NCBI RefSeq assembly: GCF_004010195.1
Contig: NC_057718.1
Coordinates: 39,229,143-39,293,142 of the forward strand
Source: Chiloscyllium plagiosum
Lineage: Eukaryota
Reading direction: 5' to 3'
DNA length: 64,000 nt
Shown: piece after piece, positions 1 to 64,000 of the stretch
Numbering within the stretch: position 1 is the stretch's first letter
How the letters are laid out: every line of letters begins with the position of its first letter
The notes under the pieces: generated by a model
The model's database searches: none
The model's input: only the letters and a program-made list of their open reading frames with translations
What the model was told of the DNA's origin: nothing
Made by a program: the position numbers and the translations under genes

Positions 1-242
1 CCCATTCCACTACGTTCACCCCTGACTAACGTACCTAACACTACAGGCAATTTAGTATGGCCAATTCACCCACCATGCACATCTTTGGACTGTGGGAGGA
101 AACCGGAGCACCCGGAGGAAACCCACGCAGACACAGGGAGAACGTGCAAACTCCACACAGACAGTTGCCCGAGGCGTGAATTGAACTCGGGTCTCTGGCA
201 CGGTGAGGCAGCAGTGCTAACCACTGAGCCACCGTGCCGCCC
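1..242 (-). mobile_element. HE1-like V-SINE (tRNA-derived), cut by window edge
   Basis: Reverse complement begins GGGCGGCACGGTGGCTCAGTGGTTAGCACTGCTGCCTCAC (A box), has a GTTCAATTC B box, then the V-domain GTGTGGAGTTTGCACGTTCTCCC...TTCCTCCCACAGTCCAAAGA. Seven copies occur in the window. Confidence 0.88.
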
Positions 243-675
243 ATATTGTGTAAACAATTTGAAAATACAAGAAAAAAGCAGTAAGTGTTCATAAAGTGTC
301 TTAAGCACCAATGCCAGAGGATGAAACAAATCTGTGGGGCACTGGGAGTAAGTTTAAGAAGCAGGTCCACAAGAGCCATATTCACCCAGTGATATACTTA
401 CGGTCATGTCCCACTCATTTCTGCTTATTCTTACATCTGCTTTGGGTTTTTTTCCATGGTGACCAAGTCGGGTGCCTCTCTCAGCTAGGAGTCTATTTAT
501 TATACACAAATGGGTGTCCAGAGAAATATCTATTTCTCCAGTGTAATTCTGAAGTGACCATGACACAGCACACATTGTGCATGTTGTGCTCCTTGGCACC
601 AGGCACTGAGTGGACCAACCTGTAGTTCTTACAGCCAGCAAGGAATTTTAGAAAGATGTAACTTGCAAAGACAGC

Positions 676-1314
676 CATAGAGTCATAGTTATATCTAGCA
701 CAGAAACAGATCCTTCAGTCCAACTCGTCTATGCCAACCAGACATCCTAAATTAATCTAGTCTCATTTGCCAGCATTTGGCCCATATCCCTCTAAACCCT
801 TCCTCTTCATATACTCATCCAGATGTCTTTTAAATTTTGTAACTGTACCAGCCTCCTTCACTTCCTGTGGCAGCTCATACCATGTACACACCTCCCTCTG
901 TGTGAAAAAGTTACCTCTTGGTCCCTTTTATATCTTTCTCCTCTCACCCTTAAACTTATGCCCTCAAGTTTTGGATTCCCCCACTTCAGGGAAAAGACCT
1001 TGGCTATTCACCCTATCCAAGTTCCTCATGACTTTATAAATATCTATAAGGTCATCCCTCAGCTTCCGATGCTCTAGGGAAAATAGCCCCAGCCTCTCAC
1101 TATAGTTCAAGTCCTCCAACCTTGGCAACATCCTTGTAAATCTTTTCTAAGTCCTTTCAAGTTTCACAACATCCCTCCTTTAGAAGGGTGACCAGAATTG
1201 CATGCAGTATTCCAAAAGTAGCCTAACCAATGTCCTGTACAGCTGCAACATGACCTCCCAACTCCTATACTCAATGCACTGACCAATAAACACAAGCATA
1301 TCAAATGCCTTCTT
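676..1314 (-). mobile_element. CR1/HER1-like LINE 3' fragment
   Basis: (CATAGAGT)n tail at left. Degenerate ORF2 C-terminus, homologous to the copies at 30850, 40182 and 46661. Confidence 0.85.
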
Positions 1315-4300
1315 TAAAAATCAGATTCTGTTTTATGTTGGAACCATGAAAAATTCTTCCTCTCTCAACCAGCAACCTCGCTGTGGACATTGGTTCTGGG
1401 TCATCAAAATGGTTCACACCTCATGACAAGGTCATCAAGCAGGCTTCCTTGTACTGCCTGAAGTGCACTGAAACTCAAAATCACTCCCCTATGTGAAACT
1501 TAAAGCTTCTTAACATATTTTACAATTGCAAATGCAATGGTCAAGACCTGAAATGTAGAAGCTTTTTAGTGAAGCTAATTTCATCATTTTTTATTCACTT
1601 AGAGCTTGTTTCTTCAAACTCAAATGTTGGGAGCACCACAAATATAAAATAAAAGTCTCCTGTCCAGATGTCAACAAGCAGTCTCTTCGGAAAAGGAGAC
1701 AGTCGATTAGCCATTCCTTGTGAGTTTAACTAGCTGACTTCTTCCTAAGGTAGGAGTCAGGGCTTACAAAGAGCAGTACATCGAAACAACCTTCCAACAT
1801 AAATATTAATTATTTTATTATTGATCTTAATCACAGCATGGCTGGTGAACCTCAAAAAGTCGTTCTTCTTTTCCACTGCCTGTGGAAACATCATTGGCTA
1901 GCACATACCATCTACTTCTGGTGCACCTCTCAACCATCACTAAATTTAGCAGCTTGTCACCCCTTCTTCCCACCATTTTATAAACATCTTCATAAGAACA
2001 GCCTGTTTCTTCCCACACAACTGCCCAGCCTACTGTAATCTGGCACTGGCAGCATATTTTCAGTTAACTGAGGTTTTATTTATATATGGTGGGTGGACTT
2101 CCAATATTGACATTATCCCACCCTCTGTATTTAGGGGTGAGCTGAGGGATGGGTAGGTCAGTGGGGCTCTAGCTTCCTGGCATCTAACATGTGCCCACGT
2201 GCCAATAAACATACCTGGTGGGGGCAAGTGACAACCAGACCTTTCCCTCAAACCTAAATCTCAACTGCTTAGCCCAGGGCTCTGAGACATGATATGACTC
2301 TTTAAAAGCTTGTTTGTAACTCCCAATATTTTCAGATTCGATTGCATTAGAATGAAAAAAGAAGCCTAAAACTCAAATAAGGCCAAGAAAAGTAGGAGTC
2401 ATGTTTTACTGTGGAGACCAAAGGCTAAATAGTTTCCTGCTCTGTACAGTTTCAAATAACCTATTTAAATAAAAAACGTCATCATGGTCTAAATAAACTT
2501 GTTTGAGTGATATAGCCACACCATAGTTTTCAATTATATCGGTGATTCTAGGAATAGATTTTATGATTGCAACCATTATTGTTTCTAGCATAGCTGAGAT
2601 GATAAATTATTCAGAATACGTTATTTGTAAATTATTTTTAAAAATCAATAGCTGAAAAATTATTGTCTTAATTCCATACATCCTAATTAAATTTGAATTT
2701 ACTGACAAAATGGTAGCAAAAGAAGTTATTAAAAATGCAATCGGTCAGTTCACAGTTAGGTCTATTTTAATTTACATTTTTATATGAATTCAATACACCT
2801 TGTTTATTATATATGCAATTCTGCATTCAGCCAGAAATGCATGGCAATTTGCCAAACATTTGATTGAGAAATACCAATCTTTCTCTTTTCTATTTTGGAC
2901 AAAATGTTTCGGAAGGTTCTTCAGGTGGCAAATGGTTGCTAACTCTTGGTCCAGCCTTTGTCCTGTGTTTGTCATAATCTTTCTGCAATCTGCTTAAGCT
3001 TTCCTTTCCTTTTGGTGCCTTATGCACAGAATTCTTTTATTCACAATCATCTTTGTTCATATCCCTAGTATGGCACCCACTGATTCTTTAAGTCTAAAGG
3101 GTCAGACTTAGAAATTTGTGTATTGGCACAAAACCAATTTTGGCCCTCATCATCAAATCGGGTGCGACAAGACTATGCTTCCCTCTGTGAAAACCAAATC
3201 TTACTCTGGGATGATTCTCGTCCCCAAAATTTCTCCACTTATTTTCTACCTCATCTTTTTACACCACTGTCTACCATTTACTTCAAGAGCCAACACAAAG
3301 AGTTCATGGATTTTTATATTAAAGGTTGGAGCAGTGACGTCTACCACTGTCAGTCAGTAGAGATGGAACTATAGAATCTGATCCCATGATGCTCTGAAAG
3401 CAGGCTGTACAGAAGTGCAGCTAGAGGTGTGGGTATTTCTGGATAAATGAAGTGCCTTCCAAAAATTTGTCAATCACTTGTAAATCAGTGATAGCACTCC
3501 TTACAGTACAGCAGCCACTGTCTAAACACCCATGGCTGGTTCTCTTTGGTGTACCTGATCAAGACCTTCCCAGCTCGTCAGTTTTGCTGGAAGTCCTTCC
3601 CAGTATGCATTTGTCTTCACCAACCAATTGGTTTGGAGTCAGGGCATGAAACTCCTCCACTATTGGGAAAGAGAGAATCTATATGCAAACCCCCTCTTAA
3701 TTAAACATTTCAAATGCCTTCCAGTTTCAGCCATGGGGATTTCCAACTTCAGTACTTACTTTCCCTCGGAAAGAAAAGACAGCAATGCTTTGGGATACCA
3801 GCCCAATATTGTTTTGCATACCTGTCCTTCCCTGTTCCTGAACCTGCCCCTCCCAATCTGAAAAGTATTGCATCCTAACCTTCCAGCTGTCTCTCCTGCT
3901 TCTTTTCCACAAACCCAAACACGTCTGAATCAACATTTTTGACAAATTAATCTCACCTATCTCTTATTCTCTCCAAGTTCATGAGACATCCCCTCTAGCT
4001 CCTTGTTCCCATTGCCACAAATCTGATTATTCAATTTCCCTTCCTGACTCCGACATTAGAAAGTCTTCCCTTTCCTTTGGTACAAAATATCCTTCATCTA
4101 ATAAATCATCATCATTACTCCATCCCAAAAAACTGAACCTCAAAAGCCCTATCTGTCCTGATTAAAAATTCTTTATATTGGCTATCCTTCCCTGCAAAAG
4201 AACTTAGTCAAAAACACAAGTGGCATGCTCAGCGACCGCAACAGTCGGTTGTGATTTCAACACAGTTGGCCACACAATCCTCCTCCACTACTGTTCCTCC

Positions 4301-4559
4301 ATCTAGATGATACTGCCCTCGCTCAGTCTTTCCCTTACATAACCAATCATAATCAAATCACTGCAGCAGTGAACTCTTTTCCCAGATCAGCATCAATGGC
4401 TCTGTAGAACCAATCTGTAGAATTATTGCATGGTCACCTTCTCCTTTTCATTAGCATGCCGTTGCTTTGGTGACATTACCAGCAAGGATGGAATTCAGTT
4501 ACCACGGGTACACTGATTAATCCACCTCTACCTTACCACCATCTCCCTTAAACCCTTCA

Positions 4560-5050
4560 ATATCACTTGAGTGTCAGGCTACTTGACTTTAATGAGTCAC
4601 AAATTTCTCCAGTCAAATAATGAGAATCCAAATCTAATGCCTTTAACCATTAACACAAACTCCATATTTTCACTGTTGATTCTACCCTTCCCGTTTCCCT
4701 CTGGCTCAGGCTTACCCAGCTTGTTTATATTATCCAAAATTCTGTGACCTGCATCACATTCCACATAAATTTCACTCATTTATGACCCATGTCCTCATTG
4801 GACTGCATTGGTTCCACTGCAATCTGTCAAATTCAAAATTCTCATCCTTGTGCTTAACTTCCTTCATGGCCTTGCCATTTCCAATCCTTGCAACTTTAAT
4901 CCCCACAAGTTAAATTCTCTGGTCATTTGCATGGAGATCCCAGTGCATCCCCATTCTTTTTTCCTTAACATTGCTGTCGTGACTTCAACCATATTGTCTG
5001 AAATTACTTCCTTTCACTGTTTCACCTTCCTCTCCTTAAAATCTACTTCT
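4560..5050 (+). mobile_element. Old L2-clade LINE 3' fragment
   Basis: ctgcattgg (LHW) followed by FKILILVLNFLHGLA, resembling the L2 ORF2 C-terminal motif FKILLLxxKxLHGLAP. Heavily decayed. Confidence 0.55.
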
Positions 5051-5157
5051 GTGGCCACTGTATTTCTAAACACTTCTGTGTCTCAGCATCCATTTTTCTC
5101 CATGTATGCTTCAGAAATGTTCAATTAGTGTTTATCTACTTGGATGAGTATATATTA

Positions 5158-5505
5158 TAGTAGCACAATGGTAATGAATTAGTATCTGAGAAGCCTGAAC
5201 TAATGATTCAAAATTCTGTTTAAATCCCACCACAGCAGCTGGGAAATTTAAAATTTAGTAAATTAAATAAATGTGGAATGACTTTTTAAAAAGTTGCAAT
5301 GATATTGCAAGGAGTGACCAAATTATCCTAAACAAAATCCCCAGTCATCTTTAGGGAAGGAAATCTGCTACCCCTTTGTGATTTGGCCCAAATATGACTC
5401 TAGACCCACCACAATGTAGTTGATTCTTAATTTCCTTTGAAACCACCCAGCAGGCTATTCAGTGAGCAAAACTGGGCAGTACATCCATGACTGAATAATT
5501 TTTAA
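5158..5505 (+). mobile_element. Second tRNA-derived SINE family, decayed
   Basis: aaatcccaccacagcag...ctttagggaaggaaatctgc...atatgactctagacccac is homologous to the minus-strand copies at 26365, 36420 and 54695. Confidence 0.6.
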
Positions 5506-5855
5506 AAAGCTGTTACTTTACTTGACCTAATTTTCATGTGATTTCAGATTGCCTAACAAAATAGTTCTCTGACATAGTTCTCACCATAAAGTTGTAAAGT
5601 CAAAGCCAAGTCATAACAGCATCCAGCTAAATGAATGGTTGTTCTGCATTTGACATAATAAGACCACCTCCTCCATACAACCATTTTGGGAAGGGGCAAT
5701 AGTCAGTGTTAGTTTGAGTAAATCATCTCTGTGTCTCTTCCTATTTTCAGTACAACTCTTCAATTACTTCTATTTTGTCAAATTTATAACGCAGCCTTAA
5801 GAAACCTGAACAGATGTCAACCTTTATGAACTTCGTCTATAAAGTATAAAAGCAA

Positions 5856-5925
5856 GCTGATGAATTACTGCTCCTCAGATGCTGCCTGAACTGCTGTGCT
5901 TTTCCAGTACCACTCTAATCTAGAG
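5856..5925 (+). mobile_element. Short Penelope pLTR-like fragment (family A)
   Basis: ctgctcctcagatgctgcctgaactgctgtgcttttccagtaccac matches the right arm of the 13029 element. Confidence 0.6.
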
Positions 5926-6549
5926 ACTGAAGAATATTGTTGCCTTTAGTGCCTTATCAAACATTATAACTGAATATCATTTGCAGTATTGGCAATACCA
6001 ATTTTGATTTTTGTCTCACATGGTTTGGGAATGCTGTGCACAGATGAGAAATGTTACATATTTAATTAATTTGGTGTCTAACTGGTCAACTCAACTAAAT
6101 AAAGTCTATTCTTGTACACCATTCAGTTATGCTGTTATTCAATAAACACCACATACACTGGCTGCTTATATTGGATGATTCCAAACAAGGAACATTTTCT
6201 CTATATTTTAGTTAGTCAAACAGCATTGAGCTCACACGGCAGACTCACTGTTTAGATTTACGTAATCAATGTGAGGCAATGCTATTACATTAAGAAGCAA
6301 GTGAAATGCAAACTGTAATAACTCCTTAGGATTAATATCAGTTATTTTAGCTCCAAGAATTTAACAGTTTGAGGGAGCTGTGAGGTTGTCAAAGAGATGC
6401 TAAGTAAGTACAGCTTTTGAACTTTCGCGCCTCAGATGCTTTTTAAATAGCTATTGAAGTTAAAATCCTAACTTAATATTATATGGTCTAAAATATTGAA
6501 TGAGCACAACCAAATGGGACTTCTCACAGAATAAATGCAAATTGTTGCA

Positions 6550-7370
6550 AAGAACATACACCAAAAGGCAATGAGTCCCGACAGCATTCCTGCAGTAATT
6601 GTGAAGACTTGGGAAGAATATTTGAAGAAACCATTTGCATCCCTAGTCAGCACTGGCAGTATGTTCTTTCCACAAAAATCAGGACAAATACAAACTAGCC
6701 AATTACTGCCCCATCAGTCTACTCTTGATCATCAGCAAAGAGAGAGAAGTTTTTGTTGACAGTGCTGTCCAACAGCACTTACAATGGCCTGCTCACTGAT
6801 GTTCAAACTGAGTTCAACCAGAGCTACTCAGCTCCTGACCTCATCACTCTCTTAGTCCAAACATAGAAAAAAGATTGAACTCAAAGAGTCATGTGAGAGT
6901 GACTGTCCTTGACATCAAGGGAGCATCTGACTGGGTGTAGCACCAAGGAGCTCTAGCAAAACAGGCATCATGAGAAAAGCTCTCCACTGGTCATGCTTAA
7001 CACAAAGAAAGATGACTGACGTTGTTGGAGGTCAATCATCTCTCCCTTTACTGCAGGAGTTCCTCAGGGTGAGTGTCCTTGACCCAATCATCTGCTTCCT
7101 CACTAACCTTCATCATAAGACCAGAAGAAAAACAATTCAAACACCTTGTTCAGTAATGTTTGTGAATTCTCGGATACTAAAGCAGTTCATGTCCATATGC
7201 AGCAAGACCTGAAAACTTTTAGGCTTGGGTTGCTAAGAGGGAAATAACAATCCACTGCATTGTGCCCAGCAATGATTACCTCCAGCAAGAAAGAATTACA
7301 CCATCTCCCATGATATTCAATGATATTACCATTGGTAAGTATTCCAACTTTAACATCCTGAGGCTAGACA
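6550..7370 (+). mobile_element. Old non-LTR (CR1/L2-group) reverse transcriptase fragment
   Basis: KAMSPDSIPAVIVKT, then gccaattactgccccatcagtctactc (ANYxPISLL) and cttgacatcaagggagcatctgac (LDIKGAxD) RT motifs, with frameshifts. Confidence 0.7.
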
Positions 7371-8234
7371 CTTAATGCTCCAACAGTCCAGCATATTAGT
7401 GTACCAACACGCCAAATCATGAACAAAGCATGTGTGACATTTTAGTTTGGTCATCAGGGAGCAATGCCAACAGCTTCCTCAAATAAAGCAAGTAAAATAG
7501 ATCAGAAGTAAGCAAGCCTGATTGCTCTCATGCTACTCCCAGTGGCCTGCCACACAGTGGCAAAAACAACACTAAGGCTGGAGGTTGTCTGCTTGTTTTT
7601 CAATTGGACAATATTGGAATCTGATAAGATAGAAAAATAATCTAAAAAGGAAAAGGCTAATGGGATAAATAAAGGAAAATAAGCATATAAGTATCTATGT
7701 TTTCAAATTGCAGAAAGTTTGCAGAATATTAACTAAAACATAGTACCTCAATACAGTTTCATAAGTAAAATACTAATTTATTAAAAATAGCAATCCTTCT
7801 TTTACAATTAATTTATTTCAATGAAACAGCCCTCTGGGGATGTGCATCTCAGGCATTACCAACAAATTTATGTACCAATGGTGCATGAACAAAAATGAAT
7901 TCAAATAATGTAGCTGTGTAATTAAATGCAGACAACATGGGTATTGGATACAGTGCTATATGTACATTTTTGTGGAGGATAAGGATTATAGTAGCTGTCT
8001 CAAGGATTTTCATTAATGCTGTACAGGTATTATATCAAAAAGTAATCCTACTTTAAAGCAATGTTTCTTGTGCTATTATGTGAAAAATATAATTTAAAAA
8101 TTGCTTTATTCTAATCCAAAATCAAAGAAGAAAAATATAATCTTGACAAGTCATTACAAATTACATTAGTCTGACTAAAAATAAACCATGTAGATCGTTT
8201 CCATAGATTCTGACAATTAACATCATTCCAACCT

Positions 8235-9241
8235 TAGAACATAGAACACAGAACAATACAGTGCAGAACAGGCCCTTCGGCCCTCGATGTTGCGCCAACC
8301 TGTGAACTATTCTCAGCTTGTCCCCCTACACTATCCCAAAATCATCCATGTGCTTATCTAAGGATTGTTTAAATCTCCCTAATGTGGCTGAGTTGACTAC
8401 ATTAGCAGGTAGGGCATTCCATGCCCTTACCACTCTCTGTCTTTAGAACCTGCCTCTGACATCTGTCTTAAATCTATCACCCCTCAATTTATAGTTATGC
8501 CCCCTTGTACACACTGACGTCATCATCCTAGGAAAAAGACTTTCGCTGTCTACCCTATCTAATCTTCTGATCATCTTGTATGTCTCTATCAAATCCCCTC
8601 TTAGCCTTCTTCGTGCCAATGAGAACAGGTTCAAGTCTCTCAGCCTTTCCTCATAAGACCTTCTCTCCAGACCAGGCAATATCCTGGTAAATCTCCTCTG
8701 CACCTTTTCCAATGCTTCCACATCCTTCCTGAAATATGGGGACCAGAACTGTACACAATATTCCAAGTGTGGCCGCACCAGCATTTTGTATAGTTGCAGC
8801 ATGATATTGCGGCTCTGGAATTCAATTCCTTTATGAATGAAACCTAACACATCGTATGCTTTCTTCACAGCACTATCCACCTGGGTGGGCAACTTTCAGG
8901 GATCTATGTACATGGACGCCAAGATCCCTCTGTACATTCACACTACCAAGAATATTTCCATTGAACCAGTACTCTGCCTTCCTGTTATTTTTCCCAAAGT
9001 GCATCACCTCACATTTAGCTGCATTGAATTCCATCTGCCACCTCTCAGCCCAATTCTGCAGTTTATCCAAGTCCCCCTGCAACCTGTAACATTCTTCCAC
9101 ATTGTCCACTACTCCACCGACTTTAGTGTCGTCTGCAAATTTACTAATCCATCCACCTATGCCTGCATTTAAGCCATTTATAAAAATGTCAAACAGCAGT
9201 GGTCCCAAAACAGACCCTTGTGGCACACCACTAGTAACTGG
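8235..9241 (-). mobile_element. Young CR1 LINE 3' fragment (TAGAACA-tail subfamily)
   Basis: ORFs 8873-9226 (PQGSVLGP...KFADDTK) and 8443-8892 (LVRPHLEYCVQFWSP) join across a single frameshift. (tagaaca)n tail. Confidence 0.92.
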
Positions 9242-10409
9242 GAAAGAATGTTCTTAGTTGCTGCACCATCAAGCTTCTGTTTTCAAGATCCCAATATAGC
9301 TCTTTAATCTTCATTTCATACATTCTTTTAAGATCACAAAATTGTTGAAATCATTACCATCTTTAGTCTTACATTTCTTCTAGTCTTCGGACCTTTGAAA
9401 CCCAAGTTTGATGTCATCTAATCACTACTTTTTGTTTGAATTCCCTAACTATTTCAGCTTTTCAATATCCTCCACAAAAAAATCTAGGCTTCTACAATAC
9501 AAAGTGATTTCCAACAGTAATAAAACTGAGGCAAATATAGCACAATCTCTTTATTCAGCTCCCACTTGACAGTGAAAACGTGGTGAACTTTTTGTATCCA
9601 CTATTATAGTGAATTTAAACAGAAAAAATATACAACTAAACAACACCTAATAAGCTTCAACAACTATCGGGTGGGAACATATCTGGAGGAAACAACTAAT
9701 AGTCCCTTCACTTTTTTTTTCTCTTCTCTCACAATGTCACATCTCTAGTTGTATTCCCACAATTCTGAGCAGCCCAGTCTCACATAAAAGGTGATGGCTT
9801 TCTTTATTCCGTGGGATACAATCAATGACCGATTGCTTCCAATAGAGATCCACCCTTGGAGGGATTGTAGTTTAGAAGTAGGACTACAGTACATTGATCT
9901 ATTTTTTTTAATTACAAGGAACTAGGACAAACCAGCCAAGTACAGTGAAGGCCTAATTGGAGATTTTCAAAAAATTGACCTCTCAATCTGTACTCATGAA
10001 GGGGAAGTGAAAAAGAAAGATTGGCCATTGTGTCCATGTTCTTTGGATGTCAATCAACATTTCAAAATTATCTGAGAGCTTAAGCAGCGGATCAGTAACA
10101 ATTTTCACAGTTTATTTACCTTTATCAAATATACTTTGGTCAGTTATCTCCAAATTTCAAAGTGTCACAATCAACACAAAAGTTACACGGTCTGGATGCA
10201 AAAGGGAGATATAATGTTTTTTTTAATGTAGTTTTAATGCTTGCAGAGCTGAGAATATAGTTATTCCTCTGTATCCATGAGGGTTCTGTTCCTGAGGAAG
10301 CTCATGAATTTCATTATTCGCAGCAAGATCCAAGAACAGCAAATGACCAGATATACTATTTTGCCATTTTGATTGAAGAGAATGCATTTATTCAAAACAG
10401 TCATAGTGT

Positions 10410-11117
10410 TGTGAAGATGTGAGTGTACTGTACCTTTAAGAGAGTTAAAAGCTGGTAGAGCTACCTGACAGCACCAAGTGTTCTCAATAAGGTAACAATT
10501 AACATTTGGTCCAAACCTAAATTAGCTGGTTGCCAGGAGACGACAAAACAGATTTGAATTAGGCCAATCAGTTGAAACTAAACCCCCTAAAAAAAAACAA
10601 ATTCCAATCAAGTTTGAAGTGAGTATATTGACAATCTTAAAAGCCAATGACACAATCCGATGTTTTGGGCATATAAGACCGAGGAAAATTGAACAGCTCA
10701 GAGAAGAATTGCCCACCTACCAGTGTGTTTAAAAAAAAGCTTACCTGAAAAGTCACTCTCTTAAAAGGTACCTTTATTGGCCAGTAACCTGTGAAGCAGA
10801 AATCCCTAAGCAGAAGATTGGAGTTCAGAGAAAATGAAAGTTGCCTGGTTTTGAGATAAGAAATTTTGTTTTGTAAATTGTATTCAGGAGTTTTATTGGG
10901 CTAGTATTATAGAAGGGAAGGTAAAAGATAGGTTAGAGAAAGGAATTTTAAATAGTTGTTAGTTTAATTATTCTCTCTTATACTTTAAGAAATAATGTTG
11001 TTAATTTTTACTTCAACTAGTTCTTGGCCTATTGAATTTTCACCAATTACTGCATGGGATAAATCTTTTCTGTGTTGCTGATTTTAAATTAAGCTGGAAA
11101 GTTTACTCCATGTCATA
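10410..11117 (+). mobile_element. Probable solo LTR (Gypsy-like)
   Basis: Starts TGTGAAG, has a TATA-like catataag near 10670 and a T-rich 3' part. Ends ...catgtcataa, abutting a CR1 where the terminal CA is expected. No internal region. Confidence 0.45.
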
Positions 11118-11840
11118 AATTTAATGGTAGGGTCCTAGGGAGTGTTGCTGAACAAAGAGATCTTGGAGTGCAGGTTCATAGCTCCTTGAAAGTGGATTCG
11201 CAGGTAGATAGAGTAGTGAAGAAGGCGTTTGGTATGCTTTCTTTTACTGGTCAGTGTTGAGTACAGGAGTTGGGACGTCATGTTGCGGCTGTACAGGACA
11301 TTGGTGAGGCCGCTGTTGGAATATTGCGTGCAATTCTGGTCTTCTTCCTATCGGAAAGATGTTGTGAAACTTGAAAGGGTTCAGAAAATATTTACAAGGA
11401 TGTTGCCAGGGTTGTAGGATTTGAGCTATAGAGAGAGGCTGAACAGGCTGGGGCTGTTTTCCCTGGAGCTTTGGAGGCTGAGGGGTGGGTTGGACCTTAT
11501 AGAGGTTTACAAAATTGAGGCATGGATAGGATGAATAGACAAAGTCTTTTTTTCCCTGGGGTGGGGGATCCCAGAACTAGAGGGCATTGGTTTAAGGTGA
11601 CAGGAGAAAGATATAAAAGAGACCTAAGGAGCAACTTTTTCATAGAGGGTGGTACGTGTATAGAATAAGCTGCCAGAGGAAGTGATGGAGGCTGGTACAA
11701 TTGCAACATTTGAGGCATTTGGTAGGGTTTGGAGGGATATGGGCCGAGTGCTGGCAGGTGGGACTAGATTGGATTGGGATATCTGGTTCGCATGGGTGGG
11801 TTGGACCGAAGGATCTGTTTCCATGCTGTACATCTCTTAT
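11118..11840 (+). mobile_element. CR1/HER1-like LINE 3' fragment
   Basis: YRTLVRPLLEYCVQFWS...ERVQKIFTRMLPGL, and 3' end gaccgaaggatctgtttccatgctgta. Confidence 0.9.
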
Positions 11841-11842
11841 AA

Positions 11843-12305
11843 GTGTCAGAGAGATCTACAGCATAGAAACAGGCCCGTTGGTAATCCTGTCCATGGTGAT
11901 CAAAAACAACCAGCTAACTGTTCCATTTTCCAGTACTTGGCCTATAGCCTTGCATACCTTGGTATCACAAATACACATCTGAATATGTCTTAAATGTTAT
12001 GAGGTTTCTGCCTCTATGACCCTTACAGGCAATGAGTTGCAGATTCCCACCATCCACTGGATGGAAAAGGTTTTCCTTCCATCTCCTCTAAACCTCTGTC
12101 CCCTTACCTTTAAATCTATACCTCTGGTCACTGGGGAAAAGTTTCTTCCTGTCTACCCTGACCATGTCCCTCAATTTTAAATATCTCCATCATGCCCTCT
12201 CTCAATCTCCTCTGTTTTATGGAAAACAATCCAATCTCTCCATGAGTGAAACTCTCCAGCTCATTAAACATCCTGGTAAATTTCCTGTGCACCCTCTCCA
12301 GTGCA
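11843..12305 (-). mobile_element. Older CR1 3' fragment, tail-to-tail with the previous element
   Basis: agagatctacagcatagaaacaggccc tail and decayed ORF2 end. Confidence 0.7.
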
Positions 12306-12374
12306 AACTCATCTTTTATAATGTGAATGCCATGGGATCAAACATGAGGGGCAGACAGGACTGAAAATTGGCAG

Positions 12375-12530
12375 TTCATCCAACAGATGGCAGCCCACCT
12401 GTGTAGTATATCCTCAATATTGAACTGGAGTCGATCTGGATTCGGTGTTCAGATCACTGGAGTGGAACTCTGAATCCATAACCCATTCTCACAAGGTGAG
12501 ACTGGAGTGAGTAAGCTCCAGCTAAAACGG
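12375..12530 (-). mobile_element. Deu-SINE-like head fragment
   Basis: Decayed similarity (catccaacagatggca...ctggagtggaactctgaatccataacc) to the other Deu-type SINE copies. Confidence 0.35.
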
Positions 12531-13028
12531 AGTCTGACCAGTACTGTCAATTGGACAATTTACCCTACATTTTGAAACTTGTATCAAACTTGACTTATAT
12601 CTATTTTCAATCTGATAATTTGAGTATTTTGTGACTTGTATCAATTATCCAAAATATATTTTTAATTTTTTAGATTATTGAAGATTATTGGTGAAATATT
12701 CTGAACCATTAGAGATCAGCGGGAAAGACCAGCTTAAAAAAAGTTGGAAATGAACATGCTGGTCATACTGGAGCATTGTTGTGAGGTATACAAAACCAGT
12801 CAGACCAGGATGTCTCATTCACAGGTTTGACTGTATCTCTGGTTTTGCCATTTTATGGCATTAAATTTGCTTTTCAATCTTAGGCTAGGGCTGCAATAAA
12901 GGGCAGGGGGTGGGACTGCTCACCTCTCCACCCTGATTTACAAAGTCAGTTGCAAACTGGTCTGCATGAACAAGGTTACTATGGGATTTCTGCCCATCAG
13001 TGGGAGGAAGTCCTATCCTTCAGAGCTG

Positions 13029-13256
13029 GAGAAAGTGAGGACTGCAGATGCTGGAGATCAGAGCTGAAAATGTGTTGCTGGAAAAGCGCAGCAGGTCAGG
13101 CAGCATCCAAGGAGCAGGAGAATCGATGTTTCGGGCATGAGCCCTTCAGGAATCGAGGAGCCATTCCTGAAGAAGGGCTCATGCCTGAAACGTCGATTCT
13201 CCTGCTCCTTGGATGCTGCCTGACCTGCTGCGCTTTTCCAGCAACACATTTTCAGC
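13029..13256. mobile_element. Palindromic Penelope pLTR-type insertion (family A) with hammerhead motif
   Basis: Arms 13061-13153 and 13163-13258 are inverted repeats differing by 2 CpG-type transitions and one 3-nt indel. Flanked by a perfect 18-bp direct repeat TCCTATCCTTCAGAGCTG at 13011-13028 and 13257-13274. Confidence 0.85.
13163..13198 (+). ncRNA. Minimal type I hammerhead ribozyme motif (Penelope-type)
   Basis: ATTC-CTGAAGA-A-GGGC(TCAT)GCCT-GAAA-CG-TC-GATT: CUGANGA and GAAA cores, helix II, palindromic ACGT helix III and a GUC site. Helix I is imperfect. Confidence 0.6.
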
Positions 13257-13337
13257 TCCTATCCTTCAGAGCTGCCAGCCAAACCTGATTGCAATGGAGT
13301 GCATGTCAAGCACCCTCTAAAAATAGTACCTGTCCTT

Positions 13338-14611
13338 TGTGATGCTGCTCCTTAAACAAGGATATGTTGGCCTTGGGATTTTTTTTCTTCAGGTGGTCAT
13401 AAAGACACAGGTTCCAAAATGCCTGTGGTTGATTTACTTGCAGAAGCTTTTAGGTTTTAAAAACAAAACACTTGTACAATGAAAGGGGAGTTGCCTGTTC
13501 TCCCAGCTCACCTTTTTGTCTGATTTGATTTAGTTTTAGCAGTCAGTTGAGAAGCTGCTGGACCCAAAGAAGCAGGTCCATGCTAATCCTCCCTCTCTCT
13601 GGCATCTCTCCTGTAAGAACCCGTTAGATTTTTCCTTTTTATTTTTGCAAAGGGATGTTAATGGGGATTGTTGCAAGTATTTAGAACAGCATCATTAATT
13701 TGGGATCATCTGTTGGGTTTTCGGACAGGTTTAGTTATTCTGTATTCTGTTGCATTTGGTAATCTTGCAAATAAATTCTGTTTTATTTGAAATTAAGTGG
13801 TTGGGCCAGCTGCACCACTCCTCAATTATCTACCATACACCTACTTAAAACAACGAGCAGAGTTAGAGTCTGGCCTATTTTCTTGATGTTTTGAGTGGGC
13901 GTAACAGGTTGGGGGCTCATTGTGGGATTTGTTCCCTAGTTCCGATTGGGATTAGGGTTGCTGGACCCAAAGGCAGCGAGCGATGTATGTTAGTGTTTTT
14001 TTTTTGTTTTGGCTGTTGATTTTTGGTTGGTTTAAACGGTGCTGGAGATAGCAATCACTCTTTCAGTCACTAAGTAAGAATTTTGAGGGTGGAAGAAGTG
14101 ACTTTAGGGGTTTTACAAAAGGTGAATAAGGCCAAGCTGGGGTTGGAGCTGCCTCCTTCTGAGGAGAGATAATTACAGCAATAGCTCAGCATTTATTCTG
14201 ATGGCGTTCCCAGCAAGTTTATTTAGAAGGCTAAAATTATATTGAAAATGAAGCAGCTTGAGTTAGAGGCAAAAGACAAGGAAAGGCCAACAGAAATGAA
14301 ACAGTTTGAATTATGATTAAAAGCAAAGGAAAAATCTAACACGTTCTTACAGGAGAAATCTAAGGATCAGCATGGACCTGCTTCTATGGGTGCAGCAGCT
14401 TCACAACTGCCTGCCTGCTCAAACCAAACCTAAACAGAAAAGCTGAGCTGGGAGAACTGGCCACTCCCCTTTCATTTTACAAGTGTTCTTTTAAACCCAA
14501 AAGCTGCTTCAAGTAGATAAACCCCAGACATTTTGGAACCTGTCTCCATGGCCTCCTAAACAAAAAAAACCAAGGACAACATAACCTAGTTGAAGGCACA
14601 GCATCATCACA
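13338..14611 (+). mobile_element. Gypsy-like LTR element: LTR (13338-13906), tRNA-Pro-like PBS, gag-like start, then inverted LTR end (14326-14611)
   Basis: LTR TGT...ACA. TGGGGGCTCATTGTGGGAT at 13910-13928 resembles the tRNA-Pro PBS TGGGGGCTCGTCCGGGAT. E/K-rich gag-like sequence follows. CCTT lies on both flanks. Confidence 0.75.
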
Positions 14612-15164
14612 CCTTCCTCCTTGCTACTTTGAAAATACTATTTAACACCAGGGTTGACAACTCCTGCCTGCCCACACCAACTTTATTACGGAATGCAGAG
14701 GGTAATAGTGGGGACAATCAAGCTTTCAGTCAACTCAATAGACACTTAATTATTTATAGTACTTAATGTTTTGTGGGCAGGCTGTCAATTTCTAAAACCA
14801 GATCTTCTCTGCCCAGACTTGCCTGACATCATCTGTGTAGCCATCCAGAGTTTCTTTGCCCTGAAAGTTAGCCGTCTTCCACCAGCTATGCTGTTATCAC
14901 TGGGCTAGAACTGAATAGGAGCACTAGAAAAGCAAAGCCCATCCCCCTTACCTGCCCCTCCATGACAGGCACTGAGAATGCACACAGATGAATAGTTAGT
15001 ATTTGTATGCAATGTGACAGATTTGAGTTCTAAGTTTTATTTGGAATGCTTATTTTATGTTGGCCTGTATTGTATAATGGCCAAAAGTGATGGACATTAA
15101 CAGTCAAGGTAAGCTATGGGATTATTAGTGAAGTTACAACTGGAATTTAATGTACTAGTACTGC

Positions 15165-15830
15165 ATCACTAATTTCTACTCTTCCCTTTCTTAAATGAGT
15201 GACCCCTTACTCTGTGAATATACTCTCTAGATTCTTCCACAAGGGAAAACCATGTATCTACTCTGTCAAGTCCCTCAAGAATTTTTAATATTTTAATAAG
15301 GTCTCCTTTCATTCTACTACCGACTCAGCCTACTCTATCTCTCATCATTAGAAATCTTCTTTATATGTTGGATCAACCTTCCTTGGATTGCCTCCAATAC
15401 CAGCATATCTTCCCTTCATAAGGGGACCAGAACTGTTCACAATATTCAAGGTGTAGTCTAACTAATAGCACATATAGTTTTACCATTATTTCCCTTCTTT
15501 TCTACTCCATTACCTTTGAAATAAGGGCCAATATTCCATACAAGCTGAACTTGTTTGTTCGTTTGTGATTCATTCACAAATTCCTTTTGTGTTGAAGCTG
15601 TCTTCAGTCTTTCCCATTTTAAATAATATTTAGCTCCTCTATTTGTTCTAACAAAGTGTGTAACCTCATTTTCCTACATAACATTCCCTCTGCCAAGTTT
15701 TGCCCACTCACTTAACATGCCTATAGCCATCTGTAACTCTGCATTATCAACACCACTTGCCTTCCCACCTACTTTTGTCATCCAAAACTTGGCTATCGTA
15801 CATTTCACTTCCCTCATCCAAGTCATTAAA
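15165..15830 (-). mobile_element. Decayed CR1 fragment
   Basis: ggggaccagaactgttcacaatattc (EYCxQFWSP, reversed) and ttttgtcatccaaaactt (KFxDDK, reversed). Confidence 0.7.
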
Positions 15831-16224
15831 TTCCACTGCCTCCTCCCATTCTTCAGCAGCTCTAATCTGTGCTGTGAGGTTACTCTAGAGAGACAGGCAG
15901 TGGAAGCAATGTTTTAGCACCCCATGGTGTGCTCTCTTATTCTGTAGAAGGAAGAGAAGCAGAGGCATGTAGCAACCTATTCATTAGTTTTCCCAACAAG
16001 ACCCTCAGGACCCTGTCCTCTGAACAAACCGATTCCCTCCGAGAGTCGAAAAGCAGAGCTGTGTACACTTCTGCTGTACATCTAAAGTCACAGATCACCT
16101 ACCTCCATGAGAAAAATGATCCTGTGGCTAGGATTTGGGAAGGGGGACGGCAAATGCAAAAAAAGCATGGATAAGCTTAGTGCTTCATTCTGAATCTCTT
16201 CTTCTGTGTTTGAGCTCACTTCGT

Positions 16225-16503
16225 TTAAAGTCCACACTCTTAAAGCGAACGGTAGGAGGTTTGGAGGGTATTTGAGTAAATGTCTTTTTCACCCTGAGAG
16301 GGGTAGGGGTCTGGAATGTGATGTTAGTTGAGTGGGTCATCTCTCTATCTTTGAAAAGCACTTGGATGAACACTTGAATTGTCATTACAATCAAGGCCGT
16401 CAGTGAAGTGCAGGAAAGTAGGACTATTGCAGATCGTAGTCTATTTTTGGTGGCACAGACTTGATGGGCTGAAAGGCCTCTTCTGTATGATATTATTCTA
16501 TGC
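16225..16503 (+). mobile_element. CR1 3' end fragment
   Basis: ttcaccctgagaggggtaggggtctggaat...gggctgaaaggcctcttctgtatga tail. Confidence 0.6.
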
Positions 16504-17524
16504 TGCAATTGTGAGATATACTTCTAAATTAGATACTACTTGATATCTTTCAGATTTCATCATTATGCATATTTTTCACTTGTTATTGACTATATCCAGT
16601 TGAAAAGTTCCTTGTATAATAACAATGTACAGTCAATTGTTGTTGACTACGTTGTGATAATTCACTGAATTAGCCCCTGCAGCACTAGAAAGGAAAAACA
16701 AATGCTATCTTTTTTGAAGAAGCTGTGCTGCTGGCCAGGGAATAAGCTGATCAGAATATAGTTTTGGAAAAACAGTTTGGAGCATAGACACCTATCTGCA
16801 GTGCAGGTTCAGCGATTGCATGATGCTTAACTGAGTTGTTATTGGACTACTACAGTCAGGACAGTATAATTCCAGTCTGAGGAATGTAGATTCAGTTTTT
16901 TTAATGACCAAATGGACATAGAGATTCAAAATAGAATACACTTACATCAGAGTAACAAAAGCATGACATAAGGAAACAAGTTCAGAAGGCATGTTAATTA
17001 TGTATTATATCATTTGAGCTCTCCTTTTTAGATAAGTAAATTTAGTCTTTTACTCACCAGGTAAGACTTATTTCAGGTAAGATTTATCGTATTTTTGAGA
17101 ATTCTGCATGGCATTGGTAAAGGTACAAACTCAGTCTAGGCTATTTTACAATAGGAAAAACATTCAGCATCAACTAATATTAAAATGAAGATTTCAAGCT
17201 GATGCCAATTTGGTTTGTTATTCAACACCAGCTTGCAAACTGAACCACCGTACAACAGCAGATGACTCTTGCAAGCCAGTATAGCAGATTCAAAGCATTC
17301 TGTCGGAGTCAAATCACTTGCTCTTTCACAAACACTGACTGGCCTGCTGTGTATTTCCAGTATTTTCTCAGCTCTAAAATATTTCAGTTCAGCTGTCCCA
17401 GGAACACCGCTTAAGAGAAAAACTACCTGAAGAAGAAATAATTACAATAATCTAATATGCACATTACTAGATGTTGTTCTTTTAATAAAGCATTAATAAT
17501 GCTTTGGTATATATTTCTAAGGGA

Positions 17525-18735
17525 TCACATTTACTGGGTGGGACTTTCAGTGTCAGAAGGTCGTGACTTAAAGTAATCTTCCAAAATCTTGAACACATCT
17601 AGCTTTATTGCAATACTGTGGTGATCTCACTTTTTTAAGAGAAGATATCAAGGTTCTGATGCCTTCTCAGTTAAGTATAAAAGATCCTGGCCAAGATCAC
17701 TTGACCTCCATATCAGGATGCAGTGGAAGTCATGATGTGTGGACTAATATGGGAATTGCCTGGGAAAATTAAACCACAAATTCCCTGCTGCTTAATACAC
17801 TGTGCAAACAGCTCCAACTCTGAGTCAGATTTGCAGACTTCAGTCAGTTCCATCATATTTTATCTGACTACCCCAACACATGACCACAAGCCCCGAACAG
17901 ACCCAACTATTTCCCCTTACCATTTGACCCCTGAACTGACCCATTCCTTAGACTACCCTGCTGAAGAAGGGCTTATGCCCGAAATGTCGATTCTCCTGCT
18001 CCTTTGCTGCCTGCCGTGCTGCGCTTTTTCAGCAACACATCTTTCAGCACTACCCTCCTTAGCCAACCCAAATATCAGACCACCCATACTCCCCCACATA
18101 CAAACTTGAGTAGCATTTGACAAGCTGATTACCCTAATCCAAACTAACCCAATTGACTATCAATTTACTTACCTCCCCCACCTCCCAACTCACCTACCAC
18201 ACCCATCTCTTCACCTAGACACCTACTCACCCAACTACACACACTCATCTCACCCCATCCTCTGTCGCTTCACTTCACATCCCTGCCCATCCATCTACCC
18301 ATGCATTCACTAATCCACACTCAAAGACTCTAACTTTAGAGTTACCAGACAGAATATAGTAGCTAGGGCTGTAAAATCCATGCCTTCTCCTGACTCTGCT
18401 CCCCAGTGTTTGCTAAGGAAGGCCATGCTTACACTTCTGTATCAGCTAGGATTTGAAGATCCTGGAAGGAATGTGCTGTTGGGTTGGGAGAATGTCCCCC
18501 ACAGAGGTACTATGCTCTGTCATGTCCCTGCAGAACTATTCAAAAAACAATAAGTAAGTTCTGCTAGTCTTCTGCTACTCACCTCACCCAAGATGAGGAA
18601 GGTTTTCTGATTGTTTAGTTTGCTGAGTATAAAGTCAGCTGCTATATTTCCTGACATTACAACAGCAAATACACCAGGTTGTAATTCACCATGAAATGTG
18701 TGAAGTCATGAAAAGCATTATATTAATTCTTTCTT
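17525..18735 (+). mobile_element. Deu-domain SINE (SacSINE1/AmnSINE-like), split by about 900 bp of inserted sequence
   Basis: Head gtcagaaggtcgtg...aaagatcc at 17525-17695. Tail gctgctatatttcctgacattacaacag...gtcatgaaaagcattatat at 18590-18735. Confidence 0.4.
17960..18048 (+). mobile_element. Penelope pLTR-type insertion (family A) with hammerhead motif
   Basis: CTGAAGAAGGGCTTATGCCCGAAATGTC..., flanked by 8-bp direct repeat ACTACCCT at 17952-17959 and 18049-18056. Confidence 0.75.
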
Positions 18736-19847
18736 ATATTTAGGATTCATTAAATGCAAAAGTACACAAATGCATTAAATATGAAGTGAGAATGTATTGG
18801 GCACTTGTGCTATCAAACTAATTTGTATCAAATTTAATTCCATACTAATTAAGTTATAATAAAGCAATTAAAAAATGATTTTCACTATTGGATAAATTAT
18901 CCCCCATCAAAAACATTTACAACACAATTGCTACAAAAATAGCACACTTTAGAAACCTACCATGACAGTTGGATCAAAGGATTTATTACTTTTACTCATA
19001 GGATACTTTAATCATTTTTCTTGTGGAAATACATTACATCAGATGTCCATAAGATATCTTAGGAATTAGCTAGGAGTTCAGTAATTTTGACAATAATTTC
19101 CTCCACTTTAAAATCAATATCTTTAAATAGTTGCTGGCTATTGCTTGGAACCACATTGTTTATGTAGACCCACAAACCATGAATGAAAATAAATCAAGCA
19201 AACAACAGTAACACATTATCTACAAAAGCCAGATGATGCAACTGCACAAACAGCAGTCAAGATCTATTGTTATTACAATGATTTTCTTTCATAATCCAGC
19301 AAAAGAGACACCGTCTTCAAGAAAATTTCATCTCAGTAAAGGCAATAATAAATTAAGGGAGGTCATAGTCTGTAAACTGACAGCAGCATGTCATTTCTCC
19401 AATCTGCAGAATCTGTACAGGAGCAGTAAAGATAAAAGGGATAAAGCAAAGAAGCTTTAGTGAGCTAGCTGACCTATGATAACGAGGTAGCTACAATTCT
19501 CCTTGTACGAGGGAGGTTTCTAAAAAAGTAAGAGCTTTGATTTCTGATTGTTGGACAGTAATTCATGCTGTGAATGATGCTCAGCTGCAATTCCTTGACA
19601 TCAAGCTGCATGCTATTGTTTTTCTCATGAAAGTAAACATGAAAAATTATAAATGTGAAGTACTACGATGCTGATGGCACCTTCTGCAGTTTATGCTCAA
19701 GAGTTAATGAGAAAAAATACTCCGTGTTAATTAGTTTAAGCACATTGGGCAGTGGAGAATGAATTTTAGGTCTTTCTACACTTGAAGGAAGATTGAGTAC
19801 AAGTTATCAAATGCCAAATTGGTACTGACTTTCTTCCAAGCATTGAG

Positions 19848-19952
19848 TTCTGTTGAAAGAAAATTGATTAACTCTATTTCTCTCCACAGATACTGCTGAC
19901 CTGTTATGTATCTCCACCATTTTCTGTTTTCTTATTTTAGATTTTCTGCATT
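19848..19952 (+). mobile_element. Decayed Penelope pLTR-like fragment (family B)
   Basis: ttaactctatttctctccacagatactgctgacctg...cattttctgtttt is homologous to the 29380, 32138 and 34051 copies. Confidence 0.5.
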
Positions 19953-20574
19953 TTACATGTATACAAGTGTTGAGGTTATCTGACAACTTGGAGTCAGCAG
20001 GTGAAAATTTGAATGTTTAAATTTTGACCTAATCCTAGTTTTAAGATTCTGATCTATATATCACAAACTCACGTGTCACCTTGTTGTCAAGGTAATTAAA
20101 CTTTTTTAAATATTTCAACCATTCACTTAGATGATTCTCATTCTGTCAGGTTTCAAGTGAGTTAGGAAGGCTATACACAACCTCCAAGAAGCCATTAAGT
20201 TTCTATTTATCTTTGAATACTCATTGAATTTCAAAAGCTGACTTGTATGTATCTCTGGAAGAAATCAGTGTGATTCCTTCAACAACTGAATCCATGTGAC
20301 TTGTGGAAGCAAAAGGAGAACCCAGAGACTTTATGGACTAGCTAGAGTGCAAGGAGCACTGACAGACAGTCAGCATGACTTAGAGCAACTGAGAAGAGGA
20401 CCCAGAGGCAATCGGTATCAGTTAGAGAACAAAAGGAGGAAATAGGCAGTATTGCTCAAGGTGTACAGATGTTAATCTAGCATCACTGGCTTCAGTGTTC
20501 AGAGGTCTTGCAGGAAAATTTCAGCGATGTTTGGTGCTGGGAGGTGTACAAGAGACAATGAGGCTTGAGGGCCA

Positions 20575-20650
20575 AGTGTGCGGTGCTGGAAAAGCACAGC
20601 AGGTCAGGCAGCATCTGAGAAGCAGGTGAATCAACGTTTCAGGCATAACT
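20575..20650 (-). mobile_element. Penelope pLTR-type insertion (family A), truncated inside the ribozyme
   Basis: gctggaaaagcacagcaggtcaggcagcatc...aacgtttcaggcataa, flanked by GCTTGAGGG(C/T)CA at 20563-20574 and 20651-20662 (11/12). Confidence 0.75.
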
Positions 20651-22443
20651 GCTTGAGGGTCATCAGGGATTGACAGCCTGAAGATTATATGGACAGTGAA
20701 TTGGTCAATATGGAGATGTTGTCATCTCTTGAAGGACCTCACATTGCTGGATTTTGCAGTCCCGTTCATTATAGATCAAGTCACTTCTCCCACCCACTTT
20801 GGTGTGGTATCAGGTATTTTCTTTGCCTTGCATTGTTACAATTTCTGGGAAGACAGACAGTGAGAGCAACCGTATCTCTGAGTAATTTCCAGCCTCCACC
20901 TTTTTGCCTCCATGAGGCCCCAAACATCAAAGTTCCCTTTTTCGCAGTTTTCCCAGTAAACCCTGTAGGCTTTGCACCTTCTTAGGTCACTATCCAACTC
21001 ATCTATATGAGCTTGTACCTGCTCACCTTTATCCCCAGGCTCCGGCATATGAGGTGACCATTGATGACCATGGCAAGTGTGATCACCCCAGAACCCCAGG
21101 GAGTCTTTACTGTAGATAAATGCCCCTCCTGCACAACCTCATTCCAAACCATGGTTTATCATATCTTTCCCTTAGATATACAGTTGCTCTCTTTCACAAA
21201 TTTCTTCCCCTCACTGCCAGCCCGCCTGCAGTCCCCAATCCCCCACAAATAGGTTTTCCAGTCTCCTCACTGTAGCAGCAGTGTTTTGCCCCATTCTCCT
21301 CACCCTGTGCATTTATTGGGCAGGCTATTCAATGACAATTCAATAAGTGAGTCCTTTTATAAAACCACAATTTAAAAATTGTGGTAACAGGAAGCATGCA
21401 CCTACTTTAAAACTAAAAATTCATATAGTACCAATTTTCTGGTACCAGGACAGCCAATGCCTGTCTTAGTGAGACAGGCAGCATGCAATTGTGCATTGTC
21501 TGAGCACAATTCATGATGCTAACTGCTGGAGAGTTCAGCAGGTTCCTGATCAGTGTCCTCCAATCCAGCCTGTCCTTAAAGGCGTTCTACCCCTTTTAAA
21601 GAGGATATAGTCATGTGGTCAGTATCTACTTTCTTCCAATGAGTGTCTGCAAGTAGGGCACTACACAAATAGAGCATCACTGAATGTGACAGCTCCTACT
21701 TTGATACATATGATGTTGGAGACCTTAACACTGGAGACTGGCAAGAGGAGAGAGGACATGCTTTTGTGGGAGAAGGGGTATCAAGGGCCTGTCTCTGAAA
21801 GGAATGGCAGGGTGGATTCAGGGGTTTAATTCAATGCTGGAGTCTAACTCCACAGCAGAACTGATAGCAGTTACTCAGGAACACCACCTCTTTGGATGGC
21901 TAACCCTTTAAACAGCACCAATGAGGGATCTTGCACCTGATGCATGTTCACATTTGATAAAAGAAACAAACGTTTTCAGTGTCTTGGCATCTGCACTAGC
22001 TGCATCCCAGAATCCAATGTTTGCTTTTATGAACACATTCACCTTATGCCATTTTATTTTACACTTTAAATGCTTGTTTCAAATAATAAACATATCAAGA
22101 AACTGAACTAGAATGAGAAGATCTCTGGCAAGAGAGTCCATTCAGATATCTGTTCCCAATCTTCCCATAATGAGTAAGGGGAAGATTGAAAAGAATTATT
22201 AAGTATAAAAAGGTCTTCACATAGTAGTGAATATAATAGCTGCATTTATGTGGTCATTCAGATTAATGCACTTTTCTCTTTCTTCTCCATTCCCTGCCAA
22301 TCACATGTTGTAGCTTACAACATTTTTATATACTTGCTACTTTTTTGTGCAAAGGATCATCTTTAGGTCTTCTGAACATTAATTACTCAAACTAACACAT
22401 TTCAACATGCCAGTTTTAATAACCAGTTTATATATTTCATTTG

Positions 22444-22634
22444 AGGAGAAAGTGAGGTCTGCAGATGCTGGAGATCAGAGCCGGAGATGTGTTGCTGGAA
22501 AAGCGCAGCAGGTCAGGCAGCATCCAGGGAACAGGAGAATCTTCAGGAAAGGGCTTATGCCCGAAACGTCGATTCTCCTGTTCCCTGGATGCTGCCTGAC
22601 CTGCTGCGCTTTTCCAGCAACACATCTCCGGCTC
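22444..22634. mobile_element. Palindromic Penelope pLTR-type insertion (family A)
   Basis: Perfect 65-bp inverted arms at 22477-22541 and 22571-22635. 15-bp TSD TATATATTTCATTTG at 22429-22443 and 22635-22649. Confidence 0.85.
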
Positions 22635-23229
22635 TATATATTTCATTTGTTCATAATCAGGTAACACTTATTAATATCTTAATTTACAGAAGCTGATTCA
22701 GCATCGCTGTGTAAGATGTGCTAAATTACTAACTTCATTCTTTTTACTAAATGACAAGCCTTCTGTAGAAATTCACTTCTAGAACCACTTATGACAAGCT
22801 ATATTGTCCAGATTTGTTATAGATTCATTTTAAGATTACTCATTTTATAAGGTGAGAATCTTGTTTAAGCAGAATATGCCAATGATGGAGTGTGACATTT
22901 CAACACCTGAAGGTGGAAGTGCCAAGGATTGGTGCATAGACAACTGAAGTGACATGATCATTGCAAGCATCTATGGATGTTAATGAACATCTCTTGAGTC
23001 AGTAGGCTTGGTAAACTATCCGCCTGAAAGATATCATTAAAACTGTATTTCAACAGTAATCTTAGCAAATATAATGAAATACAAAAACATGTGATAAGAT
23101 TATCCTTTTACAGTTTCTTTTAAAAACCATTGTTCTGTTGGTGACATGGATGTAAAACAATGTCAATGATAAACATGAGGTGTCACTTGTAGCTTAATGG
23201 TAGCACTAAGTCAGGAAGTTATGTGCTTT

Positions 23230-23534
23230 GGGCGGCACAGTGGTTAGCACTGCTGCCTCACAGTGCCAGAGACCAGGTTTCAATTCCTGCCTCGGGCAAC
23301 TGTCTGTGTGGAGTTTGCACATTCTCCCCAAGTCTGAGTGGGTTTCCTCTGGGTGCTCAGGTTTCCTCCACAGTCCAAAAATGTGAAGGTTAGATGAATT
23401 GGCCATGCTAAATTGCCCATAGTGTTGGGTGAAGGGGTAAATGGAAGGGAATGGGTCTGGGTGGGTCGTTCTTCAGAGGGTCGGTATGGACTTGTTGGGC
23501 TGAAGGGTCTGTTTCCACACTGTGTAATCTAATC
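23230..23534 (+). mobile_element. HE1-like V-SINE, inserted in an older Deu-type SINE (about 23188-23715)
   Basis: gggcggcacagtggttagcac head, V-domain and (TAATC)n tail. The right flank carries the Deu motif gagttctccctgttgtcctggccaatat. Confidence 0.85.
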
Positions 23535-23744
23535 CTTGAGGGGCTGTGGCTTCAGTGTATTTGTGTGAAAAGTACTGCTGCCTGAGACATTTGAGGCTCA
23601 ACTTAACCTTGTAGATGAACATGAAAGATCCTGTAGGTCTATTTTTTAACAAAAAAAACCAAATGAGTTCTCCCTGTTGTCCTGGCCAATATCAACCAAC
23701 AACACTAAAACATTTCCATCAGTTTGGTTCCAACTTCAAAACTC

Positions 23745-24360
23745 CATGAATTTCTTGATCTTTGTTTCCAGGGATAAGCTATTCCTCAATATCCAACACA
23801 AGCTCACTGTCTCCTACAACTGTCTGACTCTATTCTATTTCATCACTTTTGGTCTCCATCACATCAGTTCTGACAAAGCCACCTTCTATATCATTGTGAT
23901 TGATATGACTTTGTTTTTCCTCAACTGAAAATTGACTGTGATTGGCAGGTCCTGAAGAAGGGCTTATGCCCAAAACGTTGATTCTCCTGCTCCTTGGATG
24001 CTGCCTAGCCTGCTGTTTTTCCAGCACCACATTTCTCAACTGTGATTGGCAGGGCCCTTGATTATGCCCTCTGTTTCATACACTCTGCTCTAACGCTTTC
24101 TTCACTAATCTCTACATCCAGTAAATCATGCTTTGCTAATTGCACCAAGTGCAGCATGGTGCCTCCAGCAAAAATATCTTGTGATCTCTTTTCAACATTG
24201 TGAAGAGACAATTCATTTCATGATACCCTGATCCACTCTTCAATCATCCTCAACATCCAATCTCTCCCTTCCCATTCCAGCATAAGAAAAGTAATATCTG
24301 CGCTTAATTCTATCCTTTTCACTGTCGCGGTTCCAAATGTTCCTTCCAAATGAATTAGTA
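23745..24360 (+). mobile_element. Decayed Penelope-like element ORF fragment (RT C-terminal region toward GIY-YIG)
   Basis: FLIFVSRDKLFLNIQHKLTVSYNCL resembles the recalled fish/shark PLE motif FLDLSVSISGDRLSTxIHYKPTDSHSYL. ctccatcacatcagttctgac resembles LRRICSD. Confidence 0.5.
23950..24038 (+). mobile_element. Penelope pLTR-type insertion (family A) with mutated hammerhead
   Basis: CCTGAAGAAGGGCTTATGCCCAAAACGTTG (GAAA>AAAA). 15-bp TSD ACTGTGATTGGCAGG at 23935-23949 and 24039-24053. Confidence 0.8.
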
Positions 24361-24393
24361 CTTGTAGCTCTTTATCCTCAGTATACTGTGTTT

Positions 24394-24640
24394 ATAGTCA
24401 TACAGCACTGAAACAGACCCTTCAGTCCATGCTGACCATAATCCCAAACTAAACTAGTCCCATATGCCTGTGCTTGACCCATATCCCTCCAAACATTCTT
24501 ATTCCTGTACTTATACAAATGTCTTTTTAAACATTTTAACTGTATCTGCATACACCACTTGCTCTGGAAATTCATTCTGCACTGTTTTTTAAAAAAAATG
24601 CCCCTCATGTCTTTTTTTTAAGATCCTTTCTCCTCTCTCC
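24394..24640 (-). mobile_element. CR1/HER1-like 3' end
   Basis: atagtcatacagcactgaaacagacccttcagtcc tail and 3' region. Confidence 0.75.
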
Positions 24641-24934
24641 TTTTTTTTAAAATGGATTACTAACAATGAATCCTCCCCCTTACTGGACAGACCAAATGCA
24701 AATAGGGTGAGTTCCTGTGTGAACATTTCTAAGTGCACCCGCATCATTCCCAAGCCATTTGAAATTCCTTTTTGCTCCCTGTGCTTGGCCTCCTGCTCTA
24801 TTCCTAGGAAGCTTAATATAAGCTGTTCTGTCTTTATTTTATCTTTATCTATTTAATCAAGTTTCAAGCTGTTAATTTAACTTTTAAAATGCATTCTTTC
24901 ATAGGATGAGTGTGTCACTGGCAAACTAAGACTA

Positions 24935-25645
24935 AGCCAGCCTGAACACAATGATGTCATACCTGACCCCAAATGTGCTTCCCACCACATTTATAGCATC
25001 ACTAAAACTGCCTATTTCCACCTTGATAAAAGTCACTTAATATTTGTCCTGCCTCAGCTTATCAGCTGCTGAAACCCTCATCCCTGCATCATTACCTCGA
25101 GGTTTGACTATTCCAAGGTGATCCTGGCTGGTCTCCAACATTCTATCCTTCATAAAAGGTAGTTTTGGATCACCTCCCGATGTCTGAACTCACCAAGTCC
25201 TATTTACCTGTCAACTGTATTTGCTTATCTGTGTTAGCTTGCAAGCAAGTAACATCAGAACATTTTGAAAGCTTAAGTTTTCAAACTGTCTTTCAAATGG
25301 CTTTGGGAACTTACCCCTCCCTTTATCTGTAATCCCCTCCAGCCCTGCAAACCTCAGATGTTTGGGTTAATCTAATTCTGGCCCCTCAAACATTCCTGAC
25401 TTTAATTGCCTCACCATTGGTGGCAATGCCTTTAGTTGTTCAGGATGTAAGCTCTAAAATTCCCTCTACACCTTTCCACTTATTTTTTTCTCCTTTTAAA
25501 AGATTCCTCAAAACCTTTTTTAAGCAAAACTTTGACACACTGACCTAATATCTTTTGTTTCCTAATTTGTTTTATAATGCTCTACAAAGCAGTATGGGAT
25601 TTTATTATTACACTAATGGTGCTACGCAAATATAATTTATTGTTA
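24935..25645 (+). mobile_element. L2-clade LINE 3' fragment with tail
   Basis: gctgaaaccctcatc...acctcgaggtttgactattcc...ctggctggtctc (AETLI..TSRxDYS..LAGL). L2-type tail ...gctacgcaaatataatttattgtt. Confidence 0.7.
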
Positions 25646-26364
25646 TTCTGGGGAGAAAACACTTCAGCAAATTTCCTGTTCAGAGAAATAGGAAAGAATT
25701 TACGGCTTTAGGTTCTGGCCTACTACTTCAGGTCATCCTTTCTGATGGACCACATCTGCCAAAGAAGACAGCTCCAATCTTTCCCATTCCTTTTCCGATC
25801 AAACCCTTCAGTCTGAAAATTCAAAGCTAAGCAAAAGGAAGGTGTTCCATGTTCGCATTCTCGCATCATCATAGTGACTTCATGGACCTTCGAAGGTTGA
25901 TGGTTGGAATCTAGATATGGACTTCCTGGTATCATTTCTGATCCCATTCCAATAGTGGGAAAGGGGTGGGTGTTACTCACAAATGAGGAAAATCCGAACA
26001 CAGCAGGCCAACTGAACTCAGTGCTGAATTCAAACAGAATATATTTTTGCTGGATCAAGGACCTTAGCCTGCAGTATAGCAGTCATGAATCTTTAGGATA
26101 AGGTCAGTAGAACAGTCATGCTATGAAGTTATTTAAATTTCTAACCATTTAAATAAAGTCTGGATGCCCAAGCCAGTGAAAGTTTAAAAAAAACTTCTGT
26201 TCCAAGAATTACAATAGCTGTTTGCCATTATTTTTGCAAAAGCTAACATGATATTTTTATGAATGCTTGGCTAAATTCCCCAAGTTATAATTACCTCTGT
26301 AGAGAAGTCCTAAACTCATCGTTTGATTTTTATTAAAGGATTGTTATTAATTATTAAGTTGAGT

Positions 26365-26612
26365 TCTGGAGTCACATGTAGGTCAGATCAGGTAAGAATG
26401 AAAGTTTCTTTCTCTAAGGGACAAAAGTGAACTAGATGGGGTTTTTTCCTGAAAATTGAAAGCAGTCATTATTAGACTTTTAATTCCAAACTTTTTAAAA
26501 ATTGCATGCAAATTTCACCATCTGCCATGGTGGGCTTTGAATCAATGTCCCAATGCTACCTGGGTAACTGGATTAACAGTTTAGTGATAATACCAGTAGG
26601 CCATCATCTCTC
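26365..26612 (-). mobile_element. tRNA-derived SINE (second family)
   Basis: ctggagtcacatgtagg...ctgccatggtgggctttgaa...gtaggccatcatctc, homologous to the 36420 and 54695 copies. Confidence 0.7.
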
Positions 26613-29379
26613 AAAGATGATACTGTATCTGGATATCTCCAAGCAGGTTACATCTAATTAACAATTTTTGAAGAGAGAAAACAACAGTTTTAAATTTAGG
26701 AGCTGATGCTGAACATTGAGCACTGAAATACATTAACTACCCAGAAAATTGGGTGCACTGAAAATGCACTTCAGCTCTCAGCATTGCCTCTGTGTTGGTG
26801 GGGAAGTCAAAAGGAAATAAGCAATCAGTGTATAAGATGGATTAGGAGTCCTCCAAATACTATTCATATTAATGCTGACCCCATTACCTAACTGGAATGG
26901 CTGAGATAGAGATTCAGCTCTACAACCCCTTTTTAAATAGCTAAATGAGACCCTTCTATCATTTGCCCCAACTTCATTGTTGCCTTGTGCCCTGCCTGAA
27001 ATCTTATGCCTTGGGCTCAGTATCTACCTGCCCCATGCCAAGAAGGCACCTGGTACACAACAAGCAGCTAGCATTCAATGAGCAGATCTCACACCATCAC
27101 AACGTCAGCTCTTCCACACACAGTTGTGAGAAGCACCTGAATAGCAGTGGCACTAGCTGAACTGCCTAACACTCATCATCGTCCTCCTTTTTTTTAAATT
27201 GTCAAGGAAATTTTTTTTATTATTTTTTCAATAAAGGCATTAAGCAGGAAGTTTGAATTTAAAAAATTATTCCCAATGGACTTCTCTTAGACTTTAAGAA
27301 CTATCACTGTATCCTGATAAAAATAAGTTATGTAATTCAGCATAAATTGGGCACAGGAGAATGCTCGATTCAGTCATTACGAAGATGGCTAATTATCTCA
27401 AACCGTAATCATGATCTCTACGATTACGATTACTATACTAATTGGATGTAGGCAGACATACGCATTGCACACAATCAGATTCCATTCCTGGCCATTTGGA
27501 CGGCTGCTGCAGCAGAGCTGAGTTGGGGCAGAGAAGCCAGTTAGTGTCAGGCTCAGAACATGCAAGGTCAGGACTAGTGGGCCATGACAGTGACTCAGCT
27601 TTCACTTGTGTCCCATTCAGTCCCTCACTGTTAACATATTGTCAGGAATATGGAGTTGTCGCATCTGATGGAAAATGAAAACAGCTGATTTGGAAATTGT
27701 GCCTTATTTTTCTCCATTGCATTAACTTAGTGTTAAAATGGGGGAGAAAAAAGAGAAAATCGTGCCCTATACATTAGAATTATAAAAAATTGATAGAGTT
27801 GTGAATATTAGCACAAACAGCCTGGCATAAAGATGCCGCAGGGAAGAACTATGAAAAACTAGAAAGTAGAGTGCAGTTACTTTGTCACACATTTACAGAC
27901 ATTTAATAAGTCTCTGCAGGCACACATGCTGAGTTAGTTTGGGACATGAACTGTACATTTAATTCAAGACAATGCATTTTTAATCCTCCTCGATATAAAT
28001 CAGCAGGTTTTCAGAAAATAGGTGATTTATTTCCTGAGCGAGATGGTTGAAAAATTGTTGCAGCGCAACCCCTTAATAATCCTCCCAATGCCAAAGCTGG
28101 CTGCAGCTACTATATTGATTTACAGTGAGACCAAAAATTTTCTTGGACCATTCAGCCAGTTCTTACTCAAAGCAGTGGCAGCGGGTAAGAATTATAACCA
28201 GTACCAGCAGTGAGAGTATCATAGAGGACAGGAACTGACCTGGTGTATTGAACAAGGCGAGGCTATTCCAAGGAAAGAATGTGTCTGTGAACTGGGGCAT
28301 AGGATGTCAATATACAGATTATCTCTGTGAAACAGAGAGAGGGGAAAAAAGAACTTTAATTCTTTTGTCAGTACAGGCCTTGTTTAAATGAAAACTGCTA
28401 TTGTTAAAGATTCAATAATCCACACCACTGCACTGCAGGAGAGAAGAAAGATTTATTGAGTAGCAACCCCATAAGTAGTAAATGCAATCAAAGCATCACA
28501 GTTTCAGGATTGCATCCACTGCTCACATTTTATTAGCTGGCAACTAAATGGCTCCCTTGGTATTTGCTGCTTGCAGAAATTGTGACTTTTTTTTGAACTG
28601 AGTGCAGGCTAACTGAACTCATAAGGGGAGATGCTTCAAATGTAAATGTCTTTCATTGCAATAGGATTTCATTTCTCTGCAGTTATTACTTAAATGGTAA
28701 TAATTATATAACTAGTGGTGCCTATGAAAACAATACCTAGGGCAAGCTAAAAAGAGGGCATTTTTCACAATTCTTCTATTAAAAGCCATTGACAATATAC
28801 ATTTGATCAAAGGTACAATTTCAGTATAATTTCAGAATTCTTTTCCTAGACAGCTTCTTTACTGACAATTATTTCCAGATGAATAGTGCATTGGCTTTGG
28901 CATCTTATGCAATGAGTGAATTTCTAAGGACGTGTATATATTAAAATTAAAGAAATGTAACACAGCAGAATAAACATATCACCATAAATTACAAACAGTG
29001 TGTTCCCAATATGTGTCACCATTAAAGAGAGCCACTGAGAGCTAGTTGTGCATGTGCCACTGTAGGTGAACATAAGTAATAATACTTCAGCTGGGGTCTG
29101 ATTAGTAATTCAGAAAAAAATTGCAATATCTACCCAGTTATTGTATTGCAGTCAGATTTCTGTAAGCTCTGAATTTTAAAGACAGCAGACTAAATATTGC
29201 TGACCAACAAAGTGCTCAGTGATGGGACGCTGTGATACTCAGAAAGGAGTTAATCTCATTACCAGAGACTGCTGATCACATGCTTGAAGGATAATGAGTT
29301 CACTGGAATCAGTACAAAGATGTGGTATTTCCTGCAGTACAGTATTGTTACATCACACTGAACTTAGTCAATTTGGAAA

Positions 29380-29505
29380 GTTCTAAAGAACAGTCACTGA
29401 ACCCAAAACATTGACTGTGCTTTCTCTCCACAAATGCTGCCAGACAGGCTGAGTTTTCCAGCAAATTCTGTTTTCTTTCAGATTTCCAGCATCTGCAGTA
29501 CATTG
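29380..29505 (+). mobile_element. Penelope pLTR-like fragment (family B), decayed hammerhead
   Basis: gttctaaagaacagtcactgaacccaaaacattgac...cagatttccagcatctgcag. Confidence 0.6.
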
Positions 29506-30524
29506 GGTTTTTTTTTTGCTAAGTTTGGAACCAGAGAGACTCCATCAAGAAATGGACCTGTTGTGTCCTATTGTGAAGAATAGGACAAGAGATAATAGGG
29601 ACTAATTCCAGTGGCTGGGAAGAAAAGAAGTTAAAAGAAAACTTATGACCATTCAAAGCAGGACAACCCACAAAAAAGAGAGAGAGAGAGACTGGACATA
29701 CTCTCCAGAAGATGGTCCAAAAATGAGACTTTGCAAAGGAGTACCTCTCTTCCAGGGCTGATCAACCTGAGGACAGACAGGTGATATGCAAATGCACACA
29801 CACAACGCATACACACATGCACACACAAGAATAGTTTAATTTAACTATAGTATTTCATTAGTTCTCCCAAACTTTATAATGAAATTCAAAGTTGCTTATA
29901 GTGCAACAAAGCATTGTGATTGTTCAAACGGAAACTTGTGTCCTGGAATTGTTGCTTGAGATCACTAGCAAGCATGTAGGACATAGGTCAACAATTTGTA
30001 CCTGGACTGATCATGGGATAATTCAACTTGCACAATTCTTCAACTTCTGACCCTGAAGCACATTCCATTCTAATGCATGTTCTAATTCTGCACGTACATG
30101 TGTAGTGCTCCATCAAATGTCATCCTTAAATGCAGCCAATTACAAATATAGTTTGCTGTTTTCACAAATGACTTAGTAATTACAGTTAGTTTCTAATTCC
30201 AGCAATTGTATACTTACACTAATTGTTTCAATAAACCATGCGTATTGTAGATTAAGAGGTTACACATAGACTATGATATTATCAGTCTCTATCAACATAG
30301 CTCTGCTGCTGCATGCTGGCCACTGCCTGCTCGTATATCAAGCCTGTTCAGCTCCTTTAAACATTGTGTGCTCTATTCCAAACAGTCCATGTGGTTGAAA
30401 GCCTGTGACCTGCAATGCCCTAAACTCATTAATGGCCTGGAGAAAAATGCAAATGTTAGCCAAACTCCTTCAGACAGTCAGAATGCATTTACAGCATTTC
30501 AAACATTCAGAGAAAACAAGTAAT

Positions 30525-30640
30525 GAGGCTCTTGTGGGGCACTGCTGGAGGCCCAACCTCTGATGCAGGAGGCCTCGGTTCAAGTCCCACTGCTCCAGAG
30601 GTGTGTAATAACAACGTAGAGCAGATAGATTTGAAATATT
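30525..30640 (+). mobile_element. Short (about 110 bp) tRNA-headed SINE
   Basis: B-box-like GGTTCAAGTCCC. Homologous to the 45808 and 62258 copies. Confidence 0.55.
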
Positions 30641-30849
30641 AGGACAAATAATGCAAGTGGGCTTTTGCAATTCATAGCTGGCCTTTGCTTTTAAGATTGT
30701 TGCTGTCTTCAGAACTTTTGTAGTTGCTAGCAATTATTGCATGCAATTATTTGCTCTCTCTCTATTCAAAGAGAAAATAAATTCCTATAAAATTGTTATA
30801 ACTGTATCAATTCTGCTACCTGTGCTTCATGGAATAGACTAGCAGCATT

Positions 30850-32055
30850 ATAGAGTCAGAGATGTACAGCACAGAAACAGACCCTTCAGTCCAACTCGCT
30901 CATGTCGACCATATATCTCAACCTAATCTAGTCCCACTTGCCAGCATCTGGCTCATATCCTTCCAAACCCTTCCTATTCATATATCCATCCAAATGCCTT
31001 TTGAATGTTGCAACTGCACCAGCCTCCACCACTTCCTCTGGCAGCTTCCACACACTCACCAGTCTCCGCATGAAAACGTTGCCCCTTAGGTCTCTTTTAT
31101 AACTCTCCCCTCAGCCTAAACCTATGCCCTGAGATCTGGAGTCCCCCACCCCAGGGAAATGACCTTATCTATGTACCCTATCCATGCCCTTCATGATTTT
31201 ATAAATTTCTATAAAGTCACCCCTCAGCCTCCAATGCTCCAGGGAAAACAGCCCTCACCTATTCTGCCTCCCCCTATAGCTCAAACCCTCCCACCATGGA
31301 AACATCCTTGTCAATCTTTTCTGAACCCTTTCAGGTTTCACAACATCCTGCCGATAGGAAGGATACTAGAATTGCATGCAACATTCCAACAGTGGCCTAA
31401 CCAATGTCCTGTACAGCCCTAACATGACCTCCCAACTCCTGTACTGAATATTCTGACCAATAAAGGAAAGCATACCAAACACCTCCTTCACTATCCTATC
31501 TACCTGTGACTCTACTTTCAAGGAGCCATGAATCTGCACTCCAAAGTCTCTTTGTTCAACAACACTCCCTGGGACCTTACCAATAAATGTATAAGTCCTG
31601 CTAAGATTTGCTTTCCCAAAATGCAACACCTCACATTTGTCTAAATTAAACTCTTTCTGCCACTCCTCAGTCCATTGGCCCATCTGGTCCAGATCCCATT
31701 GTAATCTGAGGTAACCTTCTTCGCTGTCTACTAGACCTCCAATTTTGGTGTCATCTGCAAACTTACTAACTATACCTCCAATGTTCACATCCAAATCATT
31801 TATATAAATGATGAAAAGTAGTGGACACAGCACTGATCCTTGTGGCACTCAACTGATAACAAGCCTCCACCACCACCCTCTGTCTTCTACCTTCGAGCCA
31901 GTTCTGTATCCAAATGGCTAGTTCTCCCTGTATTCCACGAGAAGTAACCTTGATAACCAGTTTCCCATGGGGAACCTTGTTGAATGCCTTTCTGAAGTCC
32001 ATACAGATCACCTCTACCGCACCTCCCTCATCAATCCTCTTTGTTACTTGTTAAA
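30850..32055 (-). mobile_element. CR1/HER1-like LINE 3' fragment
   Basis: ORFs 31796-32011 (MDFRKAFNKVPH) and 31366-31848 (PQGSVL..KFADDTK..LYRTLVRPLLE), plus tail. Confidence 0.92.
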
Positions 32056-32137
32056 AAAAGCTAAGCAAAGGCTCAAATAATAGATTGCTCAGAGGAATAT
32101 GACACTACCTGCCAACCAAGGTGTTCAAAAGGACTGA

Positions 32138-32340
32138 AATAAAATGAAGAACCACAGATGCTGGAAATCTGAAACAAAAACTGAAATTACTGGAGAAACC
32201 CATTAGGTGTGGCAGCATCCATGGAGAGAACGCAGAGTTACTGTTTCAAGTCCAGTGACCCTTTTCAAAATATTAACTTTGCTTACTCTCCACAGATGCA
32301 GCCACGCCTAATGAGTTTCTCTAGCAATTGTGTTTTTGTG
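32138..32340. mobile_element. Palindromic Penelope pLTR-type relic (family B)
   Basis: Left arm acaaaaactgaaattactggagaaacccattaggtgtggcagcatccatggagag pairs with right arm ctctccacagatgcagccacgcctaatgagtttctctagcaattgtgtttttgt. Confidence 0.7.
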
Positions 32341-33447
32341 AAAAAAGACTTATGTCTATATCTAACATAACCTTGGCCAACAACAGATGTTCCCATGATG
32401 CAACCTGAAAAACACAAGCACCATCAACCAGTGGTCCAAGGCAACTCCAACTAACTGCGAAAATGTCTGTCTGCAAATGAATGATCAAGTGTATGAATTT
32501 CAGACTGTAAAACCCAATCTGTTACAATTCAGAAGCAGATATAGCCAAAGCGTTATGAACAGTTGCACACATGTCCTTACAAACTTTGGTATTGTCTTAT
32601 TGGCATCAAGACTTAAGAACACAATAACATTTTTTCTAAACCTTAGACTGCCTCATGCCGTAAGAATTGTCAGAACATCATAGAGAATTAATAACTCCAA
32701 ATTTAATTTACCCTACCCAACCATGCTCAATTTGAGATTCACTGGTTCTTTCCCTTTGCTGCATTGGGTGGAATGCTGCAATTTCTCCACTGTAAAAAAA
32801 AAAGGAAACAACAGCAACTCTTTAAGAGCCATTGTTCCCAATATCCCAGCTTTTTGCATATGATAATGAGGATGTCACAGGAGTAGACCATTTAACTCCT
32901 CAAGGCTGTTCCATCATTCACAGAGATCCTATTTACTATTTCTGGCCCACATCTTTTAAAAACTTTGGTTAACAAAAATCTGTCAATCTTAGCCTTAAAA
33001 TTTGTTCCAGTTTTAAAATACAAAGTAGTAATCAGCAGAAGAGAAAGAATTCCGTTAAGTCTAATATTTCTAATAAGTAATAAAGGAAAATAATTACCTG
33101 GGTGCAGGAAAGTTCCTTTGATATATCATTAATCTTAGGGTGAACTGAGCTGTTGATAGGAATTAAAGCTTAGCTGAAAGATCAGTTATAACTCAATCTT
33201 TTCTTTGGTGATACTTGTCCTAGTCTGAAGCCCAAAATACATTTCATGTTTTCTCAACTGGTTCAATTGTTCAGTTATCAATATCATAAACAAAAGGTTA
33301 AATAGTTAATTCATATGCTTGTACTGAAAATATCAATACTGTTCTAAAAATATGGATTTTTCTTTCTCCCACACTAACTCAACTGCATCTGATGTCACAA
33401 CAGAGTAATATGATTTACTCCAATCAATTTTCATTTTGCATTAACAT

Positions 33448-33683
33448 TGAAGCAACTCCACAGAGGCTGGTAGCTCATCACCAACTCACCTTTTATCTAC
33501 CTGTGCATAGCACTGGACACAGGTCCTTCTTCCTTAGAACCATCTCTCAGTGTGAGCAGGATGTCTGACACTCACGTTTATATATGTCAGCTAGGGCTCC
33601 CTGATTGAGCCTGATAGACAGTCCCAATCAGGGAACTCATATTCTATAAAGTCCCCCTGGTTGATCTCGCTACAATCAATACA
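33448..33683 (-). mobile_element. Short solo LTR (Gypsy-like)
   Basis: Reverse complement TGTATTGATTGTAGCGAG...GGAGTTGCTTCA has TG...CA ends. Same family as the plus-strand copy at 53813-54154. Confidence 0.6.
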
Positions 33684-33959
33684 AATACATAAATGTCAAC
33701 TATAGCATTTTAAGATAGTCAACTGAAGGTTGGTTGTCAAAAAAATAGTGATGGTAGTAATGGCATATTGGTTATTCTGCTAATGTAGCCTATTACATAC
33801 AAGTACTAAACACTGAAACTGGTATTGTTAATAAAAACAGATCTAATATAAATGAAAAGCCTCCATTCAAAATAAACATTTTATTTAAAAAACAATAGGA
33901 CATCAGGTTGGCGTTTCAAGGCTACTATATAATAATGGTAAAAACATCACCCTAACATT

Positions 33960-34210
33960 TCAAACACAAAAACAAAAACAGAAAATGCTGATGGACGGGT
34001 TGGACCGAAGAATCTGTTTCCATGCTGTATATCTCTATGACTCTATAATTTGTCAGGTCCAGTGACCCTTCATCAGAAGAGTTCTAAGGAAGGGTCACTG
34101 GACCCAAAACATTAACTGATTTCTCTCTACAGATGTTATCAGACCAGCTGAGTTTTGCTAAGATTTTGTTTTCTGATTTTCAGCATCGGCAGTTCTTTCA
34201 TTTCTTTTAT
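33960..34210. mobile_element. Palindromic family-B pLTR relic with a tiny CR1 3' end (33991-34047) in its left arm
   Basis: Hairpin ggtccagtgacccttcatcagaa-gag-ttctaaggaagggtcactggacc. CR1 tail gttggaccgaagaatctgtttccatgctgtatatctctatgactcta. Confidence 0.7.
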
Positions 34211-34962
34211 TTAGTTTCCCCAAAAGGTAATGCGTGTGTTTCTGAGATACATGGGGTGTGTTTTTGAGATAATTACGATACTCGAGAAAATTTTCAGTCT
34301 TCTACTTTTACATTGCAATGTAATTTGTAGCACAATTTTTTTCTGTAACTTACATTTTTTTGTCTTATTCTGTTCACACTAAATTCCCATAAACACTACA
34401 GTAATGACACTTATGTGAAATGAGCTAATGAGTGTTTAAATTTAACACACATTGGAACATAGTATGGTTGTATTAAGTGCTCATACTCAGGCACTTAAAC
34501 AGAATATATACGCTGATGCATGCAAATAATCCTCCTAAAGGGTAATAATATCTGAAAATAGTAGCAATAAACAGATGTTCCATCAGAAGAGTGATTGGCA
34601 TTCTGCTGTTGAGTGTTTTAAAAAGGAAATGAAACAGATCATTGGACCCGTCAACTCTGTGTGTTTTTCTTCATACTCTGCCTAATCTAATCCGTGGAAG
34701 AATTATTCCATGAAATATTAATCTGGCTTTTCTTTTGTTAGGTCTTGATAGTCCTCTAATACATGTCTAATATTTATTTTAGTTAATTCAAGTATTGAAA
34801 ATTTGCAACATGTTGCACCTCAAAACCAATAAACTGAGAAAGCAAATTCAAATTTCATCTGTTACAACCTTAAATTATGCAGCTCTGCTTAAAAAATGTA
34901 TTACATACTTTATATATTTTTTAAAGAATTTTCTTGCTAAATAAACTGAACGCCGGTTTAGA

Positions 34963-35271
34963 GGCAGCACAGTGGCTCAGTGGTTAACACTGCTGACTTA
35001 CAGCACCAGGAACCCAGGTTCAGTTCTAGCATTAGGTGACTTTCTCCCTGTGACTGCATGGGGTTCTTCCCACACTTCATGGAAATGCAAATTTGGTGGA
35101 TTGATTGTGCTAAATTACCCACAGAGTCCAGGATTGTGCAGGCTAGGTGGATTAGCTACGGGGAATGCAGGGTTACGGAGATGGTCTAGGTCTGGGTGTG
35201 ATGTTCTTCTGAGGGTCAGTGTAGACTCAGTCGGCTGAATGGCCTGCTTCCACACTGTAGGGATCCTATGA
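34963..35271 (+). mobile_element. HE1-like V-SINE (older, GATTCTA-type tail)
   Basis: ggcagcacagtggctcagtggttaacactgctg head; 3' end ggcctgcttccacactgtagggatcctatg. Confidence 0.8.
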
Positions 35272-35615
35272 CCTAGAGGACATTAACTATATTATGGTAA
35301 CTAGTACCACCGAAATAAAATTATTTTTCTCAACTCAGCAAAACAATGAAGCTATATATTTGTTAGGTATATAATTAAATTTTGGATACTGCATACTATT
35401 CAGCAAATGTTAATATTACTGGAACTGTGTATTGAAACCACTGACAAAACACAATTACAACCCACAGTGCAACAAAACTGTTGCACCATAAACATAAAAG
35501 CATCAACCAAGATGGATCAGGATGAATGGAAGGTACTTTTACTTTCTAAAGTGTACATATTACAATATTTATTCATTGAGACAATACAATCACATATTGA
35601 AAAAAACAGACTTAC

Positions 35616-35812
35616 CCTTTTTCTAAGATTATATGTTAGGATAAGGTTTCTTGAAAAGGAGTTTGAAAAGGCTGTATAAAATTCCAGTACTTTCTGCAAG
35701 GCATCTCTTTTGATAACATGAAGGTCACAATAAGTCAGGGCTCTAACATTGACGCATGACTGCGCAAGGGTATTTTCCTTCCAGAAAACATCTCCAAATA
35801 CATCTCCCTTCC
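35616..35812 (-). CDS. KCNH1: Internal coding exon (penultimate-type) of voltage-gated K+ channel EAG1/Kv10.1, C-terminal part of the CNBHD
   Basis: Minus strand reads ...ttttaaatcttgcccag|GG AAG GGA GAT...AGA AAA AGG|gtaagt, with canonical AG (35813-35814) and GT (35614-35615). The exon is 197 nt, with a phase-1 intron before it and a phase-0 intron after it. It translates (G)[88 protein letters not shown] and LILTYNL match recalled KCNH1 rather than KCNH5 (DIFW, AHAC, HIIKREALLKVLDFY, LTLTCNL). Confidence 0.93.
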
Positions 35813-36419
35813 CTGGGCAAGATTTAAAAGAAAACAAATGAGTTACAGAGTTGTGACATTTTTGCACCATGAAAATGTTTTGATCATTTACTTTCAACAC
35901 TGATATTCTATAACAGATAATATTCCAAAGATCATGTCAAATGTTAACACGATCAGATAAAACGCTGCTGTTTACCATTTTACAAGAGCAATTTATTTTA
36001 TGTCAAATTACTTCAATTAAGAATGACATACATTGGAATACCATGTATTAAGCACACATCACACAACTTCATTATTTTGAACTTGAGCAGGTAACCATAT
36101 CATGTTAAGGGTATTTGATGGCTAAACAATCAGACTTCATGATGAAATGTATGTATAAAACTATGATATAATTATTGCATATACTAAAATGTACTTCAAA
36201 ATTGTTTGTAAATAAGAAGCATCTTTCCCCAGTCATTATGCATTACTGTCACTCCGTAACAGAAATAGTTGGACAATTGGAGCATTTTATCGTATGTATC
36301 CTCATTATCAGAACAGCAACTTGTTAACACACACTGGTAAGAGCAATTGAACAATGGTAAGGGCTTGATATTGGAAAGTTTGAAACTATAGTAAATGGCA
36401 TATGCTATGTTGTATAAAT

Positions 36420-36675
36420 TCATTCCACAGGATGAAGGCATCCAGACCAGCATTTATTGTCCATTCCTAATTGTCCAGAGGCAGTTAAAAGACAACAACA
36501 TTGCTGTGGGTCTGGAGTCACATGTAGGCCAAAGCAGGTAAGGATGGCTGTTTTTTATCCCTCCTCCCTAAAGGAAACCTACCATGGTGGGATTTGAATC
36601 CGCGATCCCTGGAACATTAGCTGGGTGTCTGAATTAACAGCCCAGTGATCATAGCACAAGGCCATCATCTCCCCT
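36420..36675 (-). mobile_element. tRNA-derived SINE (second family)
   Basis: ccagcatttattgtccattcctaattg...tgtgggtctggagtcacatgtaggcc...ggccatcatctcccc. Confidence 0.7.
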
Positions 36676-39183
36676 TGTGCTGTACTAAATGTATGGAAAC
36701 AACACGTGTTCCCCATGCAGAACAAATCACCGTGCCACTGAAAACGTCCATGTGGAATTCTTAGCCCAAAGCTAAGAACTGTGTTAAAAACTGGTCCCAT
36801 AGCATGATAAGTAAGTAACAATATGCAGAAGAACCTTTACTCCTTTTAGTGTTGTCGACCTTACAAAACCTTGAGCCCAAAAAGAGCCATTTTCTTCCTC
36901 TGTACTGGTTGTGCTCCAAATTCATGTTTGGGGCACTTCTGAAAGATGTGATAAGGCATTAAACAATTATTTTCTGCCACGTTCTCCTGGCTGTCTGTTT
37001 CTTTTATCAAGAAACTGACACACACCACCAGCATTTATAAATTGAGGTGAGGTGGAGATGTAATGGTTGACAGCCTTAAATGTATCACAAGTGGGAACAT
37101 TGCAGAGAGCAAAGTTGTGGGAGCAGCAGTGATGTAATGTAAGTGTTTTCATTATTAGACAGGAAAGGCTGTCACTAGATCAGGCCCGCACTAATAGAAG
37201 AAACAGCCTACAGGAAATACTCATTCAATAGCAAGGCTATGACATGGGAATACATCAGCCTTGCTATTTTCCACCTGTAAAAACTAAAAATCCTTCAAAA
37301 TTTTTAGCTCCAACCTCCAACTGCGCAGCTTCCTCCTCTAGATCGGCAGGGTGCTGACGTATCAGGGGCTCCTACACAAAGAAGCCGACTTGCTGTGCAA
37401 AAACCACTGTTAAACCTATTAAGCTTCCCACCATAGTCACACAGGTTGGCATGAATGGGCACAGCTGCCTATAGGAAAAAAACAGCAGTGGGCAGAAACA
37501 TGTTAGCAATCCAGATCAACACAGTTCTTACAAAATTTTCTGGGTTTCTTCTTCTGAGCCTAACCCACCTCCATGAGTAGGAAGATGTTTCCCAGTGTTT
37601 CCCACTGCAAAATCAAATACAGGCAGCAGCTGTCTTCTGCAATCTAATTACTCAACAAACAAAGAGTGTTCCTGGACTAAAAAAAAGTACACACTAAAAA
37701 CACAAAAGTATAAATGCATAATATGAGAACAAAAGGACAGCACTGGGCATGACAGATGTCACCTGACAGGTGCACAATATACCAACGTCTTACGCTATGT
37801 TCCAAACTATTGCTTATGATATTATGTAAACACTGATACACTGTACAGGACAGACACATTTATTAGCCTTGGGATAGCCCTGTGATGAGGAGGAAATGCC
37901 ACGTTGAAGGGTCTGATAGTACTTGCAGTGGATTGAAATATCTGTTCCTGGGAAACATTTGAGAGAATGTTTTTGGACACTAAAGCAGGTAATAAGATTT
38001 GAGAGCCAGGGATTTAGATCACTCAAGACAGAGCTGTCAGTGCCTGAGGCTGGTGGACTAATTTTGAAATCAAAGAAATGGTTTAAGCATGCTGAGCTTT
38101 CTGAGGTGTTTCAGGGTTTTGCAATGGCAGAAAACGTATCAGGATGAGGAATGAATTTTACATCACTCGGAAAGCTACAGCTCAGCAGGGTAGGAAGTAT
38201 TTAAGATTTAGCAGGATTGAAGATGTGAGGGATGATTATCTTGAGGGGCTGACAGATTAAGATCCAAATCGCCTTCAACCAAGTCATCAGGCCCCACCTT
38301 CGCACTACATTCTCACACAAAACCCCTTCCACTACGATGCCACCTTATCTCAAAAAGCAAAGTGTTAAACTCACCTGACAAGGCCTCTGCTCAGTGTGCA
38401 GTTGGTTTTGCAGATTGTGATGCTCACTCACAGACTATTAAAATTTATCACAGTCCTTCTAAAAATACACTACCCTAACTTTACCTAAAAAAGCAGCAGG
38501 TATTAAATTGCCACAATGGGGAAAGAACATTAACTGTATCATTATGATTTTTACTCCCATTTCTCCAAGATTTTGCTCAGTTCAGGTGCTTTCTAACAAC
38601 AGAAACATTATATGTTATAAAAAGCCATGTTATCAAAGACATCCTGTGTAATCACAGATGTCATTGTTTGAAGATCAAATCTGAACATTAACTGTTTCTT
38701 TATTTTATTCAAAACACTCAAAGATACATGTGAATTTTTACAGTATCATCTAAAATTTTAAAAACTTCCAACAGGAAGATATGCCTATATTGGTAGAAAT
38801 AGTAATCTGTGTAATATAGCTATTACAAATCTACATCTGCATTCACTTCCTATCCAAATTCATGTGTTATTATTAAAAATGTCTGTCTATGGAAGTTTCC
38901 ATGGTGTAATTACACCCCTTCAGCTTCTTAAGCTTAAATAAACCAATTATGTCAATATGAGAGATGAGCTGGCTAAGATAGATTGAAAATATATTAAGTA
39001 GTATTACCGTTGACAAGCTATTAAGCGCATTTAAGAAAATATTTTATAATCTTCAATGAATACAAATTCCACAAAGAAATAAAAGCCCACAAGAAAAATG
39101 AAACATCAGTGGCTAAATAAAGAGGTTAAGACTAGCATTTTATTACAGCTTGAAAATGTTTCCCTGAAGATAGTTAGCCTAAA

Positions 39184-39425
39184 CTGTGTGGAGTTTGCAC
39201 ATTCTCCCCGTGTCTGCGTGGGTTTCCTCCGGGTGCTCTGGTTTCCTCCCACAGTCCAAAGATGTGCAGGTCAGGTGAATTGGCCATGCTAAATTGTCCT
39301 TAGTGTTAGGTAAGGGATAAATGTAGGGGTATGGGTGGGTTGCGCTTCGGCAGGTCGGTGTGGACTTGTTGGGCTGAAGGGCCTGTTTCCACACTGTAAA
39401 GTAATCTAAAGTAATCTAATCTAAT
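39184..39425 (+). mobile_element. 5'-truncated HE1-like V-SINE
   Basis: V-domain through (TAATC)n tail. CTAAA at 39179-39183 and 39426-39430 is a possible TSD. Confidence 0.88.
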
Positions 39426-40181
39426 CTAAAGATTGGTAAGGTGTTAGAAACCAGTAAAGAATGATCCAAAGGAACAAAAATAATGAGAAGAAACCAGCAA
39501 ACAATATAAAAATAGTATGTAAGAGCTTCGACAGATATGTAAAAGCTTCGATAGGAAGAGAGTAGTGAAAGTATTTAAATGTCCTTTGGAAACTTACAGA
39601 GTAGAAGTTATAATGAAAATAAGGAAAAGACTCAGGTTGTTGAAATCATTACTTTCTATCCATTTCTACAGCACGTTTTAACTCCAGAGTTTGCCTGTCG
39701 TGTCATAGACTGGAAACAGATCTTTTTTTAAATGACTGTCATTGTGAAATGCTTTCTTACCTGGGCAATTTGGGTACCCTTGTACACAAAACACAAGTTC
39801 AACACTCAGGTCCAGTAATCAATTAGGAAAACAAATTAAATGTTGGCTTTTTTATCCATGGGTCGGAGTACAGAGAAAGGAAGTCCTGCTGCTTTGGTAC
39901 AGAGCTTTAGTATGATTACACCTGGAGTACTCTATACAATAGAAGGATACATTTGCCTCATATGTGGTGTGACAAAAGCTTACTAGATTAATTCTTGAGG
40001 AGCTTACTTTATGAAAGTTGAACAGGTTAGGCTATATCAATTGGAGTTTAGAGATTGGGAGATGAATATATTGAAACATATAAGATCCAAAAGGATTGGA
40101 TACAATGGGTAGCTGGTGGGTGTTTCCTCATGCAGGGGAGACTAAAATCAGTTTTGGAATAAGCAATTTTCTCTCATAAGA

Positions 40182-41562
40182 CAGAGTCATAGAATCACAG
40201 AGATGTACAGCACAGAAACAAACCCTTCAGTCCAACTCGTTCATGCAGACCAGATATCCTCACTTAATCTAGTTCCATTTGCCAACATTTGGCCCATATC
40301 CCTCTAAATCCCTCCTATTCACATACCCATCCACATGCCTTTTAAATGCTACAATTGTACCAGCCTCCACCACTTCCTCTGGCAGCTTACTCCAGACATG
40401 CACCACCCTCTGCGTGAAAAGGTTGCCCCTTAAGTCTCTTTTATATATTTGTCCTCTCACCCTAAACCTATGCCCTCTACTTCTGGATTCCCCCACCAGA
40501 GTAAAGGCCTTGTTCCCCCTCATGATTTTATAAACCTTTATAAGGTTGTCCCTCAACCTCCGATGCTCCAGGAAAAATTGTCCCAGCCTATTCAGCCTCT
40601 CCCCACAGCTTAAATCCTCCAACCCTGGCAACATCCTTGTAAATCTTTTCTGAACCCTTTCAAGTTTCACAACATCCTTCCGATAGGAAGGAGATCAGAA
40701 TTGCACGCAATATTCCAAAAGTGATCTAACCAACATCCTGTAAGCCGCAACATGACCTCCCAACTCCTGTACTCTATACTCTGACCAATAAAGGAAAGCA
40801 TATCAAACGCCTTCTTCACTATTCTATCTACCTGTGACTCTACTCTCAAGGAATTATGAATCTGCACTCCGAGGTCTCTTTGTTCAGCAACACTTCCCAG
40901 GACCTTACCATTAAGTATATAAGTCCTGCTAAGATTTACTTTCCCAAAATGCAGCACCTCACATTCATCTAAATTAAACTCCATCTGCCTCTCTTCGGCC
41001 CATTGGCCCATCTGATCAAGATCGCATTGTAATCTGAAGTAACCTTCTTTGCTGTCCACGACACCGCTAATTTTGGTGTCATCTACAAACTTACCAAACA
41101 TACCTCCCATGTTCACATCCAAATCATTTATATAAATGATGAAAAGTAGTGGAGCCAGCACCGATCCTTGCGGCACTCCACTGGTCATAAGCCTCCAGTC
41201 TGAAAAGCAACCCTCCACCACCACCACCCTCTGTCTTCTACCTTTGAGCCAGTTCTATATCCAAATGGCTACTTCTCTCTGTATTCCATTAGATCTAACC
41301 TTGCAAACCAGTCTCTCATGGGGAACCTTGTCAAATGCCTTATTGAAGTCCATATAGATCACGTTCACCGCTTTGCCCTCATCAATCCTCTTTGTTACGT
41401 CTTCAAAAAACTCAATCAAGTTCATGAGACATGATTTCCCATGCACAAAGCCATGCTGACTATCCCTAATCAGTCTTTGTCTTTCTAAATACATCTAAAT
41501 CCTATCCCTCAGGATTCCCTCTAACAATTTGTCCACCACCAACATCAGGCTCACCAGCTCAC
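40182..41562 (-). mobile_element. CR1/HER1-like LINE, 1.4-kb 3' fragment
   Basis: ORFs 41255-41494 (QHGF..SCL.NL..MDFNKAFDKVPH), 40667-41227 (GVPQGSVL) and 40269-40670. CAGAGT at both junctions. Confidence 0.93.
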
Positions 41563-41929
41563 CAGAGTAGAGGAGAATTTTATCTCTCAGGAAGTTGTTA
41601 ATGCATGGAATTCTCTTCCCCAGAAAGCAATGGAGGCTGGGTCATTGCATTTGTTGAAGGTTGAGTTAGATGGAGTTTTAATAGACAAGGGAGTCATGCA
41701 TTTGAGGGGGGCAGAAAGGAGGGTAGAGTTGGGAACACAACCCCATCAGTCAAGATCTTAATGAAAGGCAAAGAAGGCTGAAAAGATCTATCCTACACCT
41801 AGTCTGTGTTTCCTTGGATGAAGAATCTGGAACTAGATGACATTTCTTTTAAAAACAAAACTAATGCAAAATGTAGCTTCTCAGTAAAAAATCAGTCTGG
41901 AAAAGGCAAACATGTAGAAAGCATGTAGC

Positions 41930-42190
41930 ATGCCTTCCATGACTTCAGGATTTTACAAAGCACTTTATGTACTTTTGGACAGTATAGTTTTTTATTATTG
42001 TGTTGGGAATATTCACACAGAGTGACACAGCAAACAGCAATGTGCCAATGACTAGATTTATTTCAATGATATCGACTGAAGAATAAATACAGACCATGAA
42101 AACCACCACCACTCTCCAAATAAAATGGAATCTTTTCAATCCACCTGAGACATCAGACAGCGCCTCAGTTCAAAGGTTCATTAAACAGTT
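41930..42190 (-). mobile_element. Deu-type SINE relic
   Basis: gccttccatgacttcagga...caaagcacttta...ggaatcttttcaatccacctgaga...gcctcagtt. Confidence 0.45.
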
Positions 42191-42537
42191 CCAGAAGATT
42201 GTCCTTGTGACAGTCCTATAATTGTTCCGATTTTTTTAATTGTTCACTATCTTGCAGAAGCTATTCCACAGTAAAAATGTGCAGTATAGGATCATTTTTA
42301 AACTCATCATCACTGGGTCTAAAGAGGCCATGAGGTCTTGTTGATTGTGCCACAGATACGACCTGATGAGATTTAGAATGTGACAGCTACAGACTTGCAC
42401 AGGTCTTCCCAGGATAGCGCTACGTTTCTCAACTTATAAATTAATTTATTTATGTAGTAAGGTAATAATTACGCTCAGTTTTAAAGTACAAATATTATGC
42501 ATCTTAGGGTGTAAACAATGCTTTATACATTTGGATT

Positions 42538-42847
42538 GGCACAGTAGCTCAGCAGTTAGCACTACTGACTCATAGCACCAGGAGCCTGGGTTCAATTCCA
42601 GTATCGGGGAACTGTCTGTGTGGAGTTTGCACACTCTCCCTGTGTCTGTGTGGGCTTCCTCCCACAGCCCAAAGATGTGCAGGTTAGGTGAATTGGCTGT
42701 GCTAAGTTGCCTGCAGTGTTCCAGGATGTGTAGGTGAGGCGCCTTAGTCAGGGGAAATATAGGGTAGGAGAATGGGTCTGGGTGGATTACTCTTTAGAGA
42801 ATCAGTGTTGGGCCAAAGGGCCTGTTTCCACAGTGTAGGGATTCTAT
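42538..42847 (+). mobile_element. HE1-like V-SINE
   Basis: tRNA head with gggttcaattcc, V-domain, tail gggcctgtttccacagtgtagggattcta. Confidence 0.85.
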
Positions 42848-43151
42848 ACTAATCAACAGCCACAAGCAGCACGATGACCTCTTACTTTATAAATGTTAAC
42901 TGACCTTTAGAGAATTTTTGTACATTCCATGCAACAAAATATTGTATCTAGTACTTCGTAACGAATAGTGACAATTTTCTCAGTTCAATCTTTAAAATAT
43001 TCAGGGTTACTTGAAATTAAGTATTTGAAATTCCTTACCAGGAGGTAGCATCATTAATGGTTTAGAGTGATCGCAACTTGTTTCAGTCAAACAAATAGCA
43101 TTCACACTTTTTATTGTTTCAAATATAAGGTGCATCTGGGCTAAACATTCT

Positions 43152-44848
43152 GGGCTGAATCTTATTGGGGTCTGAGTGACATGAGTGATGATAAAGTTAG
43201 TGGGAGAATTGGACAAGACGTCTAGTGAAACTGATCTCGATCTCAGGAGCAGCTCATTGCATCCTTAATGGCTTTTAGAACAGTAAGGCGGGTTTCTCAT
43301 GAGGCAACGATGCGTTGCCAATTAAGAAGGATTAAAGCTTGTATAAATGCCTATTGGTGACCCAATCCATCTCATTAATATTCAGCTTTCTATCTTATCA
43401 AACTCATCAAACAAGCTAGGCATCAAGCAATCTTAACATAGAAACCACACTCACTCCCAACAATCCCTACATTGGATACTGGGCACCAAAATCTCAGGGC
43501 AAGCTCCAAGGCACTGGCCACATGTATTCCACGTCCATGGACATTGGTATCCACCATGTGTCAGCCTCTGAGAACGCTCACTTCTGCACTTCAATGCTGC
43601 ACCTCAGGTTGCACCAGGAACTATCACTGTAATACTGTAGCAAGGACTCCGTGCACTCAGGGACATGCACTCAGCTCATCAACTTGATCAGGCTCTTCAC
43701 TCACTGTCATAGCACACACACTCTGAGCATACCTGGATGCTGACAGCATCTCTGCCTAGCATTGCTTGCATTGCCTTTAAGCACTCTACACCCTCAGCCA
43801 GAGACACCAGGCTCATATTATTTCTGTTTTGCCTTTCAGGACAAAGGTCAGAAACCATGCAGGCAGGTTCAGACTGATAGTGCTTGTCTGGGTGTACAAT
43901 GGCCTTTAAGAGATGGCAAAGCACCAGAGATACCCAAGGAACTCAAGGATATCTGCTGAGCAGTGAGATTTTAGCACAGACACAAAGGACGGAAGTTTGT
44001 CATGGTTGCCAGCAGTCCTCAGTCAGTTAGCCATTGTTCAGGAGGTCCTGGAATGGTAAGTCCGGAGGGCATGCGTGGTTAATGTTGTCAGGAATTTTAG
44101 GTGGGTGAGATTGAGGGAGGAAAGATGGTGAGGGGAATAGAGAGAGTGCTGGAGTCTGATCCTTGGTGGGAGCTGGATACAGCAGCAGAGATAGTGAGTG
44201 TAAGGTATCAAAAAGAAGATGGTGGCACATACCCTTCCTCCTACACTGCTGGGCATTCTTTCAGATGGCTGAAACTGCTTCAACCAGGTGGCAATCTCAC
44301 ACCAGGCTGGATTGGTGTGGTATCATGGCCTTCACTGCTCATCCTCAAGGGAACAGGAAGTTCCAGGGTTGCACCAGCCTGTCCAGTAGTACATCCTGTG
44401 TACATAATGGGTGCCAATTTTCCCTGTCTGTCACTTTCAGGACAAATTCCAGGAATCATGGAGGCAGTTCCAGCCTGATAGTGCTTGCCTGGGTGTACAA
44501 TGGCCTTTTAGAGATGGCAAAGCACCAGAGATGCCCAAGGAACTTGAGGATATCTGCTGAGCAGCGAGTTGCTCTGGGAATGAATCACTGTGATGGACAT
44601 CATAGGGACGTGGCATGTAGTTAACCTTTTAGAGATGGCAAAGCACCAGAGATGCCCAAGGAACTTGAGGATATCTGCTGAGCAGCGAGTTGCTCTGGGA
44701 ATGAATCACATGTGATGGACATCATAGGGACGTGGCATGTAGTTAATGAGGTGAGTTAATCAGACACAGCGAGAAACTTCACTCAGTCTCGTGGCAGAAT
44801 ATTCAAAACTTTGAGGCAACTCCAACTTAACCAAATCCGAATCAGCCC
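43152..44848 (-). mobile_element. Probable PIF/Harbinger-derived relic with Myb/SANT-like coding remnant
   Basis: Minus strand near 44230-44320 gives PAWCEIATW and KNAQQCRRK, like the W..IA..V...R...QCRKK trihelix of Harbinger DNA-binding proteins. GGGCTGA (43152) and TCAGCCC (about 44847) are short candidate inverted ends. Confidence 0.45.
44504..44746. repeat. 121/122-bp tandem duplication
   Basis: 44504-44624 and 44625-44746 are identical except for one extra A (tcactgtg vs tcacatgtg). Confidence 0.95.
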
Positions 44849-45807
44849 CCTGTCTTTGTATAACAACTCTGGATCCAGTTCTGAGGTTCATGTAATGCAT
44901 TCAGAAAGGATAATTCTATGATCCATAAAATGCTTTGATCGCTTCTATCATGTAATTGGAGATTTCTTTATATTTTAATGTCTAATTAGAAATTCAATCC
45001 AACCCTGCTGGTGATTGAGTTGTTCTCAGAGATCATTGTGTTCTCTCTAAACAGTAGTCAGAATAATTACTGATTATTCTGCCCTAATTTATCATATTAA
45101 ACTAGAATTAACATGCTCTCTATACAACATTTTAATCCATTTGAGACATTCAATTACAGATTTAAAAACTGAATTCCATTTCAACATTACACTACACATA
45201 ATTGCTTATGTGAAAGACAGACTTGTATTTATATACAACTTGCCATATTATCGGAACTACCCAAACCATTCAATAGCCAAAGTATTTTTAAAGTGTTAAT
45301 TGTTTTTTAAATTGTTCCCAACACAGCAATAAGGCACCATCATTAAACATGGCCATCATAGCCCATTTGGGGCTGCACAGATACACCCACAATGCAGCTC
45401 CAACAAGTGACAGGTACAGGAAGTTTTCAACAGACATTTTGAATGTAAAACTGTAGTTATGTCCTAGAATATATTCTCTAGGGAAAGTGTGGTCAATTTA
45501 TTTTTATTTTATACATTCAACGGAACTCCCTTTTTTTGGCTGAGTGCATTTGCAATGAGCTTTTGTTTGAGAGATTTCCACCAGAAGGGATTTCTTGACT
45601 ATTGCTGATTTCCGTGCTGAGATTTCATGACATCTAACTTGTTTAGCAAGTTTGGTAAGACAGAAACCTGAAAGGTGATGCAGCAAGTTGGGCTGTTAAC
45701 GACCATTTAAGGCATTTAACGATCAATAATCTCCCCTTTTTTGGAAACTTGCTATTGCCTTGAGAAATTTGCCAGTTTGCTTATGAAGAATATAAAGGCT
45801 GCAGTGT

Positions 45808-45922
45808 GGGGCTTTTGGAGTGCAATGGTAATGCTGCTACCTTTGGATCAAAATGCCTGGGTTCAAGTTCCACCTGCTCTGAAGATGTGAAATAATATTT
45901 CTGAACAGACTGATTAGAAAAT
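45808..45922 (+). mobile_element. Short tRNA-headed SINE
   Basis: gtgcaatggtaatg...gggttcaagttccacctgctc, homologous to the 30525 and 62258 copies. Confidence 0.55.
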
Positions 45923-46660
45923 GCATCAAGAAACTGATGTCAAGATGGGCTTTGCCTAACTTTGCAAGTGACTCTGCCATTTCACCATGACCTATGTTAC
46001 TTAAATCCCTATAAAATTCCACCTAATGTTTTCTGCTATTCAAAGGAACTGCATTTGGATATCAGTGTTTTAATACTTGGTGGAAGCTCATGTTGTCAAA
46101 AATACCATGGATGACACCGATAGACTTTTCTCTATGGATCTTTATCAGGAATGAACAGCATTGCAAATTTCAAAACAACGTTCCAATTTTATGCATGATT
46201 GCATCTTGCTCCACCCAGCAATGGTGTTAGCCACAATCTCTGTCTTCTGAAATGTTTTCAAAAGTTGTTCTAGTGAGCAGAAACCTCTGATAAAGCATTA
46301 ATAACCAAAGTATGAAATTTATAAAGAGTTTGCTGTTGTACAGCAATAATTTCTTAAATTAGACTGCATGCCTGAATTATCTACATAAACTAGATTTATA
46401 TTATTCAATTACCTAAAATATGAATCGTGAACAGGACACACTTGAATGGAGTGCAAAATTAAATAGGCTTAACATTTAATTTAATTTCACCTGGAATGAT
46501 CAATTTATTCATGAAAGTAATAAGATATTTATAATTAAGATATATTACTCCTAATCATAAGATTAAATGAATCCTATTTATTAGTTTATCAATCAATTCA
46601 CAGACAGCTGTACCCACCACTCCTACTTGTGCCTTGTGTATAGTGGACAGGCTTCACATA

Positions 46661-47310
46661 AAGTCATAGAGATGTACAGCACGGAAACAGACCCTTCGGT
46701 CCAACTCATCCATGCCAACCAGATATCCTAACCTAATCTAGTCCCATTTGCCAGCACATGGCCCATATTCCTTTAAACACTTCCTCTTCACATACCCATC
46801 CAGATGCCTTTTAAATGTTGTAATTGTACCAACCTTCACCAATTCCTCTGGCAGCTCATTCCATACACGCACCATCCCTTGCATGAAAATGTTGCCCCTT
46901 AGGTCCCTTTTAAATTTTCCCCTCCCACCATAAACCTACGCCCTCTAATTCTGGACTCCCCCACCCCAGGAAAAAGATCTTCTCTATTTAGCCTATCCAT
47001 GCCCCTCTGATTTTATAAATCTCTATAAGCTCACCCCTCAATCTCCAACGCTCCAGGAAAAATAGCCCCAGCCTATTCAGCCTCTCTAATATAGCTCAAA
47101 CCTTCCAAACCTGGCAACATCCTTGTAAATATTTTCTGAACCCTTTCAAGTTTCACAGCATCCTTCCTATAGTAGGGAGACCAGAATTTCACACAATATT
47201 CCAAAAGTAGCCTAACCAATGTCCTGTACAGCCACAACATGACCTCCCAACTCCTATACTCACTCAATGCTATGACCAATAAAGGAAAGCATACCAAATT
47301 CCTCTCTTCA
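46661..47310 (-). mobile_element. CR1/HER1-like 3' fragment
   Basis: LYRTLVRLLLEYCVKFWSPYYRKD; tail agtcatagagatgtacagc. Confidence 0.9.
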
Positions 47311-47329
47311 TTTACAAACATGAGTCTCT

Positions 47330-47815
47330 TATATCATCTCGATGTCCTACTGTTTGTGTGGCTGGACTATGGAAGTTTCTGGTCAATGATGATTGCAAGG
47401 TCTCGCTATCAACAGATTTGGCAGTAGCAATACCATTAGTAGCTGCCTGGATGCTCTCTCTAATTAGAGATAGTCATTAATTGACACTTGTACGCCATGT
47501 AACATTTGTGCCATTTACCAGTCCAAGTCTGAATATTGTTTCGATTATGCAGCATTCATTATCTGAGGAACAACATATTCTGACACGTCATCAGCAAGCA
47601 GTCCACCTCTGGCATGAATGGAAGAAAGATAATGGAGGAACAAATAAATGTAGTGCTGCCTCTGATGCTTCCCTGAAGAATATGTATAGCACTGTGCTAT
47701 AATTTAAATCATTAGCTTCCAGTGTACCCAATCATGGTCCTTTGTGCCAGTTACTGTAGAAGTTTCTGTCTGACTTCTATTGATTACGTATTTTTTTAAC
47801 TAGGTGCCTTAATGC
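47330..47815 (-). mobile_element. Old non-LTR RT fragment, same family as 6550
   Basis: Decayed similarity (gtaacatttgtgcca...ccaagtctgaatattg...tcatcagcaa) to the reverse complement of 7100-7300. Confidence 0.4.
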
Positions 47816-47822
47816 CATAAAG

Positions 47823-48941
47823 CTTTATGAGGGCAGAGCGGTAGACATTGTCTACATGGACTTCAGTAAAGCCTTTGACAAGGTTCCATTTGGTAGACTA
47901 AGTAGTAAAGTTAGATCACATGGGATTCAGGGACAGTTTGTCAATTGGATACAAAATTGGCTTGATGTTACAAGACAGGGGTGGAGTTCCAGACTGGAGG
48001 CCTGTGACCAGCATTGTTCCACAAGGATCGGTGTTGGGTCCACTTTTGTTTGTCATTTACATAACGATCTGGATGAGAACTTAGGAAGCATGGTTAGTAA
48101 GTTTGCAGATGACATGAAAATTGGTGGCATAGTGGACAGTGAAGAATTTACCTAAGATTACAAAGGGATCTTGATAATTTGAGCCAGTGGGCTGAGGAAT
48201 GGCAATTGGAGTTTAATTTAGATAAATGTGAAATATTGTATTTTGGTAAAACAAACAACGGCAGGGTTTATACAATTAATGGTAGAGCCCTGGATAGTGT
48301 TGTCGAACAGAAAGACCCAGGGGTTGAGATACATGGTTCTTTGAAACTTGCATCACAGTGGTTAAGGCAGCGTTTAGCACACTTGCCTTCAGTGACAGAC
48401 AATTGAATTGGGACTTCATACTGAGGTTGTACAGGATGTTGGTGAGGCCACTTTTGGAGTTCTGTAAACAATTCTAGTCATCCTGTTTTTGGAAGGCTAT
48501 TATCAAATTGGAGAGGGTTCAGAAATGATTCACCAAGATGCTGCCAGGACTGGAGAGTTTGAGTTATAAAGACAGGCTGAATAGGCTGGGAAGTTTTTTC
48601 ACTGGAGTGTAGGAGGTTGAAAGGTGTCTTTATGGAGGTTCATAAAATCATGAGGGGCACAGATATGGTATATTGCTAACATCTTTTTCGTAGGTGGTAT
48701 ATATTAAAGGTGAGAGGGAAAAAATGTAATAGAGAGAGGTTCGTGTGTGGAATGAACTACCAGAGGAAGCGGTAGGTGCAGGTACAATTACAACATTTGA
48801 AAGCCACTTGGACAGGTACCTGAATAGCAAAGCTTTAGAAGAATATGGGGCAAATGCAGGCAATTGGGACTTGTTTAGTTTGGGAAACTTGGTCAGCATG
48901 GACAGGTTGGACCAAAGAGTCTGTCTCTGTGACTCTGTGAT
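47823..48941 (+). mobile_element. CR1/HER1-like fragment
   Basis: MDFSKAFDKVP, KFADDMK, WNELPEEAVGAGTITTF; 3' tail. Confidence 0.9.
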
Positions 48942-50190
48942 TGATATAATCTTCACGGACTTGGAAACAAGATGAACACTGACACTATGTAGTATCAAAC
49001 AGTTGCAGAAAATACTTATAAATCTAACTGATAATCAGTGCAGCTGACATCCTTCTTGTTGCTGCTACCTGAGGCATGGTGACCCTCAGGTTAAACCACC
49101 ACTGGTTGTCTCATTCTGATGAGAAAGCAGCCCTGCGTATACCTAGCACTTATTTCTAGCTCAGCTGAAGTTCTTTTTTGGGCATTTTTGAAATATGTTA
49201 TATTACTAGAATGGTGTCTTCTGTAGCACCATAAGACATAGCATCAAAAGTAGACGTTCAACCCATCAAGGCTGCTCTGCCATTCAATGAGACCGTGGTT
49301 GATCTGATAATCTTCATTTCCATTTTCCTATGCTTTCCCTATTAACCTTGATTTCCTTGCTGATTAAAAATCTCTCTCAGCTTTGAATGTACTTAATGAC
49401 CTAGTCCCTGCGATAAAGAAGTCTGCAGAAATACCACCCTCTAGAAGTAGAAATCCTTCCCCACCTCTATCTTAAATTGACAACCCCTCACTCAGAGATT
49501 ATGGAGTCTGGTCTTATAGTTTCCCACAAGAGGAAACATTTTTCTGCATCAATCCTGTCCACCCATTTAAAATCTAAGTTTCAGTAAGTCATCTCTGATT
49601 CTTCTAAACTTCAATAAGTACAGCCCAACCTACGAAACTTCACCTCATAATAATATCCCTCATATCCTGGATCAACTTAGTGAAGTTTCTGTAGTCTGCC
49701 ACTAATGTCAGTATATCCTTCCTCAGATAACAGAACCAAAACTGTTCCCTGTAATCTAGATGTGATCTAACTGATGCCTTGTATAGTTTTGATCTAGAAT
49801 TCCTACTTTTATACTCCATTCCATCTGAAATAAAGGCCAACATTCTACTTGTCTTCCCTAATACCTGTTGAACTTTATCCCAGCTTTTTGTGATTTATGT
49901 ACAAGAACCCCCAAACCGTATTTTCTGCAGCTCTCTACAGTCTTTCATCATTTAAATAATATTTCCCCTGCCAACTAGCACAAACTCACATCTTCCCACA
50001 TTATATTCAATCTGCCAAGGGTTTTCCTTCTCACTTAAGTTGTCTATATCCCTCTGCAGAGTCTTTGAGTCATCCTCAACACTTGCCTTCCCATCTAATT
50101 TTGCATCATCTGCAAATCTGGCGATGATATACTCACTTCCACCATTCAAGTCATTACTGTGGTCCCTGTAATCATTGCTATGGCACGTTA

Positions 50191-50509
50191 TTAGATTAGA
50201 TTACTTACAGTGTGGAAACAGGCCCTTCGGCCCAACAAGTCCATACCGACCCTCCAAAGAGAAACCCACCCAGACCCATTCCCCTACATTTACCCCTTCA
50301 CCTAACACTATGGGTAATTTAGCATGGCCAATTCACCTAACCGGCACATTTTTGGACTGTGGGAGGAAGCCAGAGCACCTGGAGGAAACCCACACAGACA
50401 CGGGGAGAATGTGCAAACTCCACACAGACAGTTGCCTGAGGTGGGAATTGAACCGAGGTCTCTGGCGCTGTGCGGCAGCAGTGCTAACCACTGTACCACC
50501 GTGCCGCCC
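50191..50509 (-). mobile_element. Full-length HE1-like V-SINE
   Basis: GGGCGGCACGG head, V-domain, (TAATC)n tail. Confidence 0.92.
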
Positions 50510-50638
50510 ATAGTTACAGGTTCACATCCTGAAAATTACTGCCTTATCCCAACTCTCTTACATCAGCATTGATAGAGGATTGGCTATGTAATGTACGGCA
50601 CACAACATCATAGGTTCCTATATTATTAAGTAGCCTTT

Positions 50639-51693
50639 CATAGAGTCAGAGAGTCATAGATTCATACAGCAAGGCAACAAACCCTTCAATCCAGCCTATT
50701 TGCATTGGCCAGACATCCCAAGCTGACCTAATCCCATTTGCCAGCATTAGGCCCTTATCCCTCTAAACCCTCCCTATTTATATATACCCATCCAGGTGCC
50801 TTTTAAAAGTTGTCAGTGTACCAGTCTCCACCACTTCTTCTGGCAGCTCATTCCATATACACACCACCCTCTGTGTGAAAATGTTATTCCTCAGCTCACT
50901 CTTAAATCTTTCTCCTCTCACATTAAATCTATGCCCTCTAGTTTTGGACTCCTCCACCCGAGGAAAAAGAACTTGGCTATTCACCCTATCCATACCCTCA
51001 TGATTTTATAAACCTCTATAAGATCATCCCTCCTCCTCTGATGCTCCAGGGAAAATAGCCACAAGCCTATTCAGCCTCTCCCTATAGCTCAAACCCTCCA
51101 GTCCTGGCAACATCCTTGTAAATCTTTTCTGCAGCCTCTCAAAATTAACAACATACTTCCTATACAAGGGCAACCAGAACTGTATACGGCATTCCAAAAG
51201 TGGCCTCACCAATCTCCTATGCAGCTGTAACATGATACTCCAACTCCTGTTTTCAATTTTCTGACCAATGAAGGTAAGCATGCCAAATGCCTACTTCATC
51301 ACCCTGTCTCCCTGTGACTCCCCTTTCAAGGAACTATGCACCTGCACCCCTAGGTCTTTTTGTTTGTCAACATTTCCCAGGGTCAGAAAGTATGGCGCTG
51401 GAAAAGCACAGCAGGTCAGGCAGCATCCAAGGAGCGGGAGAGTCGACATTTCGGGCATAAGCCTTTCATCAACACTCCATAGGACTCTACCACTAACTGG
51501 TCCTGCCCTTGTTTGCCTTACCAAAATGCAACACCTCACATTTATCTAAATTAAGCTCCAATGATACCATCTGATTAAGGTCCCACTGTACTCTGAGATG
51601 ATCTTTTTCTTACATAAATGACAAAAAGGATTGGGATGTGAATATAGGAGGCATGGTTAGCAAGTTTGCAGATAACACCAAAATAGAAGTGGT
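50639..51693 (-). mobile_element. CR1/HER1-like fragment with 5' inversion
   Basis: Minus-strand ORF2 end (RLVRPLLECRIQFW). 51629-51690 is the upstream RT segment (NIGGMVSKFADNTK) in plus orientation. Confidence 0.85.
51384..51470 (-). mobile_element. Penelope pLTR-type insertion (family A) inside CR1
   Basis: gctggaaaagcacagcaggtcaggcagcatcc...gtcgacatttcgggcataagcctttcatca, with a diverged flanking repeat caaca...agg (10/14). Confidence 0.75.
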
Positions 51694-52131
51694 GCAGTAT
51701 TTTATCAAATGCCTTTTGAAAATTAGTAAATTGCATCTACTGGATTCCCCCTTATCTATCCTCCTTACTATCTCCTCAAAGAATTCCAGTAATTTTTTTC
51801 AAGCAGGATTTCTTCTTCATGAAGCCATACTGACTTTTTTCATTATACTCTGTGTTTCTAAATGCTCTGGGATTACACCCTCTAAAACAAAGTGTAACAT
51901 TTTTTCAATGACATATGTTAACCTCACTGGCCTATAGTTAATGGATTTTTGTCTTGCACTCCACTAAGTAAGTGCTATACTGGCAGTTTCCCAATTTTCT
52001 GGGACTTTTTGAAAATCTAAAGATTCTTAAAAGATTTCTACAAGTGTATCCAAAATCTCTGTAGCTGCTTTCTTTAATATCCAAGAACACAAATCATCAG
52101 ATTCAGGGTCAATCGGCCTTCGTCCCTTTTA

Positions 52132-53180
52132 GACTAAAAGACATAGGAGCAGAAAGTAGGCCACTCAGCCCATCAAGTCTGCTCCAGCAGCCAATCATGG
52201 CTGATAAGTTTCTCAACCCCATTCTGCCACTTTCTCCCTGTAATACTTGATCCCCTTCATACTCAAGGACCTATCTTTCTCAGTCTTAAATATACTCAAT
52301 GACCTGGCCTCCACAGCCTTTTCTGGCACTGAATTCCATAGATTCAACACTGTCTGTTTGAAAAGGTTTATCCTTATCGCTGTTCTAAAAGGTCTTTCCT
52401 TTACTCTAAGGCCGTGCCCTTGGGTCCTAGTCTCTCTTACCAATGGAAACATCTTCGCAACATCCACTCTGTCCAGGCCATTCAGTATTCTGCAAATTTC
52501 AATTAGATCTCCCTCATCCTTCTAAACTCCATTGAGTATAGACCCAGAGTCCTCAAACATTCCTCATATATTAAACTTTCCATTCCTGGGACCATTCTCG
52601 TGAATTTCCTCTGAACACGCTCCAGGGCCAATATATTCTTCTGGAGATATGGGACCCAAAACTGCGAACAATATTCCAGAACTTCAGACATACATGCCAG
52701 CTTTTATATTCAAGTTCTCTCAAAATAAATGCCATCATTGCATTTGCCTTCCTAAGTACTGACTCAACCTGCAAGTTTACCTTGAAAGAAACCTGGACTA
52801 AAACTCCCAAGTCTCTTTGCACTTCAGACTTCTAAATTTTCTCCCCATTTAGAAAATAGCCCAAGTCTCTATTCTTCCTATCAAAATGCATGACCTCACA
52901 CTTTCCCACGCTGTACTCCATCTGCCACTTCTTTGCCCAATCTCTTAATCTGTCCAAATCCTTCAGCAGCCTCCCCATCTCCTCAATGCTACCTGTCCCT
53001 CTACCTATCTTTGTATCATCTGCAAACTTAGCCAGAATGCCCTCAGTTCCCTCATCTAGATCATTTATGTATAAAGTGAAAAGTTGTGGTCCCAACACTA
53101 AGCCTTGTGGAACACAACTTGTCACTGGCTGCCACCCTGAGAAGGATCCTTTTATTCCCACTCTCTGCTTTCTGTCAGTC
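52132..53180 (-). mobile_element. CR1 LINE 3' fragment (third subfamily)
   Basis: VPQGLVLGPQLFTLYINDL..KFADDTK; LEYCSQFWVP; tail taaaagacataggagcag. Confidence 0.9.
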
Positions 53181-53970
53181 CTTCATTAGTACTTCTTCTC
53201 TAGTGATATTTATTGTATTTACTTCCTCTATTACATTTGCCCAAGATTACTTAGTACTTTTAGAATACTATCAGTGTCTTCTAAAGTGAAGATTCATGCA
53301 AATTTATTCAACTCTTCTCATGTTTCCTTTTCCTATTGTTATTTATTTGTCCTCATTCTCCCTTCCTTTTTGTATTTTAAAGAAGCTCTTAACATTTTAA
53401 TATTACTTGTTTACTCTCAACGTTTACTTTCTCCCTCTCATTTTTTTTGGTCATCTTTTGTCAGTTTTTAAAACTTTCCCAATCCTCCGGCTTACCACTA
53501 CTTTTTGCCACGTTGTAAATTCATTGTCTCTACATGAAACAATTTGATTTTGTCTTGGAACTAGTTGACACTTGCTTGAGCTTAACAGGAAAGGTGCAGC
53601 AGTTTCCTCACTTTCACCCCATTTAACATTGTATCCGGGTCCTATCGAACCAATCAGGCCTCAATTCATGAGACATCCAACAAAGGCCTCTAGTTACATC
53701 AAAGACAAAGAGATTTGAATGAGAGGTTATCTGTTCAATTCTAACAACCATACAGCCTGACTTCCATTTGCTGGGAAGAGCTAAAATTAACTTGCATTAG
53801 TCCAGTTAAGAATAAGTGATTGTAACAAGGTCAGCCAGCTGGAGCTCATAAAATGAGTTCCCCAATTAGGCTGATAGATAAAAAGAGGAGTCAGAAATTC
53901 TGAAACTTTGGGTTCTGGCTCTGATGTGGGAGTGTCAGAATCAGGGGCTTACCATGTGTAAATGTAGGGC

Positions 53971-54102
53971 GTTCAATCACCTGATGAAGGAGCGTCGCTC
54001 CGAAAGCTAGTGTGCTTCCAATTAAACCTGTTGGACTATAACCTGGTGTTGTGTGATTTTTAACTTTGTACACCCCAGTCCAACACCGGCATCTCCGAAT
54101 CA
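53971..54102 (+). mobile_element. Penelope pLTR-type insertion (family C)
   Basis: 132 bp carrying a hammerhead motif and ATTAAA (54021-54026). 12-bp TSD TAAAT(G/A)TAGGGC at 53959-53970 and 54103-54114. Confidence 0.8.
53978..54012 (+). ncRNA. Intact minimal type I hammerhead ribozyme motif
   Basis: CAC-CTGATGA-A-GGAGC(GTC)GCTCC-GAAA-GC-TA-GTG: helix I CAC/GTG, full core, 5-bp helix II and palindromic AGCT helix III. Predicted cleavage after A54009. Confidence 0.75.
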
Positions 54103-54694
54103 TAAATATAGGGCAGCTTGTTGATGGGATATTGGCCTCTTGGGAGGTATTTCAGAGACATTTGTGATACATGGATATTAATTGATACTGAGTAGTTGGG
54201 GTTGATGCTATATATTAAAGGTCAGGTGATTATCACTTGTTTCATAGCCTGCTTCAGATTATTATTTGTAGATTTCCACCAGTAACTATTGTCACCAGCA
54301 AATGACAATAAGGCCATGTGAAAGGTTTGAAAGTTAGTCTGTGGGCTAATTTGTATGGCAATCACAGTTGAAAAATGGACATGGTGAATGCAATGCAATA
54401 AGTCCAATTGTTTGTTTCATTTGTATAGGTACATGAATGGTGGTGCTGGTGTGGATCTTTCTACATTGGTCAATGAACTGGTCAAGATAATTAATGTTAC
54501 TCTGACTTTTAGAGGAGCAACTGATGGAAGCTGCCAATAGAACATATGCCTTGCATCCTTCGCCAAATGATCTCATTCTAAATTTGGTTGTTCCTTTGGC
54601 TAGATAGTTGTGATCAAATCACTGTATATACATGAATTAGTTATAAAAGTGTCCAACTAGCTATAATAGCTATCACATTTCAATCCACCACTTT

Positions 54695-54985
54695 CTTTTA
54701 TTCATTGACAGAATGAGGGCATCACTGGCTAGACCAGCATTTATTGCCTATCCCTAACTGCCCAGAGGACAGTTAAGAGTCAACTGTGGGTCTGGAGTAA
54801 CATGTAGGCGCGATCAAGTAAGGATGACAGTTTCTTTCCTGAAAGGACATTAGTGAACCAGATTTTTATTGAATATAAATTCCACCACCTGCCATGGCAG
54901 TTTTCGAACCTGGGTCCCCAGAACATTACCTGGGTCTCTGGATTAACAGTCCAGCGATAATATCACTAGGCCATCACCTCCCCTG
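54695..54985 (-). mobile_element. tRNA-derived SINE (second family)
   Basis: ttattcatt...ccagcatttattgcc...gccatggcagttttcgaacctggg...aggccatcacctcccc. Confidence 0.75.
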
Positions 54986-55109
54986 AAATATCTTTTAGTT
55001 ATGTGATCAAAACACCTTTCTGAAAAATTCAAACTTAGGAAGTGTCATGATCAGATGAGTTGAAACAAGAATATAGTTAGTAAGAAATCTTGACAACTAC
55101 TGAAGTGTA

Positions 55110-55911
55110 CCGTACGTACTCTCGTTAAAGTCATGTAAAGGTTGATCCCCTATTTTTGGCCAAAAAATCTGGAATTTTCCACATATCTCGCATAAAAGTC
55201 AACTCTCGTTCCTCACAGATAATAGATCAAAATGTGTGTATCAAGGTATTATCTTGTACATAAATGTTATGATGAGGAAATTATTTCCTTTTGCGCTATT
55301 ACATGTCTTGATGTACAATTCATACCATTAGATTAGATTACTTACAGTGTGGAAACAGGCCCTTTGGCCCAACAAGTCCACACTGACCCACAACCCATCC
55401 ATTCCCCTAGATTTACCCCTTCACCTAACACTAAGGGCAATTTAGCATGGCCAATTCACCTGATCCGCACATCTTTGGACTGTGGGAGGAAACCGGAGGA
55501 AACCCATACAGACACAGGGAAAATGTGCAAACTCCACACAGTCAGTCGCCTGAGTCGGGAATTGAACCCAGATCTCTGGCGCTGTGAGGCAGCAGTGCTA
55601 ATCACTGTGCCACCGTGCCGCCCAAAGCACATAACTAGACATTAGGCTAGAGATTTCTTAGGTTCATTATTGAAAATTTATCACACCATCATTTTCTATA
55701 CAAGATAGGCCTTTATGCATTTACTTCACTATAATTACCAAATCCCTGATCTTCCTTCCTTCGTGCAGGACTTGATTGGAATTGCGGCTGTTGACAATTT
55801 CTCATGGCTGAATTTTAGTCCCTCAAAAGTAGTATCCTTGTAACAGTCGATCCCATAAATTTAACCTTAAAAATAGTCTAAAAAATTCAACTTTTACATG
55901 AGTATATACTT
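55110..55911. mobile_element. Tc1/mariner-superfamily MITE relic hosting a SINE
   Basis: Left end TA|CCGTACGTACTCTCGTTAAAGTC; right end reverse complement TA|AAGTATATACTCATGTAAAAGTTG. Imperfect TIRs with TA on both flanks. Confidence 0.5.
55328..55623 (-). mobile_element. HE1-like V-SINE
   Basis: Head, V-domain and (TAATC)n tail, as at 50191. Confidence 0.9.
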
Positions 55912-56109
55912 TATGAAGATTCATTGTTGGCAAAAATCAAGTTATTAGCATCAGAAAGCCTCATTGGTGACAGGAAGATATTTTTGAGATCAGTGAGACA
56001 GCCAAAACTATCAACTGAAATAATCTTGAATTTGTAACTGGATTCAAAGTCCAGTCAATTGTTGAACAGAACAATGCAAAATAATACTTTTCAACAGCAT
56101 TAGAAATTA

Positions 56110-56450
56110 AAAATAAAATATTTTAACCCCTTGAGCCTGCTCCACCATTCATTAAGATCATGGCTGACCTTCTATCTCAACCACATCTTCCAGCACCATT
56201 CCCATTTCATTTGATTCCTTTTGTATCCAACAATCTATCAATCTCTGTCCAGAATATCCTCAATGGCTGACCATCTTTAACTCCATGGGGTAGAGAATTC
56301 CAAATATTCAAAACACATTGGATGGCGAAATTTCCTAGACTCCTAGGCAGGGGCCACATCCATCTAACATCTGTCTTTCAAGCTCCTCAAAAATATGATC
56401 TTACAATTAGGCCAACTCTTAGTCGTCGAAATGTGAATGAATTTTCTCAT
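56110..56450 (-). mobile_element. Old CR1 3' fragment
   Basis: ccccttgagcctgctccaccattc...ggggtagagaattcca. Confidence 0.6.
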
Positions 56451-56849
56451 ACATTATTCAATCTCTACTCAGGACTATCCCCTCATCCTAGGAGTCAGTC
56501 AAGAAGGGAAATGTTTGCCTTGCGTAATGAATACACAGTATTTTGGGTACACCCAAAATCTTACGAAGATCCTAGATAATTCAGTATGACGGTTAGGAAG
56601 GGAAATTTGGTTGAGGTGCAAAAACGAGTAGTGACAAAGTGAATTGCTTCATTAACCTAATCTTTCTAAGGAGGCAGCAGGCAAGTGTCATGCTATCTGT
56701 GAATTGAAATATTAAAAGCATACAGCTAAAGGTGTTGTTGAGTTTCTGCATGCATCAGCATGGGCTAAGGTTTAGAATTACCCAACAGTAGCCTGCACTA
56801 CCTAAAGGTTGTACCTCTTAGCAGTCAGGCTGCAGCACGTGCTGGAACA

Positions 56850-57063
56850 CCATTAAGAGATTTTGAACAGGAAGAAGAGTAACAATGATGTAGTAGAATA
56901 CTTGTGGTGTTGGTGCACAGCAGAGAATGGCCTACTCCTCTACCGGCAGAGGGCTTGGTGCCCTCTAAACAGGTTCTGAGAAGGCTTGGAGTATTCAGTC
57001 ATCATTATCTATGTCAGCAATCCTGCTTTGTGTACCTGGATGCAATGAGGGAAGAAGTTTAAC
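56850..57063 (+). mobile_element. Possible Harbinger Myb/SANT-like remnant
   Basis: acctggatgcaatgagggaagaagtttaac gives TWMQ*GKKFN, similar to the RTWxQCRKKFN motif. Confidence 0.3.
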
Positions 57064-57495
57064 CATAAGAAGATAAGAAATAGGAGGAGGAGTAGACCAT
57101 CTGGCCTTTTGAGTCCACTCCACCATTCAGTATGATCATGGCTAATCTTCTTGTGGCCTCAGTTCCACTTACACAGCCTCTCACCATAACCCTTAATTCC
57201 TTTACTGTTCAAAACTTATCTATCTTAGCTTTACTAGCATTCAATGAGGAAGCTTCAACTACTTCACTGGGCAGGGAATTCCATAAATTCACAACTCTCT
57301 GGGTGAAAACGTTCCTTCTCAATTCAGTCCTAAATCTGCTCCCCCTAATTTTGAGGCTATGCCCTCTTGTCCTAGTTTCACCCACGAGTGGAAACGTTAT
57401 CTCTACTTCTATCTTATCTATTCCCTTCATAATTTTACATGTTTCTATAAGATCCCCCCTCATTCTTCTAAACTCCAATGAATATAATCCCAGTT
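57064..57495 (-). mobile_element. CR1 3' fragment
   Basis: EFRRMRGDLIET..TRGHSLKIRG..FTQRVVNLWNSLP; (ATAAGA)-type tail. Confidence 0.88.
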
Positions 57496-58619
57496 AATAT
57501 CACCTAACACAAGTGGCCAAAAATCACTGAATACATCTTCCAATGGTGTATCCTTAATCTGTGATTTGTAAAGAAGAAATCAGTGTATGTTGTTGACAAA
57601 TCCAGTGGATCTATTGGCTAACATCCTAGAATTTTAAAAGAAGTGACTTCAGATATATTGCTTTTCCAATATTCCCTAGATTCTAGACTGACCCCTGTGG
57701 ATTACTATTCAAGAAAGGGGGAGAGAGAGAACACTGAGGAAACTATAGACAAATTTATCAATCACTTGGTCGTCCTTTGCTGAAGTCTAAAATATGCCAA
57801 TGCTCAGAATTTTACTCTTTGAGAAAATCACTACTCTTTTCCTTTAATCTAATAACATTTCAGCCCTAAGGAGCACAAATATAGAATATTATTGTTGGCT
57901 ATGCCCTAATACAATACTTTCCCTGGGATTAAGCATGAATTGGAAATAACTGGAGTAGGGGTCCCTTCTGCGTTCAAAAACTAATTGTTTTCTGTTGTTA
58001 ATTGTGAAGATTTGAAAAAACTCCATCCAACGTTTTGAGTAATGTGATTGATCTACCTTCAATTGTTACTGAGTTTGAACACTGAACAATATTACGACAG
58101 CTGAGACTCTTGTACCCTCAGCCAATTAATCAGCTCCATAACTTTGATCCAATTTTGTCTGGATGCTTGATTGCAAAACAGCTAACCTGATCACACATTA
58201 CAGCAGAAGGTCTGTGGATTCTACATTAAGCAAATTGTCAAAGTGTTCCAACAATGTTTTTGACTAGCATGAGTTATTACTTTTCATGAAAGTACAGGTT
58301 GACATTGGTTGCCCTGCATTTTAATTGCCTCGTGCAACAATGCCTTTTCTGCTGTTGTGCTTAAAGGGCTTGTTCCAAAGCAAACACAATCATTTATCTA
58401 TTGGTTCCAACTCAACGTTCCTTTGCATTAACTAGATATGTATCAGTTGTTATTTATATTTCCCAAAAATGATTTTCTCTAGTCATTACAGCATCAGATT
58501 GCCAACAAATAATTTAAAAGCAATACTATTTGGCACTGTTTAAATTTATGAAGATTTTTCATATATAAATAAGGGAAAAGTGTTTCCACTGACAGGAGGT
58601 TCATTAATTAAATGAGACA

Positions 58620-59075
58620 AATCCAAAAGAGGAGCATGGAAGAGCATACCAGAAGCAGCACTAGATATATGTAAAACTATGGTGCCAGTTAAGCTACAAT
58701 ACAGGGAAACATGCAAACCAAATAGCAGAAGCAGTGGACCAAATTCAGAGCTACGTGAGTCTGCAACACCGAGATTAGAAAAAATTGTGCAGTCCTGCCA
58801 TATACAGTCTTAGACTGTGGTGGACTATTGAACAACTAACAACAAGAAGAAGTATTATGAACATGTACATACACAATTATGACAACTCTTTTATGTGTAA
58901 AAGTCAAGGCTGAAGTATTTGCATCAGTTTCAGCCATACGCATTGACTGGGCAATTCATCCAGCAGTACAAAACCAAGTCTTCAATCAATTCAGTTAACT
59001 GTACTTAAATCAAGAAGTTTAGTGCAGTGGTTGTAGTAAAGGCTATGAATTCTCCTAGCATCCCAGTCTTAACAG
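58620..59075 (+). mobile_element. Old non-LTR fragment (6550 family, upstream of RT)
   Basis: tggtggactattgaacaacta (WWTIxQL), aaggctgaagtatttgca (KAExFA), aaggctatg...catcccag. Confidence 0.45.
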
Positions 59076-61509
59076 AAGACATTCTGACCGGAATCAGAAG
59101 TTGGGAATGTTTTCTGATGTCTGATGTAGTGATCCTGTCTCCAGTCTGGCAATATTGGCTACAGGATTTTCATCTGGGGAGTTGGGCATGGCCTGGCACT
59201 GGGCCTGCTGTCACAATAGGCTGAGATAGCCAGATTAAAAGCCTACCTCTATTCTCAGAAACATGGGCCTGATTTCACAGGGCAGTGTAAAGCCACATAA
59301 CACAATAAACCTCTGTACTTCCTCTTAGCCCCAGTCACCAATCCTTGTTCCCTGCTCTCAACTACCCTCTCAACCCCAAGCCATGTGTTCACTATTCATT
59401 ATAAACAAAACTCACAAACTATGCAATAACACTTTAAAGTTATTAAATCTGTAAAAACAAACATAATCTGATTAGGCACATAAACTGGTATCTTTTTCAG
59501 ATATTTTTAGAAATTAATATATCTATCGAACATAAAGAAGCTGACATTCCCTTAGAATACCTTCCTAAACAAAGCCTGATGCACAGAATTTTGCATTAGT
59601 CCAAAAAGCAGCTAAGTAACATTCTCCTAAATAACAATGTCAACAAACCCTGCAGTGCAGAATCTGTTTGAGTCCGTGAAGATAGTGAAATGCTCGGACA
59701 TTACCCAAACATATGGTTCAGCACATATGTAAAGAATAAAAACTCATACATCTGTCAAACAGCCAAACTAATGACTTAGCTGGTCTGATAAGAATTAACA
59801 AAATCCATGGGGAGAGTTTAACGAAGTTATTCTAAATCTTAAACTAGATCAGCTTTTCAACATTATACAATGCAGAACAGCACTTTATCCGGTTGATGAT
59901 ATATTCTAACACACTTTAAAAATGCTGTTCTTTCACTTGATACATTACAAATTGTCAACAATAACAATTTGGCAACTCATTATTTAATGGTCACCTATAT
60001 TTCCATTCACAACAATGTTACAATGCACTTTAGTAGTTACAAATTTAACTCAGGCTATAGTATTTCATGAACTATGAAGGCGGCAACATCATTTTTAATT
60101 ACCTTTCAAACACCTCCAACCACCAAGTATAAGTTAAAAAGGCTTTCAAAACCCAGTTGCTTTGTTTAAAATCGTTAAAGTTCTGAAATTCCCTCTTCTA
60201 GAATGGAGCGTGTAATTTCTAAGCAACATCATTTGAGGTTACCAAACCTCTGCTCTTTCCTCCTCCAATAACAACGGGGGCTGGACTTCCAGATTTGGTC
60301 TCTGGGTACCAATTCTTCTCCTACCGGAGTCCATACAGAATCAGAATCATAAGATCTAGCTCCTCCATTCCAAAATTAGCTGAACCTCTTATATTGTGTC
60401 CTACCTATTTACATGTGTAAAATGGATACCTAAGTTTTCAATGTGGCGAGCCATACTTTCTTCACCAGAAACATGCTATCATCCATAATACCAAATGTTG
60501 TTGTGTAGGCACCTGTCAAAAATAGTCTTTACCTAATACTGGCTTTTGGACCTAATCATATAAAACTAGAACGTCTAACACGTCTGCCCTCTACATTAAA
60601 GGTTTGGAACCTCTTCTGTACTTCAATACTGCACCGGCATATTTCTTCGCTTGATTGTTTCAAAGCCTAAAATACTTACAAGAAGTAGGTTTACTCCTTA
60701 CAGTTGTAATTCACAATAACTCGTCTGTTATAACAGGCTCAACCAGAAATTGAAAACTAAGCGTCGAAGGTGGGAAAAATAGAAATAGCAAAAGCCTAAT
60801 TTCAAGATCTTATGTATACTAATGAAATAACATAATCTCTAAAAGACAGTAAGTACTCCTTCAGTGTTGTATTAAATTATTTATAGCATGTACCATATAA
60901 TAGATTTAAACTCTTGACCCTCTAACTCTCAGGCATTGAGTGAAGGTGACCATACTAATTTCTCATGCCACTGCTAACATAATGGGCAGTTACAGTGATC
61001 ATACATTTCAATCTACTGGATTTATGTCCCAGATAACACCATGGCCTTTTAAAAATGATTTATACACGTTAATCTCTGTATCTCGCTATTATCACAAAAA
61101 CAGGCAAGCCTTCAATGAGTCAATGCATTTTTAGCAGGTCATGCAACCAAATGTATCATCAGTCTAATCACTATGCAATTCTGTTTACAAAAGTGGAAAC
61201 AGTATATATAGTACCAGAATCACCATGTTCTGTGACAAATTATCATAAATCTAGGATAAATCAGGTTAAACAATGCTAAGGTTGTTTTGCTTTCAATATA
61301 AATTTCATCTATTAATTGAAGAATCATAATGAAATTTTTCAGGATGCCAACATTTAATTTGTTGTCAATTCTCATTAGAATGCATTGCCTATAGTATTCC
61401 ACACACAATTCATTATAAAGGGCAACATTCCACTTTCCTAATGGCATGTGGTGAACAGAAAGAAAAAGGATATCATAAGACATTTATTTGCTGTGCATAA
61501 TTCTGTGAA

Positions 61510-62188
61510 ATTTGTGTCACAGATAGGCAGGGTGGTTAAGAAGGCATTTAGCATGCTTGCCTTCATTGTACAGACCTTTGAGTATAAGTGTTGAGACATC
61601 GTGTTGAGACATCATGTTGAGGATGTACAAGACATTGGTGAGGCCTCTTCTTGGGTACTGTATGCAGTTTTGGTCACCCCGTTACAGGAAATATGTTATT
61701 AAACTGCAGAGGGTTCAGAAAATATTTACAAGAATGTTGCCAGGAATGGAGTGTTTGAGATGTAAAAGACACTGGAAAGACTGGGACTTTTTACACTGAA
61801 GCGCAGGAGATTGGGGTATGATCATATTGAGGTTTTACAAAATCATGAGGAGCATAGATAAGGTGAATGATCGGGGTCTTTTCTCTAGCGTGGGGGAGTT
61901 GAAAACTGGAGGGCATTTTTTAAGGTATCAGGAGAAAGATTTAAAAAGGACATGAAGAGAAATGTTTTTACACAGAGAGTGGTTCGTGTGTGGAATGAAC
62001 TGCCAGAGGAAGTGGTGGACACAGGTACAGTTACAACATTTAAAAGACATTGGATTAAGTTCATAAATAAGAAAGGTTTGGAGTGATATGGGCCAAATGT
62101 AGGCAGGTGGGACTGATTTAATTTGGGAACATGGTCGATGTGGACTGATTTGAATAAAGAATCTGTTTCCATGCTGTATGACTCTGAC
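61510..62188 (+). mobile_element. CR1/HER1-like 3' fragment
   Basis: YKTLVRPLLGYCMQFWSP; tail tctgtttccatgctgtatgactctgact. Confidence 0.9.
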
Positions 62189-62257
62189 TAAATATCATAC
62201 AGCTGTTAATTATGCATGCCACATCCATGAGATCCACATGGAAATGTTCATATGTGT

Positions 62258-62370
62258 GGATTCTTGTGATGCAGTGGAAATGTCCCTACCTTGATGCAGG
62301 AGGTCTGGCTTCAAGTCCCACTTGCTCCAGAGATATGTCATAACATCTCTAAATAGGTTGTTTAGAAAGA
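62258..62370 (+). mobile_element. Short tRNA-headed SINE
   Basis: gatgcagtggaaatgtccctacc...ggcttcaagtcccacttgctccagag. Confidence 0.55.
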
Positions 62371-63367
62371 TAGGTACTGTGCTAACAGCAATATAAAGTG
62401 CTGCCTGTACAGTTTCACAGCCTTTCACATCTGTGAACACATTAAAAAAAGGCAATTTGGCCAACATGCCAACATAAATCCAAAGCCTCTCCAACAGAGA
62501 TCTTGCCAGGGTCCACATCTCCAGCACAGGATATGGAACAAGCGACAGAAAATTGGGTAAGACATGATAGAAAGAGAAAGCTTTAATAAATAATTTTTAA
62601 AAATGAAAAGTTACAGGTAAGTGATGACTTGAGTAGAAAGTTTTCTTCTACATGATGTATAGAAAATAAAACTTTAATAAATGAAGAAGTTTTGCAAATA
62701 AAGGAATATACACAAATGTCTAAGATAATGTTTTGCATGCCTTACCATCTTGGATGGACTAAATGATATCTAAACAAGATCCAACTTCCAGTGGCCAAGG
62801 CAGCTATATGCAGGGTTCAGCATAACACCATCACCACTCAGTTGACAAATTGAACTGCTCAGTTCTGTCCCTTATGTAACACTTCAAACAAGTAAGCTAA
62901 TGTCATTGAGATATGGCATGTTACAGAACATTCAACACAATAAACAGATGTAAAAACACTCAAAATGAAAATCTATTGCTGCCAGGATTTGTAAAAAACC
63001 AAATCAAAAACCCTGTTAGAACTGTGAATCTTCTGTAATTGCTTTTAAAATCAATTTACAACTTCCAAGAATTTAATCAAGCCAGTTCCCATGACAAAAA
63101 AAACAACATATGACAGTCCTATATACAATACTACGCTTTCTTTAAAAATTGTTATTATATGCAATGATTTTCACATCTTCTTTCTGTTAACATTTACTTT
63201 ATGAATTAAACAAAGATTGTAAGATAAAAAGAAGGCCTGACGTTCTATTTTGATATACGAGTGGCCAAACAGAAAACCATTTTCCAAAACCTCTCCATAC
63301 TATCTTACTAGAGTGGCTGATGGTGGGTGTTTCCAACTTATTTAATAGCAAATGGTTATTCCCAATA

Positions 63368-63760
63368 AGAACAGAAAATCCTGGAAATACTCAGCAGATC
63401 TGGCAACATCAGGGGAGACAGGTCAATGACCTTTCATTAAAATTTAAGCAAAGTTTGACAACTAAATATCCAACTAAAGGATAAAGAGAAGAAAAATGAT
63501 GGTAGGGTGAAGGCAGGTGAGAATAAAAGCAAGAAGAATGATGGTGATTGGCAGAAGGGTTGGTAAAGGGAGAAATAAATAAAGGAGAGATGGTTTGAGA
63601 GTAGATGTAAATAGGGAATAGCAGAACCATTATGAATAGTTGTTGTCTGAAAAAATGTGGACAGTGATTATGATCTGAAATTGTTGAACTCAATGCTAAG
63701 TTCAGAATGCTCTGTACCTAATTTAAAGGAGAGGTGATGTTCCTTGAGCATTCATGAGTA
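63368..63760 (-). mobile_element. Penelope-like element 3' end (GIY-YIG C-terminus, pyrimidine-rich UTR, pLTR)
   Basis: Minus strand 63668-63748 reads LKEHHLSFKLGTEHSELSIEFNNFRS*, like the PLE motif LEEQHLIFRLGTLQPxGLNIEFNNF. Followed by a C/T-rich tract and a family-B-like pLTR (ccagatctgctgagtatttccag). Confidence 0.65.
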
Positions 63761-64000
63761 GAGACATCAGAGTGGGAGACTGAGCAGAACTTGGTGACCA
63801 AAAGCTTAGATCACCTCATTAACTGTGCGAGGGTGTTCTGTTAATTGATCTCCCATCAGTGTTTGGTTTCCACATTTGAGCAAAAACCATAATGTAGGAA
63901 GCTAAAAGAAATATAAGAAACTTGCTGGTTCACCTAGAAAGAGAGTTCATCTTTTGGGTTCTTTTCAGGGAGGATCTCCTTGTTGCTCAAACAGGCAAGT

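Follow-up and report, generated by a model that had tools for sequence, protein, structure and literature searches.

Introduction

EN+ Penelope-like elements (PLEs) leave insertion units with 5′ truncation, an adjacent inverted pseudo-LTR (pLTR) and a tail of 30–40 bp at one end (PMC8557442, PMC3846280). The formation of pLTRs, inverted copies and tail has been called undefined (PMC8557442). Hammerhead ribozymes in metazoan PLE pLTRs occur mostly as single motifs or as close pairs on opposite strands, and were ascribed to truncated PLEs (PMC4209133). With the Anolis Poseidon element PAc, two internal start sites of reverse transcriptase (RT) were found in vitro to define the tail; both target strands were cut and extended, and the main template was uncut RNA, ribozyme cleavage not being needed (PMC11167929). 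Non-LTR retrozymes, surveyed in genomes that include one chondrichthyan, likewise carry type I hammerheads, are related to PLE pLTRs and include dispersed monomers (10.64898/2026.07.22.740005). The units described here, from the shark Chiloscyllium plagiosum, are as objects ordinary: element class, minimal hammerhead, inverted pLTR and one-sided tail are already in print.

Results

Short units in a 64-kb window

We analysed a stretch of 64,000 nucleotides (the window), in which an initial annotation had placed about 13 short insertions of three families, A, B and C. Profile matches to 17 arms at 13/13 named sites bear this out. Family A is present as solo units without tail at 17960..18048 (+ strand; intact core; target-site duplication (TSD) 17952/18049, 8 nt exact, or 10/11), 20575..20650 (−; beginning within helix II; TSD 20563/20651, 11/12 nt), 23950..24041 (+; beginning 2 nt before the core; 15-bp TSD 23935/24039) and 51384..51472 (−; a profile match without clear TSD). 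The head-to-head pair at 22444..22634 lies in a 15-bp TSD (22429/22635), and its left arm is tailed and begins at the predicted cut site. Another head-to-head pair consists of a tailed left arm (13029..13156, −) and a tail-less arm (13163..13258, +) with an intact minimal hammerhead core from 13167; its 18-nt TSD (13011–13028/13257–13274) is partly shared with the unit end. The fragment at 5866..5926 (+) lacks the core, and CTGATGAA at 5857 could derive from the target site.

Profile matches to family B include a decayed fragment at 19867..19951 (+) and a decayed solo unit with tail at 29379..29515 (+). Two head-to-head pairs belong to this family, one at 32133..32339 with a tailed left arm and a possible, weak 9-nt TSD, the other at 33934..34209 with a tailed right arm and a left arm split by ≈ 60 nt of another repeat. 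The family B unit at 63365..63439 (−) is the 3′-terminal part of a longer PLE fragment. Its continuation (63440..63900, −) contains the 3′ UTR and the decayed GIY-YIG C-terminus of a family B PLE, ending ...IEFNNFRS-stop near 63667, as expected of the longer PLE relic that had been proposed there. The peptide alone scored 44–46 against PLE proteins (shuffle maximum 49–51, not significant), so the identification rests on DNA relatives. Family C, the youngest family (copies 98–100% alike), is represented by a tailed solo unit at 53971..54102 (+) with an intact core (53981) and a 12-nt TSD (53959/54103, 11/12 matching).

All six TSDs that had been called clear were recovered, namely 13011/13257, 17952/18049, 20563/20651, 22429/22635, 23935/24039 and 53959/54103. 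We sought convincing TSDs at 51384, 19848, 29380, 34051 and 63368 and found none; those at 5856 and 32138 are weak. A single TSD brackets the unit ends, and these ends were therefore made at insertion and not by erosion, which agrees with the view that the units are not eroded full-length elements and that the TSDs are of the kind left by target-primed reverse transcription. The inverted head-to-head pairs (13029, 22444, 32138 and 34051 in the window) represent an arrangement, comprising half of all arms, that the initial annotation did not state. A further decayed piece of these repeats lies at 17321–17366. The autonomous-type relic proposed at 23745 was not confirmed: neither a PLE protein profile nor blastn matched it, and its similarity by eye to RT gave a local alignment score of 28 against a shuffle mean of 26.8, with 82/200 shuffles as high.

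A profile search of 974 kb sampled from the genome yielded 347 arms (reversed control: 0). This corresponds to a density of ≈ 267 insertions per Mb and, by extrapolation, ≈ 0.9 million insertions genome-wide; units make up ≈ 3.4% of the sampled DNA.

Hammerhead motif

The units have the features of a minimal type I hammerhead, as had been suggested: core, helix II, palindromic 15.2–16.2 pair and short helix I. Like metazoan PLE hammerheads, they show CUGANGA, an extra base before helix II, GAAA, a palindromic dinucleotide and UH; helix II is 4–5 bp in the shark and 7–8 bp in Schistosoma (PMC4209133). Neither shark nor Callorhinchus was found in one of the two supplements of that study. The family profiles conform to the CTGANGA-hairpin-GAAA layout, but a strict hammerhead descriptor is passed by only three arms in the window (13167, 17961 and 53981). 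In 464 kb the descriptor gave 28 matches as compared to 0–1 in 10 shuffles. An Rfam search returned 8 weak matches at E ≤ 5, none of them hammerhead and all to weak hairpin families.

The helices differ among the families yet still pair, with a U-U mismatch in helix I of family A. In single-strand folds, helix II alone appears (z ≈ 0). Compensatory changes among copies of one family were not seen in a check that left out family B pairs; the departures were CpG-type decay. Cores are intact in 46/83 family A, 8/29 family B and 16/35 family C cases. Since most units keep the whole core, their template was not RNA cleaved by its own ribozyme. Of 70 family A arms with a start inside the unit, only 6 begin at the predicted cut site, and 4 of those 6 are otherwise explained. 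A small peak of 5′ ends at +28, considered as a product of self-cleavage, could be traced to three slippage duplications plus a single helix I microhomology.

Continuity with ORF-bearing PLEs

In each of the three families, the sequence upstream of the unit is the 3′ UTR and the GIY-YIG end of a PLE encoding RT and endonuclease, which supports the proposed PLE origin. The family A locus L229 matches residues 168–816 of protein P0004 (E 9e-143), in which RVT_1 and GIY-YIG are both over the cut-off, and the family C locus L304 matches residues 491–887 (E 5e-42). The GIY-YIG domain of L204 (21.9 bits) is just below its cut-off of 22.6. Family A forms a pLTR: the unit follows the stop codon in L037 and L204 and precedes the start codon in L255, L185, L269 and L272. 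It extends beyond the tail into the ORF start, the first in-frame ATG lying ≈ 40 nt past the tail. The family B unit follows the ORF end in 7/14 other loci. With RT, a C-terminal GIY-YIG and a CX2-5CxxC linker (PCNRRRCKTC in A, CHGRRCKTC in C), families A and C resemble the Neptune/Nematis type (PMC8557442); in family B the linker is decayed (PCKYQRCNI). A single intact full-length copy was not recovered in this assembly, in which gaps break long copies, and genome-wide the Pfam GIY-YIG model had a single weak match.

Short and long copies intermix, with no mini-only clustering and no lineages of their own. A tree of 75 short and 31 long arms required 26 label changes (shuffled mean 27.1; 170/500 shuffles as low), although it was poorly resolved, with 12/103 branches well supported.

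Fixed 3′ ends and head-to-head pairs

There are two fixed 3′ ends ≈ 30–40 nt apart. Tail scores are bimodal in all families, and public sequencing runs contain loose read ends at both positions. The two ends match the two tail-defining RT start sites of PAc; in PAc helix II contains the ORF start and the RT start sites lie within the ORF, whereas the family A ATG is ≈ 40 nt beyond the tail (PMC11167929).

Half of the arms are in head-to-head pairs inside one TSD (mode 14–15 bp). Pairs were sought up to 1500 nt apart, and a tail is present on one arm only in 82/91 of them (expected 45.5, p 3.5e-16), including 19 distant pairs, some of which may be chance neighbours (7–11 in other orientations). 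Within 60 nt, 72 neighbours are head-to-head and 3 in other orientations (2 same-sense); 65/72 of the close pairs have exactly one tail. A TSD score of ≥ 8 was reached by 56/91 pairs and by 16/500 swapped flanks. Divergence between family A arms is 9.7% within and 16.2% between pairs. Junctions differ from copy to copy, many with short microhomologies.

One-end tail of 30–40 bp, inverted 5′ copy and TSD around the whole are thus features shared with EN+ PLE insertions. The shark differs from the descriptions of those insertions, as far as covered here, in that the minimal form, the pLTR end only, dominates; in TSDs of 12–15 bp as opposed to 8–10 bp in Adineta; and in that the one-tail rule, 5′ stop and template jumps are counted (PMC8557442, PMC3846280). 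The proportion of short copies is inflated, as assembly gaps swallow long inverted copies.

The 5′ edge and jumps into the ORF

The units had been said to begin within a few nucleotides of the ribozyme core. We found a discrete 5′ boundary: 78/117 family A arms stop at the hammerhead front edge, not at the predicted cut site. The stop hazard per 10 nt is 0.69 in +4..−12 and 0.12 and 0.09 beside it. In family C it is 0.82 per 10 nt at the front edge (35/48 arms), and a further family, D, has a weaker stop (5/18 arms); 5 family A arms and 1 family C arm beside N gaps are left out of these counts. About a third of arms read through. The 5′ ends spread across −1..−9 with no single base.

All long copies (33/33) have A at −4 and pyrimidine at −5. 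The letters −4..−1 also belong to helix I, and conservation there does not prove an initiator. Before the −4 A there is a weak excess of G (15, as against 7 A; p 0.026), some of which can come from the inverted arm or the TSD. We rejected the possibility that −4/−5 marks another cut site or a splice acceptor, because U at −6 is not conserved (20/33) and AG is lacking.

In 20/30 loci, an ORF piece whose length varies is followed by another unit in the same sense; these loci were selected for ORF start sequence, so that this frequency is not the genome rate. On the unit side, 20/31 junctions have breakpoints at −3..−9; a second count, with a different reference length, gave 12/27 over a 460-nt range (p 4e-14). 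On the ORF side the positions are scattered; three of these breakpoints occur twice, in each case at sites that are unrelated. Joining of the front edge to scattered ORF positions is as expected of a template jump from the RNA 5′ end. One TSD brackets 9/14 printed unit-ORF piece-unit structures, and in L284, L286 and L289 the second pass ends at the same front edge. In the parts of the reports considered here, end positions are not analysed for the metazoan hammerheads (PMC4209133), nor are 5′ ends, inverted pairs and jumps treated for PAc (PMC11167929); all were analysed in the shark.

RNA reads

The one usable raw RNA run, possibly not from this genome's species, contained no pile-up of RNA starts. 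Of placed RNA reads, 92–96% continue into unrelated flanking sequence, the pattern expected if dispersed copies are read through. Poly(A) single-cell reads showed neither a start or end pile-up nor a head-to-tail joint, and such a library would lose small circles.

Origin of the units

Minus-strand strong-stop DNA of retroviruses and LTR elements is a short cDNA that begins at an internal primer site, extends to the RNA 5′ end and then undergoes strand transfer. In L1 twin priming, an inversion arises through priming on the second target strand. Each shark unit runs from the front edge of the hammerhead to one of two fixed 3′ ends with a 12–15 bp TSD around it, and the family A unit is located upstream of the ORF start. 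We conclude that the units are probably terminal repeats that belong to three or more autonomous Penelope-like retrotransposons, the short copies being likely dead-end strong-stop cDNAs of the RNA front. From these ends we infer that the RT/endonuclease would cut both target strands with a 12–15 nt stagger and that priming at two internal sites, one per target strand, would give head-to-head pairs with one tail. The cDNA would run off the RNA 5′ end ≈ 4–5 nt before the core, at a putative initiator-like YA+1NTYY. Joining of the cDNA ends at the RNA 5′ end would be the usual outcome and leave a stub. Occasionally, RT may jump to the RNA 3′ part and continue, producing long copies and regenerating the pLTR. 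The ribozyme would travel mostly uncut. Here target DNA would serve as primer, unlike retroviral strong-stop synthesis with its tRNA primer and integrase, and the two arms of a shark pair are copies of one RNA stretch, which is not so in L1 inversions.

More tentatively, with the chances somewhat against it, PLEs could replicate as miniature retroviruses, in which a protein dimer primes both target strands from two sites close to the 5′ end of a single RNA, and the strong-stop cDNAs need strand transfer to the 3′ part if the ORF is to be copied and the pLTR rebuilt. The nearly one million shark stubs would then be failed transfers, and misdirected transfers might yield two-hammerhead tandems and, from these, retrozymes. 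The unit ends, in such numbers, allow three sharp predictions to be made for the in vitro system already described: each target strand should use a single start site, synthesis should run off at the hammerhead front edge, and template jumps should depart from that edge. A literature search outside subscription papers and Repbase found no paper stating these three points.

It is rather unlikely that the 5′ edge of these PLE insertion products is instead a structural stop or joining hot-spot at the folded hammerhead, with the 3′ pLTR or tandem read-through RNA as template. Such a stop would fit the coincidence of the edge with the helix I 5′ strand in A, B and C, the microhomologies at many pair junctions, the third of arms that read through and the missing RNA start in the reads. 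However, the helices at +28 and +19 are the first that RT encounters when moving 3′ to 5′ on the RNA, and the hazard there is 0.07–0.12. The clean joins from the edge to scattered ORF positions and the same edge in the second pass of L284, L286 and L289 also speak for the RNA 5′ end.

If the units are strong-stop stubs, the inverted arm might still arise by fold-back self-priming of the first cDNA with endonuclease resolution at the tail boundary, a mechanism of the kind proposed for Adineta PLEs (PMC3846280) that we regard as improbable for the shark. The arms of a pair share subfamily variants, and short internal inverted pieces occur on the 5′ side of tailed solo units. Approximately seven tail-less arms in pairs stop well before their fixed site, which fits fold-back or internal priming. 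Yet among 64 pairs the upstream reach is greater for the tail-less arm in 26, greater for the tailed arm in 18 and equal in 20, and a tail-less arm with the greater reach cannot result from simple fold-back of a tailed first strand. Moreover, tail-less solo units with clean TSDs exist (23950), and several junctions would require 2-nt loops.

The initial annotation's reading, a transcribed non-autonomous retrozyme/SINE-like family spreading itself with PLE proteins in trans, is very improbable despite the discrete size, huge number and TSDs of the units and despite the description of PLE-derived retrozymes (10.64898/2026.07.22.740005), because all three families are terminal repeats of ORF-bearing PLEs found in this genome, 33/176 family A arms continue into the 3′ UTR of such an element, the poorly resolved tree has no mini-only cluster, pair junctions vary by copy, cores decay with no compensatory changes among family members, 2 neighbours within 60 nt are same-sense as against 72 inverted, and the stubs lack the beyond-tail sequence that the Anolis enzyme needed (PMC11167929). 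Non-LTR retrozymes are defined as head-to-tail tandems with at least two complete ribozymes (10.64898/2026.07.22.740005), whereas the window contains monomers and inverted pairs and no such tandem. Unit-ORF piece-unit tandems with two hammerheads are present elsewhere in the genome and, with their recurrent breakpoints, suggest that small non-autonomous sources may exist.

Hammerhead units as termini of Penelope-like elements

The initial annotation had described about 13 mini-insertions in the window as a non-autonomous system of retrozyme or SINE-like type. Using profiles built from genome data, we found 17 arms (single copies of the hammerhead repeat) of families A, B and C at the 13 named sites. 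Head-to-head pairs occupy four of these sites, six of the target-site duplications (TSDs) were confirmed, and only three window arms passed a strict minimal-hammerhead descriptor. Two sites had been taken for relics of Penelope-like elements (PLEs): the one at 63368 proved genuine and is a longer PLE fragment, whereas the one at 23745 was rejected after failing every test.

To estimate abundance, we sampled the large contigs at round coordinates, taking 100 stretches of 10 kb each (973,635 non-N bases). Arms in this sample numbered 347 in all: 181 of family A, 84 of B, 61 of C and 21 of D, a fourth family with no copy in the window. The reversed-sequence control gave 0 arms in a profile search whose seeds were drawn from the sample itself. 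Counted as insertions, the arms amount to 260, or 267 per Mb; they make up 3.4% of bases and occur in 93 of the 100 stretches. Provided that the sample is typical of this 3.56-Gb genome, the total is roughly 0.9 million insertions.

Reading upstream from the unit, long family A copies contain a 230-nt 3' UTR, then a GIY-YIG domain, a CX2-5CxxC linker and a reverse transcriptase (RT); downstream, the unit runs past its tail (an extra ~30-40 nt) into the ORF start. Since it adjoins both ends of the ORF, the family A unit is a pseudo-LTR (pLTR). Close relatives of the protein carry carpet shark names. In family C, a long AT/CA-rich UTR leads to an ORF of the same kind, and at 7 of 14 other loci the family B unit is preceded by a decayed ORF end. 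Family D (L045:6743-7405; also L156, L168 and L166) differs in its helix II, and its GIY-YIG domain ends in REFLEAWHS, which we take to be Penelope/Poseidon-like; it forms long inverted pairs. Short and long copies were interspersed in a low-resolution tree of 106 family A arms. Given this mixing and the link to PLE ORFs, a separate non-autonomous family is no longer needed: the units behaved as PLE termini and failed the tests for retrozymes and SINE-like lineages.

The units are real, very abundant and of a known kind, and the initial annotation was right in part. Earlier reports describe inverted pLTRs, a one-sided tail and heavy 5' truncation in PLEs (PMC8557442, PMC3846280), and widespread minimal hammerheads, single and on opposite strands, ascribed to truncated PLEs (PMC4209133); the available part of PMC6155905 contributes nothing about sharks. 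The interest of the units lies in the mechanism that their ends make testable.

Three defined ends

Positions at the 5' edge are counted from the C of the hammerhead CUGA. Of 117 family A arms reaching +4, 78 end by -12, and the stop hazard at the edge exceeds that of the flanking positions six- to sevenfold. The stop was seen in 35/48 family C arms and was weaker in family D (5/18). Where pairs are close, the start of the partner arm marks the edge, and no upstream reference is required. YA(-4)TTC is conserved in the long copies of every A subfamily (33/33 for Y, A and C), and G is mildly enriched before the -4 A (15 versus 7). The motif fits an initiator consensus, but the same letters also form helix I. 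Few arms begin at +28, the predicted ribozyme cut site; therefore copying mostly used uncut templates, in agreement with the Anolis assay (PMC11167929). In Drosophila virilis, the promoter is internal, with the start 46 bp ahead of an intron (PMC2377424); that intron runs up to helix I (PMC4209133).

In all families, copies end at one of two 3' positions separated by 29-39 nt. These correspond to the PLE tail, a feature that PMC11167929 links to a pair of internal RT start sites.

Loose read ends in public sequencing runs coincide with -4 (where depth also shows a step), the short end and the tail end, so none of the three can be put down to this assembly. No RNA start was seen in these runs, whose RNA reads derive mostly from read-through of dispersed copies; we therefore infer the strong-stop step that would yield stubs (short unit-only insertions).

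Head-to-head pairs

Neighbours at most 60 nt apart were head-to-head in 72 cases versus 3 in other orientations. Among 91 pairs, 82 had one tail, 4 had two and 5 had none (p 3.5e-16); leaving out window pairs, one-tail pairs numbered 78/87. One TSD (modal length 14-15 bp) brackets the pair in 56/91 cases, compared with 16/500 swapped controls. Variants are common to both arms of one pair, and the arm reaching further upstream was tail-less in 26 pairs and tailed in 18, with 20 equal. Our interpretation is that a pair consists of two cDNAs, each primed on a different target strand at a different start site, and probably both copied from one RNA. Formation of the inverted arm by fold-back remains a rival to such two-strand priming. 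One junction, with the left arm ending in helix II and the right arm starting at -4, recurs at eight unrelated sites (L004, L006, L013, L017, L018, L019, L021 and L024) and fits fold-back with a 5-nt loop, though the query included part of that junction.

At L054, the 15-bp TSD of a tailed family A unit (arm at 7799, minus strand) also encloses 570 nt of additional sequence, part of which is an inverted ORF-start piece.

Junctions between the edge and the ORF

Among 30 loci selected for the ORF start, 20 have a unit, its tail, an ORF piece of variable length and a second unit. The second unit starts at -3 to -9 in 20/31 same-sense junctions; against a 400-nt UTR reference, 12/27 junctions lie within a 9-nt window. 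The upstream unit likewise starts at -2 to -4 in L284, L286 and L289. On the ORF side the breakpoints vary, lying anywhere between the first 60 nt and the endonuclease, with three positions seen twice (L288/L289, L279/L296 and L270/L271), and a single TSD surrounds 9 of the 14 structures inspected. Random deletion would not place one breakpoint constantly at the edge that also terminates stubs. Edge and junctions are most simply explained by an RNA 5' end at which RT either stops or jumps. Some of the TSD-bracketed unit-ORF piece-unit tandems (L269, L281, L283-L286, L288 and L289) carry two hammerheads in the same sense, separated by 330-680 nt, and are possible seeds of true retrozymes; tandem retrozymes derived from PLEs have been described (10.64898/2026.07.22.740005).

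Other features of the window

A coding exon of the KCNH1 (EAG1) potassium channel, from the cyclic-nucleotide-binding homology domain, matches the minus strand at ~35610-35820 (E 2e-38); the window is therefore at least partly intronic. Decayed 3' fragments of LINEs, presumably CR1-like and with translations resembling RT, are numerous in both orientations (676-1383, 8443-9253, 30847-32068, 40188-41419, 46657-47372, 50642-51365, 52576-53182 and others). A dispersed SINE-like repeat of 200-300 bp and ~90% identity, which we take to be of the shark HE1 type, occurs at 33-245, 23231-23523, 39184-39398, 50207-50512 and 55414-55626.

A further decayed A/B-like fragment, absent from the initial annotation, lies at 17321-17366. 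At 33995-34050, ~60 nt from another repeat's end are inserted within the left arm of a family B pair. Two solo insertions without a core of their own have CTGATGA in the target site beside the 5' junction (5857 and 20660-20667), reflecting either chance or microhomology.
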